A DNA stretch of 64,000 bases from NCBI GenBank assembly GCA_043228905.1, contig JBHGNT010000009.1, positions 11,966,001 through 12,030,000 of the forward strand, in the 5' to 3' direction. The notes under the pieces were generated by a model. That model saw only the letters and a program-made list of their open reading frames with translations, ran no database searches and was not told the DNA's origin. Below, in pieces: positions 1 to 64,000 of the stretch (its first letter is position 1; every line of letters starts with the position of its first letter). The position numbers were made by a program, and so were the translations under genes. This DNA is from Azolla caroliniana (lineage: Eukaryota > Plantae > Polypodiophyta).

Positions 1-496
1 AGTAGATCATCCAAATAGATGATCAAACAATCATCCAATAGATCTCGGAATATATCATTAGCCATGTGCATCGGTGGGATACCGGGAAGGATGCATTTGG
101 ATAACTAATCATACCTGGTTAAGGAACCCTCTAAACTGCGATCGCGTTCCATCGAACTTCGTGGGAAGGCCAATCTTGGGTTCTTTATGAATCCCTTGTG
201 TTCCGGGCCCATGTTATTGCATCGCTACTATGGTTGCTTCGAGTTGTTGCACGCGTAACCGAAGTTCCCCATGTTGTTGTTGTGTTTGCTGCTTTTCTAA
301 GGAGATTTGCTGAAGATCCCCCAGCAACCGTTGGTTTTCTTGTTCCAAAGCATGGAACTTCTCTTTCAAGCATTGAAATTCCGAGAAAACAGATTGATAT
401 TCTTCAGCGCTAACAGTGGCCATGGGATGAAAGAAAAGAGGAAGAAGAGATTAGTAGGAAATGAGAGAGATAGAAGGTAGGTAAATCGGTTCAAAC

Positions 497-930
497 TGTC
501 AGGAACAGTACTAAGACAGAGAAGGAATTAGTACTAAAAGAAGTATTAGTACTAAGAGAGGTGAAGAACTATCGAGACAAGGAAAGAGTGTGAGAGGGAG
601 GGAGGGAGGGAGAGAGAGAGTGTGAGTGAATGATGATAAGAAAAGATATATATTATGTGAAGAAAATGTACAGTAGGTAGGAAGGAGGCTTAAGACTGGC
701 GTTGAACCGATTTGGTTCGAAATAATGCCTTGTGCCTCCTTTTATAGTGTTCTAAGGAATACTCCTGAAGTTTCTAGAATGTTCTAGAGAAATCTGGAAT
801 ATACATCAATTTTCTATAATAAAACATAAATGAAAATAATATTTTATGTATTACAATGTATAGTCTAATGGTGGAGAGCTCGACCCATGTAGTATAAGGT
901 CATGGGTTCGATTCTTGCCATATCATGACA
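497..930 (-). repeat. LTR of Tcn1-like family A
   Basis: TG...CA termini, TATA-like CTATAAAAG and a (GA)n tract; homologous to 1725-2154, 8292-8722, 13492-13927 and 57303-57767. Confidence 0.93.
855..922 (+). other. tRNA-like Pol III A/B-box cassette in the family A LTR (antisense to the element)
   Basis: TAGTCTAATGG (861-871) and GGTTCGATTC (905-914), starts 44 nt apart as in tRNA genes. Confidence 0.7.
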
Positions 931-939
931 CGTTGCCTT

Positions 940-1650
940 CTAATGAAATGATGTAGCCGAGAAGGACTTTGGCTCTTCGGGGAAGGTCAATAGTAAATCC
1001 TTGATGTCGTTGCATAAACCATAATGGAATTGCTCCATCAACGCTTGATCATCCCAAGGGATATCGGAGGCGAGTAGGCGAAAATCTGCAGCGTATGCGG
1101 AGGCTGGACGGTGGCGTAATCGCCGGATTTTGTTGATTGCGGTCCTAATGCTCTCAGTATCTCCGAAACATGCTTTAAACTCACCTAGAAACTCTTCAAA
1201 ATTGTTGAGTAACGGAGATTCCTTTTCTAATAGTAGAGCGAACCATGATAACGCTGAGTCACTTAACAAAGTGCCTATTAAACCCACTCGTGATGCATCG
1301 GTGGGATATCGGGAAGGATGCATTTGGATAACTAATCGTACTTGGTTAAGGAACCCTCTAAACTGTGATCGCTTTCCATCGAACTTCATGGGAAGGCCAA
1401 TCTTGGGTTCTTTATGAATCCCTTGTGTTCCAGGCCCTTGTTGTTGCATCACTACGATGGTTGCTTCGAGTTGTTGCACGCGTAACGCAAGTTCCCCATG
1501 TTGTTGTTGCTTTTGCTGCTTTTCTAAGGAGATTTGCTGAAGATCCCCCAACAACCATTGGTTTTCTTGTTCCAAAGCATGGAACTTCTCCTTCAAGCAT
1601 TGAAATTCCGAGAAAACATATTGATATTCTTCAGCGCTAACAGTGGCCAT
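940..1650 (-). pseudogene. gag: gag (Tf1/sushi/PEG10-type capsid), C-terminally deleted
   Basis: EPKIGLPMKFDG...LSDSALSWF...YAADFRLLA...FHYGL motifs. Confidence 0.88.
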
Positions 1651-1820
1651 GGGATGAAAGAAAAGAGGAATAAAAGATTAGTAGGAAATGATAGAGATAG
1701 AAGGTAGGGAAAATTGGTTCAATCCGTCATAAACAGTACTGAGACAGAGAAGGAATTAGTACTAAACGAAGGATTAGTACTATGAGAGGTGTGGAACTTC
1801 TTCGAGAGAAGGAAGAAGTG

Positions 1821-1859
<39 letters not shown>

Positions 1860-2078
1860 TGATAAGAAAGATATGTATTATATGAAGAGAATATACAATG
1901 GTGGCTAAAAGGCTTAAGACTGGCGTTGAACCAATTTGGTTCAACATAATGCCTAGTGCCCTCTTTTATAGTGTTTTCAAGAGTAATCCTAAAGCTTCTA
2001 GAATTTTCCAGAGAAATCTGGAATATACACTAATTTCCTATAATAAAATGTAAATGAAAATAATATCCTACGTATTAC

Positions 2079-2146
2079 AATAGATGATCTAATGGTCAAG
2101 AGCTCGACCCATATAACCTAAGGTCATGGGTTCGATTCTCGCCATA
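2079..2146 (+). other. tRNA-like A/B-box cassette in the A2 LTR
   Basis: TGATCTAATGG (2085-2095) and GGTTCGATTC (2129-2138). Confidence 0.7.
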
Positions 2147-2154
2147 TCATGACA

Positions 2155-5100
2155 AAGAGTGGTTCTCTGAAGCCGGAGACGACACCCCTCACCCGATTGT
2201 GCATGTCGGAGAAGTCCCTTTAAGACATGTCGGACAAAAAGGGAAGCTGATAAACGTATTACATGTTCCGACCATCACAAAGAACCTGGTGTCAGTTGGA
2301 CAAATCGTTGAGCAAGGGATGCAGGTGCGGTTTACGCATCTCGGGTGCTTCATCGAAGAAGAAAGCCGGATAATAGCACAAGGGCGCAGGGAAGGGAGGA
2401 TGTTTATCCTCAACACTAATGACGTCGGCACCACTATGTTTGTGAAAGGGCAGAAGGTCAACTTAGACATCGACCTGTGGCACAAGCGGATCAGCCACGT
2501 CAATTACCAGAGGCTTCAAGACCTACAATCGAAACAAGTCGTTTTCGGTTTGCCGAAATTTGTGAAGCTTGCCAACTCGGGAAGCAACACTGGCTTCCAT
2601 TCCCCACCGAACAAAATTGGAGCTGTAATAAGCTCGATCTAATCCATTCAGCTGTACAGGGACCGACACAAAACAATAGTCTTGGCGGGAGTCAGTATTT
2701 CGTCTTCTTCATCGACGACTACAGCTGGCACACATGGATCTACCTCATCGAGAGGAAGAGTGAAGTCTTCGAATGTTTCCAGAACTTGCAAAGCTTAGTT
2801 GAATGGTAAACGGAGAGGAAGGTCAAGTGCTTGCGGTCAGATGGTGGAAAAGAATACTTTTCTAGCCAATTTAACCGTTATCTATAGCATAACGGAATTT
2901 GGAGGGAATTTAGCTGCAGATACACACCGGAGCAAAACGGTGAGTCCGAAAGGAAGAACCAGTCAATTGTTGATGCAGCAAGGGCAATGCTGGAGGAGAA
3001 GAGCATGCCCCAATTCTACTGGGCTGAGACGGTCCGGACAACCATCTACATCCAAAACCGGATCGGTGACAATGTGTCAGCACATGAGTTGTATTTTGGG
3101 CAAAAGCCGAATTTGCGACACCTTCAGATATTCGGTAGCATAACATATGTGCATGTACCAGATGAGAAGCGGAGGAAGTTGGATCCGAAGTTAGAGAAGT
3201 GCATCCTAGTTGGTTACTCGCATGAGCAAAAGGGGTATAAGTGTTATAACCCCAGAGTAAGCAGGTCCGAGTAAGCCGAGATGTCGAGTTTGATGAGACA
3301 GCATCATGGTACTCCTTACCGACTCCAACTCCCGATGAAGACCCGATTCCGGAGGTCCAAGAAGAAGATGAAGATTTTGGCACTCTAGAAGAGAGTCTGA
3401 TCTCATTCCGGTTGAGTGGACTGAATGAGCGGTTGAGTCGGGATGACCTGTCGGATGAAGAACCGGCGAGCTCTTCAGTGGTCTCCCCGTGCAAGGAACT
3501 GAGGAGATGGTTCACACGCAAAGAGAATGGGAAGCAGAAACTGTCAGAATACGAAACCGGCGACGTTGAGTTGGATCAGAGTGAATCCGACTCCGGAAAA
3601 GATAAAGGCGGATCTTCGGGAACAAAGCCCGAACCGGCTAAGAAGGGACCTACACCGGGTAATGACAAGTTACGCCGGTCTTCCCGCCAGAAGAACCCCG
3701 TTACGCGCTACGTGTACAATTAGTACATGGCACATCATTATGCATTCATGACTAAGGTGGCGGAAGTGCGTGAGCCGGAGAGCTACGCAGAAGCAACAAA
3801 GGAAGAAAATTGGCGTGGCGCTATGGAGGAAGAAATGAGGGCACTAGATGCCAACGATATATGGGACCTCATTGACCCTCCCCGACACTATAAACCGATT
3901 GGTTACAAATGGGTGTACAAGGTAAAGTACAATGTCGACGGTTTGGTTAACCGGTACAAGGCTCGGTTAGTAGCGAAGGGATACGCACAGACCCAAGGAA
4001 TCGACTATGACGAGACCTTCGCTCTGGTAGCGAAGATGACTATGGTTCGTGTGGTACTGGTGGTTGTTGCGGCAAGGGGGTGGCATCTTCACCAGATGGA
4101 TGTGAAGAATGTGTTTCTTGAAGGTGACCTTGAAGAACGGGTCTATATGATCCAACCTCCCGGTTTTCAATTGAACATGAACAAGTCGGCGGTGTGCCGG
4201 CTTAAGAAGTTGCTTTACAGTATGAAACAAGCCCCCGAGCTTGGAATTCGAAGATTACGCACCGGTTGCATAAGATGGGGTTTGTGACCTCTAAATCCGA
4301 CTCATCGTTGTTCATCCGGCAAGGTCCAGACGGTCCTATTTGCATCTTACTTTATATAGATGATTTGGTCATAACTAGGCCCGAACTCAATGAAATCGGC
4401 TGTGTCAAGTCCCAACTGTCGGACGCATTTGAGATGAAGGATCTAGGGGACCATCATTATTTCCATGGGATTGAAGTGATCCCAACCGCCGACGGCATAT
4501 TGCTCTCACAACGACACTATGTGTTGAATATGTTGTACAAGTTCGGCATGACGGGGTGCTGACTTGTCTCCATACCCCTGGACCGGAACTAGAAGCTCCG
4601 TCCCAACTCCGAACCGGCCTGCGATGAGAAACAGTTCTGACAAATAGTCGGAAGCTTGATATACTTCACAATCACTCAACCCAACATCAGTTATCCGATC
4701 AAAGTGATCAGCCAGTTTATGCATAAGCCGACCATCGAGCACCTTCAGTGCCCACATCGGATACTCCGGTATGTGAGCAACACGAAGGACCGGGGACTAT
4801 TATACCCACATGGTATAACCAAAGATCTAGTCGGATATACAGATGACGACTAGCCCGGTGATGCATCGGATCGCCGATCCACCTCCGGTTACATGTTTTC
4901 TCTAGGTAGCGCGGTTGTTGCGTGAAACAACAAGAAGCAATCGACAGTGGCTCTGTCGAGCACTAAGGCTCAATATTGGAGTGCTACCTATTAGGCAGAT
5001 AAGCACCAAAGTCGCAGCAACGAGGGAGCTGAAATGGGCCTATTAGGCAGATAAGCCGACCGAGGAGGTGGAAGTGCGCAGAACCAGAAGGGTCGCAGCA

Positions 5101-5410
5101 TACAAGACCGGACCAGACGAGGTGCGCAAGTAAGGCGGAGCAACACCTGAAGGAGCCGCGTAGAAGAACTAGTTGCTGCAGACACTAACACCACGATCCG
5201 ACCTCTAGTTGAGCTTGAGGGGGAGTGTTGAGAGAGCAAGCTCAACCAGATCCGGATCGGCATGCGGAAGAATGAGCCAGATTGGTATCCGGAAACAACC
5301 GGCCGGTTCAGGGAGACGGATCGGAGAGCCGGATTCGAGCGGGAAACGGAAGCCTAGTAGTAGCCTAGACTACTAGATAATCATTGTCTCGTAGTTAGTG
5401 TCAATCCCAC
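2155..5410 (+). mobile_element. pol: Ty1/copia B, 3' part: end of PR, GAG-pre-integrase, INT, RT, partial RH, PPT and truncated 3' LTR (5226-5410)
   Basis: LWHKRISH, FIDDYS, FYWAE, YKARLVAKG, HQMDVKN and LLYIDDL motifs, broken by stops and frameshifts. PPT GAGGGGGAG (5217-5225) is followed by TGTTGAG, homologous to LTR 15036-15503. Confidence 0.92.
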
Positions 5411-8291
5411 GTGCAACAACTCAAAGCAACCATCGTAGCGATGCAACAACAAGGGATTCATAAAGAACCAAAGATTGGCCTTCCCATGAAGTTCGATGGA
5501 ACGCGATCGCAGTTTAGAGGGTTCCTGAACCAGGTACGATTAGTTATTCAAATGCATCCTTCCCGGTATCCAACCGATACATCACGAGTGCATTTAGTAG
5601 GCACTTTGTTAAGTGGCTCGGCGTTGTCATGGTTTGCTCCACTATTAGAAAAGGAATCCCTATTACTCAACAATTTTGAAGAGTTTCTAGGTGAGTTTAA
5701 AGCATGTTTCGGAGATACTGACAGCATCAGGACCGCAATCAACAAAATTCGGCGATTACGCCAAGGTAACCGTCCAGCCTCCGCATACGCTGCAGATTTT
5801 CGCCTACTCGCCGCCGATATCCCTTGGGATGATCAAGCGTTGATGGAGCAATTTCGTTATGGTTTACGCAACGACGTCAAGGATTTACTCTTGGCCTTGC
5901 CCGAACAGCCAAAGTCCTTTACAGAAGCAATCAGTCGCGCGGTGAGATGTGACAACCGCCTCTTTGAGCTACATTCAGAAAGACAGCTACAGATGCCGAG
6001 GCCAAGATTAGAGCCCACCTACGCCTCAGTGGTAGCAAGACCTTTTCTGAGGGAGTCATATAATGCGCCTCCAGTGAATACTCCGACTCCGATGGAGATT
6101 GACACTGCATGTCGTCGAGGGCCATTATCCGAAGAAGAAAAGCAGTGACGCCGTACAAATCGACTATGTCTTTACTGCGGTAGACCAAGACATATCGCAA
6201 TAAATTGCCCCCATAGGCCTCGAAGACAGGTAAACCAAATAGTCGCTAGGTCTAATTGTACTAAACCTGAGCCTATTTCACTAGGAGTATCTGATAGTCC
6301 TAATAGTACTAATAGCCCAGATCTAACGAACAAATTTGATGTCCTTAGTCAGTTAGGAGAAGAGTTAAACGACTAAGTCCAACCAAAATAGGAGCCGTTT
6401 GGTTCGACAGCCCAAGATCTGTGCAGCCCATTAGTGGTTCCATTACCTCTAAGCAAGTTAGTGATGTGTTCGTAGCCCAAGTAATAGTTAGTACTAAAAT
6501 TACCCCTCCAGTACATGTCCTAGCACTCCTAGATTCCGGAGCTAACTCTTACTTTATGGATAAGAAATTTGCTCAAGCTCATAAGATATCCCTAAGAAAA
6601 CTCCAGTGTCCAGCCTCTGTAGTAGTCATTGATGGACGTGCCATTGCTTCCGGAAATATCATAGAAGAGTCAGAGCCCATTAATATTGTCCTAGATAACT
6701 TAGCATGTGTAGTATCATTTAATATTATTAGTATCCCAGAACATCCCATAGTTTTAGGATTACCGTGGTTCGAGTTACATAACCCAGACATATATTGGAG
6801 AACAAGAGAAATCCGGTGTCGACAAACCCAAGGGTCAACTCAGAAGATGGCAACCATTTCGATACGTCAATTGCGTAAAGAAGGGCACGAGGAGGAAATG
6901 TTCCTCTTTGCAATATCAGTTAACCCATCCAGCACCACTACCGAACAATCCATCGTTCAACTTCCCGAGAAGTATCGTCATTACGCCGATGTGTTCGATA
7001 AAGTACAAGCCAACACACTTCCTCATCATCGACTGTACGATTGCCCCATCGATTTACAACCGGGAAAAGAGCCGCCATGGGGACCGATCTACAATTTGTC
7101 ACCAACCGAGCTAGAAGTCCTTCGGGCCTATATAGAGGAGAATTTGGAAAATGGTTTCATATGACATTCGAAATCTCTATCCGACGCGCCCATTTTCTTC
7201 GTCAAGAAAAAAGATGGATCACTTCGTCTCGTTGTAGATTACCGTGGCTTGAATAAGGTTACAATCAGGAATAGGTATGCTCTTCCCCTTATCTCAAGTC
7301 TTTTAGAACGGATCAATGGTGCCAGGTTCTTTACGAAGATCGACTTACGGGGAGCATATAACCTCGTACGGATCCGACCAGGAGACGAATGGAAGACCGC
7401 ATTTCACACTAGATATGAGCACTTCGAGTATACGGTCATGCCGTTCGGCCTCACTAATGCACGGGCAGTCTTCCAGCACATGGCTAATGATATATTCCGA
7501 GATCTATTGGATGATTGTTTGATCATCTATTTGGATGATCTACTGGTTTATTCAAAGACCCAAGAAGAACATGATTCTCATGTACTATTTGTACTAAAAC
7601 GACTTCTAGAACATGGTCTGTATGCAAAGCTGGAAAAATGTAGTTTCGGGTGCAAAGAAGTGGAATTTCTTGGCTACATCATTTCGTCAGAAGGCATCTC
7701 CATAGACCCAGCTAAGGTCAAAACGGTGGTAGAATGGCAGACTCCACGTTCGGTGTGGGATGTGCAAAGCTTCCTAGGCTTTGCCAATTTTTACCGGAAG
7801 TTCATACAAGATTACTCAAAGATCGTTCTACCTCTCACACAACTTACCAGGAAGGGACAACCGTTCATTTGGTCTGAAGAAACGAACGTGGCTTTCGAGA
7901 GTCTTAAAAAGGCATTTACATCGGCTCCAATTCTAGCTCATGTCGATACGGAAAAATCATTTATTATCGAAGCTAATGCATCGGATTTTGCATTGGGGAG
8001 CATTCTGTCACAATAGGGGAATGATGAGAAGCTACATCCTGTGGCTTTTCACTCACGCAAGTTTGACGACGCCGAAATGAACTACGAAATTCATGATAAG
8101 GAGCTATTTGCAATAGTGGATTCTTTTATGCAATGGAGGCATTTTCTGGAGGGATCCTCTCATCCGGTCACCGTATTTAGTGATCACAAGAACCTTGCCT
8201 ACTTTCAGGATGCTCGTGTGTTGAATCGACGTCAAGCTCGGTGGGCCCACTTCCTCACGCGTTTCGACTTCAAAATTACATATCGTTCGGG
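5411..8291 (+). mobile_element. Tcn1-like family A internal fragment (gag, PR, RT, RH)
   Basis: Gag ORF 5411-6148, CLYC zinc knuckle, protease LLDSGA, RT YLDD, RH EANASD and FSDHKNL. Confidence 0.93.
6364..6408 (+). promoter_or_regulatory. Putative -1 ribosomal frameshift signal between gag and pol (also at 9935-9979 and 59042-59086)
   Basis: G_TTA_AAC, 6-nt spacer, stem GTCCAACCAAA/TTTGGTT(C/G)GAC. The pol frame is -1 to gag and open from 6364. Confidence 0.75.
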
Positions 8292-8557
8292 GACCTTAGG
8301 TTACATGGGTCGAGCTCTTGACCATTAGACCATCTATTGTAATACGTAGGATATTATTTTTATTTACATTTTATTATAGGAAATTAGTGTATATTCCAGA
8401 TTTCTCTGGAACATTCTAGAAGCTTCAGGATTACTCATGAAAAAACTATAAAAGAGGGCACTAGGCATTATGTTGAACCAAATTGGTTCAATGCCAGTCT
8501 TAAGCCTTTTAGCCACCATTGTATATTCTCTTCATATAATACATATCTTTCTTATCA

Positions 8558-8617
<60 letters not shown>

Positions 8618-8795
8618 CCTCTCACTCACTCCTTCCTTCTCTCGAAGAAGTTCTACACCTCTCATAGTAATAATCCTTCGTTTAGTACTAATTCCTTCTC
8701 TGTCTCAGTATTGTTCCTGACAGTTTGAACCAAATTTTCTACCTTCTATCTCTATCATTTCCTACTTATCTCTTATTCCTCTTTTCTTTCATCCC

Positions 8796-9947
8796 ATGAC
8801 AATTGTTAGGGCTGAAGAATATCAATCTGTTTTCTCGGAATTTCAATGCTTGAAGGAGAAGTTCCATGCTTTGGAACAAGAAAACCAATGGTTGCTGTGG
8901 GATCTTCAGCAAATCTCCTTAGAAAAGCAACAAAAGCAACAACAACATGGGGAACTTGCATTACGCGTGCAACAACTCGAAGCAACCATCGTAGCGATGC
9001 AACAACAAGGGCCCGGAACACAAGGGATTTATAAAGAACCCAAGATTGGCCTTCCCACGAAGTTCAATGGAACGCGATCGTAGTTTAGAGGGTTCTTTAA
9101 CTAGGTACGATTAGTTATCCAAATGCATCCTTCCCGATATCCCACCGATGCATCACGAGTGGGTTTAGTAGGCACTTTGTTAAGTGGCTCAGCGTTGTCA
9201 TAGTTCGCTCCACTATTAGAAAAGGAATCTCCGTTTCTCAACAATTTTGAAGAGTTTCTAGGTGAGTTTAAAGCATGTTTCGGAGATACTGACAGCATCA
9301 GGACCGCAATCAACAAAATTCGGCGATTACGCCAAGGTAACCGTCCAGCCTCCGCATACGCTGCAGATTTTCGCCTACTCGCCGCCGATATCCCTTGGGA
9401 TGATCAAGCGTTGATGGAGCAATTTCGTTATGGTTTACGCAACGACGTCAAGGATTTACTCTTGGCCTTGCCCAAACAGCCAAAGTCCTTTACAGAAGCA
9501 ATCAGTCGCGCGGTGAGATGTGACAACCGCCTCTTTGAGCTACATTCAGAAAGACAGCTACAGATGCCGAGGCCAAGATTAGAGCCCACCTACGCCTCAG
9601 TGGTAGCAAGACCTTTTCTGAGGGAGTCATATAATGCGCCTCCAGTGAATACTCCGACTCCGATGGAGATTGACACTGCATGTCGTCGAGGGCCATTATC
9701 CGAAGAAGAAAAGCAGTGACGCCGTACAAATCGACTATGTCTTTACTGCGGTAGACCAAGACATATCGCAATAAATTGCCCCCATAGGCCTCGAAGACAG
9801 GTAAACCAAATAGTCGCTAGGTCTAATTGTACTAAACCTGAGCCTATTTCACTAGGAGTATCTGATAGTCCTAATAGTACTAATAGCCCAGATCTAACGA
9901 ACAAATTTGATGTCCTTAGTCAGTTAGGAGAAGAGTTAAACGACTAA
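8796..9947 (+). pseudogene. gag: gag with premature stops
   Basis: ORF pieces 8796-9083 and 9411-9719, then the zinc knuckle. Confidence 0.88.
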
Positions 9948-12900
9948 GTCCAACCAAAATAGGAGCCGTTTGGTTCGACAGCCCAAGATCTGTGCAGCCC
10001 ATTAGTGGTTCCATTACCTCTAAGCAAGTTAGTGATGTGTTCGTAGCCCAAGTAATAGTTAGTACTAAAATTACCCCTCCAGTACATGTCCTAGCACTCC
10101 TAGATTCCGGAGCTAACTCTTACTTTATGGATAAGAAATTTGCTCAAGCTCATAAGATATCCCTAAGAAAACTCCAGTGTCCAGCCTCTGTAGTAGTCAT
10201 TGATGGACGTGCCATTGCTTCCGGAAATATCATAGAAGAGTCAGAGCCCATTAATATTGTCCTAGATAACTTAGCATGTGTAGTATCATTTAATATTATT
10301 AGTATCCCAGAACATCCCATAGTTTTAGGATTACCGTGGTTCGAGTTACATAACCCAGACATATATTGGAGAACAAGAGAAATCCGGTGTCGACAAACCC
10401 AAGGGTCAACTCAGAAGATGGCAACCATTTCGATACGTCAATTGCGTAAAGAAGGGCACGAGGAGGAAATGTTCCTCTTTGCAATATCAGTTAACCCATC
10501 CAGCACCACTACCGAACAATCCATCGTTCAACTTCCCGAGAAGTATTGTCATTACGCCGATGTGTTCGATAAAGTACAAGCCAACACACTTCCTCATCAT
10601 CGACTGTACGATTGCCCCATCGATTTACAACCGGGAAAAGAGCCGCCATGGGGACCGATCTACAATTTGTCACCAACCGAGCTAGAAGTCCTTCGGGCCT
10701 ATATAGAGGAGAATTTGGAAAATGGTTTCATATGACATTCGAAATCTCTATCCGACGCGCCCATTTTCTTCGTCAAGAAAAAAGATGGATCGCTTCGTCT
10801 CGTTGTAGATTACCGTGGCTTGAATAAGGTTACAATCAGGAATAGGTATGCTCTTCCCCTTATCTCAAGTCTTTTAGAACGGATCAATGGTGCCAGGTTC
10901 TTTACGAAGATCGACTTACGGGGAGCATATAACCTCGTACGGATCCGACTAGGAGACGAATGGAAGACCGCGTTTCGCACCAGATATGGGCACTTCGAGT
11001 ATACGGTCATGCCGTTCGGCCTCACTAATGCGCCGGCAATCTTCTAGCACATGGCTAATGATATATTCCGAGATCTATTGGACGATTGTTTGATCATCTA
11101 TTTGGATGATCTACTGGTTTATTCAAAGACCCAAGAAGAACATGATTCTCATGTACTATTAGTACTAAAACGACTTCGAGAACATGGTCTGTATGCAAAG
11201 TTGGAAAAATGTAGTTTCGGTTGCAACCAAGGGGAATTTCTTGGCTACGTCATTTCTTCAGAAGCCATCTCCATGGACCCAGCTAAGGTCAAAATGGTGG
11301 TAGAATGGCAGACTCCGCGTTTGGTGGGGGATGTGCAAAGCTTCCTAGGCTTTGCCAATTTTTACCGGAAGTTCATACAAGATTACTCAAAGATCGTTCT
11401 ACCTCTCACACAACTTACCAAGAAGGGACAACCGTTCATCTGGTCTGAAGAAACGGACGTGGCTTTTGAGAGTCTTAAAAATGCATTTACATCGGCTCCA
11501 ATTCTAGCTCATGTCGATCCGGAAAAAGCATTCATTATCGAAGCTGACGCATCGGATTTTGCATTGGGGAGCATTCTGTCACAACAGGGGAATGATGAGA
11601 AGCTACATCCTGTGGCTTTTCACTCACGCAAGTTTGACGCCGCCGAAATAACAACGAAATTCATGATAAGGAGCTATTGGTAATAGTAGATTCTTTTATG
11701 CAATTGAGGCATTTTCTGGAGGGATCCTCTCATCCGGTCACCGTATTTAGTGATCACAAGAATCTTGTCTACTTTTAGAATGCTCCTGTGTTGAATCGAC
11801 GTCAAGCTCGGTGGGCGCACTTCCTCACGCGTTTCAACTTCAAAATTCCATATCATCTGGGGAAGCACCAAGGGAAGGCATAATCATTATCACAACGTTT
11901 GTATCTAGCACCCCGTCCCGGCGAGCCAGCTTTCGATAACCAAAAACAAGTCATCTTGGGACCGGCACGACTACAAGCAACACAGATCTTTGACATGCCC
12001 ATGGATTCCCGCGTTATCGATACCATACGTGAAGAGTTGAAGACAGATGTGTTCGCCCAAGCTATACGAGCACAAATTGATCCCTCTCGAGCGTCGTGTT
12101 CACAATCACAACCACGAGGTACGGACTATCGGCAATTCAAATACCATGATGGATTACTCTTCTTAAAGAACTTTTGTATGTTCCTAATGGTTCTTGCCGC
12201 CTTCGAGTAGTTCAAAACTGTCGTGACACATATACAGCTGGGCATTTTGGTAGTACTAAAACATTACATTTAGTGCAACGATCATTCTGGTGGCCCTATA
12301 TGCGACAATTTGTCGAGGATTTTGTTCGGACTTGTGATACATGTTGCAGAGCGAAAATGCCAAGGCATCATCCATATGGTTTATTAGTACCATTACCAAT
12401 TCCAAGCAAGCTGTGGCAATCCATTGCTCTAGACTTCATCACAAATCTTCCAGTCTCTAAGGGGTTCAATGCGATTCTAACGGTGGTCGATCGATACACG
12501 AAGATGGCTCATTTCTTGCCATGTACTAAGGAGATCTCCAGTGAAGACACTGCCGAAATTGTCATGCGTGAAGTATGTCGGCATCATGAACTTCCCGATA
12601 GTATCATCAGCGACTGTGGACCCCAGTTCGTGTCAAAATTCTGGAAGCACCTTTTTAACATGCTCAAGGTCACTTGTAACCTCTCCTCCAGCTACCACCC
12701 ACAAACCGACGGCAAGCTGAACGAACAAATCAAACGTTGGAGCAGTATCTGCGGTGCTTTCTCAACTATCATCAAGATGATTGGGCAAATATTCTCCACT
12801 TCGCCGAATTTGCCTATAACAACTCTATCCACGCATCCGATTTCACCCCCGGTGGAGTGTATTTGAAACCCCAGAGGTGTCCAAAAATCCGTGCGCGGAG

Positions 12901-13478
12901 GATCGTTTGGAGCAGTTACGCAAGATACAAGCGGATTTATCTACTCCTCTCCAACAAGCTCAACAAACACACAAGGTCTACGCGGATCGTCATCAACTTC
13001 CATCCAGTTTTAATATTGGAGATCGGGTGTGGCTGCTACGACGACACATCAAAGACTACTCGTCCATGTGAGAAGTTAGAGTATCGGCGATTAGGTCCTT
13101 TCCGTATTATTGGACAGATTAATGATGTTGCTTTTCGTCTCGATCTACCTCCTCAACTTCGGATACATCCGGTGTTTTATAGTTCTATCCTCGAACCCTA
13201 CCACGAGAGCACCATCCCAGGACGTCTTATCCAACCTCCACCCCCGATCGAGCTTGAAGATGGGCCGGAGTACAAGGTTGTCGCCATCCTTGATTCCAAG
13301 CTTGTTCGCAACAAGCTCTACTATCTAGTTGATTGGCTAGGCTATAGCCCCCAGTGAACGTACTTGGGAACCGATCGAGAATGTGACCAATGCTCGTGCT
13401 CTTCTTGAAGACTTCCATCATCAATATCCACACAAACCAGGTCCTCAATCCAAGACGACTCGTGACACTCGTCGTTTT
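9935..13478 (+). pseudogene. pol: pol (PR-RT-RH-INT-chromodomain), disrupted
   Basis: ORFs 9992-10735, 10820-11683, 11899-12866 and 12737-13357. Confidence 0.92.
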
Positions 13479-13499
13479 AAAGGGGGGATAGTGTCATGA

Positions 13500-13567
13500 T
13501 ATGGCAAGACTCGAACCCATGACCTTAGGTTATATGGGTCGAGCTCTTGACCATTAGATCATCTATT
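13500..13567 (-). other. tRNA-like A/B-box cassette in the 3' LTR of family A
   Basis: Minus strand reads TGATCTAATGG...GGTTCGAGTC. Confidence 0.7.
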
Positions 13568-13927
13568 GTAATACGTAGGATATTATTTTCATTTACATTT
13601 TATTATAGGAAATTAGTGTATATTCCAGATTTCTTTGGAACATTCTAGAAGCTTCAGGATTACTCCTGAAAACACTATAAAAGAGGGCACTAGGCATTAT
13701 GTTGAACCAAATTGGTTCAACGCCAGTCTTAAGCCTTTTAGCCACCATTGTATATTCTCTTCATATAATACATATCTTTCTTATCATCACTCTCTCTCTC
13801 TCTCGATCTCTCTCTTTCTCTCTGTCTCGCTCACTTCTTCCTTCTCTCGAAGAAGTTCCACACCTCTCATAGTACTAATCCTTCATTTAGTACTAATTCC
13901 TTCTCTGTCTCAGTACTATTCATGACA

Positions 13928-15503
13928 CTCTTCATGGCTCGTCATGTGGTTGGACACTCCGGAATCAACGTACCATACTTCCTCCAATCTAGAAGTAGTC
14001 TTCTTCATCGAGTTAGCCTTGTGCTCCATCGCGAAGGATGGCCCTTTACCGGTTTTCCCGGTTCCATAGCCTTCCGATCTTTCCCGATTTTGCCTGATCC
14101 GGATTTGTCTGAATCGGCACGCTTCTTCCAGCACTCGCTTTCCCTGTGGCCCTTTTTCCCATAATACTAGCATTCCGTGTCAACCTTTCCATGCCGGTTC
14201 CCGGTGCCGCTTTGACTCCCCCTACTTGTGGAGGGTCCGGAATTGCCTCCGGTCCTGCTCTTGTCGGCCGCCTCCATTGTGTGCGGACCCACCTTGTCCA
14301 CCACATCCATGGGGCCGATCTGTCTCCATGTACAACATCCAGTCGTCTGATTGAGTGGTCCTTGACCCACTCTTGTGGTTTTCTTCGACCATCAACATTG
14401 ATTGTAAGTCGAAGAAGGATGGTGGTTTCTCCTGGGTGCAGATCACTGTCCAGAGTGGCCCGTACCTTTGCGCTAGACCACCAAGGCAGATTTGTACAAT
14501 CTCATCTTCGTCCACTGTCACGTTGATGGACCGGAGTGCGTCACAAATCTCCTTTATCTTGGTGGTGCAGTCCGTAATCGATGTGTCTCTTTGCCGGATG
14601 TTTTTCAGCTCTTGCTAGAGCTGCAACTTACGGGTTGTGGTACTTGTGGCGAAAATCTTCCGTAGATTTCCCCAGACCTCCTTCGTCGTCTTTGCATCCT
14701 TGATGTAGCTGAGCATCTGATCATGCACACTAGACGCGAGATAGTACAGTAACTGACTCGCTCCTTGCTCCCATATCAGGAAGTCTTTGTGTGACGGCTC
14801 CGGTGCTACTTCATTTGTTCCTTCCACGAAGCTCCAATATCCATGCCCCAGCAAGTACTGGTGCATTTTATATGACGAGGACACATAGTTGCTCCGATCA
14901 AGCTTCTTTGTTGGAAGTGAACTTGCCATTCCTCTGTCCATATCTTCTCTCTATCTATTGTTACGGGGTTCTAGGGTTCATCTCTGGAAGCAAGTGTCGG
15001 CTGCAGAGGTTCTCAACCCTCGCGCTCTAATACCATGTAAATGTTAATTTGCGGAAGCATCAAATATAACCAGATCAGCCGGATAGCAATAGAAAATTAG
15101 ATGAAGGTTTTAATGGAGAAGTTTAACACAGAGAGTATATATGGGAGAGACAGAGAGAGCAGAACATAAACTCTATTAAAAAATAAATCTAAAAGTCTGT
15201 ACATACAACGTGCTAAACAACACTATTTATACAAGTCGATAAAGGACTAACAAAAGTACTGACATGTACTTCAATGCTCATACATGCGACTGACACTAAC
15301 TACGAGACAATGATTACCTAGTAGTCTAGGCTACTTCTAGGCTTCTGGTTCCCGCTTGAATCCGGCTCTCCGATCCATCTCCCCGATCCAGCCAGTTGCT
15401 TCTAGATACCATCCGGATATCGATCCGGCTCATCCTTCTAGATGCCGATCCAGCTCAAGCTTATTCAGCCGATCTGGATCCGGTTGAGCTTGCTCGCTCA
15501 ACA
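13928..15503 (-). mobile_element. gag: Ty1/copia B, 5' part: 5' LTR (15036-15503), PBS tRNA-iMet (15024-15035), gag and PR up to MTSHEE
   Basis: PBS TGGTATTAGAGC. Gag MDRGMASSLP...YKMHQYL. Protease WYVDSGVSNHM. Confidence 0.92.
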
Positions 15504-15587
15504 GGGACATAGAAATAAATCAACATTTCTTTGTTCAAGAGACGTCCTCGCACCCGGTCATCTTGGGTGAACCATACATCACGGCGG

Positions 15588-16414
15588 TGTCGTAGTGTAT
15601 TTCGTACACTACGTGAAAAAGTAAAAATAATATAACCGATTTAATTACATATAAATAAATAAAATAAGAATATCAAGATATTTATCACCAATAAATAAAA
15701 TAAGAATATCAAGATATTTATCACGTGCATAAGGCAAGATTCGAACCTTGTACCTCCACGTAGCCAAATATCAACTTTACCATTATGCTACCTTATCTTT
15801 AGTGTTCTACAAATAGATTTAATAACTATAAGTCCTTTATTTGCACCTACCTTTATTAAAAGGTAAATCGTGCATTTTTAGAGTGTGTGAATATTTTATA
15901 GAAAAAAACGCAAGCAACTAAAAAGTGACTCGTACACATCTAGCGTGCATGAGCACTATATTTAGCAAATAAAAGCAAGGATTAGAAAAGCATCACATGC
16001 ATATTTAGTGTGCATGAACATATTAGAAAAAAAGCATGTAGCTATGCTTAGTCTCTCCCATCACTACATAAGGATGGGGAGCACAATGTAATAGGTGTGT
16101 GAAATATTTGGAAATTGGATATATTTCCGAAAACACTAACCGATTAATATAATCGTGGGATTCACAAAAATAATATAATCTATACTTGTGGGATTCACAA
16201 GTTTCTTATATTTCTCTTTCAACGGAAGTTTATATTCTTATATTCATATTGATTAATCTAATACAATACACTCGTGGGATTCACGAGTTTGCTATAACTC
16301 TTTCTTACAACATATTTATATTCTTATTAGCCTTAAAACTCTCCTCTTCCTAGTCCAAAACCCCAGCGGTTCCCACCCGACTCACGCAACGATCCGGAGC
16401 CGAAAGGCTCGACA
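15588..16414 (+). mobile_element. Solo LTR (family J/L) inserted in the B1 protease
   Basis: TGTCGTAG...CTCGACA with a 4-bp TSD GCGG (15584-15587 and 16415-16418); homologous to 51124-51836 and 59923-60637. Confidence 0.92.
15729..15796 (-). other. tRNA-like cassette in the J LTR
   Basis: Terminal stem ATAAGG/CCTTAT, A box TAGCATAATGG, T-arm CAAG-GTTCGAAT-CTTG. Confidence 0.75.
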
Positions 16415-16560
16415 GCGGCTCGCATGGAGACAAAGGTGCTAGACAACGGGTCGGCATATGTGAGGGTCAAGAGCCAAGATGGGAAGCATTCAGTTCAATT
16501 CCTTACAGTGAGGCCCAACCATGAGCGCAATCGAGCCTCCCTCACAGGGGAGATCCGAGA

Positions 16561-16603
16561 GGATTTTTTATGCGGGCTATTAAAGAGTGGGGCCTCAATA
16601 GCC
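16561..16603 (+). promoter_or_regulatory. Putative -1 frameshift signal between the gag-PR ORF and the RT-RH-INT ORF
   Basis: G_GAT_TTT followed by stem GGCTATT/AATAGCC. The same site is in element H (43489-43533, minus strand). Confidence 0.7.
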
Positions 16604-19462
16604 TGAGACAAAGTAAGACCCTAAACCCTTGCAAAACTATTAAATGTAATAGGAAACTATTTTGGTTCTCCGAAAATGGAGCTTGTAAAATTACTAGTTT
16701 AAGTGATAGAGATAAGCCTAGGGCCAAGAGATACGAAAGGTATCTCAAACAATGTAATTTATTGGGGGAAAATGACACCATAAGCGGCACCATGGAGGCG
16801 GTCTCGTTCGACGACACTCTTGGAGAGATGGAGAGGATAGTCGCTTCAGGCCTCAATGAAGACTAGGTAATTCTAGTCAACTCAGTTAACATGTACACCG
16901 CCATCGAAGAGCTTGGGCGGTTGATCGAGGAAGCGAGGACAGTCAAGGTGCAAACAAAGTACAAGACCTTGGACAAGAAGGTGAAGCTTGTGGCTACCCC
17001 ATTGCCTAACGATATTTGGAATCGGATAAAGGGGGTAGCGACCAAGCCTAGCTTGTGGGACCACCCACGAGCCATAGGGCACCGGTTTACTGACTAGATG
17101 CAACAAAAGCATGATCGAAATCCATGGAAGTGCTTTCGCCTTGTTGTTGGTTGAGACAGGGTGCGTAAACCCTGAGATTGTGGAGCCAATGGTGATCTTT
17201 ACGGTACCGCATGTACCGTGGAACATCAAACAAATCCCGGTTCCGAGAGCTCACATCCTGAAGTTGATTGAGCCATCAAGCGCCCCATACTCGAATCGGT
17301 GGTTTACGGTGCCAAAGAATAACAACAGCTTACGCTTCATCCAGGATCTACAACTTGTTAACCAAGTGACAATTCGAAATGTAGGGGTCGGGCCGAGTGT
17401 TGACGAATTCGTCGAGGCCTTCGCTGGACGGTCTATTTATTTGATCAATAAGATCTATACTTGGGGTATGATCAAATCCAACTAGTTGTGGAGAGTAGGG
17501 ACATCATGACGATGCGGAACCCTATTGGCCTAGTGCGAATGTGTACCTTGCCACAAGGAGGCACTAAGTCTGTAGCCCACATGGTAAATGCAATGAACAA
17601 GGTATTGAGAGATTGCATCCCCGACATCACCATGCCATTCCACGATGACATCCCCATAAAAGGGTGCTCTGAATGGGAGAAAGATGAAACCTTGGACGAG
17701 GATGGGTGCAAATGTTCTATGGCAGATCACATCTCTGATTGTGAGAAGGTTCTACAAAGACTCGAAGATGCACCCTTGACCTTCTCAGGTGAGAATTCGG
17801 CATTCGGCCAACCGGAGATTCTTGTGGTGGGACACTTGTGCAGGGCATACGGACAGAAGCCATCCCCGGAAAAAGTGGACGCCATCACAGACATGAGGGA
17901 AGAATGTAAATCGCAAATAGAGGTAAGGCAATTTCTTGGTGCTTGTGCATTCTATCACATCTGGATCCCGCACTACACTCACCTAGCCGAGCCCTTGTAT
18001 GGGCTACTCAAGAAGGGGCAGAAGTTCAAGTGGGAGGAAGAGCACACAAAGGCAATGAAGAGGCTCAAAGGAATGTTGGTAGTGGCACCAACTTTACAAA
18101 AAGCCGTATACAAGGAAGGGGTGCCCATCTATGTGACAGTAGATACGAGTTCAACAGGGATCGGATGGGTGATCTGGTGCACGCTACGTCATCCGGTTCA
18201 GAGCCAAGGTCTTAATCGAGTGATAACAAGGATACGCCCAAGTAAAATGTGAGCTTTGGGGTATTGTGTCCACAATGAAGGTGGATAAAGATTACCTAAT
18301 CGGGTCAGAGGTGGTAATAGAGACGGATTGCCTTCCAATCGTAGGGATGGTTTCGGGATGTGCAAGACCTGACTTAGCTATGCTAAGATGGATTGCTTAC
18401 ATCAAATCAATGAACCCGGAGATTCGCCACATTTCAGGGAAGAACAATGCCATGGCAGATATGCTATCGAGGGTAAGATTTGAGGGCAAAAGCGACATGG
18501 TGTTTGAAGATGAGGATGTTGCTCTTGACTTCCTTAAGACGGCCCAATTGTCTATAGATGATCAAGATGTGCGAGTACTCCAGGCATTCAACGAAAGTGA
18601 ATATGAAAGGGAGTGGCTACAGATTGGCAAGTTCTAAAGCGCAATGACGGTGGATAGTTCATGGTCGAAGGAGGAAGCACAGAGAGTCCAAAAGAAAGCG
18701 TACAAGTACTTCCTATGAAGGGGATTCCTCTGGAGGCACCCGAAGAGAAGGACAGGGACGCCACAAGAGTGGTCATAAAGGAATAGGACCAGACAACATT
18801 GGTGTCTGAGTTCCATGAGATTCCTTGGGTGGGCCATAGAGGACTGTGGGCAACATTCGAGAAGTTAAAGGAGAAGTATTGGTGGCCAGGAATGTACAAG
18901 GATATCGCCCATTTTGTGCGGACATGTGAAAGCTGCCATATACACTCAAACATACGCCATAGGGACGAGTTGCACCCCCGGCCTACCCACTCACCATACA
19001 CTTCAAATGGATGGTGGATTTGGTTTCAATGCCGATGGGAGTGGGCCAAATGAAATATTTGGTGCTTGCAAGAGAAGACCTAACAAACCAGGTAGAAGGG
19101 CGAGCTTTAGCAAACAAAACGACGGTGGGGGTGTGTAAATTCTTACTTGAGGATGTCATCTGCCGGTACAGATGCGTGGGAAAGATAGTGACTGACAGAG
19201 GAGAGTTGAACGCTCACGAAGCTAGAGAGCTCTTTGAACGACTTGGAGTGAAACTCTCTCTCACAACTGTTTATAACCCGGAGGCTAATGGAAAGATAGA
19301 GCACGGACACGAGCCTATTGTAAAAGCCATTGTAAGAGCTTGCGATGGGTGAGTTGGGAATTGGCCTCGGTTACTACCTTATGCCTTGTGGGCCGACAGA
19401 ACAACTCACAGCTCAGTTACAGGTTTCATGCCCGCTGAACTCATGTACGGACAAAAGTCGAT

Positions 19463-19995
19463 GATGACCATTGAAGAAACGATCGCGTCATGGGTAGCGA
19501 TACCGTGGGAAAACAAGATGAGTCAAGAAGAGCTTCTAGCAACAAGGATAAGGCAACTTGAGAGAAGACCTGAAGACTTGGAGTTGGCAAAGGAGAGGTT
19601 AGAAGCAGTTAGGCTAAGTAACAAAGCCCAGTTTGACAAGACACACCGACTACGCCCTCAAAAGATCGAAGAAGGAGACTGAGTGATTGTGTATGATAGG
19701 CTAAGTTTGACAAGACACACCGACTACGCCCTCAAAAGATCGAAGAAGGAGACTGAGTGATGACCATTGAAGAAACGATCGCGTCATGGGTAGCGATACC
19801 GTGGGAAAACAAGATGAGTCAAGAAGAGCTTCTAGCAACAAGGATAAGGAAACTTGAGAGAAGACCTGAAGACTTGGAGTTGGCAAAGGAGAGGTTAGAA
19901 GCAGTTAGGCTAAGTAACAAAGCCCAGTTTGACAAGACACACCGACTACGCCCTCAAAAGATCGAAGAAGGAGACTGAGTGATTGTGTATGATAG
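19463..19995 (+). repeat. Local complex duplication inside the B1 integrase (~237 bp x2; a ~52-bp part x3)
   Basis: MTIEETIASW...KIEEGD appears in both ORF 19386-19682 and ORF 19757-19978. Confidence 0.92.
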
Positions 19996-20539
19996 CAATC
20001 TCAACAATCAACATAGCTCGATACGGAAATTTGCAAAGCGATGGTTCGGGCCATATGTGGTAACGAGTGCAAACAATAATGCCACCTACCACCTTGCTGA
20101 ACTCGATGGGACTAAGTAGGTCAAAATCTTCAAAAAGCGACACGAAAAGGAAAAAAAAACCTCGATGACCTTGATGAAGATAAAGGCGAGCAAACAACAA
20201 GCCACGGGGTCAATGAGGAGGAGGATATGAACTATTGACCACCTTTAGCCCGCCATTCTTGGCACATATCGGAGGATGTGCGGTTTGGTGGGGGTGGATG
20301 TCATGATGTGGGGTGCTCGAGAGTGGGAAAAACCAGTGAAAGGGGGGGGTCAAAATGTGCATGTGCAATGTGTGTGCACACAAAGGAAATTAATTCTGCA
20401 CATGCAAAAGAAAAGGGAAAAGAAAGGGTGGAAAGGAGGTATAGAAGCTCATGTAAAAATTAAGAGAGAGGAGAGATAAAAAGTATAGGGGAGACAAGCT
20501 ATGAATTTGTAGATATAGTATTATATATTATGTAAGAGA

Positions 20540-20605
20540 GAGCTAATGGACTAGTGGATAGTCACATTGTCTTCTAGCTCAAGGTGCACGGTTCAAATTA
20601 GGTCT
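20540..20605 (+). other. tRNA-like cassette in the B1 LTR
   Basis: D-arm GACTA-GTGGA-TAGTC with A box TGGACTAGTGG; B box GGTTCAAAT; ~80 nt upstream of CCTATAAAAG. Confidence 0.65.
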
Positions 20606-20901
20606 TACAATGCAACGTGATTTAAGGAATTTTATTCCTTTTTCATTCAAGAAAAAATTGGCGACCCCCCTTCTTTTTTTCCTATAAAAGGAGGTCAAGG
20701 GGGCCTCATTTGGGAGGATGTTTTGGGGCGAGCAGACTATCGCCATTTTTCCTTCGGAGCTCTTCATCTTCTTCTTCACCACTTCTCTTCATCTCTTACC
20801 CCTTCATCCCCTCATCACCACGTGCTCGTCTTCTTCGTGTTGGCACTCGAAGTGCTCGTTTACGGTGCTCGTGAACCCGAGCTTTGTTGGTTCGACGTTG
20901 C

Positions 20902-21618
20902 TTGTGTGTTTGTGTCTTCCTTGTACGTTCGGTCGTCTTGTGACAAGGGAGCATTTCCGGCATGCCCATGCACCTCTCCTCCTCATAAAGGCGTACAATC
21001 ATTTTGTGCGTGTGTTTGTGTCTTCCTTACATGTTCGGCTGTCTTGTGACGAGAGAGCGTTTCGGGCGTGCCCATGCACCTCTCCTCCTTATAAAGGCGT
21101 ATGAACATTTGTGCATGTGTTTGTGTCTTCCTTGTACGTTCGGTTGTCTTGTGATGAGGGAGCGTTTCAGGCGTGCCCAAGCACCTCTCCTCCTCATAAA
21201 GGCGTACGAGCATTTTGTGCGTGTGTTGGTGTCTTCCTTGTACGTTCGGCCGTCTTGTGGCAAGGGAGCGTTTCGGGCGTGCCCATGCACCTCTCCTCCT
21301 CGTAAAGGCGTACGAGCATTTTGTGTGTATGTTTGTGTCTTCCTTGTACATTTGGCCGTCTTGTGACAAGGGAGCGTTTCGAGCGTGCCCATGCACCTCT
21401 CCTCCTCATAAAGACATACGAGCATTTGTGCGTGTGTTTGTGTCTTCCTTGTACATTTGGCCGTCTTGTGACGAGGGAGCGTTCGGGCTTGCCCATGCAC
21501 CTCTCCTCCTCATAAAGGCATACGAGCACTTGTGCATGTATTTTGTGTTTTCCTTGTACGTTCGGCCGTCTTGTGACAAGGGAGTGTTCGGGCATGCCCA
21601 TGCACCTCTCCTCCTCAT
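20902..21618 (+). repeat. Tandem array of ~7 copies of a ~105-bp unit inside the B1 LTR
   Basis: CACCTCTCCTCCT recurs at about 20971, 21077, 21182, 21288, 21394, 21498 and 21603. Confidence 0.93.
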
Positions 21619-22633
21619 GAGAAGTCGTCAATGAAGGCCACGTAGTATTGACATTTGCCGAATGTAATCATTTGAGCCGGTCCCCATACATCGGAATGAA
21701 TTACGTCGAGTATGCCTTTGCTCACATTCCTCCTTCCGAAACGGGTGCTGATGTTGCGTGTTGAATTGGCATGATGTACATACGCCTTCAATCTCTTTCT
21801 CTTTGAAGATCGGGAGTCTGATGATGACTCCTTTTGATTGCATGGCCTTGAACTTTTCGAGGTTGATGTGGTGAATTTGCTTGTGCCACAACCCTATGTC
21901 GGTGTCGGCTTTGGTACCTTTTGCATACATAGTCGATTTCTTCTTGTGCGAGTCGAGAATGAACATTCGGCCCTCTCTCTGTCCGTGAGAGATGAGTCGA
22001 CCCTCTTTCTCGATGAAGCAACCGCCTTGATTAAATCGAACTTGCATCCCTTGCTCAACAATTTGGCCTTGATGGGATGTCATATGGTTTGAGGCACTGG
22101 AGTTGACGAACCATACATCTTCCGGACCGGAGGCGCTAGTCAAAGTAGAGGCCGACATAGAATTTTCTCAATGTCTCATCACGAACATTCCACCATGGTC
22201 ATCATAGTCGGAATTTGTGGCATAGTTGGTTAGTTGTCGGCTTGTGGAAGCCAACTCATGCTTCTTCTTTTGGTAGTCTTCTTTGTGGTGACTGATTTTT
22301 CCCCTATATCCACATTCGACCAAGTTTTGTCGGCCTGGACTAGAATGGAAGCTCCCCCTTCTTCTGAAGGTTCCTAGATGGTTTCCATCTTGTTGCCGAA
22401 ATTGCGAGTTGTTTTCGTAAGTTGGGCCTCGTCCGCCTCGTCCTTGGCTGAATCGGCCTCTTCTTGGATGGCCACGTCTTCTTCCTTCGTCTGAGTGTAT
22501 GTATGGCATGTAGCCTTCCGAGGCGTTGCTCCATGCCTAAACGTGGTTTTCTTTGACCAACAACATGGATTGAAGATCGAAGAAAGAGGGAGGATTCTCC
22601 CGAATTGTGGTCCAAGGCCGCCGAGGCATATCT

Positions 22634-23356
22634 TGTCAGGAACTGCACGCTCCCTATGCGCAACGCTCGGCCACAACCGAGCTTAGAATCATACACAGAA
22701 AACGGAAAACGAAAGACACACGACACAAAGGAGAGAAGAGTACACAGGATGTTTAACGTGGAAAACCCTGAGAGGGAAAAACCATGGGAGTCCACAGACT
22801 CCAAACTATCACTATATTACAATGATTACAACAGTGAGGTCACGGAGGCAACGACCTCGCGCTCACGACCTTCGCCATAGGCGGCGGTTATAGCAGAGGC
22901 AACGACCTCTTCCTCTCTCTCACTCTCTGTACACTGTTACAAGCTCTCTCTTCTTGCACCAACAAGAATGACAACAACGCTATCAAAAGTTTGCCCTGAG
23001 TCATATTTATACTAATATGAATTTTCGGCTATTTACAAATATAGCCACGATGGACTCTCAGAAACATATTTACGAATATGTCTCTTCATTCGGAGAGCGC
23101 TCCTCACCGGGCCTACATCATCCAAATCTTGTCGGGCACTCGTCATCCGGTTCTCACCGGGTCTGCACCATCCGGCTCTCCGTAGCCGGGTACTCCTCAT
23201 CCGGTTCTCACCGGGTTTGCGCTATCCGGCTCTCCGTAGCTGGGTACTCCTCATCCGGTTCTCATCGGGTCTACGCTATCCGGCTCTCTGTAACCGGGTA
23301 CTCCTCATCAGCATTGTTCTTCTCCCTTCCCATCCGGAGGGGCTTGTTTCCTAACA
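22634..23356 (-). mobile_element. Solo LTR (family S) with internal 54-bp CCGG-rich tandem repeats
   Basis: TG...CA termini and 5-bp TSD TATCT (22629-22633 and 23357-23361). Confidence 0.92.
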
Positions 23357-23476
23357 TATCTGCACCATTTCGTCATCCTCCATGTTGACGCTTATCAAAC
23401 CGAGTACATCACAAAGCTCCTTGATCTTCAAGGTGTAGCTTGTGCTGGACATATCCCTTTGTTGGATGTTCAACTC

Positions 23477-24204
23477 TGTTGGGAGACAGGTCCCTCCGAA
23501 TGGGAAGGGAGAAGAACGGTGCCGATGAACAAACTCGGACTCGGCCGAAACCGTATGAGGTGGACCCGGCTACGGAGAGCCGGATGGTGCAGACCCGGTA
23601 TGAACCAGATGAGGAGTACCCGGCTACGGAGGGCCGGATGGTGCAGACCCAGTATGAACCGAATGAGGAGTACCTGGCTACGGAGAGCCGGATGATGCAG
23701 ACCCGGTGAAGACCGGATGAGGAGTACCCGACTACGGAGAACCGGATGAAGAGACATATTCGTAAATATGTTTTCTGATAGTCCATCGAGGCTATATTTG
23801 TAAATAGCCGAAAAGTCATATTAGTATAAATATGACTTAGGGCAAACTAAGATGTTGTTGTTGTCATTTTTCTTGTTGGTGCAAGAAGAAGAGTGAGTAC
23901 GTAACGTTGTACAGAGAGAGAGAGAGAGAAAGAGGTCATTGCCTCTGTTGTAACCGCCGCCTGTGGCGAAGATCGTGAGTCCGAGGTCGTTGCCTCCGTG
24001 AACTCACTGTTTTGTACATTCTTACATAGCGACAGTTTGCAGCCTGTGGGCTGCCGTGGTTTTCCCCTAGTTTGGGGTTTTCCACGTAAACCTCTTGTGT
24101 ATTTTCTTCTTCTTTGTGTCGCGTCTTATTTCCCGTTTTCTGTGTATCATTCTAAGCACGGTTGTGGCCGAGCGTTGCGCATAAGGAATGACCAGTTCCC
24201 GTCA
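23477..24204 (+). mobile_element. Solo LTR (family S), opposite orientation
   Basis: TGTTGG...GTCA with 5-bp TSD AACTC (23472-23476 and 24205-24209); reverse-complement homolog of 22634-23356. Confidence 0.92.
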
Positions 24205-25202
24205 AACTCTTGGTGGGGTTGAAGCTTTCTCGCGGTTGTGTTCGCGATGAAAATCTTTCGTAAATTCTCTCACTCTTCCTTTAGCGTCTCAACTTCTCAA
24301 ATGTAGCCGAGCATGTGGTTGTGAACACATGTCGCCAAGAAATACATCACTCGGCTTGCAACTTGCTCGCATGTTGAGTAGTCAGATTCCTTTGGGTCGG
24401 GTCGATTTTCTTGTGCTCCTTTGATGTAGCTCCAATAGCCTTGGCTGACAAGGTATTGGTGCATCTTGTACTCCCGGGATGCAAAGTTGTTTCGAATCCA
24501 AGTTCTCGCTAGGGAGAGCGCTCCCCATTTGAGTATTCATTGTGGATGAAGCTTTCTTTCTTGTTTTCCTTCTCTCTGACCACAAGTTATGTAGTCATAG
24601 TACGATAGCGATGAGCCGGTTCTTCTTGAACGTCGGCGTAGAACAAAAAACACGTGGATGGGCTGGATCGAGCTACCAAACCGCTTTGATACCATGTAAA
24701 GAATCGAGTATGATGCTTGTGCAGCGGAAGAGATGTGTGTTATGTGTATGTGTGAGAGGAAAGAGATGAGAGAAGAGAAAACACAAGATAGATAGATTAG
24801 ATAGAATTAAAATGAAGTACTCAAGAAGGTGTGTATTCACAAGGAGAATATGAGATACAAAATGTAGCATTACAAGGAGTCACAACTGACTTAGTATGAA
24901 GTAGGAGAAGGGTGGTTTATATAAGGTCACATCTCTCTTCATTAACTCACTATAACAACTACTATGTCTTGGGGAATGTGAAGACTCATATTCATGGGGG
25001 ATATGGAACTCATTAGTTGTGTCATAGAATATGATTCTATGACACATAGTTAATGTGTAGAGAGTAGTGGTGTGACTCTTGACCTTTGAGTGATCATAGA
25101 TTCTCAGAGGGTGTGTTCACACATTGCAGTAGGTTGACCTTGATTATCAACATCTCCCAAATTTGGAGTTTTCTTATAACAACTCCAAACATACATTGGC
25201 GG

Positions 25203-27258
25203 TGTTGCGGAAATCTGTGTGTACGTGTCGGATCAGGCGGGTCTATTGAGCCTTGAAGTAAGGAGTTAGAAGGACGAATAGGGAGACAAGCTTGGAGCAA
25301 CTAACTAACTTGATTTCCGCATCTCTGATTGAGCGTACAGGCTCACAAGGCCTGTATCCTCTACGGTATTGTCCTAGAATCTCAGAAATGGAGCAAACGA
25401 GCTCTTAAACACAATGATTAAATGCAACGCAAGGGCAAAGAACGACACCGCTGAGACGGAAACAAAGAAAGCATGTCGACCCAACATAGAAAGGAGTCGG
25501 GAAAACAACAAAACATGAATAAATTACTAGACAGGGAGGAGTACAACCGGACTCAACCGATGATAAAGCACCGAGCTCTACACGTGCTCGCGCGCACACA
25601 CATGTGTACATACACACATAGACTCTGGCGAGCCTCTCGTGGGGAGAACATGAGCTTCGTACATGAGCAAAGGCCTCCCTTGTTGTTACCGGTTATGGTA
25701 ACATGGTGCCGAAACCTTGGTCCTTTGGGGTTCGGCTCAAGGAATGAGTGCTCACGTTGTACTCGTAACTCGGGTGAGCTATAGGCTAGAATCATAATAA
25801 TTATCTTGATCGTGGAGACTGTGGAGATTACGGTCATGGTTACAACCGACACGTTATGTACTTAACATATGCAAAGTACACGACTCAACAGAGATACACT
25901 TGACACAAATCAGAGACATAAGAAGTCAAGAAAAAACAGATCTGTATTTCCAAAAACTGTAAACAAAATTACAATTAGATTGTTACAAGTTTTTCATGCC
26001 CTTTATATAGGAACATGAGTGGTTACGCTCGACGCATGAACCGTTTCCCTTCATAAATATATTTGGTTGTTACGCCCTCTTAACTACGCTTCGTTCCCAC
26101 CCTTCTTCTTCGTTTGCCACAACCATCCCCTTTGTTTTTTCTACTCTTCGACCTTCCCCACTTGACCGTCTGAGGTGGCCAACACATGGCACACCCGTGG
26201 GATAGTGTGTGCACGTTCGAGCCCAAAGAGAATTTATGCGTTGTTGAGGATGTCTAGGATGCTCAGCTCTAGACAGTCCGTCTCAGTAAGAACTACGATG
26301 GGTATTGCGGTGGGTGTCGTGGTCGGCATCGTCGGCTCTAGTTCGGGGGGGCCGGTTGGCTATTTCGGCTCCGGTTTGGTTGTTGGTTCGGGTGTCTCTC
26401 CCAATGTTGGTTCAGCCGCTTCCGTCTACCCAAGCTGCGGGCCTTCCTCTCGTGGCTGGTCAGGGGGTGGCTATCGAAGGGCTCCTCGTGCGGCGTTTCT
26501 TCCGACGCGGCTTCAACGGGTTTCCGATGGCAGGTTCGTCGTTGTGGTGACTTCTGGGATTTCTTCTTCCAGTCACTTGTCGTCTTCCAATGTGTGCTCA
26601 CCGGAGTCATTATTGGGAATCATGATGGTTTCCGACCCTTTCCCTTACTCCGCATGTTTTCGTTCGTTCTCATATGCCTGGAATTCGAGTGAGGTTTCGA
26701 TGTGGTTGTCGCCGAACTCTTCTAACAGCTACGCGATTTCCTCAGAGTAGCGGTCATTCATGGCTTGAAAGTCGTCCACACAGTCCTCTTGGACCGTGGC
26801 AATGCTTTCTTCGTTTAGTTTATAAAGGCCTTTAACATCTTTCTACCGATTCTCCTCGCGGTTGCCTGCTTTGCCCATTCGGTCCAACCCTAGTCTAGTG
26901 TTTCCTGAAGCTGGTGGTTCAATCTCTCCTTGTTTGTCGATAATCAGACTTTGATTCTCGCAGTATTCATCTCGGTTTTCGTCCGCATTTCTTGGATGAC
27001 CGTCTTGAGATTTGTAATTTACTAGTGTTGGAGGCTGCCTCCGTTTCGTACCATGATTTTACCTGCTGCCAAAGCTTCGACTCTATTCCATGCAATTCTT
27101 CTAGCCGGCCCATTTCCTTATTCATGTGTTCTTCGACTTCTCTTGACATCTGGCGCTCGATTTCGATATGCTCCTCATACCATTGGCACTTCTTTTGGGC
27201 GTCCTCGTGTAGTGCCTCGATGATACCCTCGGCTCGGCTGACTGCTTCCGTCCGTTTG
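25203..27258 (-). mobile_element. 3' end of Athila-like gypsy F: distal extra ORF, PPT and 3' LTR (25203-26121)
   Basis: Minus strand: AAAGGGGATGGT then TGTGGC...GCAACA, with TATA CCTATATAAAGG near 26000. Coiled-coil-like ORF pieces appear to continue 49085-50650 across the copia D insertion. Confidence 0.65.
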
Positions 27259-28025
27259 TGTAAAGAACCGATGGTGATTCTTGTGCAGCAGAATAGGTTA
27301 GAGATGTGTGTTATGTGTGTGTGTGTATGAGAGAGAGGAGAGGAGAGAAACACAAGATAGATAGGAAAAAGAAATACTCAAGACGATTGTATATTATAGG
27401 AGATTAACCGACACATTACAAAGTAGGAGGAGAAGGCTTTATATAGTCACTCTCTCTCTTCATTAACTACCGAAGCTCATGGGTCATGGGGAATGTGAAA
27501 AATCATTAGTTATGTGTCATAGAATATGATTGTATGACACATAATTAATGTGTAGAGAGTGGTGGTGTGACTAGGGTAAGCTTGATTCTCAACATGCCCC
27601 CTCTAGCTCAATTCGGGTCGGTTCCTTTCAGTTGATATCCGTGTCGGTTGGTACCCGGTTCACACAATGTCTAGTTTGTACTACCCCTCAAGTTAGGCAA
27701 GACAAGGATTGTTAGTCCAAGGTCTGACATGAATTGCCGAAGCTTGTCGGCTCCTAGAGCTTTGGTGAAGATGTCGGTTGTCTAAAGATTTGTGTTGATG
27801 TGTTGAAGGTCAACATCTCCAGCTTGAACACGCTCTCGGTTGTCTAAAGATTTGTCGTGAACTACAAAAGCTTCACATTAAAAGTCTACAGTAAGATAAA
27901 TACGTAATTAAAATAAAATAAATCTTGATAATGTTTTATACATAAAGATAATATTAACAACACACTATGATAATATATACATTATATGTAGAGGAAAATA
28001 ATAAATATATATATTATATTACAAG

Positions 28026-28097
28026 GACAAGAGAGGACTTGAACCAATAACCCCCACATTATAACTCTCAATACTTTCCATTTACCCTATACTTGTC
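28026..28097 (-). other. tRNA-like cassette 1 in the E LTR (also 31038-31109)
   Basis: 72 nt bounded by the stem GACAAG/CTTGTC; TAGGGTAAATGG and GGTTCAAGTCC. Confidence 0.72.
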
Positions 28098-28201
28098 ATA
28101 CATATAAAGTTATATGTGTTGTTTTATTTGACGTAGTATTGTATGGTTTAAACAATAAACCATATAATATACTACATGTGCACCATATAGCATATTACAT
28201 T

Positions 28202-28272
28202 GGCAAGAGAGGACTTCAGCCAACAACATCTACCTTACAAGTGTCGAACCTTACCATTTACCCAATATCCAT
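28202..28272 (-). other. tRNA-like cassette 2 in the E LTR (also ~31256-31328)
   Basis: Paralog of cassette 1: TGGGTAAATGG...GGCT(G/C)AAGTCC. Confidence 0.6.
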
Positions 28273-28574
28273 GATTTGTATATCCATGTATGTCATATTA
28301 TTTGAATTGATAATTTATAGTCCAAACCATCAAATGTACTACATGTGCACCATATAACACATATGCAAGAGCCCTCTCTACATGTGTGACATATGGCCCA
28401 CATGCAAAAACCTTCCCCTTTCTATAAAAGGAGAAGGGAGTATAGTCACAAGGATATCGAAGGAATTGAAATCAAAGAACTATATTATATGATATATCTA
28501 TCAAATCAAATAGAATTATATTACATAAGAGATATCATAAGATAGAAAGAGGAAGACAAGAAGACAATAAAAGA

Positions 28575-28642
28575 AAACAGCTAGCTTGACGGTCGTGGTG
28601 CTCAACTCACAACAAAAGGGTAGAGGTTCAAGTCTTACCCTC
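28575..28642 (+). other. tRNA-like cassette 3 in the E LTR (also ~31623-31690)
   Basis: TAGCTTGACGG, loop CTCACAA, and GGTTC(A/G)AGTC inside hairpin AGGGTA/TACCCT. Confidence 0.55.
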
Positions 28643-28957
28643 ATCGAAAGCTAGAAGGGAAGATTGTGATTTACTCTCAAGAATGAGAAGAGTGGTTACC
28701 TTGTAAGACAAATTTTGAAGGATCAACGACGCTCACAACCAATTTGTAACTCTTTTGTCTAATAATTATAAATTTCGTACATTCCCTCAAATATCATTTT
28801 ACATCCTATCTTGTCATATCTCGTTGATCTCTATTAGCTACATATCTACAGTTTTCGTCACTTTCGTCCATAATCCCAATGATTCCTTCCTCACTTTCAC
28901 GATATCTTTTGTCTACACAATGCTACGCCTCTAGGCGAGCCACGCCACGACACAATT

Positions 28958-28975
28958 TGGTGAACCCGACGTGAA
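28958..28975 (+). promoter_or_regulatory. Primer-binding site for tRNA-Trp
   Basis: TGGTGAACCCGACGTGAA is complementary to the 3' end of plant tRNA-Trp (TTCACGTCGGGTTCACCA), as recalled rather than searched. Confidence 0.85.
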
Positions 28976-31900
28976 ACGAGGAAGTAGAGGAGACAATCGA
29001 TAGTGAGGAGTCATCAACATGGCAAGTACAAGCACAATGGATCGGGTAAGGTTGTTTATTGAAAAGTTGAATCAAGATCCACTATTTCATGCCTTACGAG
29101 AAGTTCGAGAAAAGATTGGTGTGTTTGATGGCACAAATATTTCGAAGTATGTGAATATATATTATGATGAAATGGAAATGTCTAGTGTGAATGATGTCAA
29201 TATGATAGCAAACTTTTATAAATTAGTGGACATGGAATTAAGAGATAGAATTCGTGAAATATAAGCATTGCATAGTTTGGATTGGAATGCATTCAAAGAA
29301 GCACTTGTGTCTGAATATTTTTTTGAAGATTTCTCTCACGTTACTATGCGTTCATTCCATGAAGGGGTCCTAAAAGAAGATAAAGGATTATCTATGGCTG
29401 ACACAAAAAAGAGAGTTTGATAGATTGTCTGGAGACTTAAAGGCAGAAGAAATAAATTATTTGTCTTGGCAAAAGGTTGTTTTATTTTGTAGGCAGTTGA
29501 CAAGACATATAGAAAAGAGTTGGAACTTATGCATGAGGTACCAAATACCGAGGATGGTATAACTACGGATTAGAATGAGGTAACAAATGCTTGTAATAAG
29601 TTTATGACGAGAATGCAAAGGAATGGTGCAATGCTAAAAATACCACATGTGGGAATCACGAATTGGCTTGATCAAAACATCGAAGTTCAAAGACTTGGTC
29701 AAGAACCATCACACGAAATGGTGCATCAACCATGAGAAATGACCGGAACTAAGAGTGAGTCTTTGCTTGATGATTTAGTTCAAAGTATGAAAGATCTAAT
29801 AATTAAAGTGGCAAAGCTTGAGAATGGTCACACTTCGAGGTCAAGGGAACCATTTCGACCTCGATGCATGTGGTGCGATAGTCTTGAACATCAATTACGT
29901 GATTGTGAAGAATATAAAGACATGGAAAATTGAAACTTGTTGTATTGGAAAAAGGGCAAGATTTACTTAGTTGAAACTAGAAGTCCACTTACAAAGAACT
30001 TTGGTGATGGTGGTGTCAAGGTTAAGTTTGAAGAATCTGAAGCAAAGAAGGCTTCTGCAATGTACTACTTGGCAACGACAGGAATGCGTCTCGATGACAC
30101 GCCATACCGATCATCATTCTGGGAAAAGGTTGTAAGTTCTGCACAAAAGCAAAAGCTAAAGATGGAAGACCTTCATGTTGCCGGAGATTCTATAAGGAAA
30201 AATATTAGATGGGATGTTCTGATAGATGCTATGACATTCTATGCTCAGATGCCAGAACACCAAGACCATGAGGTGATAGTGGAAGAAAAAAGGAAAAGGT
30301 CGGATGATGAGATTGGCTCGACAAAAAAGCATGAAACAAGAGAAAGCAAAAGAAAAGAAATGGATGCAAAAGTAACAAAAGGTAAATCTGGTCCTTCGTT
30401 CAAATTAATGTCTAATATTGAAAAGGATACAGATTTAAAGAAAATTTTAGAAACAAGAATACTAGACAGTCGAGTAGAATTTACACTAAGAGAAGTCTTA
30501 GGTATTGCAGAAAAGGAATTTCGTGATGAAATAATTGATATTATGCGAAGAAAGAAGTAAGTAAATGAGCAGGTTACAGAGACAAATCCAAAGGTGGCAT
30601 ATGAAGTGGTGCGCAACAAATCAAACAATATCATTGTTGACTTTCAACATGCATCAACCTCAACAGATGTAAGAAGCCTTTACTCTCGCAAATGTTGGGC
30701 AAGAGCAACTACTGAGCATCATGTGAAGATTGGAAATGTTCCAGACCCAATGATGGCACTTATTAATCATGGTTCAGAAATAAATATAATGAGTGCTGAT
30801 TTTTACAGGAAAGGTAGATGGCCAATTGATACTCAACATGCTTGGCGAGTAAAAGTTGGCACATTAGTCACCGAAGATTTACATTAAAACTCTACAATAA
30901 GATAAATACGTAACTAAAATAAAGTAAATCTTGATAATGTTTTATAGATAAAGATAATATCAAAAACACACTATGATAATATATATATATACATTATATG
31001 TAGAGGCAAATAAAAAATATATATATTATATTACAAGGGCAAGAGAGGACTTGAACCAATAACCCCCACGTTATAACTCTCAATACTTTCCATTTACCCT
31101 ATACTTGTCATACATATAAAGTTATATGTGTTGTTTTATTTGACGTAGTATTGTATGGTTTAAACAATAAACCATATAATATACTACATGTGCACCATAT
31201 AGCATATTACATTGGCTCAAAAAGCATACATGTGCACCATATAGCATATTAAATTGGCAAGACAGGACTTGAGCCAACGACATCTACCTTACAAGTCTCG
31301 AGCCTTACCATTTACCCAATATCCATGATTTATATATTATATTATTTGAATTGATAGTGTATAGTCCAAACCATCTAATGTACTACATGTGCACCATATA
31401 GCACACATGCAAGAGCCCTCTTTGCATGTGGGCCATATGGCCCACATGCAAAACCCTCACCTTCCTATATAAGGAGAAGGGAGTATAGTGACAAGGATAT
31501 CGAAGGAATTAAAATCAAAGAACTATATTGTATGATATATCTATCGAATCAAATAGAATTATATTACATAAGAGTTATCGTAAGATAGAAAGAGGAAGAC
31601 AAGAAGGAAGACAATAAAAGAAAATAACTAGCTGGGCAGTTGTGGTGCTCAACTTATAACAAAAGGGTGGAGGTTCGAGTCTTACCCTCCTCGAAAGCTA
31701 GAAGGGACGATTGTGATCTACTCTTAACAATGAGAAGAGCGGTTGAGAAGAGCGGTTACCTTGTGCGACAAAGTTTGAAGGATCAACGACGCTCACAACT
31801 AGTTTGTAACTCTTTCATCTAATAATTATAAATTTCTTACATTCCCTCAAATATCATTTTACATCCTATCTTGTCATATCTCGTTGATCTCTGTTTGCTA

Positions 31901-34900
31901 CATATATATGCTTTTCGTCTCTTTTGTCCATAATCCCAGTGATTCCTTCCTCGCTTTCACGACACTTCTAGGCGAGCCACGCTACGTGATCAGATGAAGT
32001 GGTAGTGTAGTTCGATATGCTTCGTGCACACGTGGAACGCCGGGTTCCAAGCCAGATAAATATTGCTCATGTTGTCATAGTAAAGGGGAGTCAGATCCTT
32101 GATGGGAACACCCAGGTCCTTCAAAACCCTCTTGAGCCATACGACTTCACATGCAGCCACGATTGCGCCCCTATATTCTGTCTTTGTGCTCAAAAGAGAG
32201 ATAGTTGGTTGCTTCTTGCTACTCCAAGATATTGCTCTGCTAGCGAGGGAGAAATCAAATCCAGAGGTTGATCGTCGATCGGCTTTGTCGCCGGCCCAGT
32301 CGACATCTGTGTACGCTTCAAGTTGAATTGGCATGGCTGACTTATAGAGAATGCCATAGTCCATCATTTTGCTCACGTATTGTAGCGCTCTCTTAGCACA
32401 ATCCAAATGGATATCTCGTGGAGTTTGCATGAATTGGCTAAGGAGCCGAGCAGATAGCTAAGGTCGGGTTGAGTGATCGTGAGGTAGATGAGGTTCCCGA
32501 TCAGTTGTCGATATTGAGTTCGCTCACACTCTGTAATGCCGGAGTTGGCTTCCAGTTAGAGGTTTTCATTGAGAGGGGTTGCCACAGATTTGCACTAAGT
32601 CATCCCAAACTTGTATAGCAAGTTGAGGACGTAGTGCTATTGAGAAATCATTACACCGGTTGGAGTCAGGATTACCTTGATTCAAAGGAAGTAATGGAGC
32701 TCCTTCATGTCCGTCATCTCGAATTCATTGGAGCGGAGGGACTTGAACTTGTTGATGTCGACTAGATACTCTCCTTCGATGACCCGATCATCCATGTATA
32801 GGTTGATGACAATTAGGCTTCTATAGTCATTTCATACGTAGAGGGAGTTGTCGGATTTCGACATTCTAAAGCTGATTCGATGAAGATACTGGATTATCAT
32901 CGAGTGCCAAGCACATGTGCTTCCTTAGGGCCATAGAGAGGCTTCGTAAGTCGGCATACTGCTTTCGAATGGATGTTGGATTCGAAGCGTGGTGGTTGTA
33001 TCACGTACACCTCCTCTTCTAATTTTCCTTGAAGAAAGGCGTTCTTGACGTCCATTTGATGGAGGTGCCACCCTTTTGCCACTGCAAGTGCAATCACGGT
33101 CCGCACAATTGTCATCTTTGCCATCGGGGAAAAGGTCTCTTCATAGTCGACTCTATGTGTTTGTGTGTATCCTTGCGCTACGAGTCGATCTTTGTAGCGA
33201 TTGATAGAGCCGTTGGCATTCTACTTCACCTTGTAAATTCATCTGCAGCTGATTGCCTTTTTGTGTGGTGAGTGGGAAATGAGATCCCATGTCTCGTTCT
33301 TGCTGAAGCCATGTTAATCAATTCGACCCATCGCGGATCTTTAGCGGCTTCAACAAAGCTCTCTGGTTCACGATCCACTGCCACCTATATCATAAAGGCA
33401 TAGTAGTATGCGATATAGTCCTTGTAGCCGAATCAACTAACCGGATTCTTCTCTCGGGTGGAGTGACGGAGTTTCTCATTTGCCGATGTGAATGATTTCT
33501 TAACTCCGGCGACCTTATAAGAGTGAGTGATTTGATTCATTGTTGTCAATTTGATCGTCTTCATATTTTGGCATTTTGGCATTTGTCCATCTTTGGACTC
33601 GGCCGAGATGTGCTTTGGTTGCTCAGGGGCTCTTCTGACCCACTTAGCCTCTTCATGATCGGACATTCTTTGAACATATGCCTTAGTCAATCTTTGTCTT
33701 CTATCTCTTGGTTGGCCAAGTTCGGGTTGACTGGAAATGATTCGGGAGGAGTCAGCTTCAGTTTGTACCATGATGCTGATTAGTCGAAGACGCATCTCCA
33801 CTTACATGAGGCTTTTGTGTGGAGGGGGTGAGCATTTGTACCCCTTTTACTCTAGTGAGTATCCTACAAGGATACATTTCTCTAACTTAGTATTAGCTTT
33901 TGTCACTTTTGGTCGGGAATATGCACGTATGTGATTGACCCGAATATCCTTGCAGGTGATAGGTCTGACTTCTTTTCGTAATACTTCTCGTGAGGAGTGA
34001 CCTCGTGAACTCCGGATGTTGTGCACCGATTCATGAGGTAGACGGTAGTATTTGCAGGTTCTGCCCAATATGACTTGAGCATATGCTTCTCATTGAGGAT
34101 GGCCCATGCTACTTCGAGGATGTGCCGATTCTTGCGTTCGGCTACACCGTTATGTTGTGGTGTATGTCGGCAACTGAATTCTCACCGAATTCCTTCTTCT
34201 CGAATGTATACGGTGAACGCATCGGAGAAGTATTCCTTTCCTCCGTTTGACTGAAGACATCGTACATGGCGGCCAGTTGTCTTTTTGACTTCGCTTTTGA
34301 GTTTTGGAAGTGTGAAAACACTTCGCTCTTCATCCTCATGGGAAAGATCCATGTGTATCTAGAGAAGTCGTTGATGAAGGTAACATAGTGCCAACATCCT
34401 CTGAATGTGGTCATTTATGTCGGTCCCCACACATCCGAGTGGACTACGTCCAATAGGCTTTTGCTCATGTTCATATCCTTCAGGAATAGGTGCCAATGTT
34501 GCTTGCCGAATTGGCATGCTCCACATATTCCTTCAATCTCTTTTTCTTTGAACGTAGGAAGTCCAATGACAACTCCTTTCGATTGCATCGCCTTAAGTTT
34601 GTTGAGATTGATCTTTTATGCCATAGATCTATGTCGTTGTCAGTTTTGAGGCCCTTTGCAAACATGTTCGATTTTATCTCGTTCGATTCGAGGATAAACA
34701 TTCGGCCTTACCTTCGACCACGAGCAAATAGACGGCCTTCCTTCTTGATGAAGCAACCACCTTGGTTGAATCGAATTTGCATCTGTTGCTCCGCAATTTG
34801 GCCGACCGAGACCAAATTCTTCATTATGGTGGGTGCATGCAAGACATTTTTCATAGTTTGTTAACATTCTTTCCGGAATGGGACATTGCCGACATGCCGA

Positions 34901-35344
34901 ATTGGATGAGTGGTGTCATCTCTGGTTTCGACAGAGCCGGGTTGATCCAGCTCTTGAAGGTCGTGGAACCATTCTTGATGGGACGTCATATGGTTCGAGG
35001 CACCGGAGTTGAAGAACCATACATCTTCCGGACCGGAGGCACTAGTCGAAGTAGAGGCTGATATAGAATTTGCTCTATGTCTCATCACGAACATTCCACC
35101 ATGGTCATCATAATTGGAATTTGTGGCGTAGTTGGTTAGTTGTCGGCTTGTGGAAGCCGACTCACGCTTCTTCATGGTGGCCAAATTTTTCGCATCCGCA
35201 TTCCATTGAGGTTTGTTGGCTTGGGCCAGAATGGAAGCTCCCCCTTCTTTTGAAGTTTCCTTGATGGCTTCCGTCTTGTTGCCGAAATTGGGAGTTGTTT
35301 TCGTAAGTCAGACCTTGTCCGCCTCGTCCTTGGCCGAATCGGCC

Positions 35345-35399
35345 TGTAAAGAATCGATGGTGATTCTTGTGCAACAAAATAGGTTAGACATGTGTGTTA

Positions 35400-35448
<49 letters not shown>

Positions 35449-35744
35449 ACACAAGATAGATAATAGAAAATACTCAAGACGATTGTATATTACAAAGGAG
35501 ATTAATTGACATATTACAAAGTAGGAGGAGAGTGCTTTATATAGTCACTCTTTCTCTTCATTAACTACCGAAGCTCATGAGTCATGGGGAATGTGGAAAC
35601 TCATTAGTTATGTGTCATAGAATATGATTCTATGACACATAGTTAATGTGTAAAGAGTAGTGGTGTGACTTTTGACCTTTGAGTGCTCATACACTCTCAA
35701 GCGTGTGTTCACACACTAGGCTAGGTTGAGCTTGATTCTCAACA
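35345..35744 (-). mobile_element. Solo LTR of the copia D family inserted in copia D's own gag
   Basis: TGTAAAGAA...CTCAACA on the plus strand; TSD CGGCC/TGGCC. Confidence 0.9.
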
Positions 35745-38700
35745 TGGCCTCTTGCTCGACTACGTCCTCTTCCTCCGTTCGAATGTGTGTAGAGGATGTG
35801 GCCTTCCAAGGCATTGCTCTTAGTTCAAACACGATTTTCTTCAATCAATAACATTGATTGAAGATTGAAAAAGATTATGTGCGGAAACAATCGAGAACTG
35901 AACACGGAAAATACGCAGGTTTAATGGAGAGCTTGAATATACACAGTACGCGGGAGAGACAGAGAGAGAGAACACACAAAAACTCAATTCACAAAAAATA
36001 CTCACTCTTTTCTGTACATAATGACACAAGCCCTGACGATCGGGCTGACACAAGTACTGATAGTACTTGAATGCTCCTAAAGGAGCCTACTACACTAACT
36101 CCCAAAATTATTCTTTACAAGGAATACCATAATAACGGCCTTCCGGTTTATGCACCGATACGGCCACGTTATGTGTATTGTTTTACGCACCCAGTCTACG
36201 CACTGTATTATGGAATAATGTTGAGCTTGTCTCTCAACACTCCCCCTTAAGCTCAACTTGAGGTTCCACCTGCTCCGCCGGATCTACGCTCCGGTTCCTT
36301 CTAGCTTCACACCTCGCTCGCGCTCCTCAACCCGATCGATTCCGCACGCCTCGACCCTTTCGGCCAGCTTGTCTGCTTACACGTCCCTTCTCAGCTTCCT
36401 TGTTGTTGCAGTGTTGGCGCCTCTTCTGCTGCCTTCTCTACCGCTTGGCCCTTGGTTGATTCAGTGTATCCGAATCAAACATCTGAACCGACTCGGCTTC
36501 CTCCGATCCGTTTTCGCTCTCGTCCGAGTTGGCTATCTCAAACTCGTCTTCGGTCTTCTCGCCCTTGATGGCTTCGTCTCCCCCACACTTCGTTGGCTTC
36601 GGTTCTTTCTTTCATCTGCTCCCCTTATGTCCGCTTTTAGACTCTTCCGCGGATCCACCCTCGGCTTCTTCAGCTGATCTGAAATCGAATTCTTCATCCT
36701 ACTCGGCGTCACGGTCTTTTCCGCTCCTTTCTTGCTCCCTTCCGTGGTCATCATGGACATCTCTCCCCCTCAAGTTCGGCACGTCGAGGTGATGCAACCC
36801 AAGCGCACCCGAGAATTGCCGAAACTTGTCCAGACCAAGAGGCTAGGTGAAGATGTCGGCGTTCTGCCAATCTGTTGGAACATATTGAAGTTCAACTTCA
36901 CCGGAGAGGACACGTTCACGGACGAAATGGTAGTGCACCTCAATGTGCTTATTCCGGGCATGGAAGACGAGTTTCTTAGCTAGTTGGATGCTGCTGAGGT
37001 TGTCGCAGTAGATTGTCATTGGATCGGATACCTCCACCTGCAGATTCTTAAGTAGCCTCTTCAACTAGATGGCTTCACATGTCGCGATAGCCGCTCCTCT
37101 ATACTCAGCTTCGGTGCTCGACAACGCAACTCCCGAGAGAGAACGTGAAACCGGACGTGGATCGACGATCGCCGGCGTTTCCAGCCCAATCAACATAGGT
37201 GTAGCCGACCAACTGCGCGGTAGTATCAGTCCGATATAGTAGCCCCCGGTCCTTAGTGCCACTAATGTACCGGAGTACACGTTGTGTGCACTGAAGGTGC
37301 TCCTCGGTCGTTCGCACCATGAACTGACTAATCACCATGACCAGGTAGCTGAGATCTGGTTGGGTGATGGTCAAGTATATAAGGCTTCTAACTATTTGTC
37401 AGAACCTCGTCGGCTCGCATACCTTTCCAGAATCGGGGCGAAGCTTGACGGTTCTATCCAGAGGAATCGAGACGGACTTACAGTCGGTCATTCCGAACTT
37501 GAAGAGCATATTCAACGCCTAATGACATTGGCTGATCAATATGCCTTCAGGGGTACGGATCACTTCGATCCCGAGGAAGTAATGAAGGTCCCCCAGATCC
37601 TTCATGTCGAATGATGTCGCAAGCTGGAGCTTCACGCGGTCAATCTCACCTAGGTCGGCGCCGGTGATGACCAAGTCATCAACATAAAGTAAAATGCTAA
37701 CTAGCCCGAGTCCACCTTTCCGGATGAACAGTGAAGAGTCCGATTTTGACATCACAAAGCCCATCTGATGCAATCATTGCGTGATCTTCGCATTCCAAGC
37801 ACGCGGGGCTTGCTTTAGTCCGTAAAGGGACTTCTTCAATCGGCACACCGCCGAAGTGTTCGTTCTGGAGTGAAATCCAGGGGGTTGTACCATGTACACC
37901 TGTTCCTCAAGCTCACCTTCCAGGAACACATTCTTTACATCCATCTGATGTAAGTGCCACCCCTTAGCCGCTGCTACCGTGAACAAAACACGGACGATCG
38001 TCATCTTCGCAACCAGTGCAAACGTCTCATCGTAGTCGATGCCGTGTTTTGGCACGTAGGCTTTCGCTACTAACCAGGCCTTGTATCGGTTGACTGAGCC
38101 ATCGGTGTTGAACTTAACCTTGTACACCCACCTACATCCGATCAGCTTCACACCTTTCGGTGCGTCAACAAGGTCCCAGGTTTCATTCTCCGCCAATGCG
38201 CGCATCTCTTCCTCCATTGCGGCACACCAACACGCGTCCTTCGCCGCTTCTACGTAGCTCTCCGGCTCATGCACTTCCACTACACGCGTCATGTACGCAT
38301 AGTGATGCGCCATGTACTTGTTAGCCGAAGTTGAGGCCTTCTTGGCCGACACGGACTTCGGTCTCGAAGACCCATCATCATTTCCCTCAGAGTCGGACTC
38401 ACGTCGATCTGACTCGTTCCTATCCGTGCCATAACCCGACACCTTCTTCTTCCCTTTTTCTTTGCGCGTAAGTTGTCTCCTCAGCTTCCTGCGCGGGGAA
38501 TGCACGACCGAGTCTCCACTACTCGCCGGCTCTTCATCGGACTGGTCGAACCGACTCAATCATCCATTCGCTCCGCTTAACCAAAACGAAATCGGACTCT
38601 CTTCGCGGGTCCCGATTTCAGGCTCATCCGGAGGCATCTCGGCCTCACTGACCTGATCGTCAGAACTTGGATTGGAGGTCCGGAGTCGGAGGCAAGTACC

Positions 38701-40857
38701 AGGACGCGGACTCGTCAAACACAATGTCGCGGCTCACGCACGCTTGTTTGGTGCGAGGGTTATAACACTTATAACCCTTCTGCTCGTCTGAATAGCCGAC
38801 CAAGATACACTTCTCGGCTTTTGCATCCAACTTCCTCCGTTTCTCCTTCGGCACATGCACATACACAATGCTACCAAAAACTCTCAAGTGTCGTAGATTC
38901 GGCTTCCTTCCGAAATACAGCTCATGCGCTGACACTTTTTCTCCGATCCGATTATGGATGTATACCGCGGTTCGTACCGCCTCGGCCCAATAGAACTTGG
39001 GCAAGCTCTTTTGCATTGCCCACGCCGTTTCCACAATCGACCAATTCTTCCTCTTGGCCACGCCGTTTTGCTCTGGCGTGTAACCACAACTAAATTCGCG
39101 CCGAATCCCCATCTGTTGCAGGTAGCTGTTGAATTGACCGGAAAAGTACTCTTTCCCGCCATCCGACCGCAAGCACTTGATCTTCCATCCTATTTCCGTT
39201 TCCGCGAACCCTTTGAGGTCCCAGAAACAGTCTAAGACTTCACTCTTCTTCTCGATGAGATAGATCCACATGTGCCGCGTATAGTCGTTGATGAAGGAGA
39301 CAAAATATCAACTCCCGCCAAGACTAACGTTCTGTGTTGGCCCCCATACATTGGAATGTATCAAGTCGAGCTTGTTCCGGCTCCGATTATGCTCGTTAGG
39401 GAAAGGAAGCCGGTGTTGCTTCCCGAGTTAGCAGGCTTCACAAATTCGTGCCTTCCGGCCACTAAATTTGGGTAATCCGAACACCACCTGTTTCGATTAC
39501 AGGTCCTGAAGCCGTTGATAGTTGACGTGGCCTATCCGCTTGTGCCATAAGTCAATATCCGACTCGACTTTTTGTCCTTTCACGAACATTTCGGTGCCAC
39601 CGTTACTAGAGTCGAGGATAAACATCCTCCCGTCTCTGCGCCCTTGCGCAATAACTCGGCCTTCTTCTTCGATGACGCAACCGAGATGCGTGAACCGGAC
39701 TTGCATCCCCTGGTCGATGATCTGACCGACTGACACCAGATTCTTCGTGATTGTGGGGACGTGTAACACGTTCATGAGTTTCCCTTTCTGCCTAACATGG
39801 CTCAGGGGAACTTCACCGACATTCGCGATCGGATGCGGAGTGTCGTCTCCGGTTGCGACTACTCCTGATTGCATCGGTTTCTCAAGGTATGAGAACCACT
39901 CCTCATGGCACGTCATGTGGTTTGATGCACCGGAGTCCACGTACCACACCTCGTCCGATTTCGGGGTGGACATCTTCATCGATTTCGCTTCGTGTCTCGT
40001 CACGAACGCAGACCCTTTTCCGGCTTTTCCGGACCCTGCGGCGTAGTGCGATCGCTGCCGATTTCCTTTGTCGGTTTGTCCGGAGCCTGATCCGGATCCG
40101 GTCCTCTCTAAATCGGCATGCTTCTTCCACAACTCGCTCTCCTTGTGGCTTTTCTTGCAATAGTACCAGCATTCTGCAACTGATTTCCCTTGCTGGTTCT
40201 CGTCGCCTCAACTCCCCCTGTTTCCGGAGGGTCTAGAATTGCTGTCAACATCACTTCGGTGCCTTCTTCCTTGATCCCGTCAGCTGCCTCTATCTCCCTC
40301 CGTGTACAACATCTTGTTGTCGTCATGCGTGCTCGTCGACACACCCGCGTGGTTCTCCTTTATAAGGAGCATCGACTATAGGTTGAAAAACGACTGCGTT
40401 GTCGTGAAGATCCGTCACTATGCGCGGATCGTGAGGCGGAACCGCCGGGGTTCTGGACCGGAAGGATTCAAAGTCGGTACAAGCTTTGGCGCAAGCTTTA
40501 GCAAGAAAGTACTTAAGATAGATTGGGAAAGAGAGAAGTTGAGATTACACGATTGAGAGAGATTGATTGAACTTTTAACTTTAGATTTAAGAAACAAGTT
40601 ACACGATCAATTTGATAACAAATTTCTTCTTCTTAATTTCATAACAAAAAAAAACGTGTTTTTTCTCCTCCCCCTTCCTTCTTTTATAGATGCTCTCATG
40701 CATATGATGCATGTGAGGGTACAAGACACGCATAAATTGCATGTTTGCCATTTGGCGCTTATGTATTACATGTGGTGCATGATAACCATGTCACTCATTT
40801 TAGCTCTCATGTATGAGAATTTACATGTAAAAGTACAATGATAGAAATATAAATTCA

Positions 40858-40931
40858 ACTAAATGGCATGGCTTAATGGTAAGCCAATTGACTCCTAACT
40901 TGGAGGTGCAAGGTTTGAATCCTTACTTGCC
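40858..40931 (+). other. tRNA-like cassette in the H LTR (also 46244-46317)
   Basis: D-arm GCTT-AATGGT-AAGC, loop CTCCTAA, T-arm AAGG-TT(C/T)GAAT-C(C/T)TT; A box TGGCTTAATGG. Confidence 0.8.
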
Positions 40932-40974
40932 CTCCTTGTATATGTATATATGTATATATATTTATTTATCTAAT

Positions 40975-41345
40975 CGCCGGACGCCGGTTCGTCGGATGCC
41001 GTCGGTTACTGATGCCGTCGCCAGTTGCCGCCGGAAACCCGTGCCGTCGTCGGTTGCCACCGGATACCGTCGTCTCACCGGCGCCGGATACCGATGCTAC
41101 CACCGGATGCTGTCGCCGGTTGCCGCCGGATACCGTCGGTTACCGGTCCCCGCCGGATGTCGTCGTCTCACCGCCAATAAAATTGAGACTGTGGAGATGA
41201 GAATGAGTGTACGATGTATTCCAGGGTGCCCTGCTGAGGGTGCGTCATGGCATTAAAAAGAATAATCTTTTTGACCTCAGGTAAATCTGGAACACAAACC
41301 TGCGACGCCGGATACCGATTTGCCGTCGAATCACCGGCTCCATCG
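40975..41345. repeat. GC-rich degenerate GCCGTCGCCGGTTGCCGCCGGATAC-type repeats in the H LTR (also 46355-46635)
   Basis: Visible reiterated CCGG/GCCG units. Confidence 0.85.
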
Positions 41346-42078
41346 GCGGTCCGGTTTTGGTTGGCCAAAACCCTTTACGAGTAGCTAGCCCACCTCCACT
41401 CTTAGTTCAAGTTATCTTGAACTCTCTATGCGCCACACATAGACACAAAGATAATATCTTTTGTTGTACCTTATATATGATGAGAGTCGTATTTGTCGTG
41501 CCTATGTGGGATATCTCACAATTTTCTCTTTTCCTTTCACAAACTTTATACCCTCATATCTTTACATTTAGTTGTCCGTTTCTCGTGTAATAAAGTGCAT
41601 TCGAAACCTCCATCATTTTGTACTTAGATATTAAATTTATTTAAAATGTTATCTTCACAATTATTGTATTATGTGATTCATACTCGATTTCATACGTTTT
41701 ATGGGATTTTCACACTATTGACGAAAATCTTCATGACAGCGTATTCTCCCGTGTACACACAACAATTTTGAATGCTCCGAACTTCGACGCCAGTTCCCCG
41801 AGACAGATCTACACCATCTCGCCTTCCTCGACGTTTTACATCGATGGAGGCTAAGGAGTCACATATATCTTTGATCTTCGAGGTTTCCCTTCGGCATAAT
41901 CGGCCTTCCTTAGTGCCGGAGCTTCAAGAAGCAGTTTCTTTAATCTTCGCATCGCCTTTGTGTGCTCGTCTCGCCATTCGAACTTTATTCTTTTCTTTAG
42001 TAGTCCATATAACGGTTTGGCGACATGAGCGTAGTGAGGAATCCATATATGATAAAACGCGCACGCTCCAAGGAACCT

Positions 42079-43533
42079 TCAAACCTCTGTTTGGTTTTCG
42101 CATTCTTCTTTCATGTCTTGGATTGCGTTCACTTTGGATGGCGAGGGCTTCCGGCCGTATGCTCCACACAAGTGACCTACCACCAGGATCTCTGGTTGCC
42201 CGAATGCGGATTTTTCTCCCGAAAATGTCAAATTCGCATGTTCGAGCCTTTGAAGCACCTTCTTGCAATCTTTCATATGATCCGCAACGAACTTTCTACA
42301 ACCTTCCTTATCTTTTGATTCATCTTTCTCCTCATCCGAACATCCTTTTATCGGAATATCATCCAAGAATGGCATCGTGATTTCCGGAATGCAATCCTTC
42401 AAGACTTTATTCATGGCATTCACCATATGAGCCACCGAGTTCGTTGTGCCTTGGGGTAAGGTACACATCCGCACAAGCCCGATCGGAGTCCTCATGGTTG
42501 TAATGTCCCGACTGTCGATCGCCAATTGGAATTGGTCATATCCGGAGTAGAGATCGCCAATGGAGTAGATGGACCGGCCCGCAAACACTTCGGCAAATTC
42601 GTCCACGCTCGGACCGATTCCGGCATTTCGAATTGTCACCTTGTTGACGGATTGAAGATCTTGGATGAATCGCAATGATACATTCTTCTTCGGCACCGTG
42701 AACCACCTATTGGTATAAGGATCATTCGACGGTTCTAGAATTCCCATACTCACCTTCTCCTTTAAGAACTCGATCAGCTTCGAAAGGTGTGCTCTCGGAA
42801 CTGGTTTCGGTTTCAAATTCCAAGGCACATGAGGCACCGTGAAGATCACCATCGGCTCTATAACCTTTGGGTCGGCGCATCCGATTTCTCGTGGGAAGAA
42901 TGCAAAAGCCTTCCCATGTCTCTCAAGCATATCACGAAACATTCGCTCCTCTTCAGGGAGAAGGAAATCTTCCTTTCCAACTTGTAGCTTCCCCTTCGTC
43001 TCTTTGGTGAAGACATGACCTATCTTCTTCGGATCTCTTAAGCTTGGATTGTTAGCGACTTCCTTCATCTTTTGCCAGCTATCTTCCGGTAGCGGAACCG
43101 CAACTGGCTTGATCTTCTTATCCACCGTTTTATATTTCGTGTTGATGTCAGATTCCTTCATCGAGATGCCACGACGGTATTCATCGATGATAGCGTACAT
43201 GTTGACGGAGTTAACCGAAATCACGCGTTGGTTGTGAAGATAGCTCAAGTCCACGACGTCCTCGATTTCGCCGATGGTATCGTTAAATGAGGCTTCTTCC
43301 ATAATATGAGTCACAAACTCTCCTTCTTCTATTATGTTCTCTTCTTTCAGCATCTTCTCGAATTCTTGTATCCGGCGCTTGTGCTTCTTGTCGGGTAGTA
43401 CTAGTTTACATGCGCCACTAGGTGTGACACATGTTGCTTCTCCTTGCAATCCACGCACTCTTCTTTCTTGTGGGGTCTTGTGATTGCTCGGACAATTTGT
43501 GCCCCATGCTTCAATAGTCCGCTCTAAAAATCC
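42079..43533 (-). pseudogene. pol: pol ORF2 (RT) of element H
   Basis: 459-aa ORF with RFIQDL, DLYSGY, LPQG and FLDD. Confidence 0.92.
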
Positions 43534-45724
43534 GAGGATTCGCCTCCGAGACTATCTCGATTCCTTTCATGATTGGCTCGCACCGTTAGGAATTGGACCG
43601 ATCTTTGGTTGTCAAGACTCTTTATTCGTGCGAAGGCTGCTCCATTATCGAACACTTTGGTCTCCATCTGAGATGATGTGATATAAGGTTGCCCTAGGAT
43701 GACAGGATGCGACGCCGATTCTTGTACAAAGAAGTGTTGATCCATCGCCACATCCCCGATCGTGACTTTGATATTGGGACAAGCTCCGTACAAGTCCTCG
43801 GTAGACTTTGTTGCCGCGCGAATCTTCCATCCGTGGTTTGTATTATTGGCCACCTTCCTTTTTTGTAGAAGTTGGTTGACATGAGGTTAATCTCTGAGCT
43901 GTGGTCGATCAAGGCTACCACGGTCTCTTTCTTCTCCCCGATCTTCACCGGCGTCTTCGTTGTTGCTCGTGCCCAATGAGGTCGAGTGTAGTGGCTATCC
44001 ACCACATCTTCATCGATTTCGTCTCTTGCCATCGTTATGGCATTCGTTTTTGCTTTTTGCGGCTTCTCTTCTTCCTCATCTGATTGTTGTCTCTTTCTCT
44101 TTACAAGGTCCACGATCGTGTCATGGAACTCCTTCGTAATGCCAAGCAATTCCCTCAAGGACAAAGTTACGTGGCTATCAAGAACTCGTTCTTCGAGAAT
44201 CTTCTTTAGGTCCGTCGTCTGCTCTATGTCCGACCTGAGCTTATAGGTAGGTATAGTCCTTGTCATCCGAGCGGGGTCTTTGACACCAACCTTCACGGGC
44301 CGAACCGTTTCTTCAACTCGTATGCTTGGCTCCCCTTTTCAGCTTGATTCTCGTTCCTCCGTTTGTAAAGGTTGACTCGTCTCTGTATCGACCTTCTTTT
44401 TCGCGTTCCTTGTTTCATGTCTTTTTGATGGGCCTTGCTCTTCTATTCTCTTTCTCTTTTCTTCGACGAACACCTCGTGGTTGTCGCACATCACCTCTGT
44501 GAGTATGGTGTTGTCGTCCACCGGATCCGACCACCCGGTTATGCTTTGCACGCTTCAGTCTGCAAGCTCTACCTCGTTCAATGTGACTTTTCCCTTCTTC
44601 TCATATTCGAGAACGAAAGTCCAAAACTTTGCTCCCGCTCTAGCAGCTTCAGTCTTGTCTTTGCCGACTCTTATTCCGGCCGACGCAGCATAGTGCATCG
44701 CATCCACATGAGTCGCATCGGCATCCTCCATAGATTTCTTCATTCCTCCTCTTCCGAAATTCACCCGTAGGGGTCTTCTAGTCTCGCTTGAGCAGATCAT
44801 GTTGTCCTCTATGTATACGATATTTTGTCGAATCGCCTCTCGAAGGCTCGCACAATCCCTTCTCATGTGGTCCATGCTATCGCACCACACGCATCTAAAG
44901 GGTTCTTTTCCTTTAGGGCCCCGACGATTCATGTTGGCTAGGGTGACCTTCTCGAACTTCTTCGCTAGCTCTTCAATGATGTCGTCATCAATCTTCTTTT
45001 CTTCCACGTTACTTTGTCTTGGTGGCTTAGCTACTTTCGGGGGTCTTGCTTTCTCCGTGGTAGTCGATCCCGTCAAGTCGGTGTCATCAACCCATTGGCG
45101 ACGCTTGTCGAGCCTATTGCATGCCCGCTTCACTGCGATCCAGTCCGCTACGAGCCCATTTGCTTGGGTATCATCTTCGAGAAGAGTCCCCAACTCTCGT
45201 CTATCCTTTATGTCCATGGCCTTCAAGAAGTACAAAGTCTTGTCCTCTTCAAGCAGCACTTGGTCCGTATTGGGGAGACGACTAAACATCTGGTTGAATT
45301 CGTCGTACACCCTCGAGACGCTCATCTTCTTATTCTTCTTCTCTATCCAGTTCATCAGGGCATGTCGAGTCATCCTCGTTGAGTCTTCAGTCACGAACTC
45401 CGCTAGTATCGTTTTCTCGAACTCGGACCATGTTGTCTTACCTTCTTGAAGCTTGATGACGCGTCTTTGGATGTTGTTGGCGACAACTCTCTTGAAGCTT
45501 GCGATTTGACGTGCCTCAGACACGTCCCTCTGATTCATCTCCCTTCTATATAAATCAAGGAACGTCATAACGTTCCTTCCATCGAATTGGCCCACGAGCT
45601 CTACGACACGATCGACAGCCTTCTCCACGCTCGCGTCGTTGTCCTGAGATCTCATCATTTGCTCGACGATTAGCATCATCCTTTCGAGCTCTCCCACTTG
45701 GTTGCTTGAGGACGCCATCTCCAA
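43524..45724 (-). pseudogene. gag: gag-protease ORF1 of element H
   Basis: ORFs 44555-45724, 43694-44296 (ALIDHSSEINL) and 43524-43853 (VILGQPY). Confidence 0.88.
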
Positions 45725-48700
45725 GTATTAATCTTGACTTGATCCTTCCTACCGCCTCTTTCACGTCGGGTTCACCACTTAATTATGTCGTGAAGATCCG
45801 TCACTACGCGCGGATCGTGAGGCGGAACCGCCGGGGTTCTGGACCGGAAGGATTCAAAGTCGGTACAAGCTTTGGCGCAAGCTTTAGCGAGAAAGTACTT
45901 AAGATAGATTGGGAAAAAGAAAAGTTGAGATTCCACGATTGAGAGAGATTGATTGAACTTTTAACTTTAGATTTAAGAAACAAGTTACACGATCAATTTG
46001 ATAACGAATTTCTTCTTCTTAATTCCATAATAAAAAAAAACATGTTTTTTCTCCTCCCCCTTCCTTCTTTTATTGATGCTCTCATGCATATGATGCATGT
46101 GAGGGTACAAGACACGCATAAATTGCATGTTTGCCATTTGGCGCTTATTTATTACATGTGGTGCATGATAACCATGTCACTCATTTTAGCTCTCATATAT
46201 GAGAATTTACATGTAAAAGTACAATGATAGAAATATAAATTCAACTAAATGGCATGGCTTAATGGTAAGCCAATTGACTCCTAACTTGGAGGTGCAAGGT
46301 TCGAATCTTTACTTGCCCTCGTATATGTATATATTTATATATTTATTTATCTAATCGCCGGACGCCGGTTCGTCGGATGCCGTCGCCGGTTGCCGCTGAA
46401 AACCCGTGCCATCGCCGGATGTCGTCGTCGGTTGCCGCCGGATGCCGTCGTCTCACCGGCGCCGGATACCGGTGTTGCCACCGGATGTCGTCGCCGGTTT
46501 CCGCCGGATACCGGTGCCGCCGCCGGATGCCATCGGTTACCGGTCCCCGCCGGATGCCGTCGTCTCACCGGCGGCGGCGGCATCCGCCGCCGGATACCGG
46601 TTTGCCGTCGAATCACCGGCTCCATCGCCGATCCGGTTTTGGTTGGCCAAAACCCTTTACGAGTAGCTAGCCCACCTCCACTCTTAGTTCAAGTTACCTT
46701 GAACTCTCTATGCTCCACACATAGACACAAAGATAATATCTTTTGTTGTACCTTATATATGATGAGAGTCATATTTGTCGTGCCTATGTGGGATATCTCA
46801 CAATTTTCTCTTTTCCTTTCACAAACTTTATACCCTCATATCTTTACATTTAGTTGTCCGTTTCTCGTGTAATAAAGTGCATTCGAAACCTCCATCATTT
46901 TGTACTTAGATATTAAATTTATTTAAAATGTTATCTTCACAATTATTGTATTATGTGATTCATACTCGATTTCATACGTTTTATGGGATTTTCACACTAT
47001 TGACGAAAATCTTCACGACAGCGTATTCTCCCGTGTACACACAACAGTTTTGAATTCTCCGAACTTCGACGCCAGTTCCCCAAGACAGATCTACACCATC
47101 TCGCCTTCCTCGACGTTCACATCGATGGAGGCTAAGGAGTCACATATATCTTTAATCTTCGAGGTGTGATAAGCCACCGACAAATCGCGTTGTCGTAGGT
47201 TGCTCAGCTCCTGTCGGAGTTGAAGCTTTCTAGATGTAGTGCTTGCGGCGAAAATCTTCTTCAAATTTCCCTAAGCATCTTTCGGCGTTTTTGCATCACG
47301 AATGTAGCTTAGGAGTTGTTCGCCAACACAAGACGCAAAGTAGTACAATACTCTGCTCGTCGACTATTCCCACGCCGGGAAATCTCTGTGTGTCGATTTG
47401 GGTGCTGTGTCATTTGCTCCGTCGACATAGCTCCAGTAACCGTGCCCGAGCAGGTACTGGTGCATCTTGTAGGACCAAGACGTGTAGTTTTTTCTGTCGA
47501 GCTTCTCGATAGGAAGCGAGCTAGCCATGCCTCTATCCATTTTGTTTTTCCTGTTCTTCTTGCTTAGTTTTCTTTTCAAGCTATGTCGGCTATAGAGGTT
47601 CTCAACCCTCGTGCTCTGATACCATGAAAAAGATTATGTGTGGAAGCAATAGAGAACTGAACACGGAAAATACGCAGGTTTAATGGAGAGCTTGAATATA
47701 CACAATACGCGGGAGAGACACAGAGAGAGAACACACAGAAACTCAATTCAAAAAAAATACTCACTCTATTCTATACATACTTCGTGCTCGGTGAGCACCT
47801 TATATACAAGCCCTGACAATCGGGCTGACACAAGTACTGACAGTACTTGAATGCTCATATAGGAGCCTACTACACTATCTCCCAAAATTATTTCTTACGA
47901 GGAATACCATAATAACGGCCTTCCGGTTTACGCACCGATACGGCCACGTTATGCATACTGTTTTATGCACCCAATCTACACATTGGGTTAAGCACCGTAT
48001 TACGCACTAATGTTGAGCTTGTCTCTCAACAAAGATCAAAGAAAGAGGGAGGATTCCCCCTTGCTTGAATGGTTGTTCTCATCGGGCTGAACCGTGGTGC
48101 AAGGCCGTGGAGGCATATTTGCAACATCTCGTCATCATCCACATTGATGCATATTGATCCGAGTGAGTCACAAAGCTCCTTGATCTTCAAGGTGTAGCTC
48201 ATTATGGACATGTCCATTTGTTCGATGTTGTTCAACTCTTGGTGGAGTTTAAGCTTTTGTGCCGTCATATTGGCAGCGAATATCTTCCATAGATTCTCCC
48301 ATGCTTCTTGTGGCGTCATGGCTTCTCGAATGTGGCCTAGAATGTGGTCATGAACACATGTCTCCAAGCAATACATTACTCGACTCGGCGCTTGCTCCCA
48401 TGTTGAGTAGTCGGCGTCCTTTGGGTCGTGTCGATTTTCTTGTGCTCCTTTGATGTAGCTCCAATAACCTTGGCCGAAAAGGTATTGGTGCATCTTGTAC
48501 TCCCAAGATGCGAATTTGTTTCGGTCCAAGTTCTCGATAGGGAGAGCGCTCCCAAATTGAGTATTCATGGTGTTCAATGTGGAGGTACTACGATCGCGAT
48601 CAACCGGATTTCTTAGAATTGTTGGCATAGACACAACACACGCAGATGGGCCAGATCGACCTACCAAAGCGCTCTGATACCATGTAAAGAACCGATGGTG

Positions 48701-48736
48701 ATTCTTGTGCAGTAGAATAGGTTAGAGATGTGTGTT

Positions 48737-48768
<32 letters not shown>

Positions 48769-49084
48769 AGAGGAGAGAAACATAAGATAGATAGGAAAAA
48801 GAAATACTCAAGAAGATTGTATATTACAAAGGAGATTAACCGACGCATTACAAAGTAGGAGGAGAGTGCTTTATATAGTCACTCTCTCTCTTCATTAACT
48901 ACCGAACCTCATGGGTCATGGGGAATGTGGAAACTCATTAGTTATGTGTCATGGAATATGATTCTATGACACATAGTTAATGTGTAGAGAGTAGTGTAAC
49001 AGTTGTGACTTTTGACCATTGAGTGTTCATACACTCTCAAGGGTGTGTTCACACACTAGACTAGGTTGAGCTTGATTGTCAACT

Positions 49085-52000
49085 GTTTCCTTGTGGGCCG
49101 TAATTTCGGCATCCAACTTGTCTTGGATTGTTTTCATGCCCTTCCTTGCCATTGCTCGAATGTCCTCTCCCGATCTGATGATTGTCAGAGATTGGAGCGG
49201 AGTCGCTCTATCTCCATTTTTGTGAGTTCCGCCTCTTTTGCCGTTATCGCCGTTTGAGCTTCAACCTTCTCATTGAGTCTTTGTATTTCGGGTGTTCGAG
49301 AGGCTGCGGTGCTGGTTGAGGCTATGGCTTCTTGTAGGCGGTGCTTGAAGTCGATGATCTTCTTCTAGGCCTCTTTGAATTGTTGTTTGGCGAGTTTTTC
49401 GGCCTTCTTCACGGGCTTGTTTTTATAGACCATATCTTTCACCCAACCGTACCGTGGTGAGCTCCATGTGCACGTCGACTAAGACGGTGTTCAATGCGGA
49501 AGCTTGATTCCCATATGGCCTTTTTCCACGTTCCTCATACGGCCGAATTTGCTCAAAGGGCACTCATCTTCTCCTTCCGCTAGTCCTGCCCGAGCTTGCT
49601 CGATCATCTGTCTTTCCGCATGTTCCTCTCTACCATGCGTTGCTAGACCTTGATTTGTTGCAGAGCCAAGAAATCCATGATTTCAAGTGATGTGCCGAAT
49701 TGTAATAAAGCAGCGAACTCATGGGCTACGACTAGCATATCTGAGTAGACCATCACGACATTATCTGGTGTGAGAATGCCTTTTCGTCTCTTTGTATTCC
49801 CAGCGTTTGGGTTGAGGATTGCTCGGCCATTCGTCTATTTCATGGTCTGTGATGTGTTTCTTGTTCCGTGTGATGACGGACTCCGGGGTGTGATTGCTTC
49901 CTTCCTCCTCCCATTCCATGGTTGTGAGGTGTTCGAGACGCCGCTTCTGCTGATGCAGAGCTAGTGATGGTCGGGACAAGGCTGGAGTTGGTATTGTCGG
50001 TGAGGGGAACACTATTGTCAATATATTGTTGGATGATTGGGCGGAGCTTCTTACCGGCTTGGAAGGCATGGATTCCTTCGCACAACGATGGCCCTATGAT
50101 GATGCCCCAATTGACGGTGTGTCCCTCAAAGGTTGATATGATGATGTTGGCCTTCTGTTTGGGCATCCCATAAGCATTGGGGTGCACGCAACCCACCTCT
50201 AGTAGGAACTTGGAGATCTCACGGAACAAAGGATCGGGGGCATCCCTTGTCCTATACACCTTGGTAGAGAGTGAGTATTTGCCAAAATACCATTCGAGGA
50301 CCTTGGTGGGAGGGATCTCGAAGTGGCGTTCCACTATGGCGGTCAAGTCCAACTTTTTTGCGGATTGTGGCATTCGTGATCATACCCACATTGATCTGCG
50401 TCCCCATGTTATGGGAGTTGGGTCGGGGCGGTGCTTCCGCTACTCGGATGTATCTGACAAAGCCGTGGTCATGGAGCCACCATTGCAGAGCAGGTGAGAT
50501 ATTGATCGACATGGTAGTCTTGGCATCGATTGTTGTAGAAAGGTTGTCGGTGTGGTGTAAAGAGCTTGGAGGGCGTTTGGTTAGAGAAATGGCTTGAATT
50601 ACCTTTTTGTGAGATGGGCACACTAGTGTTCAAGATTCTTTGACCAATGTTCTCCACGCGTGTGATTAGAACGGGTACTTGCTTTCTTGGGATGTGCGCC
50701 TACATAGAAGATCTTAAATATATAGTTTTGACTACCTTTTCTTTTTCCTTTTATTGTTTTTTTCTTTTTTCTCAATTTGATACCTAATGGTAATGGATGT
50801 TAATATATTACATTAATATTACATTATTACACAATGGGGTTCGTATTAATGAGGGGTGGGTCCCCCGCCCGAGATTGATTTGGCAAGGACTAGGCTGGCA
50901 TTTTCGCCCGTTAACTTCGCGGCGTTTCTGAATGGATTTGAGGGTGTGGGGCCTATGTAGAGTTTGAGTCAAAAGCCATTAACCTTTTGTTGTAAAATTT
51001 CCCCGGTGAGAGTACGAGGATCAAAGGTGCCGTTTTCGGCTCCGACAATCCAATACGGCCCCATCCATCGGAATTGAAGCTTGCCCGACTTTTTTCCCAT
51101 GTATGTTTGGAACCTGAGTACGGTGTCGTAGTGTATTCCGTACATTATGTGAAAAACGTATGGAGTACTTGATTGAATAAGTATGACGAAGAAGAAGAAA
51201 ATAGGAAAATGCATGTTACATGCATAGGGCAAGTTTCAAACCTTGTATCTCCATTATACTAACACATCATGGATGATATAATATAGATTTAATATGTAAA
51301 GAGTTATGCTTACGCATATTTTCTAGGGAAACAAAGCGCTACTCATTCACATCCAGTGTGTATACAAGCTTTAGTTAGAAGAAAACGCATGATAAAAAAA
51401 ACGCATGCTAGAAAAACCAAAGCTAGAAAAAAAAGCATGAAGTCCATTGTTAGAAAAGGCATGCAGACTATAGTTAGAAAATACATGGATTGCTATGCGC
51501 TAAGCCTCTCCCATCACTATATAAGGGTGGGGAGCACAATGTAATAGAGAGAGAAAATTATGGGGTGATTATTTGGGATTAAATATTGATTAATATAATA
51601 CTCATGGGATTCATGAGGTTTTCGATCTCTCTTTTCAAATCTATTCCAATCTATTATTAGGGTTCTCAGGGTTGATTAATATAATACATTATACTTGTGG
51701 TATTCACGAGTTTTCTATCTCTCTTTCTTGCAATCTATTCATAACTAGACTCGTCTCAAGTTCTTCTCCACCTAGTCCAAAACCCTAGTGGTTCCCACCC
51801 GACTCACGCAATGATTCGGCGCCAAAAGGCACGACACATTGGGTGAACCCGATATGAAGACGGGGCTGCAAGGAGATGGAGAATCCACAAGAGGCAATGA
51901 ACATGATGATGAAGTTCAAGCGGATGTTGCAAGAACAATGCATGATGTCGGAGATTGCGGTGGTAGTAAAGCGGCTCGTGCAACGGAACGAGCAATTCAA

Positions 52001-52640
52001 CGGAAAGAATGTGTCATGCTATCTACGTGATGACAAGGTGAAGATGATGCGATGTGGGATACCCTATCGGGATCGAACTCGAAGATGATGATAGTGCAAA
52101 TGGTTCTATCAGTTGCATAAGCGCGTTGTCGATCGCCATGTCTGACGCATCCATGAACACGTGGAATGGCCACGTCCAATCCGGTGGTTGTACGGCCGGT
52201 GTCGGTGTTAGCATGGCCTTTAAGGCCATGTAAGTCTTATCTTCCGACTCGGTCCAACTGAATGGTGTTCAATGTACTGCCGCATGGAGAGGTCTCGCAA
52301 AGTTGGCCTGGTAGCGCAGCATTTGACTATGCCAACGGATCTAGTCCAAGAAGCGACTTAGGGCCTTGGCATTCTTTGGGGTCAGTGCCTCGATGATGGC
52401 CTTGATCTTCCATGGATCAACCTCAATGCCTTCACGGCTTATTATATGTCTGAGGAGGGTCCCACTTCTCACGCCAAATGCACATTTTGCTGGATTGAGG
52501 CTAAGTCGTGTTGAGTGGCATCGCTCCAAGCATAACCGCAGGTGTCATAGATGTTCGTGGCACGCACCGTACACCGCGAAATTGACAAGGAAGACCTATA
52601 TAAAGACAGGTATGTATTCATTGAATATTTCTGTGATGAT
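49085..52640 (-). mobile_element. Athila-like gypsy F, internal part: RT/RH fragment (52066-52640), INT C-terminus (~50900-51123), extra ORF (~50650-49085)
   Basis: LNPAKCAFG, PPDWTWPFHVFMDASD and GKLQFRWMGPY motifs. Confidence 0.8.
51124..52065 (+). mobile_element. Truncated Phygy-like insertion: 5' LTR (51124-51836), degenerate tRNA-Trp PBS, N-terminus of gag
   Basis: TGTCGTAG...CACGACA, then TGGGTGAACCCGATATGAA. MENPQE...QFNGKNVS resembles the H gag motif QFDGRNV. Confidence 0.85.
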
Positions 52641-52646
52641 GCGCTT

Positions 52647-55600
52647 TGTAAAGAAAATGGAGCAAGTGGCGTAATGCAGCAGAAGATAGTTGAGTGTGTG
52701 TGTGTGTACGTAAGGCAAATGAGAGAGAGAGAGAGAGAGTAAGAGGGAGCTTAAGACAGAGATAAGTATGTATTACATCCAACAATAACAAAGTTACAAT
52801 GGGTTGGTTTAAATACCAACTAAGTTAGGGCAAGTGCCCTTTCTACTATTTACAAAACTAGCATGGTGTGTCCATGAGCTAGTGTGAAACCTGTTAGTAA
52901 GGGAAGTTGAGTTCGACTCTATCGAAGGGTTGTTCGGTTCTTACTTCGACTCGTCTCTTCGGCTTTGATCAACTGTGTATTACGTACGTACTTTCATATC
53001 GTGCGTACGTTGTTCGGTTCACTTGTTTTGTACTCCTCCTCAAGCTCGGCTAGTCGGGAAGAGATAGGCCAAGGTTCGACACAAACTACCGAAGCTTTTC
53101 AATACCAAGGGCTTTCATGAAAATGTCGGCTACCTGTAGGTGCGTACTGAGATGTTGTAAATCGATATCTCCGGCCTCTACGCGCTCGCGGATGAAATCA
53201 TAGTGCACTTCGATGTGCTTAGTCCACCAATGGAATACGGGGTTCCACGCCAGGTAGATACTGCTGATGTTGTTGCAGTATAGACGAATTGGATCTTTGA
53301 TGAGTACGCCCAACTCCTTCAGTATACGCTTGAGCCATACGGCTTCGCATGCGGCGACTGCCGCACCCCTGCATTCGGATTCCGTGCTCGACAGTGTGAC
53401 GGTCGGCTGCTTCTTACTGCTCCAAGAGATCGCTCCACTACCAAGAGAGAAGATGAATCCGGATGTGGATCGTCTATCTACTTTGTATCCTGCCGAGTCT
53501 GCGTCTGTGTACCCTTCGAGTCGAATGATCGTATTTGACTTATACATGATGTCGTAGTTCATCGTCGTGCCAACATACCGAAGTATCCGCTTAGTGCAAT
53601 CCCGATGAAGATTTTGTGGATGTTTCATAAATTGAGTAAGTAGGCCGACCGAATAGTTGAGGTCGAGTCTCGTGATGGTTAGATAAATTAAGCTACCGAT
53701 CAGTTCACGATATTGAGTCGACTCACTCTCGGTCGTGCCGGAGTTAACATCAATCTTGAAGTTACGATCGAGAGGGGTAAACACAGGTTTGCACTCCGTC
53801 ATTCCGAACTTGTAGAGTAAGTTGAGAACGTAGTGCCATTGTGATATCATTAGTCCGACTAGTGTTCGAATTACTTCAATGCCTAGGAAGTAATGGATCT
53901 TGTGCAGGTCTTTCATTTCGAATCTGCCGGAAATAAGTGATTTAACCTTGTTAATCTTGGCTAGATCTTTTCCTCCGATGACCAAATCATCCATGTAAAG
54001 GATGATGACAATCGGGCTATCTGACTTGTTTCGGATGTACAGAGAAGTATCGGATCTTGACATTCGAAATCCGATCTGATGAAGATACTGTCTCATCTTC
54101 AAGTGCCACGCACGTGGTGCTTGTTTGAGGCCGTAAAATGGTTTCTTAAATTGACATAGGGTGTGCGGATAGTTACACAATTCAAATCCTGGTGGTTGAA
54201 CCATATACACGTCCTCTTCCAATTCTCCCTGGAGGAAGGCGTTTTTCACATCCATCTGGTGGAGGTGCCACCCTTTCACCGCTACCAGGGCAATTACGGT
54301 CCGTAAAGTGGTCATCTTTGCCACTGGGGCAAAGGTCTCTTCGTAGTCTACACCATCAATTTGTGCATATCCTTTTGCAACAAGACGTGCTTTGAGGTGA
54401 TTTACAAAGCCATTGGGATTGTGCTTCACCTTATAAATCCATCTGCAACCAATAGTTTTCTTGTTCGGCGGGTGAGGAACGAGATCCCATGTCTCGTTTT
54501 TGCATAACGCTTCCATTTCCTCATGCATCACGTTGACCCATTACGGATCCTTTACGGCTTCGAAAAGGGTTTATGACTCCCGTACTGACGCTACCTTCAT
54601 CATAAAGGCGTAATGGTACGCCATGTACTCATTGTAGCCATAACGGCTTACAAGGTTCTTCTCTCGGGTGGACCGGCGTAGCTTTTCGTTCGCGGATACT
54701 AAGGTTTTCTTCACTCCATTTGTCCAGATGTCGAGGCCTTCGACCTCACTATCCAGGAAGTAAGTCGATTCGTTGCCATCGAAGTGATCGTCTTCATACT
54801 CCGCCATTTTCACCTTCCCTTTGTCCAGCTTCGGACTTGGCCGAGATGTGCTTTGATCACTCGGTGGTTCTTGTGGCCCACTTAATCGGGTCGTGATTGG
54901 ACTTTCGTCGAACATGCGTGTAACTCGATCTTCGGCTTTTGCCTCTATTTCGGCCTTTTCCGGGTTGAGCGGAGCCGGAATCGAAGTTGCCTCTGGTGCA
55001 TACCACGATGTGTACTCGTCGAAAATGACATCTCAACTTGTTCGAACTTTTCGGGAAGATGGATTGTAGCATTTGTACCCCTTCTGTTTGAGCGAGTAAC
55101 CCCTTTTGTCCTACTTCGGGTCAAGCTTTTGTCACGTATCATTAGGAATATGCACATAAGCGATTGAGCCGAAAATATGAACATGTGATAAGTCCGACTT
55201 CTTACCAAGAAACTTCTCATGGTGGGTTGCGTTGTGTACTCCCAAGGTTGTGCACCTATTCATGAGTTATACGACCGTGTTCGCCGCTTCTGCCCAATAT
55301 GATTTCGGCAGGTTCTTCTCGTTCATCATTGTCCGTGCTACCTCTACTATGTGCCGGTTCTTCCGCTCAGCTACGTGGTTTTGTTGAGGTGTGTGACGGC
55401 ATGAAAATTCTCATCGGATTCCTTCCTTTCGGAGATACGCCGTAAACTCATTTGAAAAATATTCTTTGCCTCCATCTGATCGAAGGCAGTGTATGTGCCG
55501 ACCCGTAGTTTTTTCGACTTCGGCTTTGAATCTCTGGAAGTATCCAAACACTTCTCTGATTTGTTTCATCAGGTAGATCTAGGTGTTCTTGGAGAAGTCG

Positions 55601-57302
55601 TCAATGAATGTAACGTAATATCAAGACCGCCAATTGTGGTTATCTGGGTCGGTCCCCATACATCTGAATGTACGACATTCAGGATCCCTTTGCTCACATT
55701 CCGTTCTTTCGGGAATGGTTATCGGCGTTGCTTTCCGAATTGGCACGCTTCACGTACGCCCGCAATCTCCTTCGTGGTAAAGTTCGGAAGTCCGATTATG
55801 ACTCCTCTCTATTGCATGTTCTGAAGCTCTTGGAGATTGATGTGACCAATTCTCTTGTGCCACAAGTTTAGGTCGGTTTCGACTTTGAGGCCCATTGCAA
55901 ACATGGTCGATTTTACCTCCTTCGATTCGAGGAAAAACATACGGCCTTCACGACGTCCATGAGCTACGACTCAATTGCCTCTTTCGATAAAGCACCCATC
56001 ATTGTTGAATCGTACTTGCATTCCTTGTTCAACAATCTGGCCGACCGAGACCAAGTTTTTCGTGATTGAAGGAACATGCAATACATTCTTGAGGTAGGTT
56101 TGTTTGCCGTCGTTTCTAAATGGGACATTCCCGATATGTGTATTGGATGGGTCATGTCATCGCCTATCTCAACATATCTGGGACGTTCGGGTTTTTGTAA
56201 TTCCCGAAACCAATCTTCATGAGACGTCATGTGGTTGGATGCTCCCGAGTCAACAAACCATACATTCTCTGAGGGTGTGGTTCTTGTTTCACCTTGAGTC
56301 GCCATTCAGTGCCCTTTGTGCCTCATCATGAACATTCCGCTACGATCGTCGTAGTCGGAATTCGATGCGGAATTCGTGAACATTCCATTACGATTGTCGT
56401 AGTCGGAATTTGATGCATAATTCATAAACATTCGACCAATCGAAGCAAAGTCTCGCTTCTTCTTTCGGCACTCCTCTTCGTAGTGTCCGAGTTTTCCTCA
56501 GTATACGCATTCGATTGGGTTATTGTGATTGCTTGGTCCGGCGTGATGACTCCCCCTTCTACCAAACTCTCTAGAGTTGTTCCTGTTCGCTTGCCATTGG
56601 TGGGAGTTACACTCTTGGATCCGCCAACCGTGGCGGCCTTGTCCGAATGGACCTCTATTTCCACGACCGAAATTTCTTCTATCATCCGATTGGGAGTAGA
56701 TCATCTAACCCTCTAGTGCATTGCTCCTTTGTCGAGCGTGATTTTCCTCGACCAACAACATTGACTAGAGATCGAAAAAGGTGGGAGGATTCTCTCTTGT
56801 GAGGATGGCGAACCTTATTGTGCTGAATCAAGGTGCCAAGCCTCCGAGGCATATCTGCACCATTTCTTCGTCTTCAATGCCAACATTGATCGACCCGAGG
56901 GCATCACACAGCTCCTTGATCTTCAAGGTGTAGCTGCCAATTGACATGTCCCTTTGTTGAATGCCATTCAACTCTCGACAAAGCTGGAGTTTGCGGGTAG
57001 CTGTATTCGCTGTGAAGATCTTCTTGAGATTGTCCCATGCTTCTTTTGGCATTTTTGCCTCTCTAATATAGCCAAGCATGTGATCATGTACGCATGATGC
57101 AAGGCAATACAACACACAGCTTGCAGCCTGCTCCCACGTTGGGTAGTCTGTGTGTGTCAGGTTGGGTTGCGTTTCGTGAGCTCCTTCAATATAGCTCCAG
57201 TATTCTTGTCCGACAAGGTACTGATGCATCTTGGGAGTCCTGTCGAGCTTCTCCGTAGGAAGAGTGCTTCCCATCTGAGTATTCATGGTGATTTCTTCTC
57301 TA
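52647..57302 (-). mobile_element. Ty1/copia K: partial 3' LTR (~52647-52910), pol and gag; 5' end interrupted by a Tcn1-like insertion
   Basis: Gag MNTQMGSTLP (from 57286), WFVDSGASNHM, 481-aa RT-RH ORF. Confidence 0.9.
53086..54531 (-). pseudogene. pol: Copia RT-RNase H, still open for 481 aa
   Basis: KARLVAKGY, QMDVKNAFL, LYMDDL, YTDAD and KHIEVHY motifs. Confidence 0.93.
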
Positions 57303-57310
57303 TGTCATGA

Positions 57311-57378
57311 TATGGCAAGACTCGAACCCATGACCTTAAGTTACATAAGTCGAGCTCTTGACCATTATACCATCTATT
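57311..57378 (-). other. tRNA-like A/B-box cassette in this family A LTR
   Basis: Minus strand reads TGGTATAATGG...GGTTCGAGTC. Confidence 0.7.
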
Positions 57379-57607
57379 GTAATACGTAGGATATTATTTT
57401 CATTTAAGTTTTATTATAGAAAATTGATGTATATTCCAGATTTCTCTGGAACATTCTAGAAACTTCAAGAGTACTCCTAAGAATACTATAAAAGGAGGCA
57501 CTAGGCATTATTTCAAACCAAATCGGTTCAATGCCAGTCTTAAGCCTCGTAGCTACTATTGTATACTCTCTTCACATAATATATATCTTTTATCATCATT
57601 CTGCCAC

Positions 57608-57665
<58 letters not shown>

Positions 57666-57769
57666 CTCGCTCACTCTTTCCGTCTCTCGAGGGTTCTACA
57701 CCTCTCTTAGTACTAATCCTCATCCTTTAGTACTAATTCCTTCTTTGTCTTAGTACTAATCCTGACAGT

Positions 57770-57781
57770 TTGAACCGATTT
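57770..57781 (+). promoter_or_regulatory. Self-priming (Tf1-type) PBS
   Basis: TTGAACCGATTT is the exact complement of AAATCGGTTCAA (57520-57531), which lies ~33 nt after the TATA box; no TGG-type tRNA PBS is present. Confidence 0.8.
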
Positions 57782-59922
57782 CCGTCCTCCTTCCGTCTCC
57801 TCCTTTCCTCCTCTTCCTTTTATCTTCTTACATATCCCCTTTTTCTGGTCTTCCCTTCGGTTTCCCTCATCTTCTTACCCCTTTCTTCCCTTCATACTAA
57901 TCCTCTTATCCTCCCTAGTAAAATGGAAACTGTTAGTGCTCAAGAATACCAATCTGTTTTCTTGGAGCTCTAGTGCTTAAAGGAGAAATTTGCAGCACTA
58001 GAACAAGAAAATCACCGTTTGTTGGGGGATCTTCAACAAATAGCGTTGGAAAAACAACAACACAGGGAGCTGACGTTATGTGTACAACAACTTGAAGCGA
58101 TTATTGTATGATTACAACAACAAGGATCAAGCACTCAAGGGATTCACAAAGAAGCCAATATCGGTTTTCCTGCAGAATTTGATGGGACCCGATCACAGTT
58201 TAGAGGTTTTTTGAACCAGGTACATTTAGTGATTCAAATGCATCCTTCTCGATATCACACCGATGCATCACGAGTCGGACTAGTAGGCACCCTACTTAGT
58301 GGCTCAATGTTGGCATGGTTCGCTCCATTGTTAGAAAAGGAATCTCCATTACTAAACAATTTTGAAGAATTTATAAGTGAGTTTAAAGCCTGTTTTGGAG
58401 ATACTAACAGCATAAGAACTACAATCAACAAAATCCGGCGATTACGCCAAGGTGATCGTCCAGCCTCCGCATACGTTGTAGATTTCCGCCTACTCGCCGT
58501 TGATATCCCTTGGGATGATCAAACATTGATGTCACAATTTCGTTATGGTTTACGCAAAGATGTCAAGGATTTAATCTTGACCTTCCCCGAAGAACCAAAG
58601 TCATTAATAGAAGCAATCAGTCGCGCGGTGAGATGCAACAACCGTCTTTTCGAACGACGTTCGGAACGGCAATTCTAGATGCCAAGGGCAAGACCAAAGT
58701 CCACGTACGCCTTAGTGGTAGCAAAACCTTTTCCGAGGGAGTCATATAATGCATCCCCAACAAATACTTCGACTCCAATGGAAATCGACACCACACGTCG
58801 TCGCGGACCACTATCGGAAGAAGAAAAGTACTGACGCAGGGAAAATCGACTATGTTTGTATTGCGGGGGACCGGGACATATTGCAGTGAACTATCCCCAT
58901 CGGCCAAAAAGGCAGGTAAATCAAATAACCACAAGTACTAATAGTACTAAACCCGGGTCTATTTCTCTAGGTGTGTCCGATAGTCCTAATAGCCCGAGCC
59001 TTTCAAACAAATTTGAAAATCCTTAGTCAACTAGAAGAAGAATTAAACGATTAAGTCCAACCAAAATACGACCCGTTTGGTTGGACAACCATAGATCTGT
59101 GCAACCCATTAGTGGTTCCATTTCTTCTAAGCAAGTTAGCAATGTGTTCTTAGCTCAAGTAATGGTTAGTACTAAAAGTACTCCTCCAGTACATGTCTAA
59201 GCACTCTTAGATTCCGAAGCCAACTCTTGCTTCATGGATAGGAATTTTACCCAAGCTCTCGGATATCCCTAAGAAAAACCTTGTGTCCAGCCTCTGTAGT
59301 AGTCATTGATGGTCGTCCCATCGCTTCTGAAAATATCATAGAAGAGTCAAAGCCCATTAATATTGTCCTAGATAACTTAGTGTGTGTAATAGCATTTAAT
59401 ATAATTAGTATCCTAGAACATCCCATTGTTTTGGGATTACCATGGTTTGAATTACATAACCGAGACATAGATTGGAGAACAAGAGAAATCCGGTGTTGAC
59501 AAACCCGAGGATCTACTCATAAGATTGCAACCATTTTGCTACATCAATTGTGTGAGGAAGGACGCAAGGAAGAAATGTTTCTCTTCGCAATATCAATAAA
59601 ACCCTCCAACACCACTAAAGAGGAGTCCACCGTTCAACTTCCAAAGAAGTATCGTCATTATACCGTTGTGTTCGATAAAGTACAAGCCAGTAATCTTCCT
59701 CACCATCGACCATATGATTGCCCCATCGATTTGCAACCGGGAAAAGAGCCGCCATGGGGACCGATCTACAATTTCTCACTAACCGAGCTGGAAGTCCTTT
59801 GAGCCTATATAGAGGAGAATTTGGCAAATGGTTTCATTCGGCATTCGAAATCTCCAACCGGCGCACCCATTTTCTTCGTCAAGAAAAAAGATGGATCACT
59901 TCGTCTCATTGTGGATTACCGT

Positions 59923-62900
59923 TGTCGTGCCTTTCGGCTCCAGATCATTGCGTGAGTCGGGCGGGAACCACTAAGGTTTTGGACTAGGAGAAAAGAAAAT
60001 TCTAAGGCAATTAAGAATATGAAATATATTGTAAGAAAGAAAGATATGAAAAACTCGTGAATCCCACGAGTATAGTGTATTAGTGAGTACTTAGATTAAG
60101 AGAGAAAAATAGTTAGCAAATTCATGAATCCCACGAATATATTATATAAATCAACTCTTGTAAAATAATCAACAACACCATACATCTTTCTCTCCTCCTT
60201 ATATAAGGATGGAAGAGGCTAAGCATAGCTTCATGCTTTTTCTAAAGTGTTCATGCACACTAAATGTGCATGAGTTGCTTTTTACACTATGCTTCTATTT
60301 CCTAAATATAGTGCTCATGCTTGCTAGATGTGCATGAGTAATATTTTATTGGTTTAGATTTTCTTATAAATAAAGTATTCACTCACTCTAAAAATGCATG
60401 ACTTACTTTTTTAATAATGGCAGGCGTAAATAAAGGTCTTATAGGTATTAAATCTATATTTAAAACACTAAGGATAAGTTAGTACAATGGTAAGGTTGGG
60501 GTTTGTCTACGTGGAGGTGCAGGGTTTGAATCCTGTCCTATGGACGTAATAAATATTTTATTTTGTTTATTATACGTACTTTAAATCGGATATAGTATTT
60601 TTCATATTTCACGTAGTGTGAGATTCACACTACGACACTCGCCCCCTCTGAACCCGCACATCCTCTGGTATGTGCAGAAGTCCCCGATGCTTGCTATTCA
60701 CCTTCATCCGAAGCTTCCTCCGATTCTCCCCTTAAGTCGACTATGAGTTGTAATCCACTTTCTTCGCTTTCTGCATCACCGTGATCTTCGTTTGATTGCT
60801 CCTCCTTGTCGGTCTTGTCTAGGATCACATAGGGTTCTTCATCAATCCGCTTCTTGAAAATCTTCACCCGTTTCCCAGTTATAGGCACTCGTAGCATCGT
60901 TCCATCCAACTCACATAGTCGGTAAGTTCTGTTGTCGAAAACTTTCCGAACCTCGTATGGCCTGAACCACCTTTTCGCGAACTTCCGCATCGTTGTATGT
61001 TGATGATCCAAACTACTGTCGTAGACAATCACCAAATCTCCTTCTTCAATCTTTCGCGGTCATAGTCAGTGCTTTGTGTCGAACCGGCTTTTATTCCGGA
61101 ATCGCGCTTCTTCTTGTTGGCTTATTGCTTCTGCTATGTCTTCTGGTCTTCCCTCTAGTTGTCGTATCCGGACCGCTAGTAGTTTTTCTTGGCTCATCTC
61201 TTCCTTCCATGGTAGCACTCTCCATGTCGCGATCGCGGTTTCCGTTGGCATTACTAGTGCTTGTCCGATCATGAGTTTTGCCGGCGACATGCAACTGGTT
61301 ATGGAGTTATGCGTCGTCCGATCCGCCCATAGTGCATATGGAAGCATCTGCGGCCAATCCTTCACCCTTCCATCGCATACCTTCGCAAGTGCTTTGACGA
61401 TCGGACTATGTCCTCATTCGATCTTCCCGTTGGCTTCCGAATTGTATGCCGTTGCCAGTGTTAAACGAACTCCATGTTTGGTGAAGAATCCCCTAGCTTT
61501 GTCAGAGTCAAGTTCTGCCCGATCCGCAATCACTTGTCCTATGCACTTGTATATGCAAAACACCTCCTCCAAAAGAAATTGGCATACTGCAGAACACGTT
61601 TTCCTTCGTAGTGCTCGACCTTCTACTTGGTTTGTGAGATCTTCCCGAGCTAACACCAAGTACTTCTTTTGTCCGATCTTGGCTAGCATGGCTAATTTTT
61701 CAACCATGCACTTGAAGTTGATTGTTGGTGAAAATGTCGGATGTAATTCATCTCGGTGTCGAACCCTAGAGTAGACTTGACACTTCTCGCAGCTTCACGT
61801 GAACTCCGCTACATCTTTGTACATATTCTTCCACCAATATTTTTGTTTGATTTTCACAAAAGTTGCCCATGTTCCTCGATGTCCAGCCCAATCGGATTCA
61901 TGAAAGTTGGATATTATCCAGTTTCGTTTCTCTGTCGTCTTGACTACCCGAAGTGGTATGCCATCCGGTATTTTCGGCTCCCTCCATATTAATCCATTTT
62001 TCAAGAAGAACTTTCGGACTTGTCGCTTCTTACTTCGGATCTCGACTCTCTTTTCTTTATCATTCGTTGACACCTCGATCTCTTGTAGCATATTCCCGAT
62101 CGCCAAGCTTTCTCCCTCATATTCTTCTTCTCAAAATTCTCGGATTACGTTTACTCGGCATATGTGCTCCGAAGCAAAGTAGTCTTCAGAAACTTCTTCA
62201 TTATCGGATTCGGCTATGTTGTCTCCGAACCGAACCCTTGATAGCATATCCGCTACCACGTTGTCTTTTCCAGAGATGTGTCGTACTTCCGGCTTAAGCG
62301 ACTTAACATATGCAATCCATCTTAGCATAGCCACATCCGGTATCGTGCAACACTGCATCATCCCGAGTATCGGAAGACAATCCGTTTCGATCACTACTTT
62401 GGCTCCGATCAAATAATCTCAATCCGATTTGATTGCCAACACGACTCCCCATAGTTCTCTTTTGACTTGTGCATACCCGCGTTGCCTTTCGTTGAGAACC
62501 TTTGCTCCGAATCGGATCGGATATCGCGGTCCATCCGGATCGGCTTGATTGATGACCCATCCGATTCCGGTTGGACTTGTGTCAACCGTTACTATGATCG
62601 GTCGGTCATAGTTCGGCTTCTTTAGGGCTTTTGCCCTCCGTAGTGATTTCTTGAGCTTCTTCACAGCTTTGGTATGCTCCGATTTCAATTCGAACTTCTT
62701 ACCCTTCCGCAACAAGTAATAGAGTGGGTCCGCAATAAGTGCATAGTGCGGAATCCATATGTGGTAGAATGCACACGCTCCAAGAAACCTTTGAACTTCG
62801 GATTGTGACTCGCATATTTCTTTCATAGCTTGAATCACATCGATCTTGGTCGGTGACGATCTTCGGCCGTAGGGCCCACATAGATGTCCGACTACCAATA

Positions 62901-63784
62901 TCTCTTCTTGCCCGAATGCCGATTTTTCCCCGGAAAGTGTTAGGTGCACATCTTCTAACTTTCGAAGCACTTTCTCGCAATCGCGAATATGGTCGACTAC
63001 GATCTTTTGGCATCCTTGATCATCCATAGTTTCATCTTTTTCTTCTACCGCGCATCCTTTCATCGGAATGTCATCTAGGAATGGCATCGTTATCTTCGGG
63101 ATGCAATCTCGAAGCACCTTGTTCATCGCGTTCATCATATGTGCAACCGAGTTTGTCGCTCCTTGTGGTAGTGTGCACATTCAGACTAATCGGCTCTCCA
63201 CGGCTAGTTGGAATTGGTCATACCCGGACTATAGGTCTCCAATGGAGTATATCGCGCGTCCGGCAAAAGCTTCCGCAAATTCGTCCACTATCGGACCGAC
63301 TCCCGAGTTCCGGATCATGACCTTATTCACCGGTTGCAATTCTTGGATAAATCGGAGTGATCCATTCTTCTTCGGAACCGTAAACCATTGATTCAAGTAT
63401 AGAGCGTTTGATGGCTCTAGAATCCCCATCGCCACCTTCTCCTTGAGCAAGTCGATGACTTTCGGAATATGCGCCTGTGGCACCAGAATCGGCTTCAGGT
63501 TCCATGGCACATGGTCAATCGTGAAGATGACCATCGACTCCACTATCTTCGGATCAATGCCTCCTATCTCCCTTGATGTGAATGCGAACGCTTTGCCATG
63601 TTGCTCCAACATCTCACGAAACCGTTCTTCTTCTTTTTGTAAGAGGAAACCACTTCCACCAATCCGATGTTTCTTCTGGGTCTCATCCGTGAAGACATGT
63701 CCGATATCCACAGACTTCCGAAGTGTCGGATCTCCTGAGACTTCTTTCCTCTTTTGTTTGCTATCGGCGGGTAGTGGTCCCATG
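59923..63784 (-). mobile_element. pol: Phygy-like gypsy L, 3' part: RT-RH-INT, PPT and 3' LTR (59923-60637)
   Basis: MPFLDD, VTVDTS, ETDC, GHRG and LAREDL motifs. PPT AGAGGGGGCGAG followed by TGTCGTAG on the minus strand. Confidence 0.92.
60474..60541 (+). other. tRNA-like cassette in the L LTR
   Basis: TAGTACAATGG and T-arm CAGG-GTTTGAAT-CCTG; TTTT runs follow shortly downstream. Confidence 0.72.
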
Positions 63785-64000
63785 TGATGAGAACTCAACA
63801 CTCCTTATGTCCAATGCTCGGCCACAACCGAGCTCCTTTTCATACGCAGAAAACGGGAAACAGATGCACGACACGAAGTGAGAGAAGATACACACACTAC
63901 ACATGAGGTTTACGTGGAAAACCCCAAACTAGGGGAAAAACCACGGCAGTCCACAGGCTGCAAATTATCACTATGTAAGAATGTACAAAACAGTGAGTCC
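63785..64000 (-). mobile_element. LTR of family S, running off the window
   Basis: GCTCGGCCACAACCGAGC...GAAAACGG...GTGGAAAACCC matches 22660-22800. Confidence 0.85.

Follow-up and report, generated by a model that had tools for sequence, protein, structure and literature searches.

Results

The window analysed here, a stretch of 64,000 nucleotides from Azolla caroliniana, carries 13 cassettes of about 70 nt in which an A box and a B box are separated by 32-33 nt, and every one of them lies within the LTR of a gypsy element (Table 1). A motif scan combining the A-box core AATGG/AGTGG with the B box GGTTCRANTC, at most one mismatch being tolerated, detected sites of this spacing in family A (four), J/L (two), B1 (one), E1 (two), E2 (one) and H (two), and the E2 cassette at 28200 was recovered by nhmmer. 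All the cassettes that the original prediction had listed proved to be present, subject to the corrections given below. Three further scan matches, with spacings of 29, 40 and 42 nt, fell outside the cassettes. Exact copies of the B box number 10 in the window against 1.5 expected, a count inflated by LTR copies, and a relaxed version of the two-box pattern applied to 606 kb of unrelated contigs gave about 15 non-tRNA matches, corresponding to approximately 1.6 expected per window. Copia and other LTRs had been described as free of cassettes; indeed, when an HMM of the cassettes was run against the window, no copy was detected outside the LTRs listed here. Three cassettes per LTR had been proposed for family E, where E1 and E2 are real but the third is weak, with nothing more than a B box and a terminal stem (8-11 bits). 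What had been listed as a partial site at 51223 is a cassette copy with an internal deletion.

Table 1. Cassettes and associated LTR features in the window.
Feature	Position	Strand	Remarks
Family A cassette	855..930	+	tRNA sense on +; ends at LTR tip (930)
Family A cassette	2079..2154	+	Ends at LTR tip (2154)
Family A cassette, truncated by rearrangement	8291..8338	-	Without B-box half
Family A cassette	13492..13567	-	Opening ~76 nt of 3' LTR, immediately after PPT; antisense to + strand element
Family A cassette	57303..57378	-	Tip of 5' LTR
Family A 3' LTR	13492..13927	+	436 bp; terminal inverted repeats, TATA box near 13676, (CT)n tract
Family A chromovirus gag-PR-RT-INT-chromodomain region	5411-13357		Upstream of the 3' LTR
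J/L cassette	15727..15797	-	Antisense; ~270 nt upstream of TATA box (~16065)
J/L-type cassette, internally deleted	51222..51253	-	T arm fused to A box
J/L cassette, inverted LTR copy	60474..60541	+	B-box C56 to T (CpG decay)
B1 LTR start	20299		After PPT
B1 cassette	20541..20611	+	Sense; ~70 nt upstream of TATA box (20682)
E1 cassette, 5' LTR	28024..28094	-	Antisense; ~325 nt upstream of TATA box (28423)
E2 cassette, 5' LTR	28200..28268	-	Tandem paralogue of E1; ~155 nt upstream of TATA box; B box degraded
E3 weak B-box element	28598..28639; second copy 31645-31687	+	Sense; downstream of TATA box; not a full cassette
E primer-binding site	28958-28975	+	Same PBS as H
E1 cassette, 3' LTR	31036..31106	-	
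E2 cassette, 3' LTR	31254..31322	-	
H LTR, second copy	40400-41722		
H cassette	40858..40933	+	Antisense to - strand element; ~170 nt upstream of TATA box (~40690); cloverleaf-like fold
H primer-binding site	45760..45777	-	Complementary to 3' end of plant tRNA-Trp(CCA)
H 5' LTR	45786..47003	-	11-bp terminal inverted repeats; 4-bp target duplication; sits in copia gag gene
H cassette, second LTR	46244..46319	+	15/15 near-universal tRNA positions

Position and orientation were checked by locating the PPT, the LTR ends, the TATA box and the PBS. A mostly antisense location in U3, upstream of the TATA box, had been predicted and was found for A, J/L, E1, E2 and H at distances of 110-325 nt, but the B1 cassette is sense and lies only about 70 nt upstream. 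The host elements carry gag, PR, RT, RNase H and INT, with a chromodomain in family A; they are 5-6 kb long, and their LTRs of 436-1320 bp have their own TATA box. A PPT was located in A and B1, a PBS for tRNA-Trp in H and E, and a 4-bp target duplication in H. The primer of family A is seemingly not a tRNA 3' end, yet this family possesses the cassette. What had been regarded as five different gypsy families reduces to two lineages, namely the chromovirus A, whose cassettes occupy the LTR tip, and a tRNA-Trp-primed lineage comprising H, J/L, E and B1. The succession of pol ORF, PPT, LTR start (TGTCAT) and cassette is seen in family A as well as in the elements L125, L127, L128, L129 and L130. 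The cassettes are a heritable, built-in part of the LTRs and not sequences flanking them.

A single spacing between the A and B boxes is common to all six independent cassette types and equals the canonical distance between G19 and G52 of tRNAs, and 11-15 of 15 near-universal tRNA positions are retained. Given these boxes, spacing and universal positions, the cassettes are tRNA-derived sequences with the layout of a type-2 Pol III promoter. A relaxed tRNA search, as suggested originally, was productive in part: the Rfam tRNA model matched J/L over its full length at exactly 15727-15797 (17.7 bits) and the related element L130, again over its full length, with 21.8 bits (E 0.012), both below the gathering cut-off of 29 bits, and ARAGORN at a relaxed threshold called the same two, but H and A gave no tRNA match. 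None of the cassettes was called as a tRNA by ARAGORN with default settings or by Rfam at the gathering threshold. Across the cassettes, 47% of the cells of the canonical cloverleaf pair, a value equal to that of shuffled or slid controls, and cloverleaf-like folding is seen in H alone, so that the description as tRNA-shaped applies to this family only. The cassettes are not functional tRNA genes, since they are neither called by standard tRNA finders or at the Rfam gathering score nor share a conserved cloverleaf with compensatory changes. Identity between families peaks at the A box (0.57), an AGGT motif (0.49) and the B box (0.80) and is at background level in between, in agreement with the earlier remark that the cassette cores differ. 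The cassettes are thus derived from tRNAs without being tRNAs, and the box regions alone are conserved. Of the tRNA mimic proposed as an LTR module, the tRNA-derived, LTR-embedded and retained part stands, and mimicry at the RNA level does not.

Related elements were taken from metagenome contigs that may belong to the same plant or genus, and retention therefore refers to families and not to species. Five of six chromovirus relatives, which share 44-70% protein identity in the INT-chromodomain ORF, carry an antisense cassette 0-35 nt from the LTR tip, and the remaining U3 is unalignable among the diverged members. Within the Trp-primed lineage, the cassette is present in about 5 of 12 LTR types and absent from about 7, including L026, whose U5 aligns with that of J/L; the cassette is therefore dispensable in this lineage, and its patchy presence implies that both gain and loss occur. 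When H, J/L, L020 and L001c are compared, BLAST aligns no stretch of U3 other than the cassette. The comparison of the boxes with flanking U3, which the original prediction had called for, gave a divided answer: between H subfamilies the cassette diverges more slowly (0.16-0.22 per site vs. 0.42 in the flanks), but among copies within one family the boxes decay at the same rate as the flanks, and the B-box C56 has been lost through CpG decay in two copies. Equal decay within families fits dead copies and provides no positive sign of constraint. Judged from these alignments, the cassette is not a sporadic feature but is retained across diverged families of both gypsy lineages.

Discussion

The explanation that we favour, and which as a whole we consider plausible although somewhat short of probable, is that of a decayed tRNA promoter module acting in U3. 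Each cassette descends from a tRNA or from the head of a tRNA-derived SINE and is now inherited with the U3 of two gypsy lineages. The remnant is essentially a type-2 internal Pol III promoter with canonically spaced A and B boxes and the AGGT(C) motif of the variable loop, the anticodon, D and acceptor stems having mostly dissolved. Since the elements are of full size, have their own TATA box and mostly carry the cassette facing away from the transcript, the cassette is neither the promoter of the element nor a tRNA gene. We infer that it may act at the DNA level by recruiting TFIIIC, possibly together with TFIIIB and Pol III. Recruitment would take place at the outer LTR edge in the chromovirus A lineage and, in the Trp-primed lineage, at a site 70-330 nt upstream of the TATA box, and the LTR promoter would thereby possess a nucleosome-free boundary of its own towards surrounding heterochromatin. 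The B box is the main determinant of TFIIIC binding, and in yeasts and mammals tDNAs or B-box sites serve as chromatin barriers. Against this reading stand the AGGT(C) motif, which is conserved yet lies outside the classical boxes and which TFIIIC binding would leave without explanation, and the sense orientation of the B1 cassette.

The cassette might instead be a neutral passenger, captured a few times as a tRNA retro-copy or SINE head during the turnover of U3 and hitch-hiking ever since, in which case the apparent conservation of the boxes would be inherited from source tRNAs or SINEs under selection of their own. We regard this as rather unlikely. The patchy occurrence in the Trp-primed lineage, cores that differ among families at background level and the equal decay of boxes and flanks within families all speak for it, and SINE insertion into LTRs has been proposed as the origin of Helenus elements (Kojima, 2024; PMC10886601). 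Against a passenger speaks the chromovirus clade, where five of six diverged relatives have the cassette at the tip in an unchanged orientation, and so does its status as the only conserved island of U3 in H, L020 and L001c. Moreover, neither a SINE tail nor a target duplication is seen around the cassettes and no free-standing copy occurs in the window.

An active Pol III unit, from which a short antisense or outward non-coding RNA would be made and used by the element, possibly for a local effect on silencing or as a packaged or primer RNA in trans, seems improbable to us. The near-consensus A and B boxes, the AT-rich upstream sequence and runs of four or more T located 12-31 nt beyond the cassette in J/L, B1, E1 and E2 are consistent with transcription, as is the Pol III transcription of Cassandra, a TRIM with 5S-derived LTRs (PMC10886601). 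But T runs are frequent in AT-rich DNA in any case, none of four is present within 140 nt in H, and the chromovirus tip cassettes, read outwards, cross the LTR end and enter the PPT or host DNA without a built-in terminator; RNA structure is not conserved, and RNA evidence was not found in the run examined. None of the RNA-labelled runs contained the stretch, and the one run of the main organism labelled "RNA?" gave only a few low-depth contigs over the LTR. Still less probable is an ordinary Pol II enhancer or factor site in U3, with other factors binding the box-like motifs and tRNA ancestry being incidental. The roughly constant distance to the TATA box, the adjoining clusters of CATGCA-type motifs and the tandem duplication of E1/E2, a frequent feature of U3 enhancers, would suit such a site, but the conserved part is precisely the Pol III box pair with its spacing and no other sub-motif, and the chromovirus cassettes lie at the extreme edge of the LTR.

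Two roles of the antisense cassette in the element RNA have also to be considered. Pairing of the genomic RNA with the primer tRNA in aid of minus-strand transfer is suggested by tRNA-Trp priming in the H/E lineage, by the antisense orientation of most cassettes and by H, the cassette closest to tRNA-Trp (37/72 positions, with a shared 7-nt run in the anticodon arm), similarity having been measured against tRNA-Trp alone. We consider this very unlikely, as the likeness is modest and does not extend to J/L, E and B1 (26-34 of 72, most of them within the boxes), B1 is sense, and family A has a cassette but seemingly no primer of the tRNA-3'-end type. A decoy absorbing 3' tRNA fragments aimed at the PBS, as the original prediction had envisaged, would profit from the tRNA complements that the mostly antisense orientation places in the 3' part of the element RNA. 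For the Trp-primed lineage this idea fails: over their final 22 nt, the cassettes agree with the 3' end of tRNA-Trp in the T loop only (runs of at most 6 nt), so that they would not pair with PBS-matching fragments, and we give it hardly any credence.

The original prediction knew of no description of this kind; a close precedent exists in Helenus (TRIMp3), whose members are non-coding TRIMs of 311-1263 bp, including a plant case in Selaginella. They possess PBS and PPT as well as target duplications of 4-5 bp, and their tRNA-like part is regarded as the Pol III promoter of the element itself (Kojima, 2024; PMC10886601). Moreover, tRNA-like parts have been noted in "not a few LTRs" of Repbase (PMC10886601). 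The Azolla elements resemble Helenus in having tRNA-derived sequence within the LTR, a PBS, a PPT and a target duplication (4 bp in H). In contrast to short non-coding TRIMs of 0.3-1.3 kb with short LTRs, however, the hosts here are gypsy elements with gag-pol, or deleted copies of them, whose LTRs measure 0.4-1.3 kb and contain a TATA box. The mostly antisense cassettes, 70-325 nt away from this box, would hardly serve as a sense Pol III promoter. Cassandra likewise conserves the Pol III promoter of a small-RNA gene within plant LTRs, but this is a sense 5S (type 1) promoter in a non-autonomous element whose RNA is made by Pol III. As in the tRNA-derived heads of SINE2 elements, boxes and spacing survive in decayed tRNA-like sequence whose stems have decayed; unlike SINEs, the cassettes show no body, tail or flanking target duplication of their own, have no free-standing copies in the window and are mobile as part of the LTR.

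A tRNA-Lys3-like segment in the U3-R region of HIV-1, reportedly described by Piekna-Przybylska et al. in 2010 (cited in PMC6468702) as a complement of the primer tRNA that aids minus-strand transfer, is a further tRNA-gene-like stretch in the U3 of a reverse-transcribing element. It differs from the cassettes in that it matches the virus's own primer tRNA and acts by RNA pairing, whereas the match to tRNA-Trp is weak here and absent in most families. By analogy with tDNA and B-box (ETC, COC) barriers and with SINE-derived insulators, TFIIIC may occupy a B box that adjoins a Pol II promoter or lies at a domain edge, but those sites are host loci or exapted SINEs and the putative site in Azolla is borne by a transposon.

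LTR promoters are usually described as Pol II units alone. To our knowledge, pieces of small-RNA genes in LTRs (Cassandra, Helenus, Ajax) have so far been described solely in tiny non-coding elements assumed to be driven by Pol III. The Azolla cassettes place such a piece in a new setting, full-size gypsy elements in which its orientation and position bar a role as element promoter, and one chromovirus clade conserves it at one fixed place, the LTR tip. It is possible, though in our estimation doubtful, that autonomous gypsy elements bear a selected, promoter-shielding boundary that recruits TFIIIC, a transposon-borne insulator that would constitute a new functional class of LTR module. The predicted insulator is clearest in the chromovirus clade, where a B-box module of tRNA origin faces outwards at the extreme LTR edge and the chromodomain is expected to direct insertion to heterochromatin. 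The H family alone accounts for about 18,000 contigs in one run. If the cassettes are bound by TFIIIC, transposons would spread ready-made Pol III/TFIIIC sites, possibly chromatin boundaries, by the thousand. This would bear on the interpretation of heterochromatin borders, tRNA-gene predictions and Pol III occupancy maps in genomes of this kind, and the presence of anti-silencing devices in transposons could then be tested directly.

Cassette Census and tRNA Likeness

The LTR cassettes are derived from tRNA, yet they are not tRNAs themselves. By self-BLAST and Pfam on ORFs, the window that holds them consists of nested, degraded LTR retrotransposons; the exact B box GGTTCRANTC occurs in it 10 times versus 1.5 expected. 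A scan for an A-box core (AATGG or AGTGG) and, after it, a B box in which up to one mismatch was tolerated returned 13 sites with an A-B spacing of 32-33 nt, in the gypsy LTR families A (four), J/L (two), B1 (one), E (E1, two; E2, one) and H (two). The canonical distance from G19 to G52 of a tRNA is 32 nt, which the cassette spacing matches. The background of this relaxed pattern was about 15 non-tRNA matches in 606 kb of unrelated contigs, i.e., about 1.6 expected per window. Nhmmer added a second E2 copy, a shortened A copy (8291-8338) and a deleted copy (51222-51253), and an HMM built from the cassettes found zero matches in the window outside these LTRs. As to the three cassettes postulated for each E LTR, E1 and E2 were recovered, but the third is a weak B-box element in sense orientation, downstream of the TATA box (E3).

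Between 11 and 15 of 15 near-universal tRNA positions are kept, all 15 in the H cassette at 46244. No tRNA was found in the window by ARAGORN at default settings, at the Rfam gathering threshold or at an Rfam E-value of up to 10; relaxed ARAGORN was non-discriminating, since three cassettes sit among 40 mostly spurious calls. In a small-window Rfam scan, the J/L cassette (15727-15797) aligned with the full-length tRNA model (17.7 bits), H matched only a tRNA-like bacterial sRNA model (22.6 bits) and not the tRNA model, and family A gave no tRNA match. The suggested tRNA shape did not withstand comparison with controls: only 47% of the cells pair when the canonical cloverleaf is imposed on a 13-cassette alignment, shuffled or slid controls being as good, and folding gave a cloverleaf-like structure in H only and a single long hairpin in family A. 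When the six cassette types are anchored at the B box, their mean identity is 0.57 in the A box, 0.49 in the variable-loop AGGT and 0.80 in the B box, and falls to background (0.33-0.38) between and beyond them. Given the identity peaks at the boxes and the unsupported cloverleaf, the surviving part of the cassettes is the Pol III internal promoter rather than an RNA shape.

The tRNA-Trp-Primed Lineage

The cassettes had been assigned to five different families. Family A indeed stands apart, but H, E, J/L and B1 form one lineage, which has in common a gag with DUF4100 and the LTR start TGTC(A/G)TG. Purine tracts of similar kind lie ahead of the LTR of B1 and that of the related metagenome locus L001, and H and J/L look alike by eye at their U5 ends. 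The PBS of H and E is TGGTGAACCCGACGTGAA. A metagenome scan with the PBS complement yielded five identical plant-type tRNA-Trp(CCA) genes (L005, L011, L017, L024, and L105) whose 3' end matches the PBS; the lineage is therefore primed by tRNA-Trp.

Positions of cassettes and associated features (window coordinates unless a locus is named; orientation relative to the element)
Feature	Position	Strand	Remarks
PBS, tRNA-Trp type, H	45760-45777	-	complementary to plant tRNA-Trp(CCA) 3' end
PBS, tRNA-Trp type, E	28958-28975	+	complementary to plant tRNA-Trp(CCA) 3' end
H cassette			antisense, ~170 nt upstream of TATA
J/L cassette			antisense, ~270 nt upstream of TATA
E1 cassette			antisense, ~325 nt upstream of TATA
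E2 cassette			antisense, ~155 nt upstream of TATA
B1 cassette			sense, ~70 nt upstream of TATA
E3 weak B-box element with terminal stem	28598-28639, 31645-31687	+	sense, 140-200 nt downstream of TATA box (R/U5)
CATGCA/RY-like clusters, H	46080-46240	-	
CATGCA/RY-like clusters, J/L	15850-16060	+	
CATGCA/RY-like clusters, E	28270-28420	+	
CATGCA/RY-like clusters, L001	6830-6950		
GC-rich U3 tandem repeats	46340-46640, 40990-41190	-	
GC-rich U3 tandem repeats	15330-15480	+	
GC-rich U3 tandem repeats, L001	6470-6800		
Family A 3' LTR	13492-13927	+	directly after purine tract; terminal inverted repeats; TATA box near 13676

H is inserted in a copia gag gene with a 4-bp target duplication (ACGC). 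Its second LTR is preceded by a repeat of the ~160 bp of copia gag that flank the first (41723-41884 and 47004-47165) and its internal region is without integrase, so that the two LTRs represent a rearranged duplicate (flank plus LTR) and no simple 5'/3' pair. Several further features were seen in these LTRs. In H, J/L, E and L001, CATGCA or RY-like motifs cluster between cassette and TATA box. In U3 of the Trp-primed LTRs, GC-rich tandem repeats lie immediately 5' (in element orientation) of the AT-rich region that holds the cassette. A sense B-box element of the E3 type recurs in L001c, one of the LTRs of L001 (10082-10119). An array of ~106-bp tandem repeats (20904-21618) lies in the B1 LTR downstream of the TATA box, and a copia fragment interrupts this LTR at 21618.

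Homologues of the H gag were confined to short contigs from metagenomes. Assembled contigs, which give no reliable view of transcript starts, ends or strand, show an extreme abundance of the H family in three or more organisms; no run recorded as RNA contained the stretch. L084, a contig labelled human-gut metagenome, was excluded from every analysis. L001 has three related LTRs, of which one carries an antisense cassette like that of H (9702-9766) and another a B-box remnant alone. Counting only those LTRs of the Trp-primed lineage for which 700 nt or more were available, the antisense cassette is present in H, E, J/L, L001c and L020 and absent from L001b/L002, L026, L051, L054, L055, L073 and L074. 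In pairwise whole-LTR BLAST, the U3 of H aligned with that of L020 (53 nt, 85%) and that of J/L (23 nt) through the cassette alone; L020 and L001c align over 72 nt of cassette at 90%, one of two aligning segments. Between H subfamilies, the cassette diverges by 0.16-0.22 per site versus 0.42 for the flanks. Within one family, box and flank divergence are alike; the latter comparison is uninformative because the copies compared are dead.

Chromovirus Family A and Its Relatives

The + strand carries family A, a chromovirus with gag, PR, RT/RNase H, INT, SH3 and a chromodomain. Its cassette occupies LTR positions 1-76 in antisense and therefore points out of the element. With the INT-chromodomain ORF adjoining the 3' LTR as query, six contigs of relatives were fetched. 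In five of them (L125, L127, L128, L129, and L130; 44-70% protein identity to family A), pol ORF and purine tract are succeeded by the LTR start TGTCAT... and, within 0-35 nt, by a tRNA-like cassette in antisense. The A box is lost in L127. The best-preserved LTR-tip cassette, near-intact and tRNA-like with a 7-bp acceptor stem, is that of L130 (4803-4875, - strand), a chromovirus whose INT C-terminus is only 44% identical to that of family A; the cassette aligned over the full length of the Rfam tRNA model (21.8 bits, E 0.012) and was also called by relaxed ARAGORN. The aligned chromovirus cassettes have GGTC and the B box in common and little else. No cassette was present in two remoter relatives, L131 (a rust-fungus contig) and L132 (32% identity).

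Sporadic SINE insertion in some copies had been named as a finding that would speak against a functional module. Since five of the six relatives carry the cassette at the LTR tip, sporadic copy-specific SINE events are ruled out for the chromovirus clade, and the module is ancestral to a diverged group of chromovirus families; their contigs possibly all come from one plant or genus, and the retention is thus one across families rather than across species.

Family A shows further peculiarities. It has no PBS of the tRNA-3'-end type, and the stretch after its 5' LTR (8723-8739) resembles one arm of a palindrome at 13703-13723, ~30 nt past the TATA box, a resemblance that suggests Tf1-like self-priming. 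The motif GGTTCAAC...CAGTCT follows the TATA box in family A, L125, L127 and L129. The gag-PR-RT region contains a 2.8-kb internal duplication (5445-8284 versus 9017-11854, 97% identity) with a shortened LTR at 8292 as junction, an arrangement indicative of either a tandem or a recombined element.

Discussion

Helenus, Cassandra and Ajax have been grouped as TRIMp3, tiny non-coding LTR elements presumed to be driven by a Pol III promoter of tRNA-like or 5S-like type within their LTRs; the only plant Helenus described there is from Selaginella, and according to a passing remark tRNA-like parts occur in "not a few LTRs" of Repbase (Kojima, 2024; PMC10886601). The original prediction knew of no description of such cassettes, which has to be qualified by Helenus and by this remark; our literature search found no published kind closer than Helenus, which appears to be the nearest to the gypsy LTR cassettes. 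Both have a tRNA-derived LTR segment, but the elements described here fall outside the TRIM definition and the own-promoter logic.

Several functions may be considered. In J/L, B1 and E, runs of T4 or longer follow the cassette by 12-31 nt, and here the cassette may be a self-contained Pol III unit; this is less likely in H and the LTR-tip cassettes, which are without terminator. The HIV-1 U3 reportedly holds a tRNA-like segment with a role in strand transfer (cited in PMC6468702). There is only a hint of a comparable role here: the H cassette is the one closest to tRNA-Trp (37 of 72 positions, with one 7-nt run, in the anticodon arm). The same likeness gives only a hint of an origin of the H cassette from the primer tRNA-Trp, because the fetched loci gave just ten tRNAs for comparison. 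The proposed decoy for tRNA fragments was rejected for the Trp-primed lineage, in which the likeness of the cassette 3' parts to the tRNA-Trp 3' end is confined to the T loop. We favor a putative recruitment of TFIIIC at the DNA level, either to the LTR edge or to a site close upstream of the Pol II promoter, a reading that fits the edge position and the fact that the boxes have survived selectively.
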